The notes under the pieces: generated by a model
Database searches by the model: none
Seen by the model: only the letters and a program-made list of their open reading frames with translations
Told to the model about the DNA's origin: nothing
Shown: positions 1 to 64,000 of the stretch, piece by piece
Numbering within the stretch: the stretch's first letter is position 1
Layout: every line of letters begins with the position of its first letter
Made by a program: the position numbers and the translations under genes
From: an uncultured virus (IMG/VR IMGVR_UViG_3300025121_000020)
Lineage: Duplodnaviria; Heunggongvirae; Uroviricota; Caudoviricetes
Reading direction: 5' to 3' (one strand)
DNA: 64,000 bases
IMG/VR virus record: IMGVR_UViG_3300025121_000020

Positions 1-307
1 ACTCCAGCATCTCCAACACTTCGGAGGACAAGCCTGTATCTTGATCGACCAAGTCGTCAATGTTCTCCTGATCCGCCCACCAGCGCTTCAGGATCAGAGT
101 GCCCGCATCCTCATCCTCCTGATACACCTCGCTGTCTTCGTCGATTACGGACTGCGGAACCCACCTGGTCTTGCCGTTCGAGAAACGGACTAAGAGAGCG
201 AGACGGGTCAGCTTGACGCCCACGCAATTCTCGTAAGAGGATGTTTCGTCGTGCTGAGAGAACGCTTCCTCATGTTGGGAAGAATCCTCGAACCAGTTCA
301 AACCCAT
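1..307 (-). CDS. hypothetical phage protein (runs off window start)
   Basis: ATG at 307 after GAAAGGA; open frame MGLNWFEDSS...WVPQSVIDEDSEVY... to the window edge. Confidence 0.6.
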   Translation of the reverse strand, partial: MGLNWFEDSSQHEEAFSQHDETSSYENCVGVKLTRLALLVRFSNGKTRWVPQSVIDEDSEVYQEDEDAGTLILKRWWADQENIDDLVDQDTGLSSEVLEMLE

Positions 308-837
308 GCGGTATCCTTTCTCAGAGATCGGCAGATTCACCGTGGACGGATCGTAACCATCGGAAAGTAAATCTGTGCATGACCGCCCCGAAAAATCGAG
401 TCTCGTTTTTGTAAGTGTCCGTAAACAAAGAGCCCCTGACCCTGCTGTGACCCTTATCTATGCACAATTCTACTTGAGAAATAGGGGGCAATCTCCCGAT
501 CTCTGTTTCTCTAAGTAGAACAGAGCAGCGCGGCGTACCCAGAAAAGCACCCTCACGCGCGCAAGAAACAGATCAAGAATTCGGAGTATGATAGCGCGCG
601 TGAGGAGCTTACTCCCCCACTCTACCCACTCTTCCCTTCCCTCGTCAACACAATTGAGCATAATCATATTTATCTTTTTTTAAGAACTAGAACTCTCTCA
701 CATATTTAAGATTCTGTCAACCAAAATCTTCTTCAGATACGCACTCTTCTGTGCGATACTCCAACTTGGAATAGCTTAACTCGCTCGTACGGGGCGTATA
801 CCCCCGTTTCATTTCTGCCTGATGGAAAGGAATTCCC

Positions 838-3800
838 ATGTCCAGCGCTCTGACTGAATCACAGCAAGACTACCTCAACGGGGACGAGGGCGTTCCCTCT
901 CCCTTCACAGGGGCCTACACGTCCCCGTTCCTCGGTGGATTCCGGTTCGGTGACCACCTCACCGCACTCCGGAATGACATCCTCAGCACGGGATTCGCCG
1001 CCGCCCGAAACGTCGAGACGCTCGCGGCAACGAAGGTCCTCGTGATCGCCGACAGCGCAATCCAGGTCCTGGATCCCGACGGCAGCACGCGCCTCGTGAC
1101 GCTGCCCGCCGAAGCGCTCGCGGTCGACCGATGGTTCATGGTCTACAACGCAGCAGGTGCACTCGGTGAGCTGCTCACAGTGCGCGACGATACGCCGACG
1201 AACATCCGCTCCCTGGACGCGGGAGAGTGGGGTATGTTCGCGTGCGATGGTACGACCTGGGTGCTCGCCGGGATGGGGCACGTCGACTTCGGCGCGCTCG
1301 GCATCAAGATGGACGCCTTCACACACTCCACCACCGCGACCGGCATCGACGGAGCGCTCGCGGACAACGTCGCGAATGCCTTCCGACTGCTCGAGGCCGC
1401 GACCGAGTTCTTCGCCGTGTCCACAGCCAACAGCGCCGAGCGCGTCCGCGTCGGAAAGCCCCTCGCACTGACCCTCGCGCAGAACGTGGAGACCCTCACG
1501 GGGGCCAAGGTCCTGGTCGCCACCGACTCCCAGAACCAGAAACTCGACCCGGGCGGCGCAAGTCGAAACGTCACCCTCCCCGCGGAAGCGACGTCAAGCG
1601 GCCTGTGGTACTGGATCTTCAATTCCGCCGACGTGCTGGGTGAACTGCTCACGGTGCGAGACGACACCCCCACCACCCTCGTCATCCTGGACGCGGGGGA
1701 GGGATGCCTGGTCAAGTGCAACGGCACCAACTGGCACTCGGTGCTCGAGACCTATCGGGACTTCGCCGCGCTCGGCATCAAAACCGATACCATCGACGAG
1801 TCGACCGCTGGCGCCGCGATCAGCCTGGTCAAGGCCCTCTGTCTGGCAGAAGGCACGGGCGTCAACCTCGAGACCCTCGCGGGTCCCAAGGTGCTAGTGA
1901 TCGCCGACGCGCAGTTCCAGGTTCTGGACCCTGACTCCGCCCCCCGCGTGCTCACCCTGCCCGCCGCGAAGACCGGGCTGTTCTACTGGGTCTTCAACAC
2001 GGGTGGGACGCTCGGAGAGACGATCAACGTGCAGAAGGCTGACACCACGTCCCTCCGCATCCTCAACGCGGGAGAGAATGCGCTCTTCGTGTGCGCGGCG
2101 GACTGGGTGTTCACCGGGATCTCCCGCGTCGACTTCGGTGCGAACGGGGTCAAGCTCGACAAGATCGACGAGTCGACGACCGGAGTCGGAGTGGAGATCA
2201 CCAAGGCCCTCCTGCTCTCCGGCAGCGGAGCGTTCAACTCCCAGGCCCTGGCGGGACCCCTCGTTCTCGCGAAGGCCACCAGCCCGCACTTTCAACGCCT
2301 CGACCCGAATGGGGCGTCGCGCCTGGTGACCCTGCCCGCGGAGGCTACCTCAGACGGACTCTGGTTCATCGTCTACAACACCGCGGACCTCATGGACGAG
2401 CTGCTCACGGTGCAGGACGACACGCCCGTCACCGTGCTGGCACTCAACGCGCGTGAGGCGGGACTGTTCATTTGCGACGGCACCAACTGGACCGGCCTCC
2501 GCATCGGGAAGACCGACTTCGACATCCTCGGGCTGAAGACAGACATCATCGATGAGTCGACCTCCGCGCGGGCCATCAGCCTGATCAAGGCCCTCCGCCT
2601 TCAAGGAGGGGGAGCGTGGAACGTCGAGACGCTGGCCGCGGGGAAAGTTCTCACCGTCGCGGACCCTCAGTTCCACCGCCTCGACCCAGACGGAGCCCCC
2701 CGACTGGTGACCCTGCCCGCAGAGGCGACGTCCGACGGACTGTTCTATGTGATCGCCAATGGTGCGAACGCCCTGGGTGAGCTGATCACCGTGCAGGACG
2801 ACACCCCCGCCCCGATCTACGTACTGGACCCGCGGGAAATGGCAATCTTCGTATGCAACGGCGTCAACTGGGTGTATGTCGGGCGGTCCCTCTGCGACTT
2901 CGGCGCGCTCGGTCTGGAGACGGACGCCATCGACGAGTCGACCGCTGGGGCTGCGATCAGCCTCTCCAAGGCGCTCTGCCTGGCAGAAGGAGGGGGAGCA
3001 AACCAGGAGGTCCTGGCCGGCACGAAGACACTGGTCGTCACCGACGCACAGTTCCAGCGCCTCGACCCCGACAGTGCGAACCGCAACGTGGTCCTCCCTG
3101 CGCTCAAAGCCGGACTCTGGTTCAGGATCACCAACTACGGTGGCACGCTCGGCGAGACGCTCACCGTGCAGAATCCGACTCCCGCCACAGTGCGCATCCT
3201 CGACGCCGGAGAAACCGGCACGTTCGTAAGCACCGCCGCAGCGTGGTTCTACCTGGGTGGGGGACTGGTAGATTTCGGGGCTCCCGGGATCAAGGCGGAC
3301 GCCATCGACGAGTCGACCGCGGGGGCGGCCATCAGCCTCTCCAAGGCCATCCGCCTCCGCGAAGGAGCCGGTGTCAATACCGAGACCCTCGCGGGCGCGA
3401 AAGTGCTCGTGAACACCGACGCCCAGTTCCAGAAGCTGGACCCGGACGGCGCCCCACGCGACGTCACCCTGCCCGCAGTGCAGGAAGGGCTCTTCTACTG
3501 GATCTACGACTTCGGCGGGACGCTGGGAGAGACCCTGGTGGTCAAGAACCCAGCCGCCGCGACACTCGCCACCCTCAACGCGGGGCAGTCAGGGCTGTTC
3601 GTCTGCACGACTGCGTCGTGGGTCTTCGCCGGCCCACTCCTGGGTACCGACTTCGCGGCCGTCGCAGCCGCCCTGGCTGCGGCAACCGGGTCGGTGGCGT
3701 TCAACACGCAGAAGTTGACCGGCGTCGCCAGCGGCACCGCCGCAGGGGAGGCGGTCCAGTATTCCCAGCTCGCGAACCAGCTCGACGGATCCGTGGGTGT

Positions 3801-4386
3801 GATCGAGGGGGACTACGTCGGGCAGCCCGGCGCAGGCAACACCTTCACGATCACCAGCGGCGGGGCCATCGTGTACGAGTGGGACGGGGTGGGAGCCAAC
3901 GTCAACGTCGCGATCGGAGGCGACGCCGACACCAGCTACGCCAACCTGCTCGCGGCGATCCACGGGCAAGCCCACAACATCCTCTTTGACGTTCCCGCTC
4001 CGGGACGGATCCGAATCCGCACCGCGCTCACCCCCGGCGGCGCCGTGACGGAGAGCGATGCTTCCGTAGCTGTGGCGCACACCACCGCCAACCTGACGAT
4101 GCTGGGTACGAACACCAACCAGACCGGACGGAACCTGATCACGCGCAGGCAGGCGTGGGTCCGACGCGTGGTCGACGTGCTATTCGCGGCAGGCGCAAAC
4201 GGGCGGGTGGGGGAGCTCACGTGGGCTCCCGCACGCATCCTCTGCGTGCAGGTATTCACGGCGACCGGTGCGCCGAAGTACGCCACCGACCTGTTCACGA
4301 TCACGGGCAACGGAGTGCTCTGGGACAGCGACGGCGCGGTCCACATCGCGAACACTGACGAGATTCGGGTGCTGGTCGAAGAGTAA
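838..4386 (+). CDS. large repetitive virion fibre/adhesin-like protein (7 x ~125-aa repeats, YadA-stalk-like motif)
   Basis: 1182 aa; seven units N.ETLA..KVL...LDP.G..R.VTLPA...W..DFGALG..D.IDEST; KLTGVASGTAAGEAVQYSQL resembles a trimeric adhesin neck/stalk motif; SD AAGGA. Confidence 0.65.
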   Translation: MSSALTESQQDYLNGDEGVPSPFTGAYTSPFLGGFRFGDHLTALRNDILSTGFAAARNVETLAATKVLVIADSAIQVLDPDGSTRLVTLPAEALAVDRWFMVYNAAGALGELLTVRDDTPTNIRSLDAGEWGMFACDGTTWVLAGMGHVDFGALGIKMDAFTHSTTATGIDGALADNVANAFRLLEAATEFFAVSTANSAERVRVGKPLALTLAQNVETLTGAKVLVATDSQNQKLDPGGASRNVTLPAEATSSGLWYWIFNSADVLGELLTVRDDTPTTLVILDAGEGCLVKCNGTNWHSVLETYRDFAALGIKTDTIDESTAGAAISLVKALCLAEGTGVNLETLAGPKVLVIADAQFQVLDPDSAPRVLTLPAAKTGLFYWVFNTGGTLGETINVQKADTTSLRILNAGENALFVCAADWVFTGISRVDFGANGVKLDKIDESTTGVGVEITKALLLSGSGAFNSQALAGPLVLAKATSPHFQRLDPNGASRLVTLPAEATSDGLWFIVYNTADLMDELLTVQDDTPVTVLALNAREAGLFICDGTNWTGLRIGKTDFDILGLKTDIIDESTSARAISLIKALRLQGGGAWNVETLAAGKVLTVADPQFHRLDPDGAPRLVTLPAEATSDGLFYVIANGANALGELITVQDDTPAPIYVLDPREMAIFVCNGVNWVYVGRSLCDFGALGLETDAIDESTAGAAISLSKALCLAEGGGANQEVLAGTKTLVVTDAQFQRLDPDSANRNVVLPALKAGLWFRITNYGGTLGETLTVQNPTPATVRILDAGETGTFVSTAAAWFYLGGGLVDFGAPGIKADAIDESTAGAAISLSKAIRLREGAGVNTETLAGAKVLVNTDAQFQKLDPDGAPRDVTLPAVQEGLFYWIYDFGGTLGETLVVKNPAAATLATLNAGQSGLFVCTTASWVFAGPLLGTDFAAVAAALAAATGSVAFNTQKLTGVASGTAAGEAVQYSQLANQLDGSVGVIEGDYVGQPGAGNTFTITSGGAIVYEWDGVGANVNVAIGGDADTSYANLLAAIHGQAHNILFDVPAPGRIRIRTALTPGGAVTESDASVAVAHTTANLTMLGTNTNQTGRNLITRRQAWVRRVVDVLFAAGANGRVGELTWAPARILCVQVFTATGAPKYATDLFTITGNGVLWDSDGAVHIANTDEIRVLVEE

Positions 4387-4411
4387 CCTCAGTATTACGA
4401 GGGGTACCCCC

Positions 4412-5069
4412 TTGAAATACGAATTATTCGGCTCTGGCTCCGTACTTGGCCCCGGTGTGCAGGACATCTCCTTCGCCGTCGGAAACGGACCCCCTCTCGG
4501 AACCCTTGACGGAATACTTCTGACATCACACTGCGTGCTCTACCAGATCGACGACCCCTCCGCAGAACGCACCTTGTGGCTCACGGCGGATCGCGGGACA
4601 ACGTGGAAAGCGCTGGGATCTACAACGACGGAAATCACAACTCACAACATCGACCCTACCTCCCACGCCATCCTGTTCCCTACACCCTCTCTCCTACGAC
4701 ACACACACGGCACATCCCAAAGTAGTTTGAATACGAACATCGTATGCTACGGTAGGACAACGTACTCCTTCGGATCGAATATAACCTATGTACCAAACGT
4801 GATACTAGGAGATTCCTGGTCGATCAATACAGCGGGGATCTACACTGTGAGCTGGAACGTAAACCTGTCAGCAACGGGAGTTGTCCTACTAAAAACAGCG
4901 ATCGTGCTAAACAACTCCATTGCGGATGCCGACCAAGATTACCTGACATTTCAAGAGTGCGCTAAAAACTCCCCAAGCTGCGGATTCTGGTGCGGAAAAC
5001 TGGAAGTTACGAAAGTCTGGCTCGCAACTTCAAAACTCCCGAGCGGAGCAAACCTGAATCAATTCACGA

Positions 5070-5086
<17 letters not shown>
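4412..5086 (+). CDS. putative fibre-associated protein
   Basis: TTG start after GAGGGG, in frame with track ORF 4268..5086; Thr/Ser/Asn-rich; visibly lower GC than upstream gene. Confidence 0.5.
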
Positions 5087-6176
<1,090 letters not shown>

Positions 6177-6192
6177 GTTGCTATCCTCCCTT

Positions 6193-6450
6193 TCAATCAC
6201 AATCTACGTTGCACGGAAAATCACCGATCTTCCGTGCTGCTTCCAACGGGCTCCGGAATTGCTTGGAGTAGGTGGCCCCTCCGGAACTCACCTTCCAGTA
6301 AGGAAACTCCCCCTTCTCCCAGTCGTACATGCGTTTCCACTGGTCTACCGTATAGAGCCGGTACCTGCCCGACTTCGACGGGTACGACCAGCACTCGCAC
6401 CGCCACCCAAGGCGGTACATGCGGAGGGCGAGCCAGAGAAATCTTAGCAT
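6193..6450 (-). CDS. hypothetical protein
   Basis: ATG after GAGGAAG; overlaps upstream region of next gene. Confidence 0.5.
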   Translation of the reverse strand: MLRFLWLALRMYRLGWRCECWSYPSKSGRYRLYTVDQWKRMYDWEKGEFPYWKVSSGGATYSKQFRSPLEAARKIGDFPCNVDCD

Positions 6451-7185
6451 AACTTCCTCAAAATCAGCGTCCAAGCCAGGTACGCCCAAAGTATCAATAG
6501 GAACCAGCCTACCAAATCTGGTTCTCTCCCGCCCTCAGACGTCCCCATCCTTAATTTCCTTCCACCCCTCCCCCGCCAGGTACTCCACGATCCCGTCGAT
6601 GCTCACTCCGCAGAACCTTTCCTTCGTCAAAGTTAGCTCCAGTATCTTGATGGCCGGATGCCTCGCTCCACACTCATAGATCATCACCTTCTCCCCCTGC
6701 CGCATGAGGCTCAAACACGTCACCCACTCCCCTCGTGTACACAGACCCACATTCACCTGGTCTGCTGACACGCGACAGTACCCCAGCTCTGCCTGTAGGG
6801 GAACGGCCGACACGGTCTGACGGATCCATGACGCTACGTCAGCATCGTGCGGCATCCCACGGTCTAAGGCAGCATGGCGGATGTGCTCGAGATCAATTTC
6901 AGCGTCCGTTATGCACTCCACCAAATCCTTTCGTGTACGCCTTCTGCACGACGGCAGTCAAGTCTCTCGGTGAGAAGGCAAAAGTATAGAGGGACCCCTG
7001 CCCCGACGGGGACACGCGCATCGGGTAGGGGCATACTCCCCGATGGAACTGGATGTCCACACGATCCGAACCAAACTGTGTGCGGATCCCCTGGAAATTC
7101 GACCCGTTCAGATCGGCTGTTGCCTGTACTGATGGTAAGGCAAGCTTCAGATCGGCGAGCATACCCGCTATTTCACGTTCGGAAT

Positions 7186-7506
7186 CTATGAGCCACCAGG
7201 GCACGGGCACTTCACACCTCCTTGTATTTCTTTCCACTCCTTCCACGACACGCCGCACACGTCTAGTATCGCATCTGGTGTGGCGCACTCGCATGCGAGC
7301 GCATCTCTTTCCCAGGCAGAAAGGACACGCTTGGCGAGATCTGGGTCGATGCGCGTCACCTCGAGCTCTTGGATACGCCGCAAGAGCTGAGGAGTCAAAA
7401 CGCCTTGCTCAGGGTGGGTACCCACGCGGGTGTAGTACCCGGACTCGAGGCGAGAGTAAAACTGCTGCAATTCGGTCACTTGGAGAACCTTTTCGGACAC
7501 TGACAC
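7186..7506 (-). CDS. hypothetical protein with CxC...CPC
   Basis: ORF in co-oriented minus-strand block. Confidence 0.5.
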   Translation of the reverse strand: MSVSEKVLQVTELQQFYSRLESGYYTRVGTHPEQGVLTPQLLRRIQELEVTRIDPDLAKRVLSAWERDALACECATPDAILDVCGVSWKEWKEIQGGVKCPCPGGS

Positions 7507-7588
7507 AAATACTTATTCCCACCTTGCAAAGGAGAGAGCGGCGACTCTCAATCTGGGGGGAAGGTTATTTGATATGATTGGCATGGAA

Positions 7589-8014
7589 TCAGTCCCTGGG
7601 GTCGATAACGTCACCCACCGCCGGCTCCACCGTCTCCATCCTCTTCAACGCCCGCCTGAACGCGATTATCAGCAACGCCAGCAGCACCCTCCCCCAGCTC
7701 GGGAGCACGTCGTTCAACACTCCCTGCGCCTCGATCAGCACCGCAAGAAAATCCTCGAGCACACTCTTCCAGTCCACCTCCCCCTTGCGCAACGCTTCGT
7801 CTTGTAGAATCGACCGCGCCCGCGCCGTCACATCTTGGAAGAACTGCTTAGGGTCCACGTGCTTCCCGGCGCACTCGCGGCACCTGAACTCCCCGTGGCA
7901 TAGGCACCTGTACGCACCGTGCACGGCGTTCACCCTGCGCGCACAATCTGCGCATGTGAGCATCACGTATTCCATCCCCTGGTCACGAAGACCAGCCTCC
8001 TGAACGGTCGACAT
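7589..8014 (-). CDS. Cys-rich Zn-finger-like protein with hydrophobic C-terminus
   Basis: CADC...CLC...CREC; ATG 8014 after GGAGGAAG. Confidence 0.55.
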   Translation of the reverse strand: MSTVQEAGLRDQGMEYVMLTCADCARRVNAVHGAYRCLCHGEFRCRECAGKHVDPKQFFQDVTARARSILQDEALRKGEVDWKSVLEDFLAVLIEAQGVLNDVLPSWGRVLLALLIIAFRRALKRMETVEPAVGDVIDPRD

Positions 8015-8019
8015 CGCAC

Positions 8020-8394
8020 TCACGGTCTTCCTCCCAAAGTTACCCCCATCCACACTTTCCCCTCCAGAGACACCCCCCGCTCGACTCCCGCTCCCTCCAG
8101 GTGTCTCGAAAGCACAATGGCCCGCTGCGGCGCCACCAGCCGCTCGTGACAGTACCTGACGTAAGCGTCGTAGACGTCTCGCGCCAGAACACTCGAGCCT
8201 GCACTCGCGATCAACACCTCGCGCCGAAACAGCTCCTCTACCGGGACCGCTCGCAGCCTGGTGTAATAGTCCCGCGGATACACAGCGGGGTCCAGATCCG
8301 TGACAGGAGTCATAACCGACTCGCACGGCGGCGCGTGACCCCTCTCCCGCCCGCACGGACGATCGTCTGATAGGTACTTTTCGCACAACAGCAT
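8020..8394 (-). CDS. winged-helix protein resembling primase/helicase C-terminal DNA-binding domain
   Basis: VLARDVYDAYVRYC...LSRHLEGAGVERG...WMGVTL pattern; its SD is interrupted by the IS607 remnant. Confidence 0.6.
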   Translation of the reverse strand: MLLCEKYLSDDRPCGRERGHAPPCESVMTPVTDLDPAVYPRDYYTRLRAVPVEELFRREVLIASAGSSVLARDVYDAYVRYCHERLVAPQRAIVLSRHLEGAGVERGVSLEGKVWMGVTLGGRP

Positions 8395-8403
8395 CTCGGT
8401 GGC

Positions 8404-8608
8404 CTGCTTCTCTCTACATACTACGTATGCGAAATACCTGTTTCCCAGGGCGGTCCAGATCGACCGGTCCCTCCGCAGGCGAATTAAGACCCCGACGAAG
8501 CCACTACCGGGATCACTGCGTTCAGATCTCGATCGTGCGTCGCCCCGCATCCCCCGCATGTCCACGATCGATCCTTCAGCTCCCAAGCATCGGAGCCTTG
8601 TATTCGAG
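8404..8608 (-). mobile_element. deleted IS607 derivative retaining the full omegaRNA scaffold and right end
   Basis: 8404-8523 matches 14300-14419; the rest matches tnpB 3' pieces joined at microhomologies. Confidence 0.92.
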
Positions 8609-8618
8609 CTCCTAGAGC

Positions 8619-8663
8619 AGGCTATCACACCTTTCTCAAAACATCAACATATTTTTATGATCT
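8619..8663 (-). promoter_or_regulatory. sigma70-like promoter TTGATG-17-TAGCCT upstream of the omegaRNA remnant
   Basis: -35 at 8647-8642, -10 at 8624-8619, extended TG, upstream ATCATAAAAAT. Confidence 0.65.
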
Positions 8664-8770
8664 TATCATAGGTAATCTACGATTTGAGCACCATCATCCA
8701 GAAACCCCTTGACACTTCCAGCCCCTCCCGTGCACTGTAAGGATAAGCTTGATACACCTACTCCGTACTT

Positions 8771-9034
8771 ATGAGGCACGTAATGCTGGCACCAGGCGAC
8801 TGCATAACATTCTCCGGGCACGAGTACATGCTCGTGAGTGATCCAGAGCTCCCGCGAGTCCGCGTGATCCCCCTCGAGTTTCGCTACCTGGAGTCGCACG
8901 ACGCTCCGGAGATCTACCTTCCGGTGACATCGGCGCTCGTGCCCCTCCCCGTTCCAAAAAGTCTGCGGGAGCTGGTCGACCGCCTCCGAAAGGTATGGCA
9001 ACCGTGCTGGGTGACAGGAACCTGCCCGGTCTGA
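8771..9034 (+). CDS. hypothetical protein
   Basis: ORF downstream of TTGACA (8709) promoter-like sequence. Confidence 0.5.
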   Translation: MRHVMLAPGDCITFSGHEYMLVSDPELPRVRVIPLEFRYLESHDAPEIYLPVTSALVPLPVPKSLRELVDRLRKVWQPCWVTGTCPV

Positions 9035-9125
9035 TAGTTTCAAGTAGCGCATTGTCTTCAATTGGCGCATCATTACGCTGAGGGAGGCAAGGGAGCACTA
9101 TGCGCGAGGAGACAGGAGTTGTGAA

Positions 9126-9626
9126 GTGTTCGACCCTACTGCCGGAGACCAGACCCTCAGCCGGATCTGGGAAATTTGGAACCGAGTGGGACTTGGGGGA
9201 GTGGTCTCCCTCGCGATCGCCGCGTCACTGTTGCGAGAAAAGGAGCGCCTCGCCGTCGGAAGGTACTTCGGAGGCATCCTCCGCTCCTGCGTCGACTGCT
9301 TCCTCCGCCTCGTCGATTCCCGAACGCGCGTCAACGAGGCCATTGAGAAACTCGCGGCATCCGAGCAACTGCGCACTCGTAGGGAAGCTCTTCGCACTAC
9401 TCTGGTGCCTGCTTCGACACAGACCCCACCCCCTCCTACAGCCTGCGATACGCTACCTGCAGACCAATACCAGCCAGAACCTACCCCTGCCCGCTTACCT
9501 ACACCGGGTACACTCCGTACGGCTGAGACGCCGCCGGCAAACGCTTACAGTGGTGTGGACGGTAGCGCTATTACTGTCTGTAGCACTAGTGACGACCGCG
9601 GTGGTTGGGGTGGCTCGGGCGGTTAG
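9126..9626 (+). CDS. membrane protein with Pro/Thr-rich tail (holin-like, tentative)
   Basis: SD AGGAG; hydrophobic VGLGGVVSLAIAASLL. Confidence 0.4.
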   Translation: MFDPTAGDQTLSRIWEIWNRVGLGGVVSLAIAASLLREKERLAVGRYFGGILRSCVDCFLRLVDSRTRVNEAIEKLAASEQLRTRREALRTTLVPASTQTPPPPTACDTLPADQYQPEPTPARLPTPGTLRTAETPPANAYSGVDGSAITVCSTSDDRGGWGGSGG

Positions 9627-9652
9627 AGTGGAAGGGGTGGGGATAGCGCAGG

Positions 9653-10144
9653 CTACCGAGTAGCCGCTTCGATCTGATCAAACGCCTCAAACACCTTCTC
9701 TCGGCTTCGCTCATCCAAAACGGCGAGCACCTGCCCCACCCCTCCCGCAAGATCAGCATTCACCCCGTAGGCCCTCACCCGCACGTACAGGGACGTCGGC
9801 ACCGCCTCCACCGGTGTCCCATCCGGACGCAAGCCGAAGTCCACGCCGATCGTAACTTCCGGGAAAACGGGGTGCTCTTCTCGAACGAGATGCAGAACCT
9901 GGCGCCCGTCCTTCGCGCGTTCGACCGCCGCGTGCCGCCAGAGAGGGTATGGCCCCTCCGGGAAAGAAGTGTGAACATCCTCCCAGAGCCTGTCATCCAC
10001 GTAAGCGGGCAAGTTCAGCGTGACCCTGGGTGCATCCGCTTGAACGCTCTCTGCAGCCTCCCGGACGTCTACGACTCCCTCACACCGAAAGATGTACATC
10101 GCTACTCCCCTTCCCATCGCGCCAAAAAGGCGTTGTGGTGACAC
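9653..10144 (-). CDS. hypothetical protein
   Basis: 163-aa ORF in minus-strand block. Confidence 0.5.
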   Translation of the reverse strand: MSPQRLFGAMGRGVAMYIFRCEGVVDVREAAESVQADAPRVTLNLPAYVDDRLWEDVHTSFPEGPYPLWRHAAVERAKDGRQVLHLVREEHPVFPEVTIGVDFGLRPDGTPVEAVPTSLYVRVRAYGVNADLAGGVGQVLAVLDERSREKVFEAFDQIEAATR

Positions 10145-10534
10145 CCGTTACTCTCGATCAGAGCCTTGAAGCTCTCTTCGATGTAGGCTGGAGCCTCCCC
10201 GCGACTCGCGCGCGCCTAGCTCTCCGCCTGCATGCCCATCGCCTCAACCATAGTCTGCACGGCTATGATGATACTGTAGGCGAATTCCTTCGCCTGATTC
10301 TCGTCCATACTCACCTCAAATCGACAATTGCCGCCGCCAGCACCGGATACTTCGCCCACTTCGTGGCGAAGGTCATGTAGTCCATGTCAGTACCGTAGTA
10401 ATCCCCTCTCATCTCGGCCAGGCGCTCAGGCGCCTTCACTGCCGCCAACTGGATGAACCGATACTCCCTCCCAAGGTCGCCTCTCAGGATGTCACGCGCC
10501 CTGGATACTCTGGAAGCTGCGCCACGTTCTAGCA

Positions 10535-11050
10535 TCACACCACCTCCCGCGCCGTTCCGTCCCAGCTCGAGCGGACCACACCACGGCGCTCAAGCTCCGC
10601 AATGAGCTGTTCGTCTGTGTAGCGCTTCAACCCGTCAAGGATGCTGTCTAGCACCGCAGGATCCAACGTAGCTTTCGCGGCTCCCTGGATCTGTAACGCA
10701 ACATTCAGCTTCCCCTGGACAACATCCAAAAACGTAGGTGAGCACTGATCGTATCCCGCGGACCACTTCCCGTCCTCTTCACTGAGAAGAGACCCCCCGA
10801 CATTTCGACAGGCGTACTCTTTGTCCCCGCTCTTCGCACTCCCATTCGGCGAACATCGAACCCGCACCGCGCCCGCCGGAAGATCCTGCTCCCCTTCGTT
10901 CAAAAATTCCCCCTGGAGAGCAAAGCCACCTTTCTGCGTCCGATCGATACCTGTCACAAGCTTCACCCAACCGACACGTCTCCCGGAACCGGTGGGCTTG
11001 GTGATGGTGATACGAACTTGAGCAACGCCGTTCCACTCTGTGATTTTCAT
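10535..11050 (-). CDS. hypothetical phage protein
   Basis: SD AAGGGAG; WVKLVTGIDRTQKGGFALQGEFL. Confidence 0.65.
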   Translation of the reverse strand: MKITEWNGVAQVRITITKPTGSGRRVGWVKLVTGIDRTQKGGFALQGEFLNEGEQDLPAGAVRVRCSPNGSAKSGDKEYACRNVGGSLLSEEDGKWSAGYDQCSPTFLDVVQGKLNVALQIQGAAKATLDPAVLDSILDGLKRYTDEQLIAELERRGVVRSSWDGTAREVV

Positions 11051-11123
11051 ACTACTCCCTTATTCCGGCCCAACTCCCCCACAGTATATCAACCCCACTA
11101 GGAGCCGAATGTACCTATGTTTC

Positions 11124-11564
11124 TTACGCCCTGAGCTCCCTCTCCACGTCGTCCCACCGCGAACCCAACAGCGCCCTGACAGCCGCGGCAGCCTTGACGC
11201 TGCCGTTCTTGTAGCGCTTCACCTGCCCGACGAACGAACCACGCTTCACGAGCGCGATCCCCTCCGCAACGTTCACCGTGATACTGGCCTCGATTGCCGG
11301 CCAGGTGTAGACCTGCCCGTCCACCTTCATGGCCAGAATACCCTCGACCGGAATGGCGCGGTATTCGCGCTTCTGGCAATCGAAAACCACGATCAGGTTC
11401 TCACCCGAAGCGTCGTACGCAGACTCCCCGCCCTGGAGGTGCTTCGTGACGCCCAAGCGGGCTACCATCTTGCGCTCGGTACCATCGGTGCGCTTCACGA
11501 ACGTGATGGAAAAGATCCTGCCGGAGCGAATGGAATCGATGATGAGCTTGCGATTACGGTCCAT
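11124..11564 (-). CDS. SH3/Sm-fold (WYL_2/DUF2693-like) phage protein
   Basis: FSITFVKRTDGTERKM...VVFDCQKREYRAI; SD GAGGAG; promoter upstream. Confidence 0.65.
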   Translation of the reverse strand: MDRNRKLIIDSIRSGRIFSITFVKRTDGTERKMVARLGVTKHLQGGESAYDASGENLIVVFDCQKREYRAIPVEGILAMKVDGQVYTWPAIEASITVNVAEGIALVKRGSFVGQVKRYKNGSVKAAAAVRALLGSRWDDVERELRA

Positions 11565-11599
11565 GGTTTCTCTCCTCAGTTCAGGTTGGAACTATCTTA

Positions 11600-11645
11600 G
11601 TTATAGTTGAAGAGAGAATAATTGTCAAGAGTATTTTTTAAGATT
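11600..11645 (-). promoter_or_regulatory. phage promoter AATCTTAAAAAAT-TTGACA-17-TATAAC
   Basis: near-consensus -35/-10 with the recurrent upstream element. Confidence 0.75.
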
Positions 11646-11667
11646 CGGTACACTTTCGCAGGAAAGC

Positions 11668-13278
11668 TCAGGCAGGCTCACTCGGGTAGTACCGCACCGA
11701 GATCTCCTTCTCATCCGTCGGCCTCGCCGACACCAGAATGATTCCCCTCTCTTTCGCCATCGCCGCGAACTCCTCCACCCTTCGTGGTGCGAGCGACGTG
11801 AGCCACGCCGCCTCCACGGCCATCACCCGCCCCGGAAAGGCCTGGATGCCGACGTCCAGCATCACCCGCGTCTGCTGTCCCTCGCTCAGGGACGGCTTCA
11901 CCGGGTCCGCGAACAGCTTCGTCTCCCCGTCCACCGTCGCGTACAACCGCCCACCATCGACCGTCAGCCCCGCCGGGATGCCCTTCCGACCCAACACCAC
12001 GCCGAGCTGGCCCTCGACGTCCTCCGCGACCTTCCGGTACTCTTTCCCGGACTGGACAGATGCCTCCGCATCCTTCGTCGCCGCAGCCTCGAGCACCTTT
12101 ACCACCGCAACGCGCTCATCGTGCGCTCGGACAGCCTCAGACGCCCCTTGCGCCGCACGAGCCCGCGACAGGTGGAGGGACGCACGGTCGGCCTCTTCCT
12201 TTGCCTGCTCAGCCTGTTCATCTGTGGGGAGATCCACGATCTCCTTGAACTGAGCCTGCGTGACGTCCCAGCGCCCCGCCTCCACCTCCACGCGTGCCCG
12301 GTTGGCTTGCATAGTCGCGAGACTCGCCTGCTCGACCCGCAGGCTCCCCCGCTGCCCCTCGACGTCCTGCGATGCCTTCGCGAGGTCCGCCTGGAGCTTG
12401 GCGATCTGCTCGCGGACCTTTCCCGCAGCAGCTTCCTTCCGCTCGAGCACGGCAGCGACGGTGGTCACCAGGTTGGCCTGTTCCGAGATGCCAGCGTCCA
12501 GACTCTCCGGCTTCGGCCTCTCCCCCAAGGTCCGCTTTACATCCTCAAGCTTCGCACGCCGCGAAGCCTGCAACTTCTTCTCCGCCGCCACCGCCGCAGC
12601 CGCGCGGGCGATTGCCTCGAGCGCCGTGCAATCCTCCCCCAGGTACATCACCAGTTCTTCGCCTACCTCCGGGGCAACCGCAGCCGCAATCGTCGCCCGA
12701 TGCACTTTCGCGGCCCCCGCCAGCTCCGCAGACTTCCGCTCTGCAGACAAAGCGAGCGCGTTCGCCTCGGTCTTTAGCGCCTCCTTGACGGTCAGAACGG
12801 GCTGCCCCGCCAGATTGGTCCCCGCAAGCTTCCCACACGAGAGGGTCTGGACGTCCCCCTCCGTCGCCGTGCCCGCCTCCGGGATCAGCGCGAACAGTGC
12901 CCGGATGCGCGCCTCGTCGGCGAGACCGGGATCCTTGACGCCGTTCCCGGTCAGGAAGCTGGTGAGCAAGTCCAAAGGTGCGATCGGGACACTCGCGACC
13001 ACCAGCTCACCCTTCTGCCTGGCAGAACGGATCAGGACACCTTTCCCCTCCTCAGCTACGTAGGCGGGAAGGGTCTTCGCCGTCCCGTCCGGGAGGCGGG
13101 CGACGTGTGCGTTGAGACGCCCCGCGCCAGATGTGGCGCAGACCAGGGCGTCCATGAGGTTGGTCTTCCCGAGGGCGTTGTCGCCCTCGAGAATGTTCCA
13201 ACCTGTTCGGAACGTGTAGGTGTGCTCGCCGGTGAGATTGCCGACGTTCGAGAATGTGTAGGTGATGGACGGTTGCAT
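11668..13278 (-). CDS. SMC/Rad50-like ABC ATPase with coiled coil
   Basis: Walker A GDNALGKT, long coiled coil, signature LSEGQ. Confidence 0.75.
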   Translation of the reverse strand: MQPSITYTFSNVGNLTGEHTYTFRTGWNILEGDNALGKTNLMDALVCATSGAGRLNAHVARLPDGTAKTLPAYVAEEGKGVLIRSARQKGELVVASVPIAPLDLLTSFLTGNGVKDPGLADEARIRALFALIPEAGTATEGDVQTLSCGKLAGTNLAGQPVLTVKEALKTEANALALSAERKSAELAGAAKVHRATIAAAVAPEVGEELVMYLGEDCTALEAIARAAAAVAAEKKLQASRRAKLEDVKRTLGERPKPESLDAGISEQANLVTTVAAVLERKEAAAGKVREQIAKLQADLAKASQDVEGQRGSLRVEQASLATMQANRARVEVEAGRWDVTQAQFKEIVDLPTDEQAEQAKEEADRASLHLSRARAAQGASEAVRAHDERVAVVKVLEAAATKDAEASVQSGKEYRKVAEDVEGQLGVVLGRKGIPAGLTVDGGRLYATVDGETKLFADPVKPSLSEGQQTRVMLDVGIQAFPGRVMAVEAAWLTSLAPRRVEEFAAMAKERGIILVSARPTDEKEISVRYYPSEPA

Positions 13279-13389
13279 TGCTGCCTCCCTGAAAGGTTTG
13301 GGGCAAAAGACTACTGTGAAGGAGTCTATAGAGGATAGAGATTAAAGTCAAGAAGATTTTTTAAGAGATTGTGCCTATATCTGACAATC

Positions 13390-14028
<639 letters not shown>

Positions 14029-14279
14029 GACCGGGCCTCATTGAACGCCTTGGAAACTACGTCCCGGTGAATGGTCTCTAGAGCAGCTTGGGTCAAGCAG
14101 ACATCCCGACCCCAGCGGTCCTCATTGTATCCGGAGAGGCCCGTAACTCCCAAACGCCGCGCCTCGAGCAACAACATGTGCTCACGAGCGCGCATCTTCT
14201 CGCTGCCACCGTACGCGTCAGAGACACGCGTCCAGTGCGCCTCCCAGGCACCGGCGAGTGAGCCTACCGCTGGAACATC

Positions 14280-14420
14280 GTCCTTCAAGGTACGCAATGC
14301 TGCTTCTCTCTACATACTACGTATGCGAAATACCTGTTTCCCAGGGCGGTCCAGATCGACCGGTCCCTCCGCAGGCGAATTAAGACCCCGACGAAGCCAC
14401 TACCGGGATCACTGCGTTCC
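14280..14420 (-). ncRNA. TnpB omegaRNA; guide starts at 14299 (CAUUGCGUACCUUGAAGG...)
   Basis: overlaps tnpB 3' end and right end; conserved in the other copies; GCUUC/GAAGC pseudoknot potential; 5' boundary approximate. Confidence 0.8.
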
Positions 14421-15483
14421 TGATGTTGATCGCGGCGTTCAGATCGCGATCGTGTATCGCCCCGCATCCCCCGCATGTCCACGATCGATCCTTCAGCTCC
14501 AGATCCTCTTTTTTCCATCCACAAGCTGAGCAAAGCTTACTCGACGCGAACCAGCGATCGACGACGACAACCCTACTCCCGAGCATCGGAGCCTTGTATT
14601 CGAGCTGCCTCCGGATCTCCCCGAAGGCAGCGTCGGCCAGGGATCGAGCTAAAGATCTCAGACCCGTCATCCCTCGCACATTCAGATCCTCGAGACCGAT
14701 CAAGTTGTGCTGTCTCACCAGCTCAGACGTCATCTTGTGAATGGCATCTCCCCGTTGGTCGGCCACCCGTGCGTACGCCCTCGCAACCCTGGCCTTGGCT
14801 TTCAGCCAGTTCGAAGAGCCCTTGACCTTGCGTGAGAGGGACCGCTGAAGTCCTCTCAATTTCTTCAGTGCCCCAGCGAGGTGTCGCGGGTTCTGGAAGC
14901 ACACGCCGTCCGAGCAGACGGCCAAAGTCTTCAATCCGAGATCGATCCCTACCGATCCACCTGGATGAGCTAGGGTACGGTTCGGCATCTCGACTTGAAT
15001 CGAGATCCACCAGTGCCCGGCCTTGAACGAGATCCGCCCAGAGAGGATTTTCCCGACGAAGCGAAGCACCTCCGCCATGTTGACGACGCCGATCAGCTTC
15101 TGGATCCGCAGTGCATGCCCGTCGACGTCGAACCGATCGTTCGCAAGGTAGAAAGTGGGCTTGCTCCGGTGCTTTGCCTTGAACTTCGGGTAGCCGACAC
15201 TCTTCATGCCGCGGAAAAAGTTCGCGAACGCCTTGCCGAGATCCGAGAACGCGCCCTCGACGGCGGACTTCGTGACGTCGTACGTCCAGGGGAATGCGGA
15301 TCCCTTGACCGCATTGAAGTCCTTCTTGAGACCCAGAGCGGACGGCTTGCCCCCGTCCTTATAGATCCGCTCCCACTCCGCCCGGCCCCAGTTGAAGGCG
15401 AAGCGAGCGATGCCACACGCCTGGCGGAAATAAGCCTCCTGATCGGGAGATGGGTTCAGGCGGATGCGGTGGGAGAGGATCAT
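14380..15483 (-). CDS. tnpB: RNA-guided endonuclease TnpB, catalytic residues intact
   Basis: RuvC GIDLG, LEDLNV, DRDLNAA; CSAC/CGGC zinc finger. Confidence 0.97.
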   Translation of the reverse strand: MILSHRIRLNPSPDQEAYFRQACGIARFAFNWGRAEWERIYKDGGKPSALGLKKDFNAVKGSAFPWTYDVTKSAVEGAFSDLGKAFANFFRGMKSVGYPKFKAKHRSKPTFYLANDRFDVDGHALRIQKLIGVVNMAEVLRFVGKILSGRISFKAGHWWISIQVEMPNRTLAHPGGSVGIDLGLKTLAVCSDGVCFQNPRHLAGALKKLRGLQRSLSRKVKGSSNWLKAKARVARAYARVADQRGDAIHKMTSELVRQHNLIGLEDLNVRGMTGLRSLARSLADAAFGEIRRQLEYKAPMLGSRVVVVDRWFASSKLCSACGWKKEDLELKDRSWTCGGCGAIHDRDLNAAINIRNAVIPVVASSGS

Positions 15484-16097
15484 TCTTTTGCCGATTCTAG
15501 CGCAGTTTTCAACGCTTTCTTGTAATTGCGTAAGCCATACAGACGAGAGGAAAAGCAGTGTACCACCGTCATCAGATCTTGAACCATTTCCTGCTCAGGG
15601 GATAATTTTTCAGAATTCAACACGCGAATGGCGCATTCGTGCGTGTGGCAATAGTGCTCAAACCACTCAAAGCCAAACCGACACAGGCGATCCTTGTGCG
15701 CAATGATCAAGTCTGAGATCTCACCTCGCCCGACGCGATCCATGATCTCGACGAATCGCTTTCGTCTCAAGTTCATCCCACCGCCGATTTCCTCCACGAA
15801 CTCCACACCGTCCAAACCGCTAGCTCCGCAAAAACCCTCTAACACCCCTCGTTGGTTCTTCAAGTCCGGTCTCTGCGCGTGAGAAGAGACCCGGCAGTAG
15901 GCGATGCATACCCGTACACAGGGAGAAGTCAGCCTACCCAAATAGGCGTCCAGAGACTGCTGCGCATATACACGCCTTCCGGAAGGAAGGCGTTCCGCGC
16001 GTAAGGATCCTTCCCGATCCCAACGTTGGAGAGTTTGCGGATGCTTACCTAGGTAAGCAGCGGCTTTTCCGAGAGAAAACATCTTCATAGAGACCAT
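15480..16097 (-). CDS. tnpA: IS607 serine transposase
   Basis: MerR-like HTH, YCRVSS catalytic motif, FSSRLYG. Confidence 0.97.
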   Translation of the reverse strand: MVSMKMFSLGKAAAYLGKHPQTLQRWDREGSLRAERLPSGRRVYAQQSLDAYLGRLTSPCVRVCIAYCRVSSHAQRPDLKNQRGVLEGFCGASGLDGVEFVEEIGGGMNLRRKRFVEIMDRVGRGEISDLIIAHKDRLCRFGFEWFEHYCHTHECAIRVLNSEKLSPEQEMVQDLMTVVHCFSSRLYGLRNYKKALKTALESAKE

Positions 16098-16370
16098 GAT
16101 AACATACTATTGCATACGTTGTCAAGAGCTAGATTAGCGCTCACATCTCCCCCACACGGTTCATGGCCGCCGCGTACCCCTCCGAGTACCCAGTAGACCA
16201 GCTCTTCTGCTTCCTGGTCAGCTTTTCACCGTCTGCTCGTCTCGAGACGAGAGCCATGTTGAAGATACTAAACTCAGTCGTGACACTTACCCCGAACTCG
16301 TACTCAAACGCGTAATTGAACGTTTCCACGAAACTGTCATTCAGCTTCTTTGCGATCTTCTGGGCTTTGC

Positions 16371-16721
16371 TCACAGTGCCTCCCTCATGTGTTTTATCAG
16401 ATCCACAATCGACAGGCGCGACTCCTCGTGTCCCGCCCGATTCCATCGCACCGCGTCTTCAACCTCTATCTTCTCACCTACTATCGAGACACCCGTCTCC
16501 AGGATGCGAGCCAACCGTTGTGGCCAACTTCTCATCCCATCCCGCCCATACTTCGCCTCGATGTATTCTTCCATACCTGCCTGACTGCTCGCAACGAAAA
16601 CGGGGGCGTCTACTACCTCCGACCACTCGAACCACACCTCTCCCTGCTCGTCCTTCAACCTACCAATAAAGCTGCCCATCCCTACCTCCACAAGACGCCC
16701 TTCCCCTCGCAAGCGGGGCAC
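16371..16721 (-). CDS. hypothetical protein
   Basis: likely start MGSFIG after GGAGG. Confidence 0.55.
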   Translation of the reverse strand: MPRLRGEGRLVEVGMGSFIGRLKDEQGEVWFEWSEVVDAPVFVASSQAGMEEYIEAKYGRDGMRSWPQRLARILETGVSIVGEKIEVEDAVRWNRAGHEESRLSIVDLIKHMREAL

Positions 16722-17068
16722 ATGAACCGCGCCTCCGGATCCCTCCGCTTGATGAACTCCGGAGGATCCACCTCCGTGAACCCCTCACATACCGAGCACA
16801 CGTGTGGCGACAGCGCAGCACCTCTCTTTCCGCACACAGGACACGTACAGGCTCCCTGAGCCTGTGGATCTCCCTTACCATCGCGTCGATCGTCTCCGCA
16901 GGAAGCTCAGACAACGCACGCGCCAATTGCTGCCCCTGCCTCTGCAGCCCCTCGGCCATACGGGGTGACATCCTTTCCTCTTTTTCAAAAGCAGAAAGAA
17001 ATCTCTTTCCGATACGGATCCACACGCCTAAACCGCCTTCAGGGTAGACACTGACGAGCCGCATTTCT

Positions 17069-17629
17069 CTACCTTTCCATTGAGGTGTTTAACACCCACC
17101 CCACCTGCACGGCAATAGCCTTCTGAATGTCTCTCAGCCTCGCAATCAGCTCTTCTTTTCGCCCTGCGCGTAGGAGGCGCCCTCCCTCTCTTACCCCCGC
17201 TACCCTCCCCCGCAAAAACTGCAGGAGATCCCCCGTGAACCCGCTCACTCCTTCCATAACTGTCTGAAGCCTCCGCAGGTCACGCTGACACTCCCTCGCT
17301 TGTGCCAACCAGTCCCCACCAAGAACAGCAGCCTCGCTCAATCCCACCCCCCGCCCCAGGCACACCGCCCATGAGAAAATCTCCCGCACGTCCATCTCCC
17401 AGACTACTCCAGGAGGGAGACTCTCGCGAAAGAGTCTCTTTTTCTTCTCGTGCAGAAAGGCATCTTCGAATTGGCGCGTCATTACGTCCTCTAGCCGATC
17501 ATCCGTCACACCGAAAGCTACCGCATGCGGGTGGACGCCTCCTGCTGGTAAGGACGCCACCCACTGCTTAGCATGCTCACGGCACTGCTGAGCCTCTTGT
17601 GCGGTCAATTTTACTAGTTCATCCCTCAT
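17069..17629 (-). CDS. hypothetical protein
   Basis: SD GAGGGAG; 186 aa. Confidence 0.6.
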   Translation of the reverse strand: MRDELVKLTAQEAQQCREHAKQWVASLPAGGVHPHAVAFGVTDDRLEDVMTRQFEDAFLHEKKKRLFRESLPPGVVWEMDVREIFSWAVCLGRGVGLSEAAVLGGDWLAQARECQRDLRRLQTVMEGVSGFTGDLLQFLRGRVAGVREGGRLLRAGRKEELIARLRDIQKAIAVQVGWVLNTSMER

Positions 17630-17976
17630 GTTCGCTCTCCCTCAATCCGGATCCCCAACTACCGTGTAGGAAAACACCCTCCCTGTGCGAAAGTACGTAA
17701 CCGTACGCGACCTCTCCTTCCCCCACTGCCCAAAAATCACAGGAGGAATTTCCCCCTCAACTACTGCATACCCCGCCGTACCAAAGGTATGCCCTGTGAC
17801 ACGCTGGATATCACGGCAAACTCGGCGCGCCAGCCATGCCCCTACCTCCGTGCCAAACTGCTGACTGATGTAGCGTACTATGGCGTCATAGTGCTCAGGG
17901 TTCCGCTTCACCCTAGGAAACTCGACAGGAATGCTACGATCGTACGGAGTACCCACATCTGGTGCTGGTACCAGCT

Positions 17977-19512
17977 TCACACCCACCCCTTCACCAGCAA
18001 CTGTATGCTTTTCATCCCGTTCCACTCGTTCCACTGCGGCTGGAACACTACCCTCTCGCCCCCCTCCCCCTTCCCCTTCCCCGGATAGAACCACATCGCC
18101 GTCCGCGTCCCCGTGCCGTCACGCAGCGTCAACCTCTGGTGCCCTCCCCGCACCTCTCTCCTGTCCGCCACCTCCGCCGCGCAACAGAACAGCGGCGCGG
18201 GGTTCCCCTCCCCCGTCGGCTCGAGCGCGTCCAGTACCGACATCAGAGCGGGGTCTACCTCCCCAAGGGAGATCTCGTGCACATCCGTGACGGCCTCCGG
18301 GATCTCCGCCCGCGCCACGATCTCCGCGAAGCGCTTCCGGAACTCCCCTAGCTTGGCGTACTGCACGTTGCATCCCGCGGCGCGAGCGTGCCCCCCGGAC
18401 CGCTCGAGCACGTCGGAGCACTCGGCCAGTGCCCCGCGCACGTCGAACCCCTCCGGCGCCCTGGCGGACCCCGCGCACGGATCCGAGCGCGTGGACACGA
18501 CGACGCTGGGCAGCCCCGTGCGCTCGCACAACTTACCAGCGATGATACCGACTACGCCAGGATGCCAGTCCCCGGAGACGACCGGGGCCGGGTTCGCCCC
18601 GATCTGCTCGAGGATCTCCTTCTCCACCTCCCGCCTCTCCCTGTTGCACGCGTCCAGCTCCTCTGCCGCCGCCACTGCCACGCGCCTGTCCCGCGACGTC
18701 AAACACCGGAAGGCCATGTCCGGACCGCGCAAGCGCCCGGCAGCGTTGACGCGCGGCGCCACCTGGAATGCGACGTCAGACGCGCGCGTTCGCCCCTCCA
18801 TGAGATAGGCAAGTCCGGGAAAGGACGACTTGTGCCGGATCCCCTCTCGCACAAGGAGGCGATTCACCCCCCGCAGGGGCACGACGTCCGCCACCGTGGC
18901 GACCGCAGCGTGCGTCAGCAAATCCGATAAGAGATCCTTCCCCGTCCCAGCCCGTCTGAGCAGTGCCCAAGCGAGGAACCACGCGACCCCCGCTCCGCAC
19001 AGCCCCGCGTGAGCGACTGAACGGGCAGGATGAAGCCACGGACAGGGAGGCTCCGCGTCGTAAGCATGGTGGTCCGTCACGATGACAGGGTGACCAGCCG
19101 CTAGGAGAGCGCGCACTTGCTCAGGCTGTGCAACACCGCAGTCGACGGTCACGACGACGCCCCCCGGGGGCAACCGGTCGACGCACCGATCAGCGCGCAA
19201 CCCGTACCCGTCATGCTCGCGGTCCGGAAGGTGTACCAGGACATCCGCTCCCAAGTGCTGCAGCGCGAGCATCAGGATAGCCGACGCGCACACGCCGTCA
19301 CAATCATAGTCCCCGTGGATCAGGATGGGGGTGTGGTCGAGGATAGCGGTCTCGAGCTGCTCGCAGACATCCAGCATGCCAGGGAGGGAGAAAGGGTCCG
19401 GGAGAGAGCGCAGGGTGGGGTAGATTTCCAGGTCAACAGGAGGCTGGAAAGGGGGGAGGATTTTGTAAATCAAGGTGTTACCTCGCCAACGTGATACCCG
19501 CCCAACCCCCAC
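17977..19512 (-). CDS. recJ: ssDNA exonuclease RecJ (DHH family); true start uncertain
   Basis: HGDYDCDG, TVDCG, TDHH, APRVNAAGRL, GSARA, GGHARAAG. Confidence 0.95.
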   Translation of the reverse strand: MGVGRVSRWRGNTLIYKILPPFQPPVDLEIYPTLRSLPDPFSLPGMLDVCEQLETAILDHTPILIHGDYDCDGVCASAILMLALQHLGADVLVHLPDREHDGYGLRADRCVDRLPPGGVVVTVDCGVAQPEQVRALLAAGHPVIVTDHHAYDAEPPCPWLHPARSVAHAGLCGAGVAWFLAWALLRRAGTGKDLLSDLLTHAAVATVADVVPLRGVNRLLVREGIRHKSSFPGLAYLMEGRTRASDVAFQVAPRVNAAGRLRGPDMAFRCLTSRDRRVAVAAAEELDACNRERREVEKEILEQIGANPAPVVSGDWHPGVVGIIAGKLCERTGLPSVVVSTRSDPCAGSARAPEGFDVRGALAECSDVLERSGGHARAAGCNVQYAKLGEFRKRFAEIVARAEIPEAVTDVHEISLGEVDPALMSVLDALEPTGEGNPAPLFCCAAEVADRREVRGGHQRLTLRDGTGTRTAMWFYPGKGKGEGGERVVFQPQWNEWNGMKSIQLLVKGWV

Positions 19513-19678
19513 CCGGGCAAGAGCGCCCCCAGCTTCTCCCTGAGCTGACTACCCGCAATCGCATCCGCAATCGGATCCGCTGAGAGGTCAACTTCCGTCG
19601 TCCCGTACAAGACCCGGATCCGCTTCTTCCGATGCGGCTCCCGCTCAGAACGGGTGAGCATGTACTTCACGGTGTAGG

Positions 19679-19915
19679 TCATCTCACCGGTCCCCGATGC
19701 CCCTGCATCCTTCGAACGACAGGTCGAATCGCGAGATCCCACATCAGCGCAGACACCATGACCCCCGCGACGACCGCCGGCGGAATCCAGATCGGGGACA
19801 CCACCCACCAGACGGACCACGCGATCACCCCCGCGATGCGGAAGGCGACGAACAGAAGAGTCAGCACCAAGCAGAAGATGAAACTCACGAGCGCAAGCAA
19901 CTGATCGAAACGCAT
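19679..19915 (-). CDS. small membrane protein
   Basis: GVIAWSVWWVVSPIWIP with two hydrophobic helices; SD GGAGG. Confidence 0.7.
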   Translation of the reverse strand: MRFDQLLALVSFIFCLVLTLLFVAFRIAGVIAWSVWWVVSPIWIPPAVVAGVMVSALMWDLAIRPVVRRMQGHRGPVR

Positions 19916-20323
19916 GTCTACCTCCCTTACGAAAAGTTATTGCGCCTCTCCCTTGCTCCCCGGGTGAGGCTAGGTACAGGGTGACGAGCCCGCGTCACAC
20001 CGGAGTTCCGATCGGGACGCTCCCCGACCGTTCCTCCCGCTGGGCTCGTAGACAGGCTCTCCCTGGCGCGCTAGAATCCGGCAGGCTCACGCGTTGACCG
20101 CTTTCGACGTACCGCGTGAACCAGAGCATGCGCAGGAGCCGCCCCCGCGCCCGCGTGACGACACGCACCGCCTCGTGCTCTTCCCCGGTTCGGGGACGCG
20201 TCGTCATCAGAAGAGCGGTCCGTGGCGCATACCTCACCTGCCTGTGTGAGTGACAGGAGAGTAGCAGCGCCGCGGCGAGCATGCGAAGCCAAAAGAGCAC
20301 TCGATCAACCTTCCAGGATACGA

Positions 20324-20386
20324 ACCCAAAGGTATGCAAAATACCTATTTCTCGGGGCGGTCCAGATCGACCGGTCCCTCCGCAGG
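20324..20386 (-). mobile_element. degenerate omegaRNA fragment (IS607 relic)
   Basis: ~60 bp similar to 14320-14376 and 55894-55956; both element ends lost. Confidence 0.8.
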
Positions 20387-20818
20387 AATGAAATCCGACT
20401 CCTTCGCCAAAAGTAGACTCATAAGAAGTAAGCTCTGCACCTTCGCTTTGCCGACGCTGTGCCCGCTTGGCGCGTGTGCAGGCTCCGCTGTCGGCTCCGC
20501 TGTCGGCTCCGCTGTCGGCTCCGCTGTCGGCTCCGCTGTCGGCTCCGCTGTCGGCTCCGCTGTCGGCTCCACCAGCGTCATACTATACCTCTGCCTCTGC
20601 CTGCACGCCTCCCGATACGAGACCATGTCCGTGAACTCAGCATCCCCTGTCTCCCGCCTCTTGAACAGGTTCGCAGGCAAGAACGCCGTGAAGATCAGCA
20701 CAGGCTGCATACGGTGCACCCCGTCCTCTCCCCTTACGTCCCGATCCTGGTAGATGTCCCGCTTGACCGCCAGCGGGAGGCCATGCGCCCTACGATACTG
20801 GAGTTCTCTGCTCGTCAT
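20345..20818 (-). CDS. hypothetical protein with (EPTA)n repeat
   Basis: 157 aa; 12-bp repeat x7.5 at 20481-20570; stop codon lies in the omegaRNA relic. Confidence 0.5.
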   Translation of the reverse strand: MTSRELQYRRAHGLPLAVKRDIYQDRDVRGEDGVHRMQPVLIFTAFLPANLFKRRETGDAEFTDMVSYREACRQRQRYSMTLVEPTAEPTAEPTAEPTAEPTAEPTAEPTAEPAHAPSGHSVGKAKVQSLLLMSLLLAKESDFIPAEGPVDLDRPEK

Positions 20819-20959
20819 TTGGTCTCCATTTGGTCTCCATAGATTGGAAGCGCCGCCGTAGCTGCCGATTGTAACCTCACAAGGAGAGTGCGGTGCTTCC
20901 TGAAAAGGAGTATCTCAGATGTTGATACTGAAGTCAAGAAGATTTTTTAAGAAATGATT

Positions 20960-21172
20960 TCAAAAACGATCGTCGTCTACCTTATCGTTTTCTGTCGGAA
21001 ACAGGGTGATCAGCATCCCCTCCCCCGACATCCGCCAGTCGAGGACCACCCCAGGATCGAGCCTGACGGACAAGGACCCACCTTCGTTCACCCAAGCACA
21101 TCCCATCCTGCCCCCGGAACCCTTCTCCCCTTTTGGCTTGACTTTCAGAATGTAATCAGGCTTTCGTGACAT
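20960..21172 (-). CDS. small DUF736-like protein (tentative)
   Basis: RMGCAW..EGGSLSVRLD pattern. Confidence 0.45.
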   Translation of the reverse strand: MSRKPDYILKVKPKGEKGSGGRMGCAWVNEGGSLSVRLDPGVVLDWRMSGEGMLITLFPTENDKVDDDRF

Positions 21173-21433
21173 ACTCTATCCTCAACCAGCTCTCAATGCT
21201 CTGCAGCGTTCTATCCCTCCCCCGCACCTCTTCCGGAGTCCGTGCGCGCCGCTGAACCTTCTTAATATCAAGCTCCCTTCGCCGCGCGTATCCCCTCAAA
21301 CATTGCGGGCAGAACGCGCGCCCCGAAACGAAGCCCCACCCCCGCGCCTGCTGCTCACGCGCGAATTCCCAGATGTCGGCACGCCCCGGGGGTTCTTGGA
21401 CGACGCGGGCACACTTGCAACACTGGAGGTTGA

Positions 21434-21784
21434 TCACGACACCTTCCCGTAGCACGCCGTCCCCGCCCCCACGTGGCACGTCTCCTCCGGGTCGATGCAC
21501 GTGTTCCCGCATGGCAGTCCCGTCACGCAGACGGGCTTGCACCCGCAGGACTCGTCCGGACAGCACTCGTTGTCCACTACCCCGTCGCAATCCTCGTCGT
21601 AGCTATTGCAGAACTCCGGAGCGCCGGGATATGCCTCGTCATTCTGATCGTCGCAGTCCCCGTCTGAAATTTCGAAACCGTCGCCATCCCCATCGACCTC
21701 GCACTGCGCGATCGAACAGAGCAGTGCTACCGAACCCACCGTGAGTAAGGTGTAGATCAGGATCGTGTACGTGCGCCGTGTCAT
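21434..21784 (-). CDS. exported Cys-rich protein with a myxobacterial-type putative metal-binding (MopE-like) motif
   Basis: signal/TM helix then DGDGDGF...DCDD...YPGAPEFCN..DEDCDG; SD AGGAG. Confidence 0.75.
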   Translation of the reverse strand: MTRRTYTILIYTLLTVGSVALLCSIAQCEVDGDGDGFEISDGDCDDQNDEAYPGAPEFCNSYDEDCDGVVDNECCPDESCGCKPVCVTGLPCGNTCIDPEETCHVGAGTACYGKVS

Positions 21785-21899
21785 ACTTGCTCCTTTTGTC
21801 CAAGATTCCGCCTCGAGTTTCTCCGTGCGCAACCGAGTCGCGTCCTACGGAGCCACCTCGCGGCGAGCGCAACTCTGTCCCTCACGCGCTGGTCTTGCC

Positions 21900-24800
21900 T
21901 CAGTAGCTGTTGTAAGGCAACAGGTAGACGGCAGGCTCCCCTCCGTCTGGGAGCACTCCCCGGAACTCGGCAGCGGCATCCTCGATTGCCTTCAACGGTA
22001 CGACCAGTCCTTTGGTACTACGGATGCATGTAGCACGCCCGAAGGACACCCCGATCAGGTACGAATCCGCATCCCCCAGGTGAGTGTCACTGTCTGGTGC
22101 CCGGGAGATCAGGGACAGCCTCCCTACGTGCAAGCTATCAGTGTCTACCTTCTCCCACGGCGTCTTTGCGGCATCTCGCGCAAAGCGCTGCGAGTGCGTC
22201 CCGACCTTCCGACCGCACACAGGGCAGAAAGTAACCCCGGCCACCACATGTTCGCAGTTCGGGACGTCCTCTTCTGTGTAAAACATCGCCAAGTCGACCG
22301 GCCTACCTACGACAAGGTTCACGTAGCAATCAAGACCCCTGTTTCACCCCATCCACCTCGACCAACAGCGCATGTTCCGGGCAGAACTCGTAACCTCGAG
22401 AATTGACGACCCACTTCCCGAGCTCCTCGACCTGTCCAGGTTCTGGCAGTAGCCTGGAAGGGGAGGAGAGTGCATCTCCGCCACGCTCGAGCCACTTCCC
22501 AAACTGCGGTTCTCGGAGCATGCACAGCAGGCTTAGCACGTCGTCTCGCTCCAACCCTTGCGCAGGACGAAGCGTAATCCCGATAGATTTCTGGCAGTCT
22601 TGGTAACAACACAATGCGACAGCACACAAAGACCCCAACTGCCGTCTGGAATACTGCAGGTATTGAGCCAACGAGTCTTTATGGACCCACTGAACCCCCC
22701 TGTAACACTCGCGATAATACTCCCTCCCTAACTCCAGCAGTTGCTTGGGTATCACGATTTCACCTCTTGATCCACTTCCGCCCATGGTGCAGGTCTCCAT
22801 GGCTTTCTCCGCCTGCAGGGATAGCAGCCCAAGATCGGGACACTACTTTCTTGCCACCACCCAACCTCAATCGACGGGCAACACTGCCAACGCCTCCCCA
22901 ACGTCGGCGGGTCAACTTCGATCGCCCAGTGTCCCGTCCATGCCTCGAGCCTCTCCGGCGTCAACTCAGTCACTGACCGAATATCGGGACACCTCGGGCA
23001 AGTGTATCTAACGCATCCAACTGTGTGCGAATCGTCGGGCACCGCCTCCAGAACGGTCCCGCACTCGCACATGATGGTGGGTTCCAACGTGCTTCCTCGC
23101 GATGCATAGCAGTCAAGCCTCACTCTCTTTCTCCTCCCTCAACAGATACTCTTTGACAGGTTTCCACCTCTCCCGCTGGATCCGCGCCCCCTGCTCGCAC
23201 CCCAACAGGAAGGTAACCAAAATGAGCTCGTCAAGCGCATCACGCCCGTTTTCCCACGCATGACTCAACCCGGCCGCTGACAGCGCTTCCGCTGGGGGAG
23301 GGGACATCGGCACCGCAATGGGATACCCCGGACCTTCGTACTCAATGTCCCCCCTCCTACGCCGAAAGGTATAGGCACTCTTGAATGCTCTGCGCATAAA
23401 CGCGCAAACGTCTTCAACTTCAAGAGTGCCGTCATCCTCTGGCCATTCCGACACGCCCCGCCCTACTACCTTTTGCATGCACCCTCCGACATTCGAATCG
23501 GTATCCCCTGTTCCACCCTCAACAAGAGATAGGGGCTACCACGACCCACTACGTACTCCCCCGCCTCATCCAGGACAAGCCGATGCGTGAGCAGCACCGG
23601 GTACCTGACCCCCCTCTTCTTCGCCCACTCCACTGCGGCAATCCGCCTCTCCGGAGTCGAAATATCCCAGGTAGACCATGTCTCGCCACCCTTCTCGATG
23701 AACTCAGCTTCCCAGCACTGACAATCCGCATCGGTGTAGCATCGGCCTGATGTTCCCATCGCGTAACCTCCTTGGTGCGCAAACACCGCTCGCCTGAAGA
23801 CCCCCCTACTCTCCCCACTCAACGAACAAACCTCTGCTGTCACATCTATCTCTGTTTCTAAGAAGCGACGGAGGCGTGTAACCTCCCTCGCAGCATGCGC
23901 GTACAGATCTCGATCCCCCACGTCAACAGAGTAACCAAGGAGACGGCACAGCTCCTCACGCTCTGCGCCGTCCCTCGCAGGCCTCCGGCATGCCGGGCAC
24001 CAGGTAGACCCGCATAGCTCGCCCATACCGGCCTCTTTACCTTCGCGCATGCTGACCCCCCTTACTGTGTCCCCGAACGGGTAACCGCTGCCGTCTCTTC
24101 CACAACGGCGCATCTGCCGTAAAATTATCAGCGCCACGAGACGGATACGACGGTGTGCTCACAACCGAAAGGAACTCCAACGCCCCCACGGCATCCAAGT
24201 CCCCCCTAACGCGGTCTGACACCAGCAAGACCACCTGACCGTCACTTGCTTTGCACGTCACGTCACCTTCCCCCCTCTGGCAAGCAGGTACCCTAGCGCG
24301 ATCTGGGACGTCCCCAAGCTCAGGCACCAAGGCTTCCCGCCTTCCGCGCGCTCCCAGGTAAGGAAAACAGGGTACCCGGCGACCTCGAGCGTCCCCCGGT
24401 GCTTCTGCTCTCGAACCGACGCGACGACGAGATCACGCCCGTCTTCGTGCGTCAAGTGGAGCAAGACGTCTCCACTCGCCTTCAGGCCAACGGGAACCTT
24501 GCGAGACATGGACCAACCTCTCCACGTGAACGGCTTTACAGCCATCTGCCACCTACCCTCCTTCTCAAGACTGCTGCCACCTGCCGCGTCGCGTCCAACA
24601 CGAAGTCGACGTAGCCGGTGCTACCGGTGCTACCGGTGCTACCGGTGCTACCGGTGCTACCCTTCCCCCGCTGAGCCTGCTCAACAAGCTTCTGCGCGAA
24701 CAAGTGGTTCACCTCCATGGGCTCAATATAGACTCGATCGCCAGTGACGTTACCAACGTACTGCTGCGCCCGCACGGCGGCGACCGGACTGCTCGCGATG

Positions 24801-25060
24801 CCTGCCAGAAACGGTCCTGTATCCATCTGGCGCCACAGAAGCCACACCGGAAACCTCTCCCCGATGTCCACACCGTCCGGATCTCTACCCGCCTCCGGCA
24901 GGTTGAGGGCGTCCCTCAACGTGCGAAGTTCACCGTCAAAGTGTTCCGTAGCCTCTTCGAGAAACGAGCTGACCAGTGCTTTCACACGCTGGGCATCGTC
25001 TCGACTCAACCGTGCATCGACGAATTCTATCAGCTCTTGGTACCGCTGCTTCGCACTCAC
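21900..25060 (-). other. block of overlapping small hypothetical ORFs (21900-22322, 22330-22800, 22752-23123, 23113-23478, 23466-~24050, 24258-24545, 24536-25060)
   Basis: co-oriented, start/stop overlaps, several CxxC motifs. Confidence 0.55.
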
Positions 25061-25235
25061 TTCGTTCCCTCCCTCTTAAATCGCCCGTCGCCCCCTCGCG
25101 CCGCACGGACGCGCCCGCGCGCTAACCTCCGATCGAGCACAACACGGGTCCACGCGTCGGCATCGGCATCGGCGGCAGACACGGGCACATTAGGCATCTC
25201 TGCACCCCTGTCAGGCGTACCACCTACCTTCGCCT

Positions 25236-25598
25236 TCAATTCACCAGCTCCTTCCTCTTCCTGCCGAACAGATTCACCACGTTGTCCGGCAATGGCTCCT
25301 CTCGCGCACCACCAACACCCTCGCACGTCACTCCCACCTGACGGATCAACCCCCAGGGAATCACCACCGCGTAGAGCTGGTCGAAGCTCAAGTTGCAGTG
25401 CAAGCCATCCTCCTCGCACTGCGGATTGGAACCCGCGAAATACTGCGCTTCGAAGCTGAAGAGAAGGAGCTCTCGCTCCGCTACGCTGCGAGGTATACCT
25501 GCGGCCTCGCGGTCCCCGGGAGTCCCCGTTAAGACCAGGTAAAAAGACATGTCGACGGATAGTATCGCGTCGACTACAACTTGAATTGGGTGCATCAC
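25236..25598 (-). CDS. SspB-like ClpXP adaptor
   Basis: CNLSF....VVIPW.LI core and C-terminal DNVVNLFGRK tail. Confidence 0.6.
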   Translation of the reverse strand: MMHPIQVVVDAILSVDMSFYLVLTGTPGDREAAGIPRSVAERELLLFSFEAQYFAGSNPQCEEDGLHCNLSFDQLYAVVIPWGLIRQVGVTCEGVGGAREEPLPDNVVNLFGRKRKELVN

Positions 25599-26502
25599 TT
25601 CCTCAAGTAACTGTCAACTCGCATGTGGACATACCACCAAGCAAGCCGCGCCTCGTGCGCTACCACGCCTGAGACTCCTCCGACCGGGGCGCGGGACGCG
25701 AACCCCACCGGGGGCTTGATCAGCCCACCGTACCGGAACCAGATGCCGAGCCAGCGCTCCCAGAGCGCGTTTCTACGCATATTCACTCCTACCAATCCCC
25801 GTCCGAGATCTGAAGGTCGCAGTCTGCTGAAAGCGCCTCTAGTTGCCGTTGTGCTCGTCCGTACTTGCTATCATCATGCGAGCTACCCAGCAGCAGATGA
25901 AACCCTCCGGAGGCAGTGTAATACGACGCGTCAGGGAAATGACTTTTCGCATCTTGCAGATACTTTAACATTCCCTTTGCAATACGTTGGAATCTCTTGA
26001 CGAACTCCGGATCCGCTTCCTCAAGCAATTCTAATGCCGTCTGTCCCCCCGCAATGGCCTTCAAACACTGCTGTTGATTCATTTGTCGAATTCTCCCCGC
26101 ACGAAAATCATAATGCACCGCACAAGAACCTCCACGTCTGTCACGCACCGCACGTGGGTTCGGATCGCGTCGGAGAGATCTGGACACGTGCGAGACACCC
26201 ACTCATCCAGGGAAAGGGGCGTGCGCACATCTGGAAGCGTACCTGTACCCTTCTCACGCTTTCGCATCACTCGCCTCCAGGAAGAGCACGCAACTCAGCC
26301 AAGTCGCGCGCAAACATCCTGCCGTACTCGCCCGTCGCGCCGCCTAGCGCAACATCTATCGATGCTATGATTTTCTCAAGACGCCGTTCCATCTCGCATG
26401 TATGCCACGCTCCCCCTGCGTTTTGTCGCGAACGCACACGTCTCCGCACACCCTCGCGTCATGTTTCCGAGAAAGACCTCGTGCGGTAGGCGCTCAGGCG
26501 CA

Positions 26503-26940
26503 TCAAACATGTTCACCGCACGCCTCCGCCGGTACCGGTACCGGTACCGTAATCGCGTCCAAATTCAGCACCCCCAGATAGTCGAGCCACACGGTGATGT
26601 CGTCCCCGTCCCCGGCCACGTGCACGCGTACCAAGACAGGGAAACAGCACGCGTCGTCCTGCACGACATCGATGCGCTTCGCCGCCTCCGCGTCCAATTC
26701 TGGAAGTATTTCCTCGAGCCAATCTCGCGGCACATCCAGGTACTGCCTACACTCGTGCTCGAGCAGCCCCTGCAAACCCCCGGCACTCTCCACGAAGGTG
26801 ACGGCAAGAACAGTGTGCCCCTCCCGCACCAGAACGTAATCAGCACTGATGCCCGCGTACTCACGTGCCGTCTCTACTGTGACATGTTCGTGCGCTTTGA
26901 ATGCGCAGATTTTCAGAATGGCATTATGCGTGTTGTGCAT
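26503..26940 (-). CDS. hypothetical protein
   Basis: SD GGGGAG; 145 aa. Confidence 0.55.
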   Translation of the reverse strand: MHNTHNAILKICAFKAHEHVTVETAREYAGISADYVLVREGHTVLAVTFVESAGGLQGLLEHECRQYLDVPRDWLEEILPELDAEAAKRIDVVQDDACCFPVLVRVHVAGDGDDITVWLDYLGVLNLDAITVPVPVPAEACGEHV

Positions 26941-27103
26941 TCGTGCTCCCCTTTGTCTGAACTGTTTCCAAATCGACCACTCTAAACACGTACTCCCGCG
27001 CCGTATCGACCGTGACAGGATCGTGCGATACGCACGCGAAGACCTTCAAAAGAGCGTTGTGCTTCATGTCGTTGTGCATGTTATGTATGCGTGCTCCTCA
27101 AAG

Positions 27104-27175
27104 TAGCCCCGACCGGACTCGAACCGGTACCTCACGTTGCTACGAGTGTGCTGTCCAGCGCACCGTTACAGGCCT
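27104..27175 (-). ncRNA. tRNA-like RNA with non-canonical anticodon arm
   Basis: T-arm ACCGG-UUCGAGU-CCGGU, acceptor-like stem, GUGC/GCAC D-like stem, no 7-nt anticodon loop or CCA. Confidence 0.55.
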
Positions 27176-27343
27176 GCAGTCCCATCCAGCGCTTTATACC
27201 ACACGATCACACTTAATATCTGCTGTGCAAAAACAAAAGTCAATCTATTTTTTTAATATCAAGTTTATTTCTTTTCTGCTTCACTTCTCCTCCTGAGCAT
27301 GCTAACATCTTACCGCCAACCTATCAATAAGGACTACACTACC

Positions 27344-27568
27344 ATGACTCTCGCCGACCTCCAAGCCCTAACCGGCCTCGGACGCTCGTCCCTCCTGCGC
27401 CGAATCAAGCTCAAAACGCTACCCGCCACCGCGATCCTGAGCGACGGGACTACCGTTTCAACACTCGAGCCCACGCCCCCCGGCGCGTTCGTGCTCCAAT
27501 ACTTTGTTGACAACGCACAGGCATCCGCTGTCAAGCGCGAGCGAGCCCCGCGATCGAACTCAAACTGA
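27344..27568 (+). CDS. small HTH (excisionase-like) protein
   Basis: TLADLQALTGLGRSSLLRRIKLKTLPA. Confidence 0.65.
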   Translation: MTLADLQALTGLGRSSLLRRIKLKTLPATAILSDGTTVSTLEPTPPGAFVLQYFVDNAQASAVKRERAPRSNSN

Positions 27569-27579
27569 AGGAGGCACAC

Positions 27580-29427
27580 GTGGGTCGCGCTGAAGACATG
27601 GCTGCGCACGCTGGGCAACAACAAGCCACCGCTGAGAAAGCTACCTGCGAAAAGAAGGTATGCCTCTCTCAGATCCTTACCGAAATCGACAACGCCGACG
27701 CCTTAGCCCGTCTGGATATGTTTATTCAAGGCACACTCCCTTTTATCGCCTACTACGAGGGAATCGAGAGTCAGGTGGCAGAAAGGCTCCTCGAGGCTGT
27801 CGGGAAGGAATCCCCCTCCCGCCGCGTATTCTATCACAAAGACGTACTCTCCGAAGTGATCCTTTCCCCCCTATCGGTGAACGACGTCCTGGACCCCAAC
27901 GAAGCGCGTCCGCGCATCGTGCGCGTCACATCAGGCCGCCTCCGGGGACTAGTAAACGAATCCGTATTCCTGTTTACGGGGTGCCGGAACAAACACAAGG
28001 TGCTGAACACCAACAAAAAGCCCCTTATGGCATCCGATGCGCTTCTCGGGGTCTGCCTCTCCCGGTCGTCGTCACCCGGCGTCAGAAACCTCACTAGGGT
28101 CCTGGATACGCCCTTCATCCTGCGATCTGGAGACGTAGTATCCACCCCTGGATACCACAAGCACCTCTGTGGCGTCTACCTCGTGCCGAACGTCACTCTT
28201 CCAGACATCCCTCCCCCTTCCAGGGAAGCAGCACTGGAGGCGTACGAGAGACTGGAAGACACCCTGTTCGGAGACACGGACTTCCTCCCAGAGTGCGCAC
28301 ACTACGGCAAGTCATTCCTGATGTCCGCGCTCCTGACCGCCGTGTCTGTCGAAGGATTGCTCTTCAAATCTCCCGTATACGCGATATCCGCCCAGCAACC
28401 CCAATCTGGAAAATCCACCCTGTGCCAGATCATAGGGCACGTGGCGACGGGGCGAGGCTTCCAGAAGAACACGATCCCGAACACTCAACGTGCGAAGGAG
28501 GCCGTCGAGGGCCTGAAAGTGGTTTACGAGGCCGCACTGGGATCCGACCAACTCTTCTTTTATCTCGACAACTGGCCCACAGGTTTGCCTTTCGGGGACG
28601 CAATCCTGGCAGGGGGCCTCACGGATACGGGCTCCCTGGTTCGAGAGTATGGGCAGAACAGCACTCTGCAATTCCGCGTCGACCGCCTCGTCTGGTTCAT
28701 AAACGGGAACTCGTTCCGCCTGGCCCCCAATGCCGACATGGAGCGCCGCACGCTCGAGGTACGCGTTCGGGGACGCGCCGACAACACCTATCGCCTGGGA
28801 GACTCTGGGAGCGCACTGCAATACGTGTTGAACAATCGGCCTGCACTGCTCAGGGACTGCTTCACGATCATGCAGAGCTTCCTGAAGCTCAATCCTGAAC
28901 TACCTAAACACACGCCGTTCGCGTCCTTCGAGCCGTGGGACAGGTACATCCGCGGCGTGTTCCTCTGGCTGAACAAGCCTGACCCACTGCTCGCATCCAC
29001 GTTCGTGAAGCACCAGTACGCGGACACGCACGGGGCGCCTGCGTTAGCGTTCTTCAAGAACTGGTGGGTCGTGTGCGGCTGCAAGCCGTCTCCCGTGCTC
29101 CTCAAAGAACTCGTCGCGCAAGTCGACGACATGGCCGCGACAGACCGGGCTCACCTGATCGACTCGATCCACACAGCGTTCCCCAACGTCGTATCCCCGC
29201 GAAAAGAGATTGACGAAAGACATCTGGGGAATATTCTGCGAAGCTACGCAGGCCGGACGGACTGTATGTACCCGTTTCGGCTAGAAGTCTCTTCTGGCCC
29301 AGCGGCCAGGAACGGATCCAAGCGCTGGATACTATCTCTGGCCCCCGGAGCCAGGCCCGATGACGCACTACCTGACGGTTACACAGCCGTCAGACGGAAA
29401 GAAGAGAGTAACGATACAGCCTACTAG
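27580..29427 (+). CDS. primase-associated SF3-like helicase with C-terminal winged-helix-like domain
   Basis: Walker A PQSGKST, YLDN, NGNS..L..DMERR; SD AGGAGG. Confidence 0.8.
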   Translation: MGRAEDMAAHAGQQQATAEKATCEKKVCLSQILTEIDNADALARLDMFIQGTLPFIAYYEGIESQVAERLLEAVGKESPSRRVFYHKDVLSEVILSPLSVNDVLDPNEARPRIVRVTSGRLRGLVNESVFLFTGCRNKHKVLNTNKKPLMASDALLGVCLSRSSSPGVRNLTRVLDTPFILRSGDVVSTPGYHKHLCGVYLVPNVTLPDIPPPSREAALEAYERLEDTLFGDTDFLPECAHYGKSFLMSALLTAVSVEGLLFKSPVYAISAQQPQSGKSTLCQIIGHVATGRGFQKNTIPNTQRAKEAVEGLKVVYEAALGSDQLFFYLDNWPTGLPFGDAILAGGLTDTGSLVREYGQNSTLQFRVDRLVWFINGNSFRLAPNADMERRTLEVRVRGRADNTYRLGDSGSALQYVLNNRPALLRDCFTIMQSFLKLNPELPKHTPFASFEPWDRYIRGVFLWLNKPDPLLASTFVKHQYADTHGAPALAFFKNWWVVCGCKPSPVLLKELVAQVDDMAATDRAHLIDSIHTAFPNVVSPRKEIDERHLGNILRSYAGRTDCMYPFRLEVSSGPAARNGSKRWILSLAPGARPDDALPDGYTAVRRKEESNDTAY

Positions 29428-29429
29428 CT

Positions 29430-30116
29430 GTGCAGAAAGGCCACCAAGTGCATACGCACACGTACTCTGTGCTCTTCCGATGGGATATGAAAACAGACAC
29501 TTACGTCGCTACTATCCCCAATGCAGAAAAAACAACCGCACTGCCTCCTGCGGATAAGCGTGTCGCGCAAGACACGGATGTAGAGGCACACTTCACGCTC
29601 CAGAGAGACGAAGAGAGCCTTAAAAAGGGTGATCTCTGCGTCTGGTATGCCGGGCAGATGCGCGTACGCCTGCCCCGCACCCTCCACGCTGGCCTCGACT
29701 ACTCCGCCGCACTTGACGAAGATGGGATGCCCCTGCGCGTCTTCAGCACACAGTTCAGGATCGATCCGCAGTTGCTACCCGAAAGCGACCTACCCTCCCT
29801 AGCCCTAACGTTTTTTCAGGAATGGTGGATCGCCTGCGGACGCAAAGCCGTACCCGTGCTTCTTAAGGACCTCTTGGCGCCAACAACGGATCACGCCCAA
29901 TTAATCGCGTCTCTTCACGACGCATTCCCTGGTGTCGTTACTCCGAGAAAAGGCATCGATGCGCGCCATCTAGGGAACATCCTGCGAGGTTACGCTGCTA
30001 AAAGCAGTAGCTCTGAGCACGAATACCCCTTTCGCTTGAAAACCACCGGTCCCGCTGCTCGAAGCGGAGCCAAGCGCTGGGTGTTGTCCATGCTCCACGA
30101 AGTTGAGCGTCACTGA
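29430..30116 (+). CDS. protein with a duplicate of the helicase C-terminal domain
   Basis: FFQEWWIACGRK...RHLGNILRGYA...KRWVLS parallels FFKNWWVVCGCK...RHLGNILRSYA...KRWILS. Confidence 0.75.
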   Translation: MQKGHQVHTHTYSVLFRWDMKTDTYVATIPNAEKTTALPPADKRVAQDTDVEAHFTLQRDEESLKKGDLCVWYAGQMRVRLPRTLHAGLDYSAALDEDGMPLRVFSTQFRIDPQLLPESDLPSLALTFFQEWWIACGRKAVPVLLKDLLAPTTDHAQLIASLHDAFPGVVTPRKGIDARHLGNILRGYAAKSSSSEHEYPFRLKTTGPAARSGAKRWVLSMLHEVERH

Positions 30117-30122
30117 CACACT

Positions 30123-31655
30123 ATGACAGACACCTACGCCGTCACCCTCGTCCACCGCGCCATGACACTCTGGACGCGTTATCCCGTCTTCTGGCCCAGT
30201 GCCGCCGCGGACGACACGCCCTTCGTCCAGGAGTTCTACCGCGCACTCTACGCTTACTCCCCTGACCGAAACTGCGCTGTCGACGCATTAGACCACGTGG
30301 CGCGCTCGCTTCTCTCTGCCTACGCCCACACAGGCACCGTAGACATCAACGAAGCCTGCTCACGCGCCGCCCAGGACAAGAACGCCGCCGCAAGCGTACA
30401 CTGGGGTAGGTTAGCCCGCGCGCGCCCACCAGGAGCCTCTCAGCGCGCTTCACTGGACGTAGACGCACGAGACGTCGCGAGCAGGCTAGGTCTAGGAGAG
30501 AACCAGTGCCCGTCCTGCGGCGCCACTGACGACGCGATGAAATTCTACGCCTGGCGCGGCAAGAGCTGGTGGAAGCATCACCGCTGCGGCGCGTCCGGGC
30601 CGGCGGAAGCGATGGCGCGCATCGCCCTGGGGGGTAACGCGGCAGCAGACGCCTGGCTCGAGTCGCAGGGATTGATGCAGGAGGTATCTACCCCTCCGGC
30701 GGGGTGGCCGGGGGAGCAAGAGGAAGGCGCGGAGAGTCCGGAACCCGCACATGCGCCGCCGGAAGCCGCGTGGTACTCACAGGGGGAGATCCAGAAAATC
30801 TGGAATGCCTGCCCCGCGGTGAGCGCTCGATCCCGAGTCGGCTCGTGGCTCCGAGACGAGCGAAAGATCCCGCTCGAGTCCATCACTCCGCACGACGTCA
30901 GGGAAGCGCACCGACTACCGGGGGCGCGGAAGGGCATCGCCTCCCTGCTAGCCGCGTGCCCCGCCGCGGTGTTTCCGGTCCGTAATCTGGAAGGACACAT
31001 CTACAACTTGCAGTTTCGCTTCGTGGAGCCTGTCGACAAGGTGACGCGTCGCTTCTACAACGGGGGCAACCCCGGCAGCACGGAGGACGCGGAGGGCTTC
31101 CCGTTCCTGCTGGGAACGCCCCCTGTGCCCCTGCAGGACGTCGCGGAGCGTGCGGACGTCCTCATAGTTACAGAAGGCGCCCCGGACACGCTGACGGTCC
31201 GCTCAGCGCTTCGGAGCGGTGGGCGCATCGCGACGACGGGACGCGGCGAAGTGGGGGGTATGGTACTCGGCGCACTGAACGCCGGAGACGTACCCAAACT
31301 CCTCGAGGTCCTCCCGCCTGAAATCTGGAATACGCGAGCAGTGCTCCTCATCCCGCACTGGGACCCCCTCCGAGGGGACGCTGACGGCACGTATCGCCTG
31401 GGGGTCCGGGAGACCGAATACCTCGCCAGCGCTTTGCGCGGGGTAGGGGCAGCGCCGCACGTGTGGCGCTGGGAGATCCTGCTGAAGTCCGTGTGCCCGA
31501 AGTTCGGGATCCTCACCCTGGAACGATCTGCGAGTCTTCTTGAACACGCTGACCTGAACGATGTGTTGTGCGCTGCGGGTATGCCTGCACTCCTGGACTT
31601 GATCGATGTCGAAGTTCGGCAGGCTCAGCGCGCCTTTTTGGGCCGAGAAGGCTAG
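30123..31655 (+). CDS. DNA primase (Zn finger + TOPRIM)
   Basis: CPSC...HHRC, IVTEGAPDTL, DLND. Confidence 0.75.
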   Translation: MTDTYAVTLVHRAMTLWTRYPVFWPSAAADDTPFVQEFYRALYAYSPDRNCAVDALDHVARSLLSAYAHTGTVDINEACSRAAQDKNAAASVHWGRLARARPPGASQRASLDVDARDVASRLGLGENQCPSCGATDDAMKFYAWRGKSWWKHHRCGASGPAEAMARIALGGNAAADAWLESQGLMQEVSTPPAGWPGEQEEGAESPEPAHAPPEAAWYSQGEIQKIWNACPAVSARSRVGSWLRDERKIPLESITPHDVREAHRLPGARKGIASLLAACPAAVFPVRNLEGHIYNLQFRFVEPVDKVTRRFYNGGNPGSTEDAEGFPFLLGTPPVPLQDVAERADVLIVTEGAPDTLTVRSALRSGGRIATTGRGEVGGMVLGALNAGDVPKLLEVLPPEIWNTRAVLLIPHWDPLRGDADGTYRLGVRETEYLASALRGVGAAPHVWRWEILLKSVCPKFGILTLERSASLLEHADLNDVLCAAGMPALLDLIDVEVRQAQRAFLGREG

Positions 31656-31689
31656 GCATCTCTTACGTACCCAATCCCATTTACAACTT

Positions 31690-32430
31690 CAATGCCCGCA
31701 TGGTCTACATCCCTGCCACGCGCAAAAATTTGAGTAAGAGCATGGTCCCGCATGGTCTCTGGTTCGCGATTTTTAGCAGACCATGCTGGCATTACCTCTG
31801 CATTTACAACCGGTTACCTTGTGTAAACAGTCATCCGCATGGTTAACATGGTCAGTTGCGGATGTCACGTATGCGCACACACATGATGCGCATATATAAC
31901 ACTATGTTACGTAGTCAAACAACCATTACAATACACTATACACTCTTATATACTATTTAGAGACTATGTAGACCATGCTGACTTGGATATGTTATTGAAT
32001 TATAAAGGTTTTTTATGCCGGGTCCGTTGCTAAATAGTTGAAAGTAACCATGCTTCTGACAATGCTAATTAGACTAAACTGTCAACTCATGGTAAAGATA
32101 GAAGTATCCGGATTGGCGCTAGTAAAACCCTATCCGGAGATTCTGTCAGTTTTTAAAGTAGGTTCCGGTAACACTTGACCTTTATAGGGTAAATTGGGGG
32201 TAAAAGCATAATAAATACGAAGCTATTGAGAAGAAAAAGGAGTATATTTTCGTCTAGTAATTGTGCCTACTTTTGGTGAAACGGGTGTAAGGGGTGGAAT
32301 GACCATGCGGCGAGCAAAGTAGCTGAATTCGCGGGGTATTTGGGCTCTCCGGCTGAGAAATTGAGGCGAATGGGGGGGTTTACGCGGGGGGATAGCTATG
32401 CTGTCCTAGCTACGTTGTGGACCATGCTCG
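31690..32430. other. putative replication origin with GACCATGC iterons
   Basis: AT-rich ORF-free region after primase; about 10 copies of (G/A)ACCATG(C) in both orientations. Confidence 0.65.
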
Positions 32431-33530
32431 GAGAGTAGATACATGTGGTTGCTGCCTGTGCAAATCCAGGTACCCATACATTTTCGTCGAAGCCGTTGCA
32501 GAATTCCGGAGCGCCGGGGTAGGCGGAGCTGGCTTAGTCTGGTGTGGCAATGGTCCCCCTCGAAGCGGACGTCCCAACTAGAGGTACCCCTCCGGTGATT
32601 TCCTCCCTGCCGGAGATGTCAGGGAGTGTGAGGCATTCTGTGGCCTGCGGTCTGAAAAGCTCCTCCAGACGCAAGTCTACTCGCGTGCATACTGCTGCCA
32701 GACTTCCGCCCATGTAGAACCACTTGGCCGACGGTCGCTCCGTTCGCAGGTAGGCGTTGCCGCCTCGGTGGGCTTCAATGAGGCGCTGTCCTTCCGCGTT
32801 CCTACTTGCTCGACGGGCGGCCATCTCGGACCGGTGGGCGTCACTGTGTTTTCGGTGGCTCACGATCACTCCCCTTCGACACCATCCGGTTCAACCATTC
32901 TGGTCACGCCGGGTAACCCCCACCAAACTGCGATCACGCAGTTGTTGTTTTTCTGGCGGTGGCTCGGCGTGGGTCATCCCCGGTCCTCCCTACCGACCCA
33001 CAGCCCATCGTCCATCACCGGGCGTAGGGGACCGCCTCCCACAGGCTCATAGGTGAGCTGGCACCAATACCCGGTGCCGTATACGATCAGCACTGGGGTC
33101 GAAGTGTCAGTGCGCTTCCACACCGATCCGAAATCCGCACGGGTCGGGCATGGCTGCGATGCAGTCGTGGTGGGGCGTGAGGAGGCAGGGAGTGTCAGCA
33201 TCTGCGTAAACTTTCGATTTCTTTGGTGAGTCTCTTGATTTCGCGAGACTGCACCCTAATTTTCCTTGACATTCCTGCTGCAGTCCACCGTGATAGCGAT
33301 GGATGCAACTGCCCTGGTCCCGCAAGGCGATGCAATGCCTGTCGGAACAGGTGATACCACGCTTTCTTTGACTCCAGCAGGTCTGAGTCGAAGAAAACGT
33401 CGTTCTGTGCCCACTCGATTATGTCATCGAGCAGGACAAGATCGTCAGAAATTCTTTTCACCGTTGCTCCCTCCCCGGAGTGCCCGCCGGAGTGCCCGCC
33501 GGAGTGCCCGCCGGGGTCGGGTGTGGAAAG

Positions 33531-33995
33531 TCAGCCAACCAGGGTTGCAGCATTCGCCGCCGCCTCGGCCTGGCAATGCTCCATATACCGGGCTACTGCC
33601 ACCGGAAGGCGGGTTGCAATGGTGCGAGTCTCAGCACCTGCGGTGAAGTCGAGCTCACGATCAGCCTCCCCGCGGCGAACCGTGCAGAATGCCTCATTCG
33701 ACCGGGTGTGCAGATTGTGCCCGTCGTGGTGGCTCTCATCAATTTTTTTCGCCAGCAACAGGCCACTGGCGGTCAGGTAACCGCGCCCGTAGATCGTGAC
33801 CTCCCACCTGCGGTTACTCCACTGACTCGCGCCAGTGCAGATCTTCACGACCCGGCACACTTCGCCGGCGTCGTCGGAAAGGACTACCCCAACCGGGATC
33901 GGGGCCAGAAGGGTGGCTATGTGCTCGCGGAGGGCGATGACAGAAGACTTACGTGCCTGGATGTGGGCTTCGAGCTGGTCAATGATGGATGACAT
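33531..33995 (-). CDS. hypothetical protein
   Basis: SD AAGGAG; directly downstream of the hammerhead. Confidence 0.65.
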   Translation of the reverse strand: MSSIIDQLEAHIQARKSSVIALREHIATLLAPIPVGVVLSDDAGEVCRVVKICTGASQWSNRRWEVTIYGRGYLTASGLLLAKKIDESHHDGHNLHTRSNEAFCTVRRGEADRELDFTAGAETRTIATRLPVAVARYMEHCQAEAAANAATLVG

Positions 33996-34016
33996 ACCGA
34001 GTCTCCTTTTTTGTTT

Positions 34017-34075
34017 GCGTTTCGCCGGAGTTTCACCGGCTCTTCAGCGGGGTCGCTTCGCGGAGCCCCGGACGC
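34017..34075 (-). ncRNA. type III hammerhead ribozyme
   Basis: GCGUC^CGGGG-loop-CCCCG CUGAAGA GCCGG-loop-CCGGC GAAA CGC: full core and three stems. Confidence 0.88.
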
Positions 34076-34083
34076 CCGAGGGC

Positions 34084-34347
34084 CTAGTAAGAGCATGCTC
34101 TTGAAAAGAGGATCTCTCCGTCAGGAATAGAGACGAACTCAGGATCTCCAGGCGACTCGAAGCACCCGTTGGCGTCAACGATGCGCTTCTGCCAGCCTAC
34201 ACCGGTATGGCGCACCTCGTGACGGTGGATGCCTCCCGTGGCGCGAGGGTCGCCGCCGACCTGATGGGTGTATCCGGATACTGCGTAAGTGTTCCAATGA
34301 CGCTTCTGGACTCTCATCGTCGTCTCCTCAAGTTCGGGGTTAGTCAC
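34084..34347 (-). CDS. hypothetical protein
   Basis: between promoter (TTGACA ~34393) and hammerhead. Confidence 0.55.
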   Translation of the reverse strand: MTNPELEETTMRVQKRHWNTYAVSGYTHQVGGDPRATGGIHRHEVRHTGVGWQKRIVDANGCFESPGDPEFVSIPDGEILFSRACSY

Positions 34348-34506
34348 ATTAGTAAGTTTCCAATACTATGCCGGAATAGAGTACAAATGTCAACAATATT
34401 TTTTAAGATTTTGTACCTTATCCCGGCAGGCCCCTTACTGCTTTGCGCAAGGAGGTTGACTACGGGAGAGAGACGTGCTACAAGCAAGATGCGGTTCTTA
34501 CTTAGA

Positions 34507-34539
34507 CAAGCTAGCGCTTTACCAGAGCGTTAGCTTGTT
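34507..34539. terminator. 13-bp stem hairpin
   Basis: ACAAGCTAGCGCT-ttaccag-AGCGTTAGCTTGT just downstream of terL-C. Confidence 0.5.
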
Positions 34540-34562
34540 TCCTCCCCCAGGTATAGGGTAGC

Positions 34563-35990
34563 TCACGTCGTCAGCACCCTCATCCTTTCCAACCCCACGT
34601 CCGCCAGCGCCCCCGCCACCGCGAATCCTCCCCCGAACGGCTCCCAGACTTCCAGTCCCCCGTCTCCCCTCCGGAACCCTGTCCGCAGTACGTGCGTCTG
34701 GTAGATCGCTCCCAGGCAGCACTCCGCAGGCTCTCCCGTCCCCCGCTGAGCGGGTACCAATGCGGGCTCCGGTCTCCCCCCGCAGTGCGGCACGACGGCC
34801 CACAGATCCCCCGTCGGTGGCGTCAATGTCATCCCGTCCCTGCGTCGCTCGAGGGACCACCGGAGCAATTGCGCCCGGTGAGCGTCAACGACGTACTTGT
34901 ACCCAGTCTCATCCCCCTTCAGAGCGAGCTCCTTGACCGGCTTGTCCCTCCACTTGGGGCGCGCGTCGTTGCCCCTCCAGCGGGCAAGGTAGGTCCTCCT
35001 GAACCACCGTGACCCGCGAGGCGGCTTGACCACCCGCACGTGGTCCGCGAAGTCAAGGGCGGGCTGCCAGGCCTCCCCGTCGGCGTGCACGACGCACCAG
35101 CTAGCCCCTGTTCCGAGCAGGAGCGCCAGCAGCTCCTTCCACGGGTCCTGCCAGAGGTACGCCACCGCGACGTCGGCGTCTCGGCCGTCGGGTTCGCCGC
35201 GACGAACCACGGCTAGGATGCGCACGTGCCCGTCGGCGCCGAGCCACTGGTCGGCGCCGCAACATACTGGTGAGCGATTATTGCCCGCGAGCACCGTCGT
35301 CTTACCGGTGTCCAGCCATTCTAACCCCTCAGACAGGTCGAAGTGCCCCATGCGGACGGGATACTCTACCTCCGCGTGGTACCCTAGCGCTTCCGGAGGC
35401 ACGATGGCCATGACGAGCCCGTCCCCGTCGTCTGGGGACCGCCCGTAGCGCTTCTTGTAGTCGGACTTCTGCTCGAGCTTTCGGACGAAGCTGCCCCCTC
35501 GTTGCGCGTCGACCCATCTCCGGTCCGTGATGTCCTCTTCCAGCTCCGGGGGCGGGTCCAGGATGCGCACAGTTTTGAGGCACTCGGCCGCGACCGCGTA
35601 TAATTCGGTGATGGTGTCGTAGTAGGCGGTGGGGTCGCGGGGGGTCTTGTTGTAGACGATGTCGAATACCCTGAACTCCGAGAAGAGAGAGAGTAGCTCG
35701 GGTGTGCGACGGAGTATATCGGCGGGACCGCCCCCGTACCCGCCGGAGGTATCCACGCGAACGTGGATGCGTGTGACTCCTAGCGCGGCAAGTTCCCGGC
35801 AGGTATCAGCCACGTTGGTGGCGCACTCGACGTTGCCCCCTACGTCCATCGGGAAGCGGCGGCGCCATGCGGGGTAGACGACGTCGCCCAAGCGGACGTA
35901 GAGGGTGGAGAGGTCTTCGCCGTCGCGCTGGGCGTCCAGGCCGAGGGAGGCGAAGGTGACGTCGCCGGGCCAGAGGGGGTCTAGCTGCAT
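34563..35990 (-). CDS. terL: terminase large subunit, C-terminal nuclease half plus ~280-aa extension
   Basis: LGLDAQRDGEDLS, VDTSGGYGGG, KLEQKSDYKKRYGRSPDDGDGL. Confidence 0.85.
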   Translation of the reverse strand: MQLDPLWPGDVTFASLGLDAQRDGEDLSTLYVRLGDVVYPAWRRRFPMDVGGNVECATNVADTCRELAALGVTRIHVRVDTSGGYGGGPADILRRTPELLSLFSEFRVFDIVYNKTPRDPTAYYDTITELYAVAAECLKTVRILDPPPELEEDITDRRWVDAQRGGSFVRKLEQKSDYKKRYGRSPDDGDGLVMAIVPPEALGYHAEVEYPVRMGHFDLSEGLEWLDTGKTTVLAGNNRSPVCCGADQWLGADGHVRILAVVRRGEPDGRDADVAVAYLWQDPWKELLALLLGTGASWCVVHADGEAWQPALDFADHVRVVKPPRGSRWFRRTYLARWRGNDARPKWRDKPVKELALKGDETGYKYVVDAHRAQLLRWSLERRRDGMTLTPPTGDLWAVVPHCGGRPEPALVPAQRGTGEPAECCLGAIYQTHVLRTGFRRGDGGLEVWEPFGGGFAVAGALADVGLERMRVLTT

Positions 35991-36102
35991 ACTTGCTCAT
36001 TCGGGTTGGATAGTGAGCCGTCCTGTGACACGCGAAACACGAGCGTCGAAGTGTAGGCCTCTATGATGCATTTTGGGTGTGATCCACACTTTGGGCAGCG
36101 TC

Positions 36103-38931
36103 TCATTGATACGCCAGCGCTATTACTCCAGACGCGATCACAGAGGCAGGCGCGGGAGCCAGACCGTATCTCTCGACTAGCATCGTAGTGAGCAGGAGTG
36201 CGCCTATGCCCACTGCAGGGTTGCGCGAGGTGTCGAACAGGTCTCGTGATGCGATGTCGGTGATGTCCCCACGCGAGGGGGAGGTCTCCCAGGTTTCGGT
36301 GGCCATCGCGGGGGCGAGTTGGGAGGCCTGGAGTGTCTCGAAGATCTTTTGAGCGCGGGATGTGCGCGGGCGTGACCTACCATTATTGATGTCGCCGTCC
36401 GCGAAGAGTTCGCAGCCTTCTCCGGTTATGACGGCGTAGCGCATGATGTTCCCGTTCCGGCACGTGAGCTTTGTTACCACGCACGTGTGGTCTTCCTTAA
36501 AGTGTGTGTCTACCTTCACGGGGATGCGCAAGCGCTGCGGTTCGCCACCGGGCACCCTTTGCGCAGTAGTAAAGTGGATGAGAAGGGTGTTGCCGTTGAG
36601 GATCCCTTCTCCTATCAAGTCTACTGATGGCGCATCCAACATTTGCGCTGCACAGTAAACGCGAAGAGACAAAACTCTGGGAGCGAAACCAGCGATGCAA
36701 GGCGCATCGTACCTATCACGAACTTCAGAGAGGTCCGGCAAGTCTTCTTTGCACGCGTCTAATATCCACTTCGTGAGATCCATTATGGCTCCTGCTTGCT
36801 ACCGCACATGCAAGGCGTTATCTGCCGTAAGTGCGTGTCCAATTCTTTGAGAGTGTTACAGCGCGTTTCCAGGCGCTCCGCACTCACGTATAAATCCTTA
36901 CTCTCAGTAACACCTGTCGTGAAAGTCTTATACGCAGCACGTCCTATTCTGGAGAACGCTTTCTCTAACTCTTGTTCCGTCCTTTCGATGTGTTCCTTGA
37001 GTATGCCGAGTACGGCAGATCGCCGCAGTAGGGCGTCATCTGGTGGGAATAATTTTGTAACAAAAGTATCGGTTGTACCAATCATTTCTTTACCTCAAGA
37101 AGTTGGGTGCTTACGACGACGTTTCCCCGTCTCCGCGCACGTCTCCCTTCTCAGACATCCGCATGATCGCGTGTGCCCCCAGTGCCTCCGCGCGATCTTC
37201 ACTTTTTCACCGCAGTCGCACCGTGCTGTTACTGGATTCCCTCTCCCGTCCCCCACCACAGTTAGCCGCTCGTGCGCCCTTCCGGTGAAGTCTTTCCGCC
37301 GCAGCTCGCACCCGCAGCTCACCCTCTCCCCCCAGACGTCGCGGTTGAAGGTGACGCGCTTCCCGCAGTCGCACCGGGCGCGGACGCGGTAGCCGTCCAG
37401 CTCTATGACGGTCAGGTGAGCGTGGCGGTCACGTACGTTCATACTGTGCCTCCGTATACGGCACGCAAGGCATCGTCTGCGATCCCCGCGTCACGAGGGA
37501 CGCCGTAGTGGGCGAAGAGTAGCTCTACTAGAGCGATGCGGCATGAGGGGGGTATGGCGGGGGGAGATACTACCAGCGCAGCGATGGAGTGGAGTGCTTC
37601 CAGAACAGCGTTATCCACCCGAAGGGTGCTTACCCCCATACGAGGGTGGTTCTTGAGCGCGGTGAGGAGATCTTGAGCTGTGTCTCGCCGCGTTTGAGCA
37701 GAGGACATCCTCCCCACCCCCACGATCAACTCCGCCAGTAGGAACACCTGCCCGCTCAAACGATCCGCCCGGGAGTGCAGAGGCGCAAGAACTGCATCGA
37801 GATTAGTCCCTAAAGGCTGGGTGTGCACCGCCAGCCCCATCTTGGCATAGATCGCGTCCAGGGCGGAGCGGGCGGCGCTCTCTTTGTCGGAGAGAAGGCA
37901 CAGGATGTCAGATCTGCGTAGTACGTCGTCCACAGTTATTTCGCTCCCAGTTTGAATGCCCGACACAAGGTAGTCTGCACCCAGTTGAACCTGCCGGCAG
38001 CCGCGAACCACTCTCGACGGCGCCCGTCCGGCCACCTGACAGATATCGTGCCGTGCTCCACCTGCACGACGGCGTGGGTAGCCCCGTGCTCCCACTTCTC
38101 CGGAGTGTGCAGATCCGCGAGGTACTCCCGCACCATCGGGCGGTCGTACATGTGCACGTGTGCCTGCTGTGCTTCGAACAGGTCTTCGTCGTTGAACCCC
38201 CATTTCAGGCACGACGCCGCGAGCTGGGAGTAGGTAGGCGGGTGCCTGTACTTTCGCGGCATGCTGAGCCTGCGGTCGCGGTAGGTCTGCCTGAACTGAG
38301 CGCGCTGTTGCTGGCGTGTCATGGGTGTCCCCAGAGTAGGATTAAGCAAACGCAGAGAGCCATGGAAGGGTAGAGGAGCGCCAACGTGGGGTTAAGCTCC
38401 CACCCAGCATCCTGGTCACGCTTCCGAGCACGCGCGCCGAAGCTGGACAGGTACCACAGCGCGTAGAGTAGGCGCACAGAAAGGAACGCGAGTGCCGCGA
38501 GAGTGATAGCGGTCATGCTGTCCCCCTGCAGGCCAGGAGAGCACCCAAGGCCTGGCGTTCTTCAGTGGTGTCGCGGCGGGTGTCCTGAATCCGTGCGCGC
38601 AAGGCCGACTCGTCGAGATCGAAGCAGTGCGGGGCGCAGTCGTGGGATACCGGGTATGGACGCGCCCACTCGAACATGGCCAACGTGCCGTCTGTATACA
38701 AGAATGTGTAGTCTTTCACGAGGCCTCCTCTCTGTGCGCTAAGAGCGCTTTCAAAGCCATTTCGTCTTCGGAGACGTCGCGTCCCTCCCGCGTCCCATTC
38801 GCGATCCTGGTGCGTACGGCATCTTCGTTGCAGCGAAATGTGTTGCTGGGGTATGCCCTCCTTGCTGGGAACGAAAATGTGTAGAAGGTTCCCAGAGTTC
38901 GGTACTCTGCCACATCGCCCCTCACGCCGAC
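36103..38931 (-). other. cluster of ~8 small hypothetical genes between the terL halves
   Basis: ORFs 36103-36783, 36783-37085, 37095-37442, 37439-~37940, 37936-38322, 38319-38516, 38513-~38720, 38716-38952. Confidence 0.6.
37095..37442 (-). CDS. protein of tandem CDCG...SCGC zinc repeats (as found N-terminal to HNH/AP2 phage endonucleases), no nuclease domain
   Basis: LTV...RCDCG...SCGC twice. Confidence 0.7.
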   Translation of the reverse strand: MNVRDRHAHLTVIELDGYRVRARCDCGKRVTFNRDVWGERVSCGCELRRKDFTGRAHERLTVVGDGRGNPVTARCDCGEKVKIARRHWGHTRSCGCLRRETCAETGKRRRKHPTS

Positions 38932-38951
38932 GAACTTGATCCACGGTTCCA

Positions 38952-40091
38952 TCACGCTCCCCTCGGTATCTGAAAAGCCATCCCACCCCTTTTTGCTGCC
39001 TCGAACCTCGCCGGCGGACAGAAGCACCGGCTCGACGTTTGCGCCGGCGCCCTTCCCAGCACCCGGAACGAGAACTCCTCGTCCGGCTCCCAGATTGCCC
39101 CCGGCAACCACGGCAACTCGAAGGTGTCCCGGTCCGGATCGTGCCTGTCCACCCTCCGGCACCCCTTTAGCTTGCCCATCACGTAGTCCCGCCGGACCGC
39201 GCCCTTGATCACCTCGCGCCCGCTCAGGACGTTCGGGTGCCACAGGCAGCTCAATTCCAGATTCGCCACCTGGGGCTCTGCCTTGCACCGGTGGTACCAC
39301 CCCGTTCGGCGCTTCGGATTCGCTAACATGACGATCACTCCCTGCCCGCCTGACAGCCAGGACTGGATCGGGGACCTGAACTGCTCGAGGATGCCCTCGG
39401 ACTCGTCCATGATCACTAACTGCCGCGGGGCGTGCATACCCTGCAATCGCTCCCCTCCCGTCCCGTGCGCGTCCCCCGTCACCGCGACCCTGATGTAGTG
39501 CTTCTCGCTCTCTCCGTCGCGAGGGCCGCGTATGCTCTCAGTCATCACCTTGCCCGGGAGACCCTTTCCGGACCGGAGGATCTTGATCTCCTTCAGGACC
39601 TGATCGACCACTTGCGTCTTCCCCGGCGCGACCAGGGAGATCACGCAGGGGGCGAAGCAGTCGAAGAAGTGAGAGGCGATAGCAGCCACACAGTTTGTTT
39701 TGCCGGTGCTGTGCCCACCTGGCACCCTGAACTCATTCCGTATGACGCGAGTGGGGTCATACTTTCGTAAATTCTCCGCCGTTATCTCGCCGCTTTCGTA
39801 CCGATCCCGCTCGTCTTGCGCTCGCATAGCGTCTAAATACGCGTCTACTACCTCTGCTTGCCCCGGGTGGGCGTGCCCCGGTCTCTCGCAGCACGTGCAG
39901 TTCTTTGCGCCACGCCACATCCCGATTCCGAGACGCTCCGCAATGTACCGGTGCGGGTCCCAGCGGTACGGCGCCCACACGTCTTTAGCGGCCTCCCTCT
40001 CTACTCGACTCATTACGGGAGACAGAAGGGAGGATAAGGGGGCGGGGCGGCGGTCAACGGGTGCCCTCGGGCGCGGGAGGGTGACAATCAC
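38952..40091 (-). CDS. terL: terminase large subunit, N-terminal ATPase half
   Basis: GGHSTGKT, LQGMHAP.QLVIMDESEG, MLANP; ends at linker RVLG...RFEAA. Confidence 0.88.
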   Translation of the reverse strand: MIVTLPRPRAPVDRRPAPLSSLLSPVMSRVEREAAKDVWAPYRWDPHRYIAERLGIGMWRGAKNCTCCERPGHAHPGQAEVVDAYLDAMRAQDERDRYESGEITAENLRKYDPTRVIRNEFRVPGGHSTGKTNCVAAIASHFFDCFAPCVISLVAPGKTQVVDQVLKEIKILRSGKGLPGKVMTESIRGPRDGESEKHYIRVAVTGDAHGTGGERLQGMHAPRQLVIMDESEGILEQFRSPIQSWLSGGQGVIVMLANPKRRTGWYHRCKAEPQVANLELSCLWHPNVLSGREVIKGAVRRDYVMGKLKGCRRVDRHDPDRDTFELPWLPGAIWEPDEEFSFRVLGRAPAQTSSRCFCPPARFEAAKRGGMAFQIPRGA

Positions 40092-40756
40092 TCTCCCTCC
40101 AGCTCTTCGACCTCGCGCGCCCACGCTAGCCGGAGCTGCGCGCTCTTGTCGTCGGGTAGCTCTGAGAGAGCCATCTCGAGGAATCTTACGGCGGAGTCAC
40201 GCTGCTTCACTGGGACCATATTTCCTAGTGCGAGCTGTTCCCTGGCGTCCAGGCCCAGCGCGGTGCGCATGATTTGTTGCGCGTTTCGGTACACGAGAGC
40301 CATGGATTGGGAAGGGAATACCAGACTAGGGCGCTCGTCTACCTCTTCCCAGTCTTCTAAGCGCTTCACGTCGCGCATGACGAGAGCCTGGATGCGCGCG
40401 GCACCCTGGACGTCTGCCCGCGTGATGCGAGTAATCTTGGCGCGCTCCCTGTCCCAGAGTACGGGGAGGACTCCCTTGGACGACTCGATATCCCATGCCT
40501 TGACGCGTGCTGCCCACTTGTGCCGGGCGGAGTCGAGCTCGAGCTGACGCAAGTTGACGGACATCTCCGGATAACTCTTCTTCAGCAGGCGCTCTAACTT
40601 CGCGAGAGATCTTCCCGGACCCAGGGCAAGGTAGACGACGAAGCGCCCGCGCGGCTCCGTGTTCACGCACGCGATCTCCTCCGGCGTGGGGTCCCACACC
40701 CCCCGGGGAGCCGCTTCCATCCGCTGCTGGATGTCTTGGAGCAGCGGCGCCGTCAT
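40088..40756 (-). CDS. putative terminase small subunit
   Basis: FVVYLALGPGRSL...SARHKWAARVKAWD; directly upstream of terL-N. Confidence 0.6.
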   Translation of the reverse strand: MTAPLLQDIQQRMEAAPRGVWDPTPEEIACVNTEPRGRFVVYLALGPGRSLAKLERLLKKSYPEMSVNLRQLELDSARHKWAARVKAWDIESSKGVLPVLWDRERAKITRITRADVQGAARIQALVMRDVKRLEDWEEVDERPSLVFPSQSMALVYRNAQQIMRTALGLDAREQLALGNMVPVKQRDSAVRFLEMALSELPDDKSAQLRLAWAREVEELEGE

Positions 40757-41283
40757 TGCCCCGCCCTCTGCTGCAACAGCACGAAGCGCTGCACGCTCAG
40801 TGGCAGGACTCCGGATTCCCACCGCCGTATCGACGCAGGGTGGACCTTCACCCGCGCCGCGAACTCCTTCACGGGCTCGCTACCCCGCAAGGCGGCGAGG
40901 TCGCTCCCCGGGATGACGGTCACGGCCTTCGAGTAGCGGCAGGTACTCTTGCCGTCTCGGACGTCGAGGCGTCCGGCCAGCGCGCGGGAGAGCCTGTTGT
41001 ACTCCACGCCCTTTGACGTCTTGAAGGAGTCGGTGAGGACGCTTCTTAAGACGGGGAGGGGGTCCCCCAGATAGTGAGCATCCTCGAGCAGGTTCAAGGT
41101 CAATGCCGCGGCGCGGTCCAGCGTGTTCGCCCCGTGCAGTGCGATCAGCACGTGCAGGGACGGGTCGCTGGACCCCTCCGGCAGGTGAGACAAAGAAGTC
41201 TGGATAGCCTGCACCGGGTCGGCCAAGAGGGGGATGACGTGCTGCTCGAGGGACTCGAGCAGAGGTTTTCTTGCGATTCGCAT
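40753..41283 (-). CDS. protein with C-terminal XRE-like HTH
   Basis: VKEFAARVKVHPASIRRWESG; SD AGGAGG. Confidence 0.65.
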   Translation of the reverse strand: MRIARKPLLESLEQHVIPLLADPVQAIQTSLSHLPEGSSDPSLHVLIALHGANTLDRAAALTLNLLEDAHYLGDPLPVLRSVLTDSFKTSKGVEYNRLSRALAGRLDVRDGKSTCRYSKAVTVIPGSDLAALRGSEPVKEFAARVKVHPASIRRWESGVLPLSVQRFVLLQQRAGQ

Positions 41284-41360
41284 TTAAAAAATGCCTCCTG
41301 ATAAAACACTATCAGGATTTTTAAGGTTTGTCACTACGAATTTTGACCGACCGACTGCCG

Positions 41361-42614
41361 TTACTTCTCAGCCGGAGGCATCGGTGTGAAGAAGCGGGTT
41401 TCTTCCATTTCCAGGACTCGAAGTCTCGCGGTCAGCTCCTTCTTCTCCGCTTCTCGTGTTGCTGCTCTCCGCTTCGACAGAACAGTTTGGTACTCTTCCG
41501 GCACAGGCACGCCGAATTTTTCCGCGGCGGTCAAAATTGCTTCGCTGGGTACCTTCGAGAAACGTTCAGAGATCATCCTTCGGACTTTCGCAAGAGCATC
41601 TTCTTCGGATGTGCAGGGAACGACAGTGGTGTTACCTTCGCTTCCGTCTCGGTACCGGTTGAGATTCCACTCCATGCGCCCATTCGCCACAGTCAAGGTG
41701 AGCGCGGAGAGGTCGTCCTCGCTCAAAACAAGGATCCGAAAAGTATCCACATGCTCATAGGCGAAGTAGGTGATTTCACCGTTAAGGTACTGTTCCAGTT
41801 GAAGGAAGCATAGTTTCGTAGTGGTGTCCATTGCTTCTCCTTTCAGGGGTGCTCAGCCAGCACACGCTACAGGTACTGCGCACGGTACCAGCGCCGCGCG
41901 AGCAGTCGGGTCCCCCTCCAGCACTTCTATCCTCGCGCGCAGTTTCCTCAGCTCATCTTCCCGCGCAGCCAGCCTTCCGGCGACGAGGGCAGCTTTGTAC
42001 TCTTCCGGCACGGGTACGCCGAACTTTTCCGCGGCGGTCAAGATCTCTTCGGAGGGTCGCTCGCAGAAGTGCGCGGCGATCATGCCTTTGAGTGTCTCTA
42101 CGGCTTCCGCTTCACTGGCGCAGGGGGCAACGGTCGTGTTATGACCGCTTCCGTCCCGGTAGTGGTTGAGGCGCCACTCCAAGTTACCTTCCGTCGTGCC
42201 GTAGAGAGTGAGGAGCTTCAGGGCGCGCTTGTCGTCCGAGCACTGGAAGTCTTTTCTCGTCATGATGCGGAATTGCCCGTAGTCCTCTGTGACGAGGTGC
42301 GTGATCGCGTTGTCGAGGTACATCTCGAGCACGCGCGTCTGCCGCAGCGGGCGGAACTTGGCGAGCTTGGCGTCGCGCTCCTTCTCCAGAGCGGCCACTT
42401 CTGCGTGGAGGGCCTTCTTCTGCGCAGCCAGCTCGGTGATGCGCTCCTCGAGCTTCGTGATGCTGGCGTGCTGCCGAACGGCAGGAGGGGAGGCGAAGAC
42501 GCGGTCGACGCAGAAGGGATCGGAGGAACCCCCTTCTTCAAAGAGGGAGCGAACGACGTGTCCGCCATGAAAAGAGGTGATGATGGTGACTTCGATTCCG
42601 TCTTCCAGAAACAT
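41361..42614 (-). CDS. two tandem paralogous hypothetical proteins (41361-41831, 41853-42614)
   Basis: shared EW.LN.YRDGS...ILTAAEKFGVPVPEEY. Confidence 0.75.
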
Positions 42615-43072
42615 AGTATCTTCTCCAGAGTTAGGGACCCTTCACCCACGGTAGGGGTAAGAGGATCTCAAGGAACTTTTTCGCATGCTCGCGGTGCGCA
42701 AGCCAGCGTGCCTCTCTCTCTTCCGCGGGCAACGGCGCGATGTCAGGCCGTTTCATGAAGGCATCGCGGATAGCTTCTTCCGGGAGTAATTCTTGCAGCC
42801 GATTCAAAGTGCTCACTGTGTTACCCTTCAAGGTTTGTCAAAGGCGCCAACAACAGCTCTCAGCGCCAATTCGCGCGCGAAGTAGCTGATAACGGAACCC
42901 GCATTGCTCCGCGCCCACTGGGAAGTCAGTGCGCGAGTTAGAACTCCCCGGCGTTTCGCGAGGGTGTCGAGACCTTTCACGTAAGCGTAGCATCGCAGCT
43001 CCCGCATGCACCGCTGGCGAACTTCGGTTGCGCTCAAGTATCGCCCGTGAAGGGTAGTTATGCCTAGCACGC

Positions 43073-43384
43073 TTAGCATTCCCACTCCATGTGATAAGTC
43101 ACCTTGTCCCCCTCAACGCGTATTGTCGTGTCCACTTTGACGTCGTACCCGTCCAGCTCGTAATACCCGCAAACATCTTCAGGCGACGGGGTCCCGCCAC
43201 ACTCCGCGAGGGGCACGGTGACGTCTGCGGCGCCGGCGTCCGCCTCGAATTCGAGGCGGTGGTCCATTCCCTTTGCTCCCCAGAACTCGAAAGGACCGAT
43301 ACCGTTGTCAACGATGCGGCCAGTTGCCGCGGTAGTGAAGGCGTCAGAGGCGAGGTCTTCGATGTAAAGCATGGTGCGCTCCAA
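43073..43384 (-). CDS. hypothetical acidic phage protein
   Basis: DNGIGPFEFWGAKG; downstream of a strong promoter. Confidence 0.6.
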   Translation of the reverse strand: MERTMLYIEDLASDAFTTAATGRIVDNGIGPFEFWGAKGMDHRLEFEADAGAADVTVPLAECGGTPSPEDVCGYYELDGYDVKVDTTIRVEGDKVTYHMEWEC

Positions 43385-43573
43385 AGAGAGTTTAGGCTAC
43401 TTTTTAAGATTGTGTGCTAAAAAGGAAAATTTGTCAACTTTTTTGTTGATAATTTTTAAGATTTCGCGTACTTCTTACAGAAGGGAGCCCGGCACTGAGC
43501 CTCCTTAATGATCGAGTTTTCGAGTTTCACTGTTTAATGATCGAGTTTCACTGTTTGCACACTGGAGTACCTT

Positions 43574-45127
43574 TTGCTCACCCCCCGCCCTTACCAGACC
43601 CGCATCCTCGATCAACTCCGCCGCTGGAAGCGCGTCTCCAATCTCTCCGACCCCGGCACGGGCAAGACCTTCGAGACCGGTCTCTACCTTCTCGACCAGG
43701 GCGAGCATCCCGTCATCCTTGCCGCTCCGGACACGGTGATCCCGGACTGGTGCGAGATGTTTCGCGATACCTGGCCGGATCATAACTGGGTAGACTGTCG
43801 GTCAGGAAAAAAGGGGGTCAAAGAGCTACTAAAGCTGCTTGGGGGTACTACCCCTGCCGGGAGGCACATCTTCGCGACTACCTCTGACTTGCTTCGCTCG
43901 AAGCTCGAGATCCGAGGGGAGGCCCACTCCCGCGTCGATTGGGCCACCATCAACCGCTTGCGGGGCCTGGCACTCGTGGTCGACGAGTGCCACCTCGTCA
44001 CCCGTCCTGAGTCGACGCGAGGTCGTGTGCTCCGCGCTCTGGCGGGACGGTGTGACGTGGTGGCGGCACTGACGGGAACGCCGATCGGGCGGGACAAGCA
44101 CGCCCGTGCGTGGGGGCACACGCAGTTGGTCGCGCCGTGGATCCTAGACCACTATGGAGTCAGGGACTACCGAGGCTTCAAGATCCGGTACTGCGAGTGT
44201 GAGGACACATCGGGGCGCGTCGTCCCCGGTGGACCGATCGTCAGGTGGGTGGACGAAGAGCGCGTCAAGAGGGAGCTTCTCGAGCCGCAGGCCGCGTACA
44301 CGGCGTACGTCTCGAAGGCGGAGGCGCTTCCAGACCTCCCCCCGCAGATCTTCTATCGGAGGTACACCAGCCTGCGGGGGGAGCCGAAGCGCATCTACGA
44401 CCAGATGGAGAAGGAGCTGCGGGTCGTGCTCGCAGACACCGTCCTCAAGACCCCGGGCGTCGCGGTCGCCATGGCGCGGTGCCTCGAGATCGCGTCTGGG
44501 TGGGTCGAAGGTCGCGTGGTGCACTTGGGTAAGATGGAATTGCTGCGCGACTGTTTAGAGGAGTTCGGAGACGAGCCGAAGTCCTTGTGGTGCACGCGGA
44601 CGCGGACGCTGCTGTCTGCGGCGCTGGTGGCGGCTGGAAGGAGTCCGGAGGAGGCGATGCGGCAGGTGGCGGGGGTGCCGGCGGTGGGCACCACAAACAC
44701 TGAGGAGAGGGAGGAGGGGGAGTTAGGCACCTCTGTAGACGCCTCTTCCCCAGAGTACCGCCAGGTGATCCGCGACGCGTGGCGCGCGGGGGTGGGTATC
44801 CTGCACGGGGCTACGTCTTCGGCGGGGAGGGAACGGATTCTTGCGGATTGGAAGGAGGGGAGAATCCGCACGTGCGTCCTGCACCCCAACGTTGGTGGAG
44901 CGGGGCTGAACCTCCAGCACGTGGCGCTGTCGATGTACGTCGAGCAGTGCCCCGGGTCGATACAGCGCACGCAGTCACTGGCGCGTCATCACAGGTCGGG
45001 GCAGACGAGGCCGGTGGTGACGGTGGACCTGCTGGTGGAGGGGACGATCGAAGGGAGAGTGCTGAAGGCGCATGAGGGGGAGAGGGAGGGGGAGGTGGAG
45101 CTGATGGAGTATTTCAGGGGGGAGTAA
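43574..45127 (+). CDS. SNF2-like (SF2) helicase
   Basis: PRPYQ, DPGTGKT, VVDECH, LTGTP, GGAGLNLQ, QSLARHHRSGQ. Confidence 0.92.
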   Translation: MLTPRPYQTRILDQLRRWKRVSNLSDPGTGKTFETGLYLLDQGEHPVILAAPDTVIPDWCEMFRDTWPDHNWVDCRSGKKGVKELLKLLGGTTPAGRHIFATTSDLLRSKLEIRGEAHSRVDWATINRLRGLALVVDECHLVTRPESTRGRVLRALAGRCDVVAALTGTPIGRDKHARAWGHTQLVAPWILDHYGVRDYRGFKIRYCECEDTSGRVVPGGPIVRWVDEERVKRELLEPQAAYTAYVSKAEALPDLPPQIFYRRYTSLRGEPKRIYDQMEKELRVVLADTVLKTPGVAVAMARCLEIASGWVEGRVVHLGKMELLRDCLEEFGDEPKSLWCTRTRTLLSAALVAAGRSPEEAMRQVAGVPAVGTTNTEEREEGELGTSVDASSPEYRQVIRDAWRAGVGILHGATSSAGRERILADWKEGRIRTCVLHPNVGGAGLNLQHVALSMYVEQCPGSIQRTQSLARHHRSGQTRPVVTVDLLVEGTIEGRVLKAHEGEREGEVELMEYFRGE

Positions 45128-45168
45128 GTATTACATACCTCACGAACGGGCGGGCAGGAGAGTTACTT

Positions 45169-45549
45169 ATGGACAGGCAGGATGTACGACGACATGTTTC
45201 CGAGTACATCGTTCCGGTTGACGACTTGAAATGGAAGACCGTCGACGATTACACCCTGAACACCCCGCTCGGTACTCACACGTGTCGGGCTGATGTGCTG
45301 GATTCGAGGCAGTACGTCATTTTGAAGCCGGGGGAGGATGAGCGACTCGAGAGGTTGCAGGTGGGGCTTTTTTGCGACTGGGTGATCGAGACGGGTGGCG
45401 TCATCCTCGCGGCGCAGTTGAAGTATATTCTGGAAGTTCTCGAGATGTCGCATGCCGCTCTACCCGCCCAGGGACAAACCTGTCCCGATGAGCAGAGTTC
45501 GCGCAAGCTTGCGTCCCTGTTCAAGAGGATGGTAGGTACTGAACCTTAA
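45169..45549 (+). CDS. hypothetical protein
   Basis: SD AGGAG; 126 aa. Confidence 0.6.
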   Translation: MDRQDVRRHVSEYIVPVDDLKWKTVDDYTLNTPLGTHTCRADVLDSRQYVILKPGEDERLERLQVGLFCDWVIETGGVILAAQLKYILEVLEMSHAALPAQGQTCPDEQSSRKLASLFKRMVGTEP

Positions 45550-46502
45550 AAAATACCCTTGACAAATATCTCTTTCTCAGTTACAGTACGGGAAACTGCA
45601 ACTGAGGAGTAATCATGTTCGAGCTTGACATTCAGAAGGATTGGGAGACGATCGGAGATGCGGAGCGTTTTGCGGCCTGGCTCGTGGAGGCCGTTGCCAT
45701 AGCGGAAGAGATGGGTGTAGACATCTAATTTAAAGGAGACAGCTATGCCGACGTCGAAGCTTACGGGACAAGAGATACGTGCTCTGCGAGAGGTATACAC
45801 GCGTTCCCAGCGTGCGAAAGGATGCCCGCGTGTCACGATGGTCAATCTGGCGAAATTGGAACCGTTGGAGACGCTGGAACCGTTGGAGGTGCTGTGGGCT
45901 GAGCCTGCGCCGGAGCCGAAGTCCTCGCGTTACTCTCTCCGGACTGCGATGCGTCGTCCGTACCTGTTCTACGGTTCTATGCTGACCGGTGCGGTTCTTG
46001 CCTGGATTCTCTGGTGGGTCCTGAACGTGCCGGCGGGGGCGATGGTTACGTTGGACTGAGGGGGTATCCCTTAGACAGTACCCCTCGAAGGGCAAAACCA
46101 ATGGCACTACAAAAGCTATCAGATGGCCGCTATCAAACCGATGATAGTCGGTACCAAGTGACGGTTGAACCTGCCGGCTCGAATCACGGTGCCGTGACCG
46201 TTGAGGACACGCAAGGCGCATCTTTGACTGGCGTCGACGGAAAGCCTGCCTCAAAGATCTGCCGATGTGGGGGGTTGGCGGGAGCGCGGTTGCTCATTCA
46301 TCGCGCGACGGGACCACATGAATACGTGCCTCCGCGATACGATGAGGAGTATGCCGCGGGCGTGGAATGGTTGGATACGTTAACTTGAGCTACCTGCTGA
46401 AGATCCGTCTGGCCTGCCGGGAATTTTGTACAGGGTATGCCTCTCGTGCGGCTATGTTCAGGCAGTCACGCGTCGTCACAAAAAAGAGAAGGTGTGACTG
46501 CT

Positions 46503-47471
46503 TCATGGCCGCATAACCCCCGCCACCACAGCCGCCAGGCTAACGTCATTCCCCAGCGGCCCCGTCAGGATCCCATCATGGGGTCCTGGCAGGATCACGT
46601 AACTCACCCCGAAATACTCCGCCCATGATCGCACCGACGGCTCCTGCATGTACTGGTCGCCGCCGAACCCCACCACCTTAACTGTCACCCCCTCGAGAAC
46701 ATCCGACCCCACCGGCGGGCGCAGGAACATCTCGAGCGAGGCGCGCCAGGGCTCAACGTTATCGATCGCCGACAGGATCTCGTCGTCGGCCGGGTACACC
46801 GCGCCCGTCCAGCGATCGGTGAAGAAGATCTCCTGGTACTCGCTCAGGTCGGGCTGCTGGCAGAGCATGCCCTCGTTCCCGACGGTGACCATGCTTCCCA
46901 GCGCGAGCAACGTCTTGGGTTTGTAAAGTGCGGGCGCGATGACGTCTCTCGGCTCCGACGGTGCGACGAAGACGGCGGACCCTGCTCGGTTGGCCAGGCC
47001 CTCGACTGCCTGAGCCTCGAGCAGGACTACCAGCCCTCCCATGGAGTGCGCGACAATGGTGATCTGGGGTGTCTCTATCTGAGCGTGGGTCTTGACCGCC
47101 AGCAAGACTGCGTCCAGATCGACGCGGTAGTCTTCCAGGCCCGTCTCGCCGAGCTCGCCTGCCCATCCGGTTCTTCCGTGGCCGCGAGCGTCCGGTGCGT
47201 AAAACCTGCACACGTCAGGGTAGAGCTCGAGCAGTTGCTCGCCCAACGGTAAGCAAGCATCTGAATCATGAGCCATCCCGTGCACGCATACGACCGCGTG
47301 GCGCCCTTCGCAGGAGCGGCTCGAGAGGTAGGGTACCGCGACAGAGCCCCAGTCGGTGGGAACGGAGAGAACTCCGTCGGAGGGGAGCGCGACGTCTTGG
47401 CCTGAAGTGAGGCGGGGGTCCTCGTGAACGGGGGAAATGAGTGCGAACATGAGAGCGAGTGTGCTTAGCAT
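46503..47471 (-). CDS. exported alpha/beta hydrolase
   Basis: signal-like N-terminus, HG, DARGHG, AHSMGG nucleophile elbow, C-terminal D and H. Confidence 0.85.
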   Translation of the reverse strand: MLSTLALMFALISPVHEDPRLTSGQDVALPSDGVLSVPTDWGSVAVPYLSSRSCEGRHAVVCVHGMAHDSDACLPLGEQLLELYPDVCRFYAPDARGHGRTGWAGELGETGLEDYRVDLDAVLLAVKTHAQIETPQITIVAHSMGGLVVLLEAQAVEGLANRAGSAVFVAPSEPRDVIAPALYKPKTLLALGSMVTVGNEGMLCQQPDLSEYQEIFFTDRWTGAVYPADDEILSAIDNVEPWRASLEMFLRPPVGSDVLEGVTVKVVGFGGDQYMQEPSVRSWAEYFGVSYVILPGPHDGILTGPLGNDVSLAAVVAGVMRP

Positions 47472-48261
47472 CTTGAGTACCTTTCTGTAGTGGCCCGTGA
47501 TTGGGCATACCTACCTATCGGTACTCTGTGAGGGGAACTTGAGAGGAAATGTGCACTCACTTAGTGAGGGTAGTATCTATTCGTAGCTTTGTGCAACCAG
47601 TGGTAAAGCAGAGAGCTGTGATACGCTCTGTCGATCCTAGTATCCTCCTTCGCCACAGGAGATTGCGCCCGCAATTCGGACACCGACAGACCCCTGACTT
47701 CACGCCCTTCTCATCGAATGCGCAAGTATAGCTCTGGGCAGCAATTTCGCTCCATGCTCGGTTGAAGTCTACGCTGTTCATATTCATACCCTGGAGTTAG
47801 TGTGCTTCATTCAGCAGTGTCCAGCATGATGTATAACGTCGCCGAGATCATATCGGCGAAGGATCGTTCCGTCTCCGACATCTTTCGCTCAGGCGCTTCC
47901 ATCTTCTCCCGGATCGCATCCGCCTCCGGTTCGTCACCCTTGCCCGCCGCTATGGCGAGGTGCAGTTGATAGAGTAATCGAAGATACTCTATCATCGCCT
48001 GCGATTCGTGCGGCGGTATCCCAAGGCCGCGGTCTACGGGTAACTGCGCTCCGCATGCGCATACGACGGTCTCGCCGCGAGCGATGGACTGGCCGGAGTA
48101 GCGGCACGAGGGGATCGTGTAGCTGGCGATGACGGCTTTGGTGGCCGGGTGCACCGGGGGGAGGATGTTATAGTTTACGAGAAAATCAAGCATGTTTACT
48201 CCTTGAAAGCCTACTAGTCGTGAGCAGTATCAGCGATTGCTTTTGTAACTGTTGGCTGCGC

Positions 48262-49698
48262 CTACTGCATCGCCTCCCTCAGATACCTCGGGCACATCGG
48301 CCCATTCAAGATCTCCATGCACGACGAATCATACACGTACGTCACCCCTTTATCCTCCTTACTCCTGCAGACCCTCCCACACATCTGCACGAAGGTCTGC
48401 GCAGTCTTCCAGTTCAGCCATTTCCTGCCCATCGCCTCGTTCCGTTCCAGGATCGCCTTCACCCGCACGTCCCCGATGTAGGGCACGGGGGCCTTTACGA
48501 TCGCCTGCCAGGTGGTGATGAGCCCGTCGATCCCCTCGTGCAGTCCGGGACCCACCAGGACCTTATCCGCGCCCAGTCTCCCGCTCAGGAAGTGCTCGAT
48601 CACTGCGTCCCGGTCCGAGCCGATGGGGAGGCGGATGACGCGGTCTGATGCCAGTCCCTGGCATACCTTCTCGCTCAGCGCGTGGCTCACGGTATGAATG
48701 ATGCCCGCCTCCCCCGCGTGATGGCCCATGTCGTCGCGGAGCGCCTTCATGACGCGCGGGAACGCTTGATCCTGGTACTTCCGACTCATCTTCCCGCACC
48801 AGCGTCCTACGATGGGGCGGTTCTCTTTGGGGAAGGTGTGGTCCGCGTCGATCATCTCCCACGATCGCTTCGAGAGGCCGAGCTCCGCCAGTAGCATCGT
48901 GGGCTCCAGGATGGTGGCCGACACGATCACGACGCGGTCTCCCCTGTCTGTTATCAGGCTCCCTACCGGAGAGAGCTTTGTCGGCGTGAGCAAGAGGCCG
49001 TCCCTACTCCAGGACTCGACGAACCCCAGGTCCAGCGGCGGGCGTGCAGGCGCGTCGTCCTCAAACTCCTCACCGCATCCATACACCCAGGGGAGAGTGC
49101 GGATCTTTCGGACGACGCGCTTCGCGTTTCCGTAGAGGTCCTGCGCGCCGCGTTCCGCCGCGAGTAGCAGGTCATTCAGTGCCGTGTCGCGCTGCACGTC
49201 GAGCTGCCAGATGTCCTCCTGAGAGAGGGAGATCTCGATCATGCCCCCCACGGCCTCGATCGCCCGGTGACCCTCATCCAAGAACAGCCCGTGGCGGGGG
49301 GAGAACGCGCGTCTCTGGTGCACGATGGAGGCGTGGTTGTGCACCACGAGGGGGGAAGCCAGAGCCTCGTCTACGGCGCGGTAGTACGGGCATCCGGGGT
49401 GCCTCTTGTGCTCGTCCGGGTCGTCTCGTGCGACGGGGCAGGCGTAGTTCGAGACGCCCTTCATGATCTTTACGTCCCCGTATGAAGCGAGCTGGTCTTG
49501 CAGCGCGCGCTGGGGGGTGGCGATGTAAGATGTGTCGGGCCAAGAGCGCGCTAATGCGATCTCGATCAAGCTCTTCCCGGCACCTGGGGGGGCTTGAAGT
49601 AGCAGCACCTCCGCGTCGGAGGCGGCTAGCTGGTCCAGGATCTCGATCTGCTGCGGACGGGGGGTGAGGCCGCCGAGGTGGGGGGTCCAGTCAGTCAT
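48262..49698 (-). CDS. DinG/Rad3-like helicase
   Basis: PRPQQ, APPGAGKS, LDEGH, SAT, EGID, QMCGRVCRSKED. Confidence 0.9.
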   Translation of the reverse strand: MTDWTPHLGGLTPRPQQIEILDQLAASDAEVLLLQAPPGAGKSLIEIALARSWPDTSYIATPQRALQDQLASYGDVKIMKGVSNYACPVARDDPDEHKRHPGCPYYRAVDEALASPLVVHNHASIVHQRRAFSPRHGLFLDEGHRAIEAVGGMIEISLSQEDIWQLDVQRDTALNDLLLAAERGAQDLYGNAKRVVRKIRTLPWVYGCGEEFEDDAPARPPLDLGFVESWSRDGLLLTPTKLSPVGSLITDRGDRVVIVSATILEPTMLLAELGLSKRSWEMIDADHTFPKENRPIVGRWCGKMSRKYQDQAFPRVMKALRDDMGHHAGEAGIIHTVSHALSEKVCQGLASDRVIRLPIGSDRDAVIEHFLSGRLGADKVLVGPGLHEGIDGLITTWQAIVKAPVPYIGDVRVKAILERNEAMGRKWLNWKTAQTFVQMCGRVCRSKEDKGVTYVYDSSCMEILNGPMCPRYLREAMQ

Positions 49699-50069
49699 GA
49701 GGCACCGAAGTGAGAATTGAGATGACGGCGCGGATCTCGACTGCTTGGTGCAGGAGGGTGCTCCCCAGCGTCGTCAGGCCAAGGGAGCAAGCAGCTAGCT
49801 TGAGGGCGGAGAGGGTGTCCGCGATGTTGGTTAAGCGCGCAACGGATCGGTCAATTTTTGCTTGAGTGGTCATTTCATTTGATACCAGTAGAGGAGGATG
49901 TTCAACCCAAAGGCTAAAAAGCCTACGAAGGGCCATAGGTTGACGAGGGGGCAGTCACGGACTATGCTTGGAGCTGTCCTCTCGGAAAGAAGGTCATGGT
50001 GGTACTTGTGCACAAGTGCTCCCAATAGAAAGTAGTTTTGTCAGCGCTGTCAGGTGGCATGCACGCATC

Positions 50070-50582
50070 TTAGAACGGAATTTCGCTATCTGTAAGTTCG
50101 ACTGAGGACATCGTTGCGTCTGGGTCTGCGAAGCACTCTGTTTCGAAACCCCACGACCCAGTCAGGTTACCGTAACTCGCTGGGTATTTCGCTACTTGCC
50201 GGATCTCGACGCTTTCTTCGTCGTTTGCGCGAGCTTGAAGGCGATCGTGAAGGGAGATCGCTTCCTTCCAGGTAGCAACCGTTCCTCTCAGCTCGCTGTG
50301 CTTCCCAAGGATCTCATCCCTCCCACCGCGTCGGGGGGTACAGACGTATACGCGGAAGCGGTCGGCGATTGTACTGGGTGGGACCCTGTCCCGTGCCGGG
50401 TCGGCAAAGGTGCAACCGGACTTCACGGTGATCTTGCAGTCGCCGTATTCCCCGATCAAATAGCCGGTCCCGATGTCGAAGCATCCGAGCTGCCGACGCA
50501 CGAATGCGCGAGCCTTCGGAAGTGTTGGATACTTGCGGACCTTGTTGGTGCCGTCGGTCGTTGTCATGCGAAGTTCGATCAT
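50070..50582 (-). CDS. hypothetical protein ending DSEIPF
   Basis: 170 aa; SSB-tail-like end; divergent promoter region upstream. Confidence 0.55.
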   Translation of the reverse strand: MIELRMTTTDGTNKVRKYPTLPKARAFVRRQLGCFDIGTGYLIGEYGDCKITVKSGCTFADPARDRVPPSTIADRFRVYVCTPRRGGRDEILGKHSELRGTVATWKEAISLHDRLQARANDEESVEIRQVAKYPASYGNLTGSWGFETECFADPDATMSSVELTDSEIPF

Positions 50583-50599
50583 GTGTGCCCCATCTAGTA

Positions 50600-50690
50600 C
50601 CTATTTTTTAAGATTGTGTACCCTTTCCTGCCTTTTGTCAATAATTATCTGTTGACAAATTTCGAATCATATTTTAAGATTGAGTACAGT
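50600..50690. promoter_or_regulatory. divergent promoters with TTTTAAGATT elements
   Basis: TTGACA on both strands (~50641 minus, 50652 plus) at a transcription switch point. Confidence 0.7.
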
Positions 50691-50714
50691 TTAACTCTTT
50701 GGAGGGAAAAAGCA

Positions 50715-53130
50715 ATGGAAAACAACGTAAGCCTGGTTCGCAGCGACGAACTCTCACAGGGTGTCTCGGTAGCCTTCTGGGTACTCGAAGTTCTCCGAGA
50801 CATTCGTCGCCTAGCGGAAACGGACCGTCCGGTGACGCAGTACCTGCGTCGGCTGGACCTTAACGAGTCGCATGAGCGCCTCCAGGCGTGGATGTCATGA
50901 GGGTACAGCAGGCCGGCGTTTGGGTAGTTCGGGACGGGAAGCCTTTTCGCTTCATGGTGGGGTACGAACCCTTCCACTCGGAAACAGAAGTGCGGACGGA
51001 GATCCGGAAGGCAAGGGAGGCGATCGCACTGCTTCAGACGGCGATCGAGAACATGGAACGGCTCTTGTCGGAGGATAGGGACGAGTGAACCTTCAAATCC
51101 AAGGCGTGCTGCCTGCCGAAGCACGCCAGGAGGCATGCAAGATGTTTGACTTCAGGAAGCTACTGTCCCCAGAGGCCCGCTGCCGCCTCCGTCATTTCCA
51201 CCAAGAGCAACTTTACTTCTCTGCTTTGACTGACGCGGAGTTGCGGGAGCGCGCCGTATACTACCTGGGAAACTGCCAGCGCGACGGGTTAGCCTCCTAC
51301 CAACCCGGGGAGCCCGTCTACGACGCTTCGATGCGCCACACGATACTCCCTGAGCTAATCGCGCGTCTGGACCCGAACAGGGAACGTCCAGTGCGTTTGA
51401 GCGGGGAGGAGCTGGCGAGTGCGCTCACGGATGTTCCGAGTACGTGGGTCGTGGAGAGGGAGGGGGTGTGTTGGCGAGCGGAAGAGCTTCGGATTGAAGA
51501 GGGTAGAGTGCGAGGGGCTTCGGAAAGAGAGAAGTGGCTGATACTGTGGGCCGTGCGGTGGAGAGATCCTTATGCGTAGATTCAGCGAGGGGGACTACCG
51601 GATACTTCTCCACATTCGGCAGGAGGGGGGTGTATGGGTGGGCGGGGAGGGTATCACCCATTGCGCAGCAAATCGCCTTCTCGAGTGGGGACTCGTTCAG
51701 TACCGGAGGCCCTCAGAGTTGCTGCTGACGAGCAAGGGTACAGAGCTACTACTGAGCGCCCGAAAGGCGGCAATAGAGCACATGAGGAGCATGTTATGAT
51801 CGCCAAGAAATTACGCGCGCTTCCGGACTTCCACTCGAGTGCGTCCCTCTACTCGCTGGACATTCCCTACCCGCCGAGTAACTACCGCCCGGACATGGCG
51901 CCGATCGATTACGTGGTCGCCTGCGCTCCCGCTGCAATCGGGTTAGGTGGGGATGACAGCGTGATTCTTCTTCCAGCTACGGAGACGGGAGAAATCCGGA
52001 ACTGCAACGACCTGCCCGGGAGCTGGGTGGAGAGCGCCGAGGAAGCGTTCAGAAGGCATGGTTATGTCACCGAGTGAATACTATCGCACCCGTTATCCCG
52101 GTGAGTCCTGGACGCCAGCGATCATCGCAGAGGACGTCACTGAGACGTGCAGGCGCCTTGGGTGGTCGCCGGAGAGGGTGAGGGAGCATCCGGCGGAGGC
52201 GGAGAGTGAGGCGGTCGAAATTTGGCTGCACTTGGAAGAAGTGGCGGAAATGACGGGGGACATCCCGGTGGAGGAGTGGTGAGAAGTATTCTATAACGCG
52301 TGTGGTATCGCCTGTGCGTGCTCTGGTGGCGGCGAAGGCACAAAAAGGCGGATAGCCCTTATCAGTACGTTGTGACCTATGTGGATAATTTGGGAAAGGC
52401 ATCGCCAGAAGTCCCGACCGTCCCCTGCGGTACGGTCGTTGCGGGAAAGGATGTCAAGCTAACCATTTCCGGCGTTCCAGCAGATGCCAACCGTATCAAA
52501 ATCTACCGCAAGATCCCGAAAGGAGCCAAGTGGTGAAAATAGACGATCTCCTGCGTACCTTCGCTGAGGCGTCTCCCGCACTATATTGTCCGCAGTCGAC
52601 TTGCATACCAAGGTTCCTACTGAGGGACGTGTCAAGTTGACTGTTTCTGGTGTTCCTGAAGACGTGGAATGCATCAAAGTCTTTCGTACGAGAGGGTTCC
52701 CCCCGCGATGTATCAAGAAAGGACGATTGTGAAATTAGAGGATCTTCGTCACATCTTCGCTGAGGCATCCCCCGGCATCCATCAGGCGCGTGAAGCGCAT
52801 CGCGTCTCTGACGAGCAGCTCGAGAAACGACATGAGGCTCTGGACAAGCTCTCGAAGCCCTTCGTGCTGGCTCTCCGCAGACGCCTGTGGCGCACGTACA
52901 AGATCGATGCCTCTGTCCAGGTTCTGCATTCTCGATCTTACGCGGAGACGGTACCTTGGATCGAGTTGGTCTGGAAAGGACGGGCGGGCAAAGTTGTCAT
53001 GGACATCCCGAGCTACTGCACGACGCAGGAAGGGCTGGATGTCTGGGTGGGGGCGTTCGTTCGGGCGGTGGGGGAGATGGAGAAACTCTCCACGTATGTG
53101 GAAGTAAAAAGCATAAGGATCGTGATATGA
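50715..53130 (+). other. run of small hypothetical ORFs (50715-50900, 50897-51088, 51085-51579, 51572-51799, 51796-52077, 52064-52282, 52300-52536, 52728-53130)
   Basis: co-oriented with ATGA/GTGA overlaps. Confidence 0.55.
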
Positions 53131-53981
53131 ACCAACAGTTAATGAAATGGCCGGGAGGGAAAAGACAGCTCCTCCCTGAAATCATAGCCCGGCTGCCTTT
53201 TACCTGGAACACCTACTACGAGCCCTTCGTGGGTGGTGCGAGCGTGTTCTTCGATCTCTGCAAGAGAGAGTTGGTAACACCCTCTGCGGTCATCTCAGAC
53301 AGTAACGCAGATCTGATCTCTCTTTACACGATCGTGCGAGAGTCCCCAGAGACTGTGATCGCCCGCGTCTCTGTGCTGGCCGAAGAGATTTCTGAGGAGC
53401 GCTACTACGCGGTGCGCTCAAAGTTCAACGCGGAACGTGACGCCCCATCTGCTCAACGCGCCGCGTGGTTCCTCTATTTGAACCATCTGGCCTTCAACGG
53501 CATCTATCGGGTGAACAGGAAGGGAGAGTTCAACGCCCCCTACTGCCACCCGGAGAAGTACGGAGGCGGTGGGTCGAGAAAGCACTCCGCTGCGGAGATT
53601 GTCCGCCCTGATGTCGTTCGAAAAGCCTCCGCGCTTCTGTCGAAGGCGACGATACGTTGCGCGGACTTTCGAACCGTGCTCGAGACTGTGAAGGCCGGAG
53701 ACTTCGTCTACCTGGACCCGCCCTACTGGCCCCGGAACGTGACGTCGAATTTCACGGCGTATGCAGGGACTTTCGGCCCGGAAGAGCAGGGAGCGCTCGC
53801 CGGGTGCGCGATGGATCTCGAGGCGCGCGGGGTCCAGTGGATGCTGTCGAACTCTGATGTCTGGTCGGTCCGGGAATTGTATAAAAGGTTCCGGATCGAG
53901 ACGGTGATGGCGCGGAGGGGGATTAACTGCAAGGCAGGGGGGAGGGGGAAGGTGGCGGAAGTGCTGGTGAGGAACTATTGA
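53127..53981 (+). CDS. dam: Dam/D12-class N6-adenine DNA methyltransferase
   Basis: KWPGGK, YYEPFVGGASV, FNGIYRVN.KGEFN, YLDPPY. Confidence 0.93.
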   Translation: MNQQLMKWPGGKRQLLPEIIARLPFTWNTYYEPFVGGASVFFDLCKRELVTPSAVISDSNADLISLYTIVRESPETVIARVSVLAEEISEERYYAVRSKFNAERDAPSAQRAAWFLYLNHLAFNGIYRVNRKGEFNAPYCHPEKYGGGGSRKHSAAEIVRPDVVRKASALLSKATIRCADFRTVLETVKAGDFVYLDPPYWPRNVTSNFTAYAGTFGPEEQGALAGCAMDLEARGVQWMLSNSDVWSVRELYKRFRIETVMARRGINCKAGGRGKVAEVLVRNY

Positions 53982-54336
53982 CTATGCGAAGTAGAATCTA
54001 CCAGCACATCGCTGCGCACCCAGGATGCCGACGTTGTGACGCACTGTTACTATCCCACTGGGTGGTTCAGTATCTTGGAACCAGGTCGTCAACACACTTT
54101 CTCGGAGAGTGATCGGGAATGGGCTCGAGTTTCGCTGGATAGGATAAAATTGTAGTTGACTTTTTAATACTAGGTAGAGTAAACTCAACTTTTGAAGGGA
54201 AGCTGCAACGCGCAACAATTCGAACCTTGGAGGCCCTATGCACTACCGCATCTCGATGGGATACTGACTTAACGCAATCGCAGGTTTGACGAGGGGGACG
54301 TTTCTTTTTGTTACTTAACGCTACTAGAGGTGAAAA

Positions 54337-55479
54337 ATGGCAGACGTATCGTTGATGATCCCCGGGCAAACCGGGGTCGTCGAATTCGATGAAGACAACA
54401 TCTCTTCACAGGGGGTGCAGACCGTCGAGAACATCCCCAGTTCCACGCGCATTCCGCGCGTCCTTCTCCTGACTACGAATTCTGGACTCCATGCCACCGC
54501 GGGATTCGCTCCCGGTACGTGGGCGTTGGGCGGGAAGATTCCCCGACCGATCACGAGTGACCCCGAAGCTCCGTTCCTGTTCGTGGTATCGGCGATCCGG
54601 CACCTGCAGGTTCGGCAGAACCCCTTCGACGCCCCCGTCGACAAAAGCAAGGTTCTCTGTGCGGGGTTCTGGGACGCTGAAAAAGGCAATTTCAGCGCTA
54701 TCGTCCCGGGAGGTATTCAGTCTCCATCCAACCAGGGGTTGCTCGCCCGGACGGAAAAGAAGCCTATCAAGGGCTCGAAGAAGATGGAGGACGTCCTGTC
54801 CGGGTGGGAGTTCCCAGAAGACTGTGAGCCTACCACTGACTGTGCACGATGTCTCTACGGGCCAGGACGCAACCCGAAGGCTCGTCCCGGTGATCGCGGG
54901 TTCTTGCCAAAGAACTTCAAAGCCGTCACGAAGGAAGGGATCGTACTCGAGTGCGCCGTACCGGACGACCTCCGGAAACCCGGGAAGACGGACTGCGCAG
55001 TGACGATCGCAGTGATCGGGCACATCGCGGTGCCTGGGTACGACGGTGCGCCGTCGGAGTGGCTTCCGGGTAAGCTGGTCTTCAAGTCGACCGGGTTCGC
55101 GGCGGGTCAAGCTCTTGACAACCTGATCAAGAGCTGGGTTCGTGACACCACCAAGGCGCCGTGGAGCTACATGGTACTGGTAGGGTCGTCTGCGAAAACA
55201 AACGCAGGCGGTGTCAGCTACCGAGCCGTCGAGTTCCTCGGCCCGCACAAGGCCAAAGACACGACGGGCAAGGAGCGACCCGTTTCAACACCGGGGCCGA
55301 AGGCGGAGGCGGCAGGGAAGACGAACGTGCAGGCTATGGCGCGGGCGCTGGCGGAAGGGCTCGAGGATGCGGACTGGATCGGCGGGCTCGAAGATGATGA
55401 CGGAACGGAGCGGCCGCTGGACGAGGACGCGCGGGAGATGGCGGGAAGTGTGGAGGAGCCTGCGGATCAGGCGTACTGA
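54337..55479 (+). CDS. hypothetical replication protein with acidic tail (possible SSB/annealing protein)
   Basis: SD GAGGTG; very acidic C-terminus; upstream of pol module. Confidence 0.55.
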   Translation: MADVSLMIPGQTGVVEFDEDNISSQGVQTVENIPSSTRIPRVLLLTTNSGLHATAGFAPGTWALGGKIPRPITSDPEAPFLFVVSAIRHLQVRQNPFDAPVDKSKVLCAGFWDAEKGNFSAIVPGGIQSPSNQGLLARTEKKPIKGSKKMEDVLSGWEFPEDCEPTTDCARCLYGPGRNPKARPGDRGFLPKNFKAVTKEGIVLECAVPDDLRKPGKTDCAVTIAVIGHIAVPGYDGAPSEWLPGKLVFKSTGFAAGQALDNLIKSWVRDTTKAPWSYMVLVGSSAKTNAGGVSYRAVEFLGPHKAKDTTGKERPVSTPGPKAEAAGKTNVQAMARALAEGLEDADWIGGLEDDDGTERPLDEDAREMAGSVEEPADQAY

Positions 55480-55496
55480 GGTTACCAACCATCAAC

Positions 55497-55672
55497 GAAC
55501 CGTCCGGCATCAGGTGAGCCGGAAGTCCCGACCTAGCCCAATCGGGCGGGTGACTCGATTCATCCCAGTCCCCGGCTATGTCCCGTGAAACGGGAAGTGA
55601 GTTCGTACACACGACGCGTCCCTCGCATGAAATCAGGAACTGAACGCGTCGCTGGGGATCAGGGTTTATTTT
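55497..55672 (+). ncRNA. unassigned structured RNA (partly related to copies A/B)
   Basis: several nested stems; shares TCCCGAC..ATCGGG..CGGGTG with A/B. Confidence 0.55.
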
Positions 55673-55674
55673 TC

Positions 55675-55836
55675 GGCAGGGAGCGCTCCCGACTCCCCAC
55701 TGACGAAACATCGGGAGGGCGGGTGGCACCGCGCGCTTTTTATAGACCTTTGGAGCAAAGCAGCCAAACCGAAGGATGCTGGCAAGAGCATCCTTTGACC
55801 CAGCGGGGGAGGCCGCGTGCCTGACAGCGGGATTTT
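55675..55836 (+). ncRNA. unassigned pseudoknotted RNA, copy A
   Basis: paralog of 56291-56448 with stems preserved despite sequence change. Confidence 0.75.
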
Positions 55837-55849
55837 ACTACTCAGGGAG

Positions 55850-55972
55850 CGCTAATCTAGCCCCGGTAGTGGCTTCGTCGGGATCTTAATTCGCCTGCGG
55901 AGTAATCGGTCGATCTGGACCGCCCCGGGAAACAGGTATTTCGCATACCTTTGGGTATGTAGAGAGAAGCAG
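55850..55972 (+). mobile_element. 123-bp IS607 mini-element: left tip + omegaRNA scaffold/right end
   Basis: GAG|CGCTAATCTAGC identical to IS left end; ends GTAGAGAGAAGCAG. Confidence 0.93.
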
Positions 55973-55980
55973 GATTCCAG

Positions 55981-56244
55981 ATGGACGACATGCACATTCG
56001 CGACGCTCTGCAAGCTTTCAAGCGGTCTGCGGAAGTTGGGGTCGAGGAAATAGAACGGAACCGCTGTAGAGTCGAGAACGGGTGGCTCGTGCTCCAGAAG
56101 AGTGGGAAGCCGCACACGGCTTCTGACGGCGTAGAATACGCCCCGCTCGATCCGATCGTGTACTTCGACGAGTTTTTCGCCAGAGTCGTGGCGAAGTCGA
56201 TCGAGGGGTCGGTGGTGACGGTGAGAGAGTATTTGGAGGGGTGA
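55981..56244 (+). CDS. hypothetical protein
   Basis: 87 aa; SD reconstituted when the mini-element is removed. Confidence 0.65.
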   Translation: MDDMHIRDALQAFKRSAEVGVEEIERNRCRVENGWLVLQKSGKPHTASDGVEYAPLDPIVYFDEFFARVVAKSIEGSVVTVREYLEG

Positions 56245-56290
56245 TGCCCTCGATACCTCCTGATCGCTTTTCAAAGTAATCTAGTGCGCA

Positions 56291-56448
56291 GGCAGGGGAG
56301 CGCTTCCGACTCCCTGGCTCCAGAACATCGGGAGGGCGGGTGGCACCGCACGCCCTGAATATCTCTCGGGGCAAAGCAACCAGACCAGGAATGTGTTGGT
56401 GCACATCCTGACCCAGCGGGGGAGGCCGCGCGCCAGACAGCGGGATTT
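56291..56448 (+). ncRNA. unassigned pseudoknotted RNA, copy B
   Basis: identical blocks CATCGGGAGGGCGGGTGGCACCGC and TGACCCAGCGGGGGAGGCCGCG shared with copy A. Confidence 0.75.
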
Positions 56449-56475
56449 ATTATCTATAACTCGAGGTGCGCGTAC

Positions 56476-57321
56476 GTGAACCACCACCACATCAAGCAGG
56501 CACTCTCCCTTCTTGGCTTCGACCCTCTCCCGTCTCCAGATCGCGCCGGCATGCTCGATCAACTCGACGTCGCCGCGCGGTCCGTCGGGTACGACGTTTC
56601 CTGGTACCTGACTTCAGACGCCACTTTCCACCGTGGTTACGTGCTGGGGTCGCTCGGTTGCGCTCTCCTGGACGGCGTCGCGGGGTACGAGGGGGAGCAC
56701 GTGGCCGCTTACCGTGACGGGTACCGGTTGGGCCTGGCGAGTCGGGAGCGCCTCAGCCCCCCCTCTCATCGCGATGTCACGCGGGGGGCACCGCTGCCTC
56801 TCTCGGATACTACTCCCGATCGACGCGTAGCGCAGCCCATGGTGTTCGGTCGCGGCGCTGATGGGTTCTTCGTTCCCGTCGGGCACGCGGTCCACGTGCT
56901 GAGCGAGCGCGTGGATGTGCACGGGAACGCCTACCTGCTCGCGGAGTGGGGAGGATTCCTCATGCTGGTGGGGGAGCCCGAGCGGAAGCTCGCGCCCGTC
57001 GCGGGGTTCGAGAGAGACGTCGACCGCGCGGAGATCCTGCGCGAGTGGTTCGAGGGGCCGGATCCTGGCATCTGGGAGGAGGACGCCGTGCTGCACGCCC
57101 GTCTGCTTGAGCTGGTGCCCACGGCGGGGAAGCGAGACGTGCAGACCGCACGCACGGCGTACGGTCGGCGCAAGGATGACCAGGCTCTCGGTTGGGTGCA
57201 GGCCAGAGTGTACGCTATGAAGGAATGGCGTAAGACCGATACATCGCTGTCTTTTACGGATCGTTTCGCGTCCCTGCCCGAACTGACCCGCTTGTCGTGC
57301 GCGTGCGCGAGGGGCATGTGA
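56476..57321 (+). CDS. hypothetical protein
   Basis: SD GAGGTG; overlaps pol start. Confidence 0.65.
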   Translation: MNHHHIKQALSLLGFDPLPSPDRAGMLDQLDVAARSVGYDVSWYLTSDATFHRGYVLGSLGCALLDGVAGYEGEHVAAYRDGYRLGLASRERLSPPSHRDVTRGAPLPLSDTTPDRRVAQPMVFGRGADGFFVPVGHAVHVLSERVDVHGNAYLLAEWGGFLMLVGEPERKLAPVAGFERDVDRAEILREWFEGPDPGIWEEDAVLHARLLELVPTAGKRDVQTARTAYGRRKDDQALGWVQARVYAMKEWRKTDTSLSFTDRFASLPELTRLSCACARGM

Positions 57322-60158
57322 CGGAAGACGCTGCATACCTGGCAGGATACTCCCTCTGCCGCACCGCGGACGAGTGGCGCGCGTGTCTCCGTGATGCGCA
57401 GGACGCCGCGGAGGTAGCGGAAGACTACGAGACGCGTCCTGCGCCGGATATGTACTCGCACGAGAAGAGCCCGCTCCGTCCCGAGCAGGGAGCGCTCATT
57501 TGCGGTATTTCCCTCGCGTGGAGGGCGGGGGGCGCACTGCGCTCCTGCTACGTCGGATTCCGCCACGACCCGCGCTGGCAAGTTGGGTCGCAACCGGACG
57601 CGGAGGAGGTGCTCGAGGCGTACAGGGAGTGGTGCAGGAAACGAGAGAAGATCTACCTATTAGACCGATGGCGTGGTCTTCGCATTTGTCACAACATGCG
57701 AATGGAGGACTCCCAGAACCTCCGGGAACAGATTCCCTGGCCGCTGCAGGGGCAGCGCCACGACACGATGCCCGCCTATCGCATCACGTCTCGTGGTGTC
57801 GGGATCCGGGAAGTGATCGGCTTGAAGTCCTTGCGCAACAAGTGGCTCCCGGGGCGGGGATACGCGGATCAGAAGGACGAACTGGACGCGTGGCTCAAAG
57901 GTAAGGGCTACAAGGCGGGGCGCGACATCTGGCGCGCGCCGATAGAGCTGGCAGGCAAGTACGGGGCCGGTGACACGTGCTCGAACCTCGAGCTCTGGGA
58001 GCTGGTGAAGCCCGAGCTGTTCCGCCCGCACGACGGCGGGCTCGGCTGGTGGTGGCAGCGCGGGCACTTCGAGATCAAGGGGGAGCAACCCCTCGCTGAC
58101 CTGTACGAGCTGGAGATCGAGACGTGCGCGCAGGCGGTCCTGATGGGGCACGCTGGGAGCCGCTTCGACTTCGCGAAGGCCGAGAAGCGCGCGGCACAGG
58201 CTCAGGCACTGCGAGACGCGTGCGACGCGTGGGTGCGTGACCACCTACCTGCCGATGCTGGGTGGATATCTAAGGGGAAGGAGTTCAACGCTGGTTCCAC
58301 TCAGCACGTCCAGCGCCTCTTTTTCGGGGACGGAGGAGAGCACGCGGGCTTCGGGCTCGAGGTGTCCGCCGAGCACATGAGCCAGAAGTTTCAGGAAATG
58401 AGCGCGGCGCAGCAGGAGGCAGCGCTGGCCGATCCGGTCAAGAAGATCCACTACGCGGCGCTGGACGTCGCTGCGATGGATCACTACGCCAGGGAGTATC
58501 CGGAGCATGGGGACATCATCTTCATGATCGGCGTGCGGCGCAAGATGATGACGGTGCTCACGTGGGCGCAGAAGGTACCGGATCGTTACGCTGTGCGCGC
58601 GTGTCCGGATCCGTGGTGGGACGCGACAGACCCGGATCGACCGTCGGTGGATTTGATATTCCATCAGATCGGCACGGTTCAGACGATGCCGGGGCGCATG
58701 AGCAGCTCGGACTACAATGGGCAGAACGTGAGCGCCGACAAGGTACTGCAGATCAAGGGGAGGGCAATGGCGCTGCTGTCCGCGCACATGGACGTGGATG
58801 CCTTTGGCGCGCTATCGCGTCTCCTGGAACCTCGGGCGGACGGGAGCGTCGATCTGGGGATTCGGTGCCTGTTTCTGACGCGGGAGGGTAGCGCGGGAGC
58901 CCCGATCGACATGTCCCAGATCGAGGTGCGAGGGTTCGCCGGCCTGACGAAGAACAAGATGCTCTGCGAAGGGTACGGTGTTCCGCCGACGCAGGAACAA
59001 GTGGCCGCGGAACTTGGCCTCCTGCGGGCAGTCGGAGAAGGTAGGCTGACGACTGAGGAGTACCTGGCGCAGTGCGTGCTGGACCCCCTCCGGCACTGGC
59101 GCGGTGTCCCGATCGACGCGCACAGCCTGGTGGCGTCCATGACGCTGGATGACGCCGACGTCCGCAAGATGCTGGGGGTCGACGTCTCGCGCGAAGTCTT
59201 CGACGACGTATTGCAGCTCGTGGCGTCTGATGAAGAGCGTGCCGCGCTCCTGTCCCTGATGATGCTGGGGGACGTGGAGGTGGACCAGGACCAGGACGCG
59301 GCCGCAGTCGCCGTAACACACGCGAGGAAGGGGACGTCTCCAGCGGGGGCGTTGGTTCGGGAGATGCCCATTGAGGCGATTCGAGACGCTGTTCGCGGTT
59401 TAGACCCTCAGCGTGTAGGGTCCGTCGAAGCATTCGTAGACATGCTCGTGAAGCTTCGAAAAGGCAAGAAGAGCATCACGTTCGGCATCATGTACGGCAT
59501 GGGTGCCGCGAAGCTCGCTCGGAGCCTGGGAATGACGTATCTCGAGGCGCGCGACTTCCTGGACAAGAAGTATTTCGCGCGCTTCCCAGAGGCGAAGACG
59601 ATCCCGAAAGACATCGAGCGAGCGATCATCCGGCGCGCTAATGCGGGCAACGACTGGGTAGGGTGGATGCGGAACCCGAGCGGGCGCAAGTTTACCTTCC
59701 GCGTCGAGTGGCAGCACTACCCGTCCGATCCGAAGTGCTCGGCGTGCGGGAAGCTCCCGGACAGGACGCGCTTCCGCCCGTGCGACAAGTGCCACCTGTC
59801 CGCCGTCGGGGCGTACGTGGCGGTGAACAGGTTCATCCAGGGGTACGCGGCGGCGCTCTACAAGGTGGGGTATGTGCGGGCGAACCAGCTCCTGGGGATG
59901 CGCACCTTCGGGGGAGGTGCCGTGCACCCGGTCACGCGACGACCGACGCAGAAGAGTTTCGGGGAGCGGGCGATCCACGACGAGACGATTTTCATGCTCC
60001 GGAAGGAGATCGACACCCCGCTCACGGATTACTGCCTGCGGAGCGCGATGACTCTGATGACGGGGGTGGGTGTGCCGCTCGAGACGAGCTCGGAGAGGTA
60101 CGAGAGAGAGTGGGGGAGGAAGAGGAGCGTGAAGTTTACGAGGTTTGAAGTAGCGTGA
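57318..60158 (+). CDS. polA: family A DNA polymerase with 3'-5' exonuclease domain
   Basis: DYET, CHN, YGAGD; DMSQIEVR, KSITFGIMYG, IHDE. Confidence 0.93.
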   Translation: MTEDAAYLAGYSLCRTADEWRACLRDAQDAAEVAEDYETRPAPDMYSHEKSPLRPEQGALICGISLAWRAGGALRSCYVGFRHDPRWQVGSQPDAEEVLEAYREWCRKREKIYLLDRWRGLRICHNMRMEDSQNLREQIPWPLQGQRHDTMPAYRITSRGVGIREVIGLKSLRNKWLPGRGYADQKDELDAWLKGKGYKAGRDIWRAPIELAGKYGAGDTCSNLELWELVKPELFRPHDGGLGWWWQRGHFEIKGEQPLADLYELEIETCAQAVLMGHAGSRFDFAKAEKRAAQAQALRDACDAWVRDHLPADAGWISKGKEFNAGSTQHVQRLFFGDGGEHAGFGLEVSAEHMSQKFQEMSAAQQEAALADPVKKIHYAALDVAAMDHYAREYPEHGDIIFMIGVRRKMMTVLTWAQKVPDRYAVRACPDPWWDATDPDRPSVDLIFHQIGTVQTMPGRMSSSDYNGQNVSADKVLQIKGRAMALLSAHMDVDAFGALSRLLEPRADGSVDLGIRCLFLTREGSAGAPIDMSQIEVRGFAGLTKNKMLCEGYGVPPTQEQVAAELGLLRAVGEGRLTTEEYLAQCVLDPLRHWRGVPIDAHSLVASMTLDDADVRKMLGVDVSREVFDDVLQLVASDEERAALLSLMMLGDVEVDQDQDAAAVAVTHARKGTSPAGALVREMPIEAIRDAVRGLDPQRVGSVEAFVDMLVKLRKGKKSITFGIMYGMGAAKLARSLGMTYLEARDFLDKKYFARFPEAKTIPKDIERAIIRRANAGNDWVGWMRNPSGRKFTFRVEWQHYPSDPKCSACGKLPDRTRFRPCDKCHLSAVGAYVAVNRFIQGYAAALYKVGYVRANQLLGMRTFGGGAVHPVTRRPTQKSFGERAIHDETIFMLRKEIDTPLTDYCLRSAMTLMTGVGVPLETSSERYEREWGRKRSVKFTRFEVA

Positions 60159-60202
60159 GGTGCTCTCCAGAGCTGATTCAATACTTGAGGAAAGGATGTT
60201 CA

Positions 60203-61375
60203 ATGTCCGACAGAACTAACGTCACCATTGTTGCCGACAGTCGCAACGTTGCCACCGGTGACCGCATTACTACCTTTCTCCTCTCAAACCTTATGGCGGT
60301 TGAGTTGATCGACCTCCGGACGCACCGGGCTACCTCGTGGTCGGTGCGCTCGAGCCGGACGATGCCCCCGGACGAGTTGCGGCAGTCGTGCTGTGACACT
60401 CCCAACGGCCCGGACGCGTGGTACACTCCAGGGGAGGGAAAGATGGGGAGGGGAGATATTCTAAAGAGCGATACCTTTCCTTTTCTGTGGAAGGAAGCGG
60501 CCGGGAGTGCAGCATCGTTTCACGCTGTGTTCTGCCAGTACGGTGCCCACACCGAACTCGCCAATATGCTCCTCCTACCCTTCCTGCGCTACTCGGCCGT
60601 GGTTACGACTACGGAGTGGGGCGGGTTCTTCGCTCAGCGTGCAGTGCTGGACGATGAGAAGCACGGTCCGCGGCGGGACGTGCGCTTGCGGGTTCTGGAG
60701 ATGCGGAAGCAGTACGAGGCATCGGCACCCGTACTTCTCACCCCAGGAGAGTGGCACCTTCCTTTTGTGACGCGGACGGAGCGTGCGGGCTCGAGCGCGG
60801 AGGACTGTGTCAAGCTCAGCGTCGCCCGTTGCGCGCGAGCGTCAACAGGCAAGGAAGGCGCGGGGGGCGCCGGCCTCTACGACTGGCTCCTTCGGCAGAC
60901 ACCGATGCATACCGGGCCGCTAGAGCACGCGGCGGAGGCTGCGCCATTCTCCGGGAGATTCGGAAACCTAGTCGGGTGGCGTAGCGTGCGGAAGGGTATC
61001 CCCGGGGAGGCGAACGGGGACTACACCAAGAAGATCGAGGTGGTCTACGTCGCCGGTCCGTTTCGCGCCGCTACAGGATGGGGCATCGAGCAGAACGTGC
61101 GTAGGGCAGAGCAGGTGGCGCTCGAGGTGGCGCGGCGGGGGTACACGTACCTGTGCCCGCACATGAACTCGAGGTACTTCCACGGGGAGGGGAGCGAAGC
61201 CTACTGGCTCGAGGTGACACGGAAGCTCATGCGGCGCAGCGATGCGCTGGTGCTCGTTGAGGGATGGGAAGAGAGCCGTGGAACACTAGGGGAGATCAAG
61301 GAGGCGAAATGGCTGGGGATGCCGGTGTTCGAGAGGGTGGAAGACTTGCCTTGTATTAACAATCAGAGAGGTTGA
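60203..61375 (+). CDS. thyX: ThyX-like thymidylate synthase fused to a DUF4406/deoxyribosyltransferase-like domain
   Basis: THRATSWSVRSSR, SVARCARAS, HTGPLEH; C-terminal VYVAGPF...GWEESRG..GE. Confidence 0.75.
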   Translation: MSDRTNVTIVADSRNVATGDRITTFLLSNLMAVELIDLRTHRATSWSVRSSRTMPPDELRQSCCDTPNGPDAWYTPGEGKMGRGDILKSDTFPFLWKEAAGSAASFHAVFCQYGAHTELANMLLLPFLRYSAVVTTTEWGGFFAQRAVLDDEKHGPRRDVRLRVLEMRKQYEASAPVLLTPGEWHLPFVTRTERAGSSAEDCVKLSVARCARASTGKEGAGGAGLYDWLLRQTPMHTGPLEHAAEAAPFSGRFGNLVGWRSVRKGIPGEANGDYTKKIEVVYVAGPFRAATGWGIEQNVRRAEQVALEVARRGYTYLCPHMNSRYFHGEGSEAYWLEVTRKLMRRSDALVLVEGWEESRGTLGEIKEAKWLGMPVFERVEDLPCINNQRG

Positions 61376-61376
61376 G

Positions 61377-61934
61377 ATGCTCATCTGCTTAGAAGGAATC
61401 GATGCCTGCGGGAAGGACACGCAGGCTCAACAACTGGTCGACGCCCTTCCTGGGGCGGAAACGCTGCACTTTCCGGTCTATGACTCTGTGACCGGCAAGG
61501 TACTGCGAGAGATAATGCAGGGGGAGGAGATCCACCCGCTGCTCTTCCAAGCTCTCATGACCCTGAACCGCCTGGAGGCTCTCCCCCTCCTGCGCAAGCC
61601 AGGTACACTGGTGCTCAACCGGTACTGGCAATCCGGAGTCGCCTACGGGGCTGCAGACGGCTTAGACCCAGAGTGGCTCGAGGCGCTCCACAGTGTGTTG
61701 CCCGTCCCGGACCTGTGCATGCTGATCGACGTCCCGGCCGAGGTGAGCATGCTCAGGCGCTCATCGCGGGACGACGCTTACGAGACGGCGGAGCGCGTTA
61801 CGCTTGCTCGGCAGCACTACTTGGACTTATGGGCAAGGCATCGGGCGGATCCGGGGTGGTACGTGGTCGACGGGACGCAGAGTGTGGAAGATGTTCACCA
61901 GCAGATCGTGGAGCTGGTAGGAGACAAGGTATGA
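61377..61934 (+). CDS. tmk: thymidylate kinase
   Basis: EGIDACGKDTQ, HFP, NRYWQSGVAYG. Confidence 0.9.
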   Translation: MLICLEGIDACGKDTQAQQLVDALPGAETLHFPVYDSVTGKVLREIMQGEEIHPLLFQALMTLNRLEALPLLRKPGTLVLNRYWQSGVAYGAADGLDPEWLEALHSVLPVPDLCMLIDVPAEVSMLRRSSRDDAYETAERVTLARQHYLDLWARHRADPGWYVVDGTQSVEDVHQQIVELVGDKV

Positions 61935-62275
61935 TCGTCCTGGGCAAGAACGGCGAACCCTTCGCTACTATCACGCAGCCATTCCGGTCCGCGAAATTTC
62001 CACTTTCTGGTAAAGTGACGGCGGACTATCAAGGGTTCCACCGTGGAGACGCGGTCGCAGCCCTTCCCAGTTCTACAAAAGACGGGATTGTCCGGGTCAT
62101 ACTGATTCGTGTGCATGCGACGGACGAAGAGTTGGTGCGGGATCCGAAGCCCCTCGTAGTCGACGGGTGGGTCGCGGGGAAGCCCAGTGCGGCGCTTGAG
62201 CACGTGTATGACGACATCATTGCCGCGTCGAAAGAGTTGAACGCTTGTCTCAAAGAGGAGAAGCGGCGTGGCTGA
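61931..62275 (+). CDS. hypothetical protein
   Basis: ATGA overlap with tmk. Confidence 0.55.
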   Translation: MIVLGKNGEPFATITQPFRSAKFPLSGKVTADYQGFHRGDAVAALPSSTKDGIVRVILIRVHATDEELVRDPKPLVVDGWVAGKPSAALEHVYDDIIAASKELNACLKEEKRRG

Positions 62276-62654
62276 GTCAACCGCTACCACAGCGCTCATG
62301 CGAGATCTCCGGAAGGTCGAGTGCCACGTTCAGAAGCTGGCGGGGTCGTTTTACCAGACGGGGGTCCCGGATCTCTACGTGCTGAATGCGCGGGGCAGGC
62401 ACGTCTGGATCGAGATGAAGTACGCCGTACGCAAGCCCTCAGACGTGATCGGTTGGCTCACTCTCTTCGGTAGTCGCGGACGTGCGTTACAGGATGAGTT
62501 CACCCGCGCCGTGTGCGAGCGGGACCCGCTAGGGGCGTGCGTCGTGGTGGCTCACCCGGAGCTGTGGGCGCTCTACCAGCCGATAGACAGGCCGAAGTAC
62601 AAATTGTGCGTGACGGGGCGGGATGCCGTCCTAGAATGGATATTGCGTGGATAA
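62268..62654 (+). CDS. VRR-NUC/PD-(D/E)xK nuclease (resolvase-like)
   Basis: E...GVPDL...WIEMK...Q. Confidence 0.8.
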   Translation: MAESTATTALMRDLRKVECHVQKLAGSFYQTGVPDLYVLNARGRHVWIEMKYAVRKPSDVIGWLTLFGSRGRALQDEFTRAVCERDPLGACVVVAHPELWALYQPIDRPKYKLCVTGRDAVLEWILRG

Positions 62655-63546
62655 GCTTGACGACATCAACGGTCTCCTTGACAGCATCGGTGCACCTGAG
62701 CACGAACATAAGCACGAGTACGACGTCGCGATCATCGACGGGGGCGGCATCGTCCACCCATGCTTCGCGATCGTCCGGAAGGACGATGCCCTGCCCGACG
62801 ACGCTTTGATCCGTGAGGTGTGCTCACTGTTTTGGGGAACGGTGGATCCTTACTTGGATGACGGCGCTGAGTGCGTTATTGCCTGGGACCCGAAGGACAA
62901 CCGAGACTACCGCGCGGCCATCCTCCCCTGCTACAAGCACGGGAGGGGAGCACGGGATCCGCTTCTCAGGGGGAGCATGATCGAGATCTTCAAGCAGGCG
63001 CGGGCCAAGGGATACAGGCAGGTGATCGTACCGGGCTACGAGGCGGACGACGCGATCGCGTCCCTGGTTCGGGAGATGCGCGCGACGAGGCGAGTCCTGA
63101 TCGTGTCTGAGGATCGTGACTTGCATCAGCTCGTGGGGGACAACGTCAGGCAGGCTCACCCCCGAGCGGGTATCACATGCGACGAGGCCGTCATCGAGAC
63201 GCGGTCCGAACATTCTGCGGAAGACCACACGGCGCGGAAGGCAATCAAGGGGGACACGGGGGACAATGTGCGCGGTTTGCCTGGAGTGGGAGAAAAGAAG
63301 GCAGATGCGATCTTGGTTGTATACCCGGATTTCGTGGACGACTGCCAGGGAGGGGTGGTAGAGTGGAACAGACTGCCCGCTGACATCCTGAAGGCGCTGA
63401 TAGGGGCGGGCCAATTGATGGTCCATCCGGTGCGAAGCAAGGCGGATAAGAGGGTGTGCCGGGAGGTAGACGCGCTCGTGGTGGTGAGGGACGCGGTGAG
63501 GGAGACGTATAGGCTGGTGGCGCTGGAAGACGGGCTGGGGGTATGA
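62647..63546 (+). CDS. 5'-3' exonuclease (FEN/PolI N-domain family)
   Basis: IIDG, WD, YK..R, EADDAIA, SEDRDLHQL, GDTGDNVRGLPGVGEKKA. Confidence 0.93.
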   Translation: MDKLDDINGLLDSIGAPEHEHKHEYDVAIIDGGGIVHPCFAIVRKDDALPDDALIREVCSLFWGTVDPYLDDGAECVIAWDPKDNRDYRAAILPCYKHGRGARDPLLRGSMIEIFKQARAKGYRQVIVPGYEADDAIASLVREMRATRRVLIVSEDRDLHQLVGDNVRQAHPRAGITCDEAVIETRSEHSAEDHTARKAIKGDTGDNVRGLPGVGEKKADAILVVYPDFVDDCQGGVVEWNRLPADILKALIGAGQLMVHPVRSKADKRVCREVDALVVVRDAVRETYRLVALEDGLGV

Positions 63547-64000
63547 CGGCCACAGGCGGTACTACATAAGACCGTCTTAATTCACCACAGTCCAGATCCC
63601 CCTCCAGAAGTGTGCAACGTGCGCCCGCCCTCTCTTGAAGTCGCGGTACCGCTGGTGTGCTCATGTCTTCCGAGCAGAGCGAGAGCCTGTGCGTCGAGTG
63701 CTTCGCTATGGAGAGGTGGACGTGCGCGTTCTGCGGGAAGGCTATGGTATGGCTCGAGGCAGATGACATCATACCAGAGAGGACGAAATGAGCTTACGAA
63801 GATTATTAGCGAAAGCAGAGGTAGAGAAGCAGCGCCTGGCGGAAGGTATCACCGCTGAGACCGTCGGGTCCGTCGCCGAGCTCCTGACCGAGGTGATCGG
63901 CGCGATCCGAGGCATGCTCGACAAGCGCAAGCGCCCGGTGTGGTCGATGGGATACGCGAATGACCATCGAACTATCCAGATCGACTCGGAAGGAACGGCG

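Follow-up and report, generated by a model that had tools for sequence, protein, structure and literature searches.

By the textbook account, TnpB guides serve to target the empty insertion site in trans. Stand-alone omegaRNAs that are used in trans by a compatible effector were described by Altae-Tran 2021, as relayed in the part of Altae-Tran 2023 (PMC10691335) cited here, and PATE-like, gene-less elements of the IS200/IS605 group encode omegaRNAs according to the available portion of Meers 2023 (PMC10055086). In CboIStron, deletion of either LE or RE abolishes excision, and TCGG as opposed to TGGG, a difference at position -3, protects the occupied site (excerpted text of Zedaveinyte, bioRxiv 10.1101/2023.11.20.567912). 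For IS607 TnpBs, AGGAG was the TAM in 18 of 22 tested strains, as stated in the section of Ren 2024 (PMC11061315) used here. The locus described below, copy A, is a gene-less omegaRNA module that arose from an IS607 copy via deletions; it is a by-product of IS decay and not a dedicated gene.

The DNA that was analysed, referred to throughout as the window, is a 64-kb stretch with a G+C content of ~0.6. It encodes terminase subunits, a DNA polymerase, helicases, a primase-like protein, a RecJ-like exonuclease and an exonuclease (PHROGs) as well as a D12 methyltransferase (Pfam), and it appears to be a section of a large phage genome. Contigs of up to 157,812 bp are recorded with the tnpB of the window. 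The stretch is present in groundwater and soil metagenome runs from several studies (17 runs listed, 0 of them RNA runs). A blastn search of positions 7000-10500 against the GenBank phage collection returned 0 matches, and IMG/VR searches with tnpB, with the neighbouring 145-aa gene and with the DNA polymerase found no relatives. An 18-nt scaffold word retrieved 8 loci from IMG/VR that have nothing beyond that word in common, and when JGI metagenomes were scanned with the 536-aa neighbour protein, 0 of 290 candidates were confirmed. The window holds one full IS607 element (copy B) and, besides copy A, two further remnants (copies C and D):

14300..16139, minus strand: full IS607 element, copy B, 1,840 bp, with tnpA, tnpB and scaffold
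15480-16097, minus strand: tnpA of copy B, a serine recombinase (Pfam: Resolvase and MerR/HTH_17)
14380-15483, minus strand: tnpB of copy B (Pfam: OrfB_IS605, Cas12f1-like_TNB and HTH_OrfB)
14300-14409, minus strand: scaffold of copy B (covariance model R1)
16140-16144, minus strand: GTGAG at the TAM position of copy B, abutting the left end
55845..55992, plus strand: second gene-less remnant, copy C, in which GGGAG and 12 nt of left end run directly into the terminal 111 nt of the right end (96.8 bits)
20310..20419, minus strand: third remnant, copy D, a decayed scaffold without the 3' tail (32.7 bits, E 5.9e-8)

The bounds of copy B were placed at 14300-16139 because a three-copy comparison sets both ends: at the right end, copies A, B and C are alike up to ...GAGAGAAGCAG and divergent beyond it, and at the left end, CGCTAATCTAGC is common to B and C and is preceded by differing flanks that end in GTGAG (B) and GGGAG (C). 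Copy B has the genes by which IS607 membership is recognised, a serine-recombinase tnpA with a MerR-type HTH followed by tnpB, whereas copy A has neither, and the left end of copy B carries a TTGACA promoter-like site. Residues 7-359 of the copy B TnpB align with the TnpB of ISDra2 (E 7e-64); chain 8iaz (E 2e-46), which judging from its length may be ISFba1, is more distant than ISDra2 TnpB. The motifs GIDLG, GLEDLN and HDRDLNAA are conserved in the protein, as are four zinc-finger cysteines that are invariant among the six closest relatives. By comparison with ISDra2, these three motifs presumably hold the RuvC triad. The residues named for ISFba1 in the consulted section of Ren 2024 (PMC11061315) back this placement. 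Judged by its sequence, copy B is apparently an active TnpB system, with the RuvC triad and zinc-finger cysteines intact.

Two observations were made at the 3' side of copy B. The last codons of tnpB (14380-14409, minus strand; protein tail PVVASSGS) encode the first stem of the scaffold, and the tail, PV(V/M)A(S/M)SG, is conserved in relatives, which may reflect a constraint on the RNA rather than on the protein. Just downstream of the element, within the frame 13371-14081, short words recur more than 12 times in 13390-13511.

Copy A and its surroundings comprise the following features:

8404-8608, minus strand: copy A, a 205-bp IS607 remnant derived from the 14300-16139 element
8404..8513, minus strand: complete omegaRNA scaffold core, 110 nt (model R1)
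8514..8608, minus strand: remnant of the 3' coding part of tnpB, with 21-bp and 79-bp deletions and 4 substitutions
8609..8613, minus strand: AGGAG, TAM-like, abutting the former left-end boundary
8384..8403, minus strand: guide-equivalent, the first 20 nt of phage flank after GCAG
8619..8647, minus strand: promoter-like TTGATG-17-TAGCCT (TTGATG 8647-8642, TAGCCT 8624-8619), with TG one base before the -10 hexamer
8020..8394, minus strand: small phage gene, starting at ATG 8394 or ATG 8313 (coding-score scan)
7589-8026, minus strand: second small gene, downstream (coding-score scan)

A blastn search with 8201-8800 and direct comparison demonstrated that 8404-8523 is identical to 14300-14419 at 120 of 120 bases, in agreement with the initial annotation, which had described the scaffold as identical to the IS607 copy over ~120 bp. 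Beyond this block, copy A lacks the 21 bp of 14420-14440 (repeat GCGTTC, plus strand), matches 14441-14500 at 57 of 60 bases (8524-8583), lacks the 79 bp of 14501-14579 (repeat CTCC), and matches 14580-14606 at 26 of 27 bases (8584-8610); the similarity of the two copies is far above chance (blastn E 2e-74; covariance-model E 3.8e-28). A third deletion, of 1,535 bp, took away the remainder of tnpB along with tnpA and the left end in their entirety, and its junction repeat reads GCT on the plus strand and AGC on the minus strand. It had been claimed that three deletions at AGC, CTCC and GCGTTC removed tnpA and tnpB; all three do lie at the named repeats, but only the 1,535-bp deletion took tnpA and most of tnpB, the others falling within the 3' end of tnpB. 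In the AGC repeat, AG is the end of the TAM position and C the start of the left end; as the repeat spans this join, the 1,535-bp deletion stops exactly at the transposon boundary, and AGGAG (8613-8609) now stands directly before dead tnpB sequence. It may be speculated that this deletion edge, lying at a recombination site, records an aberrant event in which TnpA recombined the left end with an ...GCAG-C site inside tnpB.

The segment 8611-8625 resembles the TCTAGCTC motif of related left ends and was considered as a diverged left end of copy A. Such an end would be ~30% diverged beside a right part that is 0-4% diverged, and the reading was rejected because the AGGAG-C junction accounts for 8611-8625 without it. 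A mini element keeps both transposon ends, whereas in copy A the TAM position is joined straight to tnpB-internal sequence; without a left end, copy A can therefore be neither excised nor moved.

Short-read contigs break at the repeated scaffold in 4 of 4 runs (loose ends at 8403/8404, 8511 and 8610), a pattern in keeping with copy A being a chimera of contigs mis-joined at this repeat; however, contigs from runs of two studies bridge both the right and the left junction. Among the contigs of other runs, X6 record 27 covers the right junction (8222-8433), and the left junction together with the 79-bp deletion is bridged by X11 record 3 (8554-9026) and X6 record 28 (8532-8640). The arrangement of copy A is therefore not an assembly artefact of the window alone, and a mis-joined origin is considered exceedingly improbable.

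The scaffold core of copy A is laid out as a 5' stem-loop, a long-range helix enclosing a third helix, a terminal hairpin, and a purine-rich tail ending in GCAG. Covariance model R1, built from seven sequences, matched copy A over model positions 1-120 of 120 (100.8 bits, E 3.8e-28); elsewhere in the window, copy B scored equally at 100.8 bits, copy C 96.8 bits and copy D 32.7 bits, and copy C contains three more non-standard pairs than A and B. Outside the window, R1 gave 28 matches in 27 of the 28 loci searched, with one scaffold at the tnpB 3' end per matching locus. At one locus (L067), scaffolds were seen on both sides of tnpB (1064-1181 and 2456-2573). In the covariation alignment, 92.2% of cells were paired versus 32-49% with the partners slid, and compensatory changes on both sides were present in 25 of 29 pairs, observed values that 0 of 500 shuffles matched; this alignment was fitted to the R1 model, which favours the pairing result. 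Among the closest relatives, whose 3' regions are homologous to that of the window, compensatory changes alter the terminal hairpin (GCAUAC/GUAUGU or GCGUGC/GCACGC) and an inner helix (CGGUC/GACCG or UCAGU/ACUGA). Folding of single sequences was not distinctive (z -0.61 and -0.41). After the scaffold end, which is GCAG in most cases, the flanks of the three window copies and of 18 further sites all differ. The scaffold of copy A is a full-length version of a structured RNA that accompanies tnpB and stops at the transposon boundary; given the conserved structure and this end point, it fits, biochemistry apart, the definition of an omegaRNA.

No Rfam family reached its gathering score in the window, and nothing relevant was found to E 10 in 8300-8750. 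Derivation from a RAGATH-18-type reRNA was considered and rejected, there being no RAGATH-18 match in the window. A weak R1 match was recorded at 30306-30388 (minus strand; 13.6 bits, E 0.027), ending in CAGAGAGAAGCGA and lying inside the primase-like gene; it is probably due to chance.

The 20 nt after the scaffold of copy A read GCCACCGAGATGCTGTTGTG (8403-8384, minus strand), exactly as the initial annotation had given the guide, and they are unique within the window with up to 3 mismatches allowed. The description of this guide as new holds only in the sense that it is flanking DNA, as acquired by any insertion. An ATG within the guide-equivalent (8394-8392) opens a 124-aa frame, and joining the left flank to the guide-side flank yields AGGAGG-N8-ATG, that is, a Shine-Dalgarno sequence and a start codon. 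The reconstructed empty site reads TAGCCT-GCTCT-AGGAGG-CCACCGAG-ATG, with a -10-like hexamer, the Shine-Dalgarno sequence and the start codon in succession. The motifs before the left boundary are AGGAG in copy A, GGGAG in copy C and GTGAG in copy B, and the TAM position is occupied by GGAAC and GTAAG in the related elements L015 and L012, respectively. By our own arithmetic, a given 5-mer at a fixed place is expected about once per thousand; because of this low chance, and because AGGAG is a published TAM of IS607 TnpBs, it is read, by analogy, as the authentic TAM of the original insertion at copy A. The occupied allele reads AGCAG at the TAM position and thus differs from AGGAG at -3.

The empty site of copy C likewise reads GGGAGG-ATTCCAG-ATG, and the guide-equivalent of that copy (55973-55992) covers ATG 55981 of an 87-aa frame. 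Across the clade, 11 of 21 unique insertion sites have, at +4 to +14 beyond the right end, an ATG that starts a frame of 50 aa or longer, compared to a rate of 5.7% at random positions in the same DNA (binomial P = 4e-9). These data indicate that the clade inserts between the ribosome-binding site and the start codon, and the GGAG-type TAM would double as the Shine-Dalgarno sequence of the target gene in this IS607 clade. A brief, shallow literature search found no statement on IS607 insertion at ribosome-binding sites. Since copy A lies between AGGAG(G) and ATG 8394, and since the preference of the clade for such sites (11/21 vs 5.7%) implies routine residence in leaders, the remnant could act in cis: separated from its AGGAG, the downstream mRNA would have its translation or stability controlled by copy A, and binding or processing by TnpB would couple the gene to TnpB levels. 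However, the gene could instead start at ATG 8313, and such an effect would be a side effect of every insertion by the clade, with nothing special to copy A, so that a role as a cis-acting leader is regarded as very unlikely.

With regard to the insertion-free allele, the 20-nt guide of copy A had no match in IMG/VR, and no such allele was found. Of the contigs of 4 runs that lie on 6500-13300, none joins across copy A; the short contigs break at the repeat and are therefore uninformative on the empty site. Among the contigs listed for X12 and X14, 8404-8523 was covered only by one with the flank of copy C.

The initial annotation had also placed a phage promoter ~10 bp upstream of copy A. The TTGATG-17-TAGCCT arrangement is indeed there, 10 nt separating its -10 hexamer from the element, but the match is weak: the hexamers score 4/6 and 3/6 against the consensus, a consensus scanner does not call the site, and comparable sites number 40 per strand in 64 kb, with 7 on the minus strand that have the TG. 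The best support is positional, as the site lies where a promoter of the downstream gene would be expected. The protein of the 8020-8394 gene had no matches in Pfam, the gene next upstream of the copy A region is divergent, and a scan found no minus-strand terminator-like site between the promoter-like site and the 8020-8394 gene. Because two minus-strand genes need a promoter, for which 8404-8770 is the only room, copy A would be transcribed as part of their leader; we infer that the promoter of the downstream genes lies in 8404-8770, most likely upstream of copy A.

The deletion junctions of A, C and D differ, and the three are therefore independent remnants rather than several copies of one mini element. 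The decay series A > C > D suggests ordinary IS decay, in which solo scaffolds in the phage are not selected for. As a separate observation, copy D adjoins a PT-repeat frame (20345-20818). Copies A and B differ by 4 substitutions, none of them in the 120-bp scaffold block and all in the other 87 aligned bp, for which our own arithmetic gives (87/207)^4 = 0.03; this value is marginal, and the 120-bp identity could equally be explained by recency or by gene conversion from copy B.

On these grounds, copy A might be an inert fossil, a recent deletion product heading towards the state of C and D that is perhaps passively transcribed, is used by no TnpB to any effect, and has no empty allele in circulation. 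The decay series, the loss of the left end (and with it of movement and excision), the two extra deletions as signs of ongoing erosion, the failure to find an empty site in the contigs of 4 runs or in IMG/VR, and a scaffold identity only marginally above expectation (0.03) all point in this direction. However, copy A retains a complete scaffold that matches, base for base, the one in an intact and apparently active element of this genome, it sits in transcribed orientation upstream of a gene, and gene-less scaffolds of the same family multiply elsewhere, in an Ardenticatenaceae genome. An inert fossil is thus a possibility to be taken seriously, albeit one that we doubt.

The Ardenticatenaceae MAG (G004; L170-L179) contains ten gene-less cassettes that are nearly identical and measure at least ~380 bp, each with a TTGACA-17-TATAAT site, a scaffold of the same family ending in GGTAGCAG, and its own flank, and it also holds two tnpB-linked copies (L093 and L094). 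For 3 of the 10 cassettes, there is no tnpB in the 1.5 kb upstream; the other 7 are at contig ends. The closest TnpBs are found on a single 184,760-bp metagenome contig, phage-like and distantly related to the window, that has at least 2 further phage-like genes in common with it, and they comprise five paralogues with 60-65% identity (L010-L013 and L015). A separate TGGTATAAT-type promoter-like site and a scaffold accompany each of these tnpB paralogues; a full tnpA is absent from all five loci, and L013 has only a tnpA stub encoding the HTH (80% identical over 51 aa). In the 5 pieces of this contig that were searched (~30 kb), the scaffolds are tnpB-linked only.

The account towards which we lean, with some hesitation, is that copy A is a remnant still usable in trans. 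It is favoured by the apparently active TnpB of copy B, the identical scaffold, the position of the 4 substitutions, the published precedents and the G004 cassettes; the weak promoter match, the failure to find an empty site in the contigs of 4 runs or in IMG/VR, the decay series, and the varying motif at the TAM position (GTGAG in copy B) speak against it. The IS607 element had inserted in the manner typical of its clade, with AGGAG, read as both TAM and Shine-Dalgarno sequence, on one side and a small phage gene, at its start codon, on the other. The 1,535-bp deletion, with its left edge at the left-end boundary, then stripped it of its left end, of tnpA and of most of tnpB, and two small deletions broke the tnpB tail further. 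The product is an immobile cassette made up of a promoter-like site in upstream phage DNA, ~95 nt of defunct tnpB sequence, the 110-nt scaffold, and the native flank as guide. Copy A would be transcribed as the leader of the downstream gene, and TnpB from the intact copy B, 6 kb away, would load the copy A RNA in trans. The complex could then cut the insertion-free alleles of related phages (AGGAG + GCCACCGAG...), sparing the occupied site because AGCAG stands there in place of AGGAG, and cutting would favour the inheritance of copy A by recombination.

Should copy A be used in trans in this manner, it would show that guide RNAs can survive the loss of their transposon and go on skewing inheritance between phages. 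A bolder version, which we consider unlikely, is that the phage keeps one active TnpB together with immobile guide cassettes that have no left end, placed at its own Shine-Dalgarno/start-codon junctions, and that TnpB cuts the uninterrupted alleles of co-infecting relatives at translation-start regions; if true, the cassettes would spread by repair as guide-only homing elements independent of transposase, or act as a weapon against competitors. Whatever its use, copy A is a clean natural case of a TnpB transposon decaying to a guide-only cassette in which TAM, scaffold and guide are left in place, and the matching nuclease is still encoded on the same phage genome. Of more general relevance is the preference of this IS607 clade for positions immediately ahead of start codons, where the AGGAG-type TAM would double as the ribosome-binding site.

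Among the described systems, copy A resembles in several respects the stand-alone omegaRNAs, as these are presented in the cited part of PMC10691335: it has no effector or transposase gene, an effector locus is present in the same genome, and the guide is the DNA beside the right end. Those omegaRNAs are described as evidently mobilised, however, whereas copy A is immobile, has no left end, resides in a phage and would need an outside promoter. The G004 cassettes share with copy A a homologous scaffold, differing flanks and tnpB-linked sister copies in the same genome; unlike copy A, they have a common ~260-bp upstream part with TTGACA-17-TATAAT, occur in 10 copies and look mobilised. Similar to PATEs, as far as they are described in the available portion of PMC10055086, copy A derives from a TnpB transposon, encodes no protein, and would have to rely on the TnpB of another element for its omegaRNA, but PATEs retain the two transposon ends and depend on a Y1 TnpA for movement, while copy A is of serine-recombinase IS607 origin and has no left end.

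The family to which copy A belongs resembles CboIStron, according to the excerpted text of bioRxiv 10.1101/2023.11.20.567912, in combining a serine TnpA with TnpB, in having the TAM, here a putative one, abut the left end, and in having a guide that would target the donor joint; in both, the scaffold end shares the core dinucleotide with the TAM or putative TAM and differs from it at -3 (AGCAG/AGGAG here). The sequences themselves differ, being TGGG (TAM) and UCGG (scaffold end) in CboIStron as opposed to (A/G)G(G/T)AG (putative TAM) and GCAG here; furthermore, no group I intron is present here, and the CboIStron elements tested in that text, whether full or engineered mini versions, had both ends. 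ISFba1, in the section of Ren 2024 (PMC11061315) used here, has a 5'-AGGAG TAM, the same motif as the putative TAM of copy A, and likewise an AG-rich motif beside the left end, but its reRNA is of the RAGATH-18 type, whereas the scaffold described here has no RAGATH-18 match and overlaps the last 30 nt of tnpB. Altogether, copy A would work like the described stand-alone omegaRNAs but is a deletion remnant, and it is a further instance of a described phenomenon and not a new system.

Follow-up and report, generated by a model that had tools for sequence, protein, structure and literature searches.

An intact IS607 element and gene-less remnants with predicted omegaRNA scaffolds in a phage-like genome

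The 64,000-nt stretch of uncultured-virus DNA analysed here (the window) contains one intact IS607-family element and exactly three partial copies, hereafter remnants 1, 2 and 3. Remnants 1 and 3 each end in a complete predicted omegaRNA scaffold fused to its own flank, and we propose, with a probability of roughly 0.4, that these two are non-autonomous homing cassettes riding on the one TnpB, a reading in which their transcription, loading, cleavage and homing are what we infer. We observed the anatomy and ends of the copies, TAM-like motifs in their flanks and a polymorphism between IS-present and IS-free alleles.

Census of IS607 copies in the window

Comparison of positions 14200-16250 with the window by blastn returned the query itself, an 18-nt palindrome and four further matches: 14300-14500 with 8404-8583 (88%, E 7e-74), 14576-14606 with 8580-8610, 14296-14407 with 55976-55862 on the opposite strand (90%, E 1e-39) and 14321-14375 with 20332-20386 (93%, E 2e-17). 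An nhmmer profile of the four right ends identified the same four places (E 2e-40 to 4e-26), its seven other matches having E values of at least 1.2. Both searches confirm the inventory in the initial annotation, an intact element plus three remnants, whose coordinates were right to within a few bases. Searches by tblastn with TnpB and TnpA revealed no extra coding fragments in the window except inside remnant 1, and blastn-short with the left end found a 15-nt left terminus at 55847-55861 and nothing else in the window; left-end-only or internal-only IS607 pieces are absent from the window. The copies fall into two sub-lineages, A (the intact element and remnant 1) and B (remnants 2 and 3), and all four are co-oriented with their flanking genes. 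Distances of 6-35 kb separate them and each has one would-be guide, taken from its flank, so that they do not form a CRISPR array.

14300-16142, minus strand: intact IS607-family element with tnpA and tnpB; ends set where remnant 1, remnant 3 and the IS-free allele stop matching
15480-16097, minus strand: tnpA, 205-aa serine recombinase with N-terminal MerR-type HTH (NCBIfam NF033518; Pfam Resolvase, MerR/HTH_17)
14380-15483, minus strand: tnpB, 367-aa predicted RNA-guided nuclease (Pfam OrfB_IS605, Cas12f1-like_TNB, HTH_OrfB_IS605)

The intact element

TnpA matched the IS607 family transposase equivalog NF033518 at 188.6 bits (cut-off 110), and tnpB directly follows tnpA on one strand, overlapping it by 4 nt, as in other members of the IS607 family. 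TnpB scored 297 bits against NCBIfam guided_TnpB (cut-off 100) and aligned with ISDra2 TnpB (PDB 8bf8) over its full length (residues 7-359, E 7e-64); the TnpB-type chain of PDB 9yyg lines up with its GIDLG, LEDLN and HDRDLNAA motifs and its two pairs of CxxC. The RuvC motifs and zinc-ribbon expected of a TnpB are present. The D, E and D residues of the DLG, EDLN and HDRD motifs are presumably the catalytic positions (D191 apart). D191 of ISDra2 TnpB has been named as catalytic (PMC8612924/PMC10097598). Judging from the equivalog and full-length protein matches, the element looks active; it is of a known kind and provides a tidy, testable example from a phage-like genome.

The right end of the element is at 14300 (RNA sense ...GAGAGAAGCAG) and the left end, GAGCGCTAATCTAGC..., occupies 16142-16128. 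The terminal sequences GAGCGCTAATC... and ...GAGAAGCAG do not form inverted repeats, the two flanks are unrelated, and the dinucleotide AG flanks the element at both junctions and recurs at remnant 3 and in the IS-free allele. Thus, the element shows the IS607-family traits of lacking terminal inverted repeats and a target-site duplication while sharing one core dinucleotide at both junctions. IS607 elements are described as terminating in and inserting at GG (review PMC13565253; Cbo data bioRxiv 10.1101/2023.11.20.567912), a rule that is not followed here, where the core is AG at the element, remnant 3 and the IS-free allele and is preceded by a G-rich NGAG motif. Because the transposase is an equivalog match, we regard the AG core as a variant of the GG rule and not as a ground for exclusion.

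A predicted omegaRNA scaffold at the right end

14300-14410, minus strand: predicted omegaRNA scaffold of ~111 nt, from an MFE fold read against the solved ISDra2 omegaRNA plan

The predicted scaffold shares the last 30 nt of tnpB. In the MFE fold, stem 1 pairs -111..-104 with -92..-85, its loop GCUUC (-98..-94) is complementary to GAAGC (-7..-3), which predicts a pseudoknot, and inner stems and a terminal hairpin (-31..-8) precede the 3' terminus GCAG. The solved ISDra2 omegaRNA has a 116-nt scaffold with stem 1 at -116..-111/-91..-86 and a pseudoknot of -105..-103 with -5..-3 (PMC8612924/PMC10097598). By this analogy, the right end is predicted to be an omegaRNA scaffold of ISDra2-like layout, a model that combines one MFE fold (z about 0) with the ISDra2 plan and found no support from covariation or from an Rfam match. 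The likeness to ISDra2 TnpB-omegaRNA extends from the full-length protein match to the predicted scaffold length (116 versus ~111 nt) and the predicted stem-1-loop/3'-end pseudoknot; by contrast, ISDra2 belongs to IS200/605, uses a Y1 transposase and recognises TTGAT as its TAM, the two RNAs share no detectable similarity in sequence, and the structure here is a prediction (PMC8612924, PMC10097598).

The terminal hairpin reads GCAUAC-GUA-GUAUGU in the intact element and remnant 1 and GCAUACC-UUUG-GGUAUGU in remnant 3. These sequences had been read correctly, and they had been taken to vary while keeping their pairing. However, both arms are identical between the two forms and the loop alone differs, by a single indel event that adds a C:G pair; the difference is therefore a loop change and not covariation, and the hairpin of remnant 2 carries two mismatches. 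RAGATH-18 of Rfam, reported as an IS607 TnpB omegaRNA (PMC13565253) and suggested earlier as a comparison, does not match here: its covariance model gave no match at the gathering score in the whole window, none within 14200-14700 with the threshold relaxed to E 10, and none in 5 distant TnpB loci searched to E 0.1. Promoter searches around the four copies returned no consensus promoter.

TAM-like flanks and an IS-free allele

14280-14299, minus strand: would-be guide of the intact element (CATTGCGTACCTTGAAGGAC), adjoining the right end

Allowing as many as 3 mismatches over 20 nt, this guide has no second occurrence in the window. The three available left flanks all conform to NGAG, being TGTGAG at the intact element, AGGGAG at remnant 3 and ACGGAG in the IS-free allele, and the right end terminates in AAGCAG; at the sequence level, the left-flank motif is therefore absent from the right-end terminus, as expected of a TAM. 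The predicted TAM "...GAG" fits these three independent flanks. A G versus a C at -3 would separate target from self, in the manner of TGGG versus TCGG in CboIStron.

The IS-free allele was found in contigs of two public runs, X12 and X14, in which ACGGAG is directly followed by the guide-matching flank; in both, homology breaks exactly at 14301, with unrelated sequence beyond. A contig internal to the IS and the remnant 1 deletion joint were likewise present in X12, so that the element and a target-like allele occur together in at least one of the communities sampled. Strain variants ~95% identical co-occur within the same runs. The search for empty alleles thus succeeded for the intact element, with a TAM-like motif in place, and not for the remnants: no remnant-free allele of any remnant was seen in contigs of the public runs.

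Two remnants retain the predicted scaffold and one is decaying

8404-8610, minus strand: remnant 1, A-lineage deletion derivative delimited by blastn and alignment; would-be guide 8384-8403
20312-20406, minus strand: remnant 2, B-lineage fragment overlapping the 3' end of ORF 20345-20818
55847-55972, plus strand: remnant 3, B-lineage internal-deletion derivative, a 15-nt left terminus (55847-55861) joined to ~110 terminal nt of the right end

The last 115 nt of the right end are preserved without change in remnant 1 (8404-8518 = 14300-14414, 115/115 identical). Beyond the scaffold, 21 bp have been lost between GCGTTC repeats; the next 65 nt carry 3 substitutions and are followed by a second deletion, of 75 bp at a CTCC microhomology, and by a final 31 nt with a single substitution. 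The left end is at best a degenerate TCTAG-containing stretch. Changes therefore number 0/115 in the scaffold versus 4/96 in the other retained pieces (Fisher p=0.041; Poisson P(0)=0.008). In remnant 3, the deletion stops within 3 nt of the base of predicted stem 1, and the loop GCUUC and the 3' GAAGC-AG are kept. Its differences from the intact element lie mostly at -67, -66, -64 and -44, the position of ISDra2 stem 3b, and in the hairpin loop; the predicted stem -69..-66/-47..-44 can no longer form in it, and stem 1 is weakened at its base. Stem 3b of ISDra2 can be deleted (PMC8612924/PMC10097598). Remnant 2 retains a 55-nt core (51/55 identical to the element) and no left end; its 5' third has diverged, the 11 nt of right-end terminus that would adjoin the guide are gone, and the pseudoknot partner is absent. 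It looks like a dead fragment. Thus, the statement that each remnant spares the scaffold holds for remnants 1 and 3 and fails for remnant 2, and the guides at three or more loci reduce to two possible extra guides.

A possible, if not quite probable, account is that all three remnants are inert scars, neutral leftovers whose right ends were kept by chance, by where microhomology happened to lie or through harm to the adjacent gene start. Indeed, the state of remnant 2 shows that remnant decay does occur here, and direct repeats or microhomology flank both remnant 1 deletions, so that the position of the 21-bp deletion, between 6-nt direct repeats, may be mechanical. Right-end retention alone is also not statistically striking (~0.14 for remnant 3 and ~0.5 for remnant 1 under a uniform split of retained length), and 6 annotated phage records held 3 right-side partial copies versus 1 left-side or flank repeat, which is no clear bias. 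Neutral decay accounts less well for the unchanged scaffold of remnant 1 against the substitutions alongside it (p=0.04), and for two independent deletion series that both end no more than ~8 nt from one predicted scaffold boundary.

We consider it improbable that the remnants persist as drive-resistant alleles, in which any remnant, by parting TAM from target, would make its locus immune to a relative's TnpB-omegaRNA with no need of remnant RNA function; exact loss of the remnant would restore a cuttable site. Every remnant, even the degenerate remnant 2, still interrupts its original site, Cbo TnpA excision is reported to regenerate a TAM + target joint that TnpB cuts (bioRxiv 10.1101/2023.11.20.567912), and the coexistence of IS-free and IS-bearing contigs in X12 accords with such resistance. 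However, this explanation predicts neither whole-scaffold retention nor the perfect identity of remnant 1, and none of the contigs shows a full-length element at a remnant site.

Remnant 3 lies in a 5' leader

55675-55846, plus strand: repeated intergenic unit directly upstream of remnant 3; paralogue at ~56291-56470

The paralogue of this unit continues unbroken into the Shine-Dalgarno and GTG start of ORF 56476-57321, which places remnant 3 within a 5' leader, where it splits a Shine-Dalgarno (empty site CAGGGAG|GATTCCAGATG). The would-be guide of remnant 3, 55973-55992 (GATTCCAGATGGACGACATG), includes the ATG of ORF 55981-56244, and the right-end terminus supplies part of the Shine-Dalgarno before that ATG (GCAG|GA). 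This contribution gives a non-RNA reason for retaining the extreme right end and favours the inert-scar explanation; yet a gene-start constraint accounts for ~10-20 nt, not 110. The same arrangement could mean that the right-end RNA in the leader, or TnpB bound to it over the Shine-Dalgarno and start codon, tunes the downstream gene. Remnant 1 and the intact element likewise abut the 5' ends of co-oriented ORFs, but such placement follows from a G-rich, Shine-Dalgarno-like target motif alone and the downstream genes are without known function; we therefore rate cis-regulatory co-option as very improbable.

Both remnant 3 junctions appear as loose contig ends in 4/4 public runs examined. In X14, both junctions are present with zero depth over 14588-15922 and no tnpA/tnpB contig, although contigs cannot prove absence. 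Remnant 3 thus appears to persist there without this TnpB, as inert scars would, which argues against obligate co-inheritance of the nuclease and its guides as a single system.

Possible use of remnant guides in trans

Our preferred reading of remnants 1 and 3 as homing cassettes would run as follows. Old IS607 copies (A giving remnant 1, B giving remnants 2 and 3) would have shrunk in situ by microhomology deletions that took away almost all but the right end, leaving remnants 1 and 3, inside phage transcription units, each with a predicted omegaRNA gene that is still complete and runs directly into the flank of that remnant. Read-through transcripts would be processed and then loaded in trans by the single TnpB; the loaded complexes would cut remnant-free alleles (NGAG, then the flank) of co-infecting relatives, and recombinational repair would copy the remnant into the cut allele. 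When the omegaRNA is provided on a second plasmid, TnpB remains functional (PMC8612924/PMC10097598), which makes cis-only loading unlikely and trans use of the remnant guides biochemically plausible. Against this, remnant 3 is of the B lineage and the sole TnpB of the A lineage.

The trans-guide idea itself is not new: trans-acting gene-less omegaRNA elements (bioRxiv 10.1101/2023.03.14.532601) and phage/plasmid homing (PMC13565253) are in print. It was proposed for the gene-less IS605 elements called PATEs in Geobacillus stearothermophilus, which also carry omegaRNAs; these are IS200/605 derivatives on a bacterial chromosome, with both hairpin ends and mobilisable by TnpA(Y), whereas the remnants here lie in a phage-like genome (bioRxiv 10.1101/2023.03.14.532601). 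Remnants 1 and 3, and not remnant 2, share with PATE/MITE-like elements the gene-less state and a predicted omegaRNA-coding right end, and none of the three keeps both ends, remnant 3 having 15 nt of the left. Since Cbo TnpA requires ~40 bp at the left end and 60 bp at the right (bioRxiv 10.1101/2023.11.20.567912), remnant 3 can, by analogy, probably no longer be mobilised, which would leave homing as its sole means of spread. Remnants 1 and 3 would then be the IS607/phage counterpart of omegaRNA-bearing PATEs, with remnant 2 dead.

As is seen or predicted for the element here, CboIStron combines a serine-recombinase TnpA with TnpB, a right-end omegaRNA that runs over the 3' end of tnpB, a core dinucleotide shared by the two junctions, a TAM that equals the transposase target motif and self/non-self discrimination at -3 (TGGG versus TCGG in Cbo, NGAG versus GCAG here). 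The element here differs in having no group I intron, an AG instead of a GG core and a phage replicon, and the CboIStron report did not treat gene-less IS607 deletion derivatives, the question at issue (bioRxiv 10.1101/2023.11.20.567912).

It is rather unlikely, in our estimation, that phage IS607 copies are whittled to bare, non-transposing omegaRNA-plus-guide cassettes that spread and persist on TnpB borrowed from any full copy in the same cell. If they were, one nuclease gene would drive biased inheritance or rival exclusion at several phage loci, and the result would be a naturally occurring multi-guide state that needs no array, intermediate between a solitary TnpB and an arrangement of the CRISPR type.

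The distributed guide system of the initial annotation survives as an active-looking IS607 with two complete predicted scaffolds abutting their own flanks, and not, on these observations, as a benefit to the phage over selfish hitch-hiking. A multi-locus exclusion or homing weapon, in which one TnpB and several minimal guide cassettes act against sister phages for phage benefit, shares its anatomy with the homing-cassette reading; the co-occurrence of ~95% identical strain variants in the same runs speaks for it, and marker exclusion by phage homing endonucleases is established (PMC13565253). However, no more than two additional guides appear intact, the remnants derive from two lineages and separate decay events and not from an organised set, remnant 3 occurs without TnpB in X14, and guides fixed to their own insertion sites would hit only alleles without that remnant. 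Phage benefit is not distinguished from selfish spread, and we judge such a weapon quite improbable.

TnpB-driven IS605 spread among plasmid copies, and "transposon non-restorative homing", likewise involve cutting of an empty orthologous site on a co-resident replicon, into which the element is copied; this was demonstrated for full IS605 on plasmids and is not known for phages, IS607 or omegaRNA-only remnants (PMC11870625; review PMC13565253). The review lists co-infecting phages or plasmids as theoretical targets (PMC13565253). The free-standing phage homing endonucleases SegF and SegB cut a polymorphic site of a co-infecting relative with co-conversion of flanks, using protein-based recognition with one enzyme per site, where here RNA guides fixed by the insertion site would serve (PMC13565253). 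Their likeness here is a mosaic boundary exactly at the element, the IS-free allele having a different left neighbour.

The intact IS607 and its ends

The initial annotation described an intact IS607 accompanied by three remnants with different deletions, and blastn, nhmmer, tblastn and a left-end search all bear this out: they concur on exactly three further IS607 pieces in the 64 kb, and none detected a left-end-only or internal-only IS fragment in the 64-kb window. The ends of the intact element (hereafter IS) were set by where its match to two partial copies, rem1 and rem3, and to an IS-free allele stops.

The IS607 copies of the window
14300-16142, minus strand: intact element (IS), A lineage
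15480-16097, minus strand: tnpA, IS607 transposase equivalog (189 bits, cut-off 110)
14380-15483, minus strand: tnpB (Pfam OrfB_IS605, TNB and HTH)
14300, minus strand: right end, ...GAGAGAAGCAG
16142-16128, minus strand: left end, GAGCGCTAATCTAGC
8404-8610, same strand as the IS: rem1, A lineage
20312-20406: rem2, B lineage, 55-nt core (51/55 identical)
55847-55972, plus strand: rem3, internal-deletion derivative, B lineage

The encoded TnpB matches ISDra2 TnpB over its full length (E 7e-64), and the two proteins line up at the DLG/EDLN/HDRD and CxxC motifs. Both IS junctions carry AG, whereas GG is the usual IS607 core dinucleotide (PMC13565253; bioRxiv 10.1101/2023.11.20.567912); with AG the element deviates slightly from the family rule. 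The left flank is TGTGAG at the IS and AGGGAG at rem3, and the right-end terminus reads AAGCAG. In CboIStron, another member of the family, the target-adjacent motif (TAM) is reported as TGGG and the right-end terminus as TCGG, position -3 telling self from target (bioRxiv 10.1101/2023.11.20.567912). The same logic recurs here as NGAG versus GCAG, and NGAG is our candidate TAM. A perfect 18-nt palindrome (TACCTAGGTA core) lies at 16042-16059, within the 5' part of tnpA close to the left end.

Three partial copies from two sub-lineages

Rem1 is identical to the IS over 115 of 115 positions (IS 14300-14414). Beyond this stretch it has a 21-bp deletion between GCGTTC direct repeats followed by 65 nt with 3 substitutions, and its outermost part consists of a 75-bp deletion at CTCC microhomology followed by 31 nt with 1 substitution. 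Changes thus number 0/115 versus 4/96 (Fisher p=0.041). On its left side, a TCTAG-containing stretch and a TGTGA motif are similar to the IS left junction and may be a degenerate left end. In rem3 the exact left terminus (15 nt) is fused to the right end, of which the terminal ~110 nt remain. Rem2 is eroded: its right end falls 11 nt short of the terminus, the terminal hairpin has two mismatches and the 5' third has diverged.

The IS and rem1 share the hairpin loop GUA, and rem2 and rem3 share CUUUGG and one further substitution. Because the loops split the copies in this way, two IS607 sub-lineages, A and B, visited the genome; the window contains no full-length parent for rem2 and rem3. The terminal hairpin had also been said to vary while keeping its pairing. 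The difference is real, but it amounts to a single indel in the loop that leaves both arms as they were, so there is no covariation. With up to 3 mismatches allowed over 16-20 nt, the guides had no second target in the window; the query for rem3 began 4 nt too far in.

A predicted omegaRNA scaffold in rem1 and rem3

No Rfam family reached its gathering score in the window; this includes RAGATH-18, with which a comparison had been suggested and which gave no match. Over 14200-14700 the only Rfam hit was a chance match to RCNMV (E 1.2), and five distant TnpB loci returned a single tRNA and nothing else. Since no Rfam family applies and the minimum free energy (MFE) is no better than that of shuffled sequence (z 0.1 to 0.3), the scaffold is a model that we infer.

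Predicted scaffold features (MFE fold)
-111..-104/-92..-85: predicted stem 1, 8 bp
predicted loop: 11 nt, contains GCUUC, complementary to GAAGC at -7..-3
predicted inner stems: three
-31..-8: predicted terminal hairpin

This layout coincides with that of the solved ISDra2 omegaRNA, for which the reports give a 116-nt scaffold, stem 1 at -116..-111/-91..-86, a pseudoknot pairing -105..-103 in the stem-1 loop with -5..-3, and a dispensable stem 3b at -70..-49 (PMC8612924, PMC10097598). On the model, rem1 would retain the whole scaffold. Rem3 would retain it from the base of stem 1, with five contiguous pairs followed by a mismatch and a G:U, and with both predicted pseudoknot partners and the GCAG terminus intact. 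Its substitutions are at -87, -67, -66, -64, -44 and in the hairpin loop, most of them in a segment whose position corresponds to that of the dispensable ISDra2 stem 3b. Rem2, which is missing the stem-1 side and the 3' terminus, would have neither a pseudoknot nor a defined guide.

The anatomy of the copies is secure; the function of the remnants is not. Our leading reading, to which we assign a probability of roughly 40%, is that rem1 and rem3 are non-autonomous homing cassettes that borrow TnpB, each omegaRNA with its own flank serving as a guide for a nuclease encoded elsewhere. In its favor, the rem1 scaffold is perfect beside mutated junk, two independent deletion series end at the predicted scaffold boundary in a type of genome that sheds junk, and the 3' termini and pseudoknot partners are intact. 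Loading of omegaRNA in trans is moreover already known: TnpB is reported to function with omegaRNA from a separate plasmid (PMC8612924, PMC10097598). The idea of trans guides is itself in print, proposed for omegaRNA-carrying PATEs (bioRxiv 10.1101/2023.03.14.532601). Against trans guides, rem2 has decayed, an inner stem of rem3 is broken and rem3 belongs to a foreign lineage, the statistics are weak, and microhomology sets the deletion sites. That the remnants are inert scars is a serious, if somewhat doubtful, possibility, and the locus would then be no more than a trace of ordinary IS607 decay in a phage genome.

An IS-free allele in a related strain

The stretch 7500-17000 occurs in 15 public runs, which come from 6 studies; 11 of the runs contain at least half its words, and none of the 15 is listed as an RNA run. 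The contigs of four runs were compared with 13520-21500. Two of these, X12 and X14 (two samples of one study), contain a strain with about 2-6% differences from the window. Its contigs match as far as 14301, beyond which they run on for another 497 and 322 nt that resemble nothing in 13520-21500; in the RNA sense, the allele reads ...CACTACGGAG and then directly CATTGCG.... Empty alleles had been proposed as something to look for, and these contigs supply one for the IS site: the sequence reads as an IS-free allele in which a TAM-like GGAG abuts the flank that matches the IS guide.

The region 16143-16990 has little or no depth in X12 and X14, and the IS-free allele has another left neighbour. 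This places the IS exactly on a mosaic boundary: the strain lacks it, and has lost or replaced ~0.85 kb to its left; homing-endonuclease islands are likewise located at mosaic boundaries. In this ~95%-identical strain the missing or replaced ~0.85 kb corresponds to the small ORFs 16141-16446, 16371-16721 and 16660-17064. X12 also yielded a 255-nt IS-internal contig and the joint of the 75-bp deletion of rem1, so this one run gave assemblies of the IS-free allele as well as of IS sequence.

Both junctions of rem3 were present in all four runs, and depth in X14 was zero over 14588-15922. It thus seems that rem3 can be maintained in a strain lacking this tnpA/tnpB, although contigs show presence, not absence; its occurrence without TnpB in X14 counts against trans guides. 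With IS-bearing and IS-free sequence found side by side, the remnants might also be drive-resistant alleles, which we consider improbable. An X14 contig joint, 20327 to 20490, skips rem2 but was rejected as an empty site for it; one side spans only 30 nt and part of the rem2 hairpin is kept.

The copies lie at gene starts

All four copies have the same orientation as the surrounding genes and lie just upstream of a co-oriented ORF, an orientation that favors trans guides. Upstream of rem3 is a ~170-190-nt intergenic unit (55675-55846) with a paralogue 600 nt downstream (56291-56470), which leads without a break into ORF 56476-57321 through its Shine-Dalgarno and start. The two unit copies are 77-81% identical, share the 21-nt exact core GACCCAGCGGGGGAGGCCGCG and are each followed by a plus-strand gene; the unit is probably a promoter or leader element that the phage carries as a repeat. 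Comparison with the paralogue indicates that rem3 inserted into the Shine-Dalgarno of ORF 55981-56244, the putative empty site being CAGGGAG joined to GATTCCAGATG. The right-end terminus of rem3 now completes a substitute Shine-Dalgarno, GCAG followed by GA. Because the target motif is G-rich and Shine-Dalgarno-like, the elements land at gene starts and the would-be guides span translation start regions.

The substitute Shine-Dalgarno provides a non-RNA reason for keeping the extreme right end and so weighs against trans guides. Co-option of the remnants as cis-regulatory sequence would fit such a role, an explanation that we regard as very improbable. Scans for consensus promoters and terminators near all four copies gave nothing on the relevant strands.

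Partial copies in other phages

Phages commonly carry TnpB genes: among 50,697 phage records, 415 match the TnpB of the window, every one at <60% identity. A census of partial copies covered six annotated phage records.

Copies found in the census
LR745208.1, 459955-460755 and 409416-409556: two 3'-side partial copies, from the 3' part of tnpB
NC_048757.1, 61996-62094 and 65015-65113: 99-nt exact direct repeat, left end or flank repeat
NC_048757.1: 46-nt piece spanning the tnpB stop
NC_048756.1: second full copy, diverged

LR745208.1, a 485-kb uncultured phage, has the closest phage-borne TnpB (40.6% identity) and also a full element; one of its partial copies (81% identical) runs ~150 nt beyond the tnpB stop. 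The 99-nt repeat of NC_048757.1 brackets a 2.9-kb gene, gp086, immediately upstream of an IS607 tnpA. OR529409.1, OX241455.1 and MG592553.1 had no convincing partial copy. No clear right-end bias emerged among the six records, a point against trans guides from a sample too small to show or deny such a bias.

The initial annotation had proposed that one TnpB and several dispersed guide cassettes form a multi-locus homing or exclusion drive against sister phages. Its observation is confirmed and its interpretation is supported in part only; an exclusion system acting at the level of the phage seems unlikely to us. A 2026 review (PMC13565253) gives the name non-restorative homing to the TnpA-independent spread of IS605 between plasmid copies by TnpB, and lists co-infecting phages as targets in theory only. 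Our limited literature search found no paper that describes phage remnants of IS607 reduced to the omegaRNA. Should TnpB load rem1 and rem3, this phage would be a natural and compact example of a single TnpB that serves several fixed guides, would contain omegaRNA-only elements spreading purely by homing, and would offer a concrete setting for non-restorative homing between co-infecting phages. Trans guiding and phage homing are both directly testable: the ends are defined, NGAG is a candidate TAM, the sequences of three guides are known, and a target allele exists in nature, IS-free with a TAM-like motif at the guide match.

Genome setting

The window is phage-like, with Pfam matches in 11 of 38 long ORFs (among them DNA polymerase A, a RecJ-type DHH nuclease, two helicases, a Dam methylase, a 5'-3' exonuclease, a hydrolase and both IS genes) and PHROGs matches in 8 of 29 ORFs, including terminase large (E 1e-6) and small (E 6e-11) subunits, DNA polymerase (E 3e-36) and primase (E 2e-4). 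No close relative was found among the 50,697 phage records (terminase identity 25-29% at best), megablast of the IS against phage records gave no match, and a viral contig collection had no match to the scaffold pattern, TnpB, DNA polymerase or RecJ-like gene. Genome contigs yielded only five TnpB relatives (32-36% identity), with right ends too distant for alignment. The five loci from a metagenome scan were all the window's own phage (97-100% identity) with identical elements.

Tandem repeats are dense at 13369-13749, right of ORF 11668-13278, and translate as AAQQLSSS and GWLA units, one per strand; a tandem repeat also lies within 13390-13511. Near-identical metagenome contigs differ in length: there is a 23-bp indel at 7023-7045 and an in-frame 21-bp indel in the RecJ-like gene (18393-18413), and the PT-repeat ORF 20345-20818 shows both a deletion of 12 nt and an insertion of 24 nt.

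Follow-up and report, generated by a model that had tools for sequence, protein, structure and literature searches.

The analyzed window is a 64-kb stretch of DNA with a GC content of about 0.56–0.66 that is apparently part of the genome of a large groundwater phage. The stretch was found in 18 sequencing runs, all of which are DNA metagenomes, and 15 of the 18 originate from groundwater. According to PHROG and Pfam matches, the window encodes terminase-like, RecJ-like, and primase-like proteins, a helicase, a Dam methylase, a family A polymerase, a thymidylate kinase, and an exonuclease. A contig of 157,812 bp is on record as encoding a TnpB protein identical to that of the window.

The locus under study is located in a block of rightward genes, in which the Dam methylase gene (52887–53981) is followed by ORF380 (54337–55479), ORF87 (55981–56244, + strand), ORF281 (56476–57321, + strand), the family A DNA polymerase gene polA (57318–60158, + strand; Pfam DNA_pol_A, E = 1.5e-16; phrog_17, DNA polymerase), and then by nucleotide-metabolism genes. 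The product of ORF380 resembles Pam3 gp34, a protein without known function, in the protein atlas (feature score 0.93; TM score 0.49 by query and 0.73 by row). For the 87-codon gene ORF87, no Pfam or PHROG family was matched; five of its seven strain differences are synonymous third-position changes, and the remaining two are E>K and I>V. ORF281 starts with GTG and likewise carries seven strain differences, five of them synonymous. With its start taken from the identical deposited protein P0001, its stop codon overlaps the polA start as GTGA; such a stop/start overlap is a usual sign of coupled translation. Judged by these sequence features, both ORF87 and ORF281 are real protein-coding genes, and they show no mutual similarity (E = 0.91).

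Several repetitive sequences were noted elsewhere in the window. An ORF of 1182 aa (838–4386, + strand) is made of internal repeats of about 375–381 nt (families D3–D7) and matches phrog_32934, a family of unknown function. Long tandem arrays of the microsatellite type, perfect and built from units of 6, 8, 4, 12, and 9 nt, occupy positions 5362–5541, 13366–13583, 20457–20582, and 24615–24661, and at least one tandem array lies inside an ORF with a PT-repeat Pfam match (20345–20818). In addition, an A/T-rich 27-nt motif with the core TTTTTTAAGATT..GTAC (repeat D11) is present in six copies, at 11632, 13355, 34397, 43398, 50602, and 50668, and in this genome of ~60% GC it is a candidate for a promoter or regulatory site of the phage.

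Two paralogous elements, designated A and B, were found between the genes of the replication block. Element A (55676–55842, + strand) is a structured non-coding sequence of ~165 nt with a U-rich 3′ tail. Element B (56293–56454, + strand) lies directly upstream of ORF281, and its A/U-rich tail runs into the ribosome-binding site of this gene. Their alignment has a mean column identity of 83%. Identical blocks of 26 nt and about 40 nt adjoin three hypervariable patches, which correspond to the first loop and to the hairpins P3 and P4; elsewhere, only a few single changes occur. A 24-mer and a 21-mer taken from the conserved blocks each have exactly two sites in the 64 kb with up to three mismatches allowed, and two or more sites were obtained in 0 of 100 shuffles. 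A covariance model built from the two sequences (R1) and run over the window with filters off recovered A with 197.7 bits and B with 184.7 bits, and the next-best match scored 9.9 bits. The two copies differ by one 1-nt and one 3-nt indel, which rules out a shared reading frame. Given the synonymous strain differences in ORF87 and ORF281 and the GTGA overlap, each paralog is placed just ahead of a real gene, B being ahead of the polymerase pair. Thus, the first-pass annotation, which was made from the DNA letters and described two paralogs of ~160 nt as non-coding RNAs in a replication operon, holds for A and B with respect to paralogy, gene context, and non-coding status.

All pairings listed in that annotation are present in both copies (64 of 64 cells paired). 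These are the first stem CUCCCGA/UCGGGAG, which contains a U.G pair in B, the pairing of its CUCCC loop with a downstream GGGAG, the GGGU/ACCC stem, and two hairpins; a CCGC/GCGG stem (4 bp, 10-nt loop) precedes the U-rich tail in A and B. An alternative model is also completely paired across A and B (62 of 62 cells). Its core is a 9-bp long-range helix, 43–52/137–146 in element numbering (43–46/143–146 and 48–52/137–141), which appears in the RNAalifold consensus and in the minimum-energy fold of both elements. Since this helix uses bases of the GGGU/ACCC and CCGC/GCGG stems, the two models are mutually exclusive, with strand 137–141 common to both folds. Thus, the two proposed stems can form in either copy, but they compete with the helix of the minimum-energy folds. 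The elements contain three purine tracts GGGAG(G) and two pyrimidine tracts CUYCC, which would allow pairing in several registers and make alternative folds plausible.

Pairs in which both bases differ between A and B number four and occur only in the local hairpins (one in P3 and three in P4), so that two hairpins that differ in sequence yet pair, as had been proposed, are indeed present. The three double changes in P4 depend on the alignment and could come from one event in which the tip of this hairpin was replaced. The pseudoknot, the first stem, the GGGU/ACCC and CCGC/GCGG stems, and the long-range helix are invariant or changed on one side only. The CUCCC–GGGAG pairing, from which the elements had been called pseudoknotted, is possible in both copies, but all five of its pairs are invariant; the two copies therefore speak neither for nor against the pseudoknot, and the same applies to the invariant long-range helices. 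The observed covariation was reached in 42 and 33 of 500 shuffles; as only two copies from one genome were compared, covariation has no statistical power here and this shuffle control is uninformative.

The minimum free energy of A is −63.8 kcal/mol on the + strand (z −1.55) and −56.0 kcal/mol on the − strand (z +0.24); the values for B are −65.3 kcal/mol (z −1.01) and −56.8 kcal/mol (z +0.34), respectively. The folding energies of both elements are ordinary for their composition, and the z-scores are not significant. Nevertheless, the + strand folds better by ~8 kcal/mol in both copies, the − strand folding no better than shuffled sequences, and the G.U pairs of the helices are legal only in the + sense. 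This strand preference fits an RNA made from the gene strand.

Strain variants inside element B comprise three pyrimidine transitions, 56304 T>C, 56312 C>T, and 56349 C>T. The variants at 56312 and 56349 convert C-G to U.G pairs in the models and keep the pairing, whereas 56304 T>C produces a C.A mismatch in both fold models. In a strain diverged by ~4%, two changes fall in the first 69 nt of B (2.9%), compared with 7 in 264 nt of ORF87; since the density of changes in B is not below that in ORF87, no extra constraint is visible in this strain. The identical blocks of A and B may stem from gene conversion instead of selection.

The region between ORF380 and element A (55497–55675, + strand) is a hairpin-rich spacer with a minimum free energy of −69.0 kcal/mol (z −2.20; 6 of 200 shuffles fold as well). 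It had been proposed as a third RNA of the same family (55497–55672). The spacer is absent from the 67 matches of the R1 model in the window up to E = 10 with filters off, and a MAFFT alignment with A and B gives scattered identities only. Accordingly, of the proposed cluster of three RNAs, two are paralogs, but the third is not a member. In one strain (run X11), 30 nt are missing from the spacer at 55614, and with them one arm and the loop of a hairpin; position 55540 is changed from A to G, and 55500–55527 is present in an additional copy, so that the first hairpin occurs twice. The spacer behaves as a string of separable hairpins that are gained and lost between strains.

A further feature, located between element A and ORF87, belongs to a family of mobile elements represented in the window by a complete copy. 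Neither this feature nor ORF87 appears in the first-pass annotation. The complete IS607-family element (14300–16142, − strand) encodes a serine-recombinase TnpA with Resolvase and MerR HTH domains and a TnpB with OrfB_IS605, Cas12f1-like_TNB, and HTH_OrfB_IS605 domains; TnpB was matched at E ≤ 0.001 by 5944 of the 8000 candidate proteins scored. Two solo right-end copies on the − strand (about 8404–8620 and 20332–20390; repeat D10) were placed in a four-way alignment with this element and the copy at 55.9 kb. Positions 8404–8523 and 14300–14419 are 100% identical over 120 nt, and the sequence following ...GAAGCAG differs at every copy. At the left end of the complete element (16090–16142, − strand), a near-consensus sigma-70-type promoter (TTGACA, 17 nt, TATCAT) is located ahead of tnpA; this promoter is missing from the remnant at 55.9 kb. 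Five TnpB paralogs (P0008–P0012; 60–65% identity) share one longest listed contig, 184,768 bp in length, which may represent a related large phage or the host.

The copy at 55847–55972 (+ strand; the reverse complement of repeat D10) is a decayed solo remnant without tnpA or tnpB. It consists of ~15 nt of the left junction (GAGCGCTAATCTAGC) fused to a ~111-nt piece that covers the 3′ end of tnpB and the right end, the region of the TnpB guide-RNA scaffold. The sequence GAGCGCTAATCTAGC, i.e., the 15 nt to the left of the right-end part, corresponds to the left junction of the complete element, and 55862–55972 can be aligned with the two other solo copies and, in the complete element, with the 3′ end of tnpB and the right end. 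By this sequence continuity with the 3′ end of tnpB, 55862–55972 is assigned as an IS607 TnpB guide-RNA/right-end segment. An independent freshwater contig contains 55880–55972 with one mismatch and with unrelated flanks, which sets the right boundary of the remnant at 55972. Both junctions of the remnant read CAGG; insertion of IS607 at GG without target duplication is described in PMC6188088, and a link between IS607 TnpB proteins and guide RNAs derived from the right end is described in PMC11061315 and PMC8612924. With one complete element and three solo right-end copies in 64 kb, the remnant shows that IS607/TnpB elements are active in the phage genome.

The resemblance of 55862–55972 to IS607 TnpB guide RNAs (omega RNA/reRNA) lies in its homology to the tnpB 3′ end and right end; unlike these, the piece at 55.9 kb is solo. 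Elements A and B share only an 11-nt junction motif with the remnant. The R1 model scored only 5.8 bits (E = 1.4) at the IS copies 8480–8523 and 14376–14419, the ORFs flanking A and B are not TnpB according to Pfam and PHROG, and the Rfam models of transposon-associated RNAs gave no match here.

The 11-nt motif CAGGGAGCGCT, which repeats the first bases of A, occurs at 55843–55853 (+ strand), where it abuts the left edge of the IS remnant. Four sites in the window match the motif exactly (53787, 55677, 55843, and 57486), each of them on the + strand; the sites of the form (G)CAGGGAGCGCT(C) are 53786–53798, 55676–55688, 55843–55853, and 57485–57497. Two of the copies fall into the coding sequences of the Dam methylase and PolA and are read there in one common frame (E-Q-G-A-L). 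At the left junction of the complete IS, AATCTAG is flanked on its left side by the last 7 nt of the motif. The recurrence of CAGGGAGCGCT may be coincidental, or the motif may serve as an IS target or be recognized by a protein or an RNase. The start of A also contains a perfect 12-bp palindrome, GGGAGCGCTCCC, of which CAGGGAGCGCT forms part. A second short motif, TAATCTAG, has three copies in the window, at 16129 (− strand), 55853, and 56277, and three or more copies were found in 0 of 100 shuffles. The copy at 56277–56284 (+ strand) is situated 8 nt before element B, and together with the copy at 55853 it brackets the ORF87 segment.

These repeats raise the question of whether A and B act as DNA, namely, as a replication origin with iteron-like repeats or as binding sites of a regulator or recombinase. 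The elements are direct repeats within the replication module, beside polA; each is followed by an A/T-rich stretch, and the palindrome at the start of A and the clustering of the four CAGGGAGCGCT copies within 53.8–57.5 kb would suit such a function. However, the motif copies are all on one strand, and the two in coding sequence, being in the same frame, are possible coding coincidences. The palindrome is imperfect in B; in a cruciform or on the opposite strand, the G.U pairs of the helices would turn into A.C mismatches, and the − strand folds no better than shuffled sequence. A DNA-level function is considered very unlikely.

A search of Rfam 15 at gathering thresholds gave no matches over the 64-kb window, with riboswitches, self-cleaving ribozymes, 6S, tmRNA, and RAGATH/HEARO models included. 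When matches up to E = 10 were considered for 55300–56700, only U6 (15.8 bits; threshold 44) and a snoRNA (15.1 bits; threshold 40) were reported, neither of them over A or B; the elements are thus unassigned, as previously annotated. No tRNA or tmRNA was found. Folds of the HDV-like and twister-like types and a link to group I introns/IStrons were considered and dropped, as no Rfam model scored and the strand order did not fit. Intrinsic terminators were defined as a G+C-rich stem of at least 5 bp with a loop of 3–8 nt followed by a U-tract. In the scan of 54000–57500, the − strand yielded two such sites, which lie outside A and B, and the + strand yielded no canonical terminator; the CCGC/GCGG stem, with 4 bp and a loop of 10 nt, falls outside this definition. 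No promoter-like site bracketing A and B was detected.

These results bear on the possibility that A and B are stable trans-acting RNAs processed from the operon transcript, i.e., ribozymes, protein-binding or decoy RNAs, or guide-like RNAs with specificity loops. Their length of ~165 nt, the compact multi-helix fold with a U-rich 3′ end, the conserved junctions with variable loops, and the six GGA-containing purine motifs per copy are consistent with such RNAs. A perfect 13-nt complement to nucleotides 8–20 of A is also present inside ORF281 (56739–56751, + strand), but a complement of this length is expected ~0.3 times by chance in the window (estimate). For the variable loops, no complement within 54000–58500 exceeds 9 nt. 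Neither a promoter-like site nor a canonical terminator brackets the elements, and no Rfam ribozyme or sRNA family was matched at E ≤ 10. Moreover, no gene for a partner protein is evident, ORF380 being a Pam3 gp34 look-alike. A stable trans-acting RNA appears unlikely, and the ribozyme and specificity-loop readings proposed in the first-pass annotation are unsupported.

Relatives of the locus were sought in several collections. No match was obtained among 50,697 phage records either with 55480–56480 in BLASTN or with PolA and ORF380 in TBLASTN. Motif scans of IMG/VR returned 1, 0, 1, and 42 loci, all of which were chance matches according to inspection, BLASTN, and the R1 model. A scan of metagenomes with a loose pattern gave at least 119 loci, with no extended similarity among the matches listed. 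Locus searches anchored on proteins (PolA, a PolA alignment, an ORF380 alignment, and a TnpB relative) revealed no related replication locus. The 19-mer of the IS right end was found at 29 loci in genome contigs, all of them chance matches of 19–24 nt, and these therefore give no clue to the host. The R1 model matched none of five whole genomes; a match in one of 151 genomes of one phylum (21 bits, per-genome E 0.0012) was rejected, as the 95-nt core is missing from it. At the protein level, PolA has one relative (P0002) with 50% identity among 5.8 billion clustered proteins, and ORF380 has four relatives (P0128–P0131) with 37–42% identity among 1.84 billion representatives. The phage lineage is very sparsely sampled and almost without sequenced relatives.

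The same searches, which gave no homolog of A or B in the collections covered, are relevant to a further explanation, according to which the elements are a functionless relic of segmental duplication or recombination in an IS-active spacer and their hairpins are at most generic intercistronic stabilizers or insulators. The insertion of the IS607 remnant between A and ORF87, the hairpin turnover in the spacer 55497–55675, and the 11-nt copy of the start of A with the two TAATCTAG copies flanking the ORF87 segment all agree with a rearranged region. The non-significant z-scores and the lack of visible excess conservation in the diverged strain also agree with a relic. On the other hand, the divergence between A and B is strongly patchy, with identical junction blocks beside changed yet pairing hairpins; the + strand is consistently favored in both copies, and the distance to the start codon is similar for both once the IS remnant is removed. 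An origin as a relic is regarded as somewhat unlikely.

The preferred interpretation, to which a probability of roughly 0.35 is given, is that A and B are paralogous cis-acting 5′-leader RNAs of one rightward transcript of the replication block, acting as a translational operator or a riboswitch-like switch. The conserved 3′ block of B ends at 56448, which leaves a gap of 27 nt to the GTG codon of ORF281 at 56476. The conserved 3′ block of A ends at 55836; when the remnant 55847–55972 is removed, 18 nt separate it from the ATG codon of ORF87 at 55981, and an AGG(G)A purine run lies in the Shine–Dalgarno position, 7–8 nt upstream of the start. A leader position is thus seen for B and, once the IS remnant is taken out, also for A, which would originally have been located about 18 nt ahead of ORF87, with the IS607 remnant now in between.

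In addition to the position at two start codons, the leader interpretation is suggested by the preference for folding on the gene strand, by the conserved junctions combined with variable but paired hairpins, by the two exclusive folds with one common strand, and by the A/U-rich tail that runs into the ribosome-binding site. It is weakened by the low power of a comparison of two copies from one genome, by the dependence of three double changes on the alignment of P4, by the non-significant z-scores, by the C.A mismatch at 56304, by the lack of visible extra constraint in the diverged strain, by possible gene conversion of the identical blocks, and by the absence of a canonical terminator on the + strand. 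Furthermore, 3′ elements belonging to the upstream genes would account for the layout just as well. Taken together, A and B are a genuine but modest orphan RNA candidate in two copies, with a putative leader role.

If the elements are leaders, a possible mechanism would be a toggle between a closed fold, held by helix 43–52/137–146, and a fold with the GGGU/ACCC and CCGC/GCGG stems and the CUCCC–GGGAG pseudoknot. The three GGGAG(G) and two CUYCC tracts would be the competing partners, and the adopted fold would decide whether ribosomes gain access to the A/U-rich tail and the adjacent Shine–Dalgarno sequence. The trigger could be a phage replication protein, resulting in autogenous translational repression, or a small molecule, as in a riboswitch. 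A more specific version of the leader interpretation would make A and B the founding pair of a new class of regulatory phage RNAs, in which a ligand- or protein-sensing switch gates translation of the polymerase operon by toggling between the long-range helix and the pseudoknot/hairpin fold, the variable hairpins being tolerated decorations; this version is quite unlikely.

Should A and B be regulatory leaders, a large uncultured groundwater phage would meter its polymerase operon by RNA structure, and the elements would constitute a new RNA family. The present value of the analysis is a well-delimited candidate and a corrected map of the locus, which contains two paralogs, a variable hairpin spacer, an IS607 guide-RNA remnant, and a small gene.

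Among known systems, riboswitch leaders and the translational operators that control replication genes of phage T4 appear to be the nearest functional analogues of A and B, the likeness being one of possible action and not of family. In T4, a pseudoknot in the gene 32 mRNA precedes an unstructured leader rich in A and U, and the mRNA of gene 43, which encodes the DNA polymerase, carries an operator hairpin. As in T4, a structured and possibly pseudoknotted RNA would immediately precede the ribosome-binding site of a replication gene in a polymerase operon, and an A/U-rich single-stranded stretch follows the element, which is striking in a genome of ~60% GC. Unlike the T4 operators, A and B are larger (~165 nt) and duplicated and have no sequence or family relationship to them, so that the resemblance is limited to the layout. 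With riboswitch leaders, A and B share the putative 5′-leader position, the conserved junctions with variable stems, and the exclusive folds sharing strand 137–141, whereas they have no Rfam riboswitch match, canonical terminator, ligand clue, or phylogenetic spread. Paired cis-acting phage RNAs are also represented by putL/putR of HK022 and nutL/nutR of lambda, which follow promoters closely and have RNA polymerase as their target. The two paralogous elements described here resemble these pairs in their occurrence in early/replication transcripts of one phage; in contrast to put and nut, A and B have no evident promoter nearby and abut start codons.
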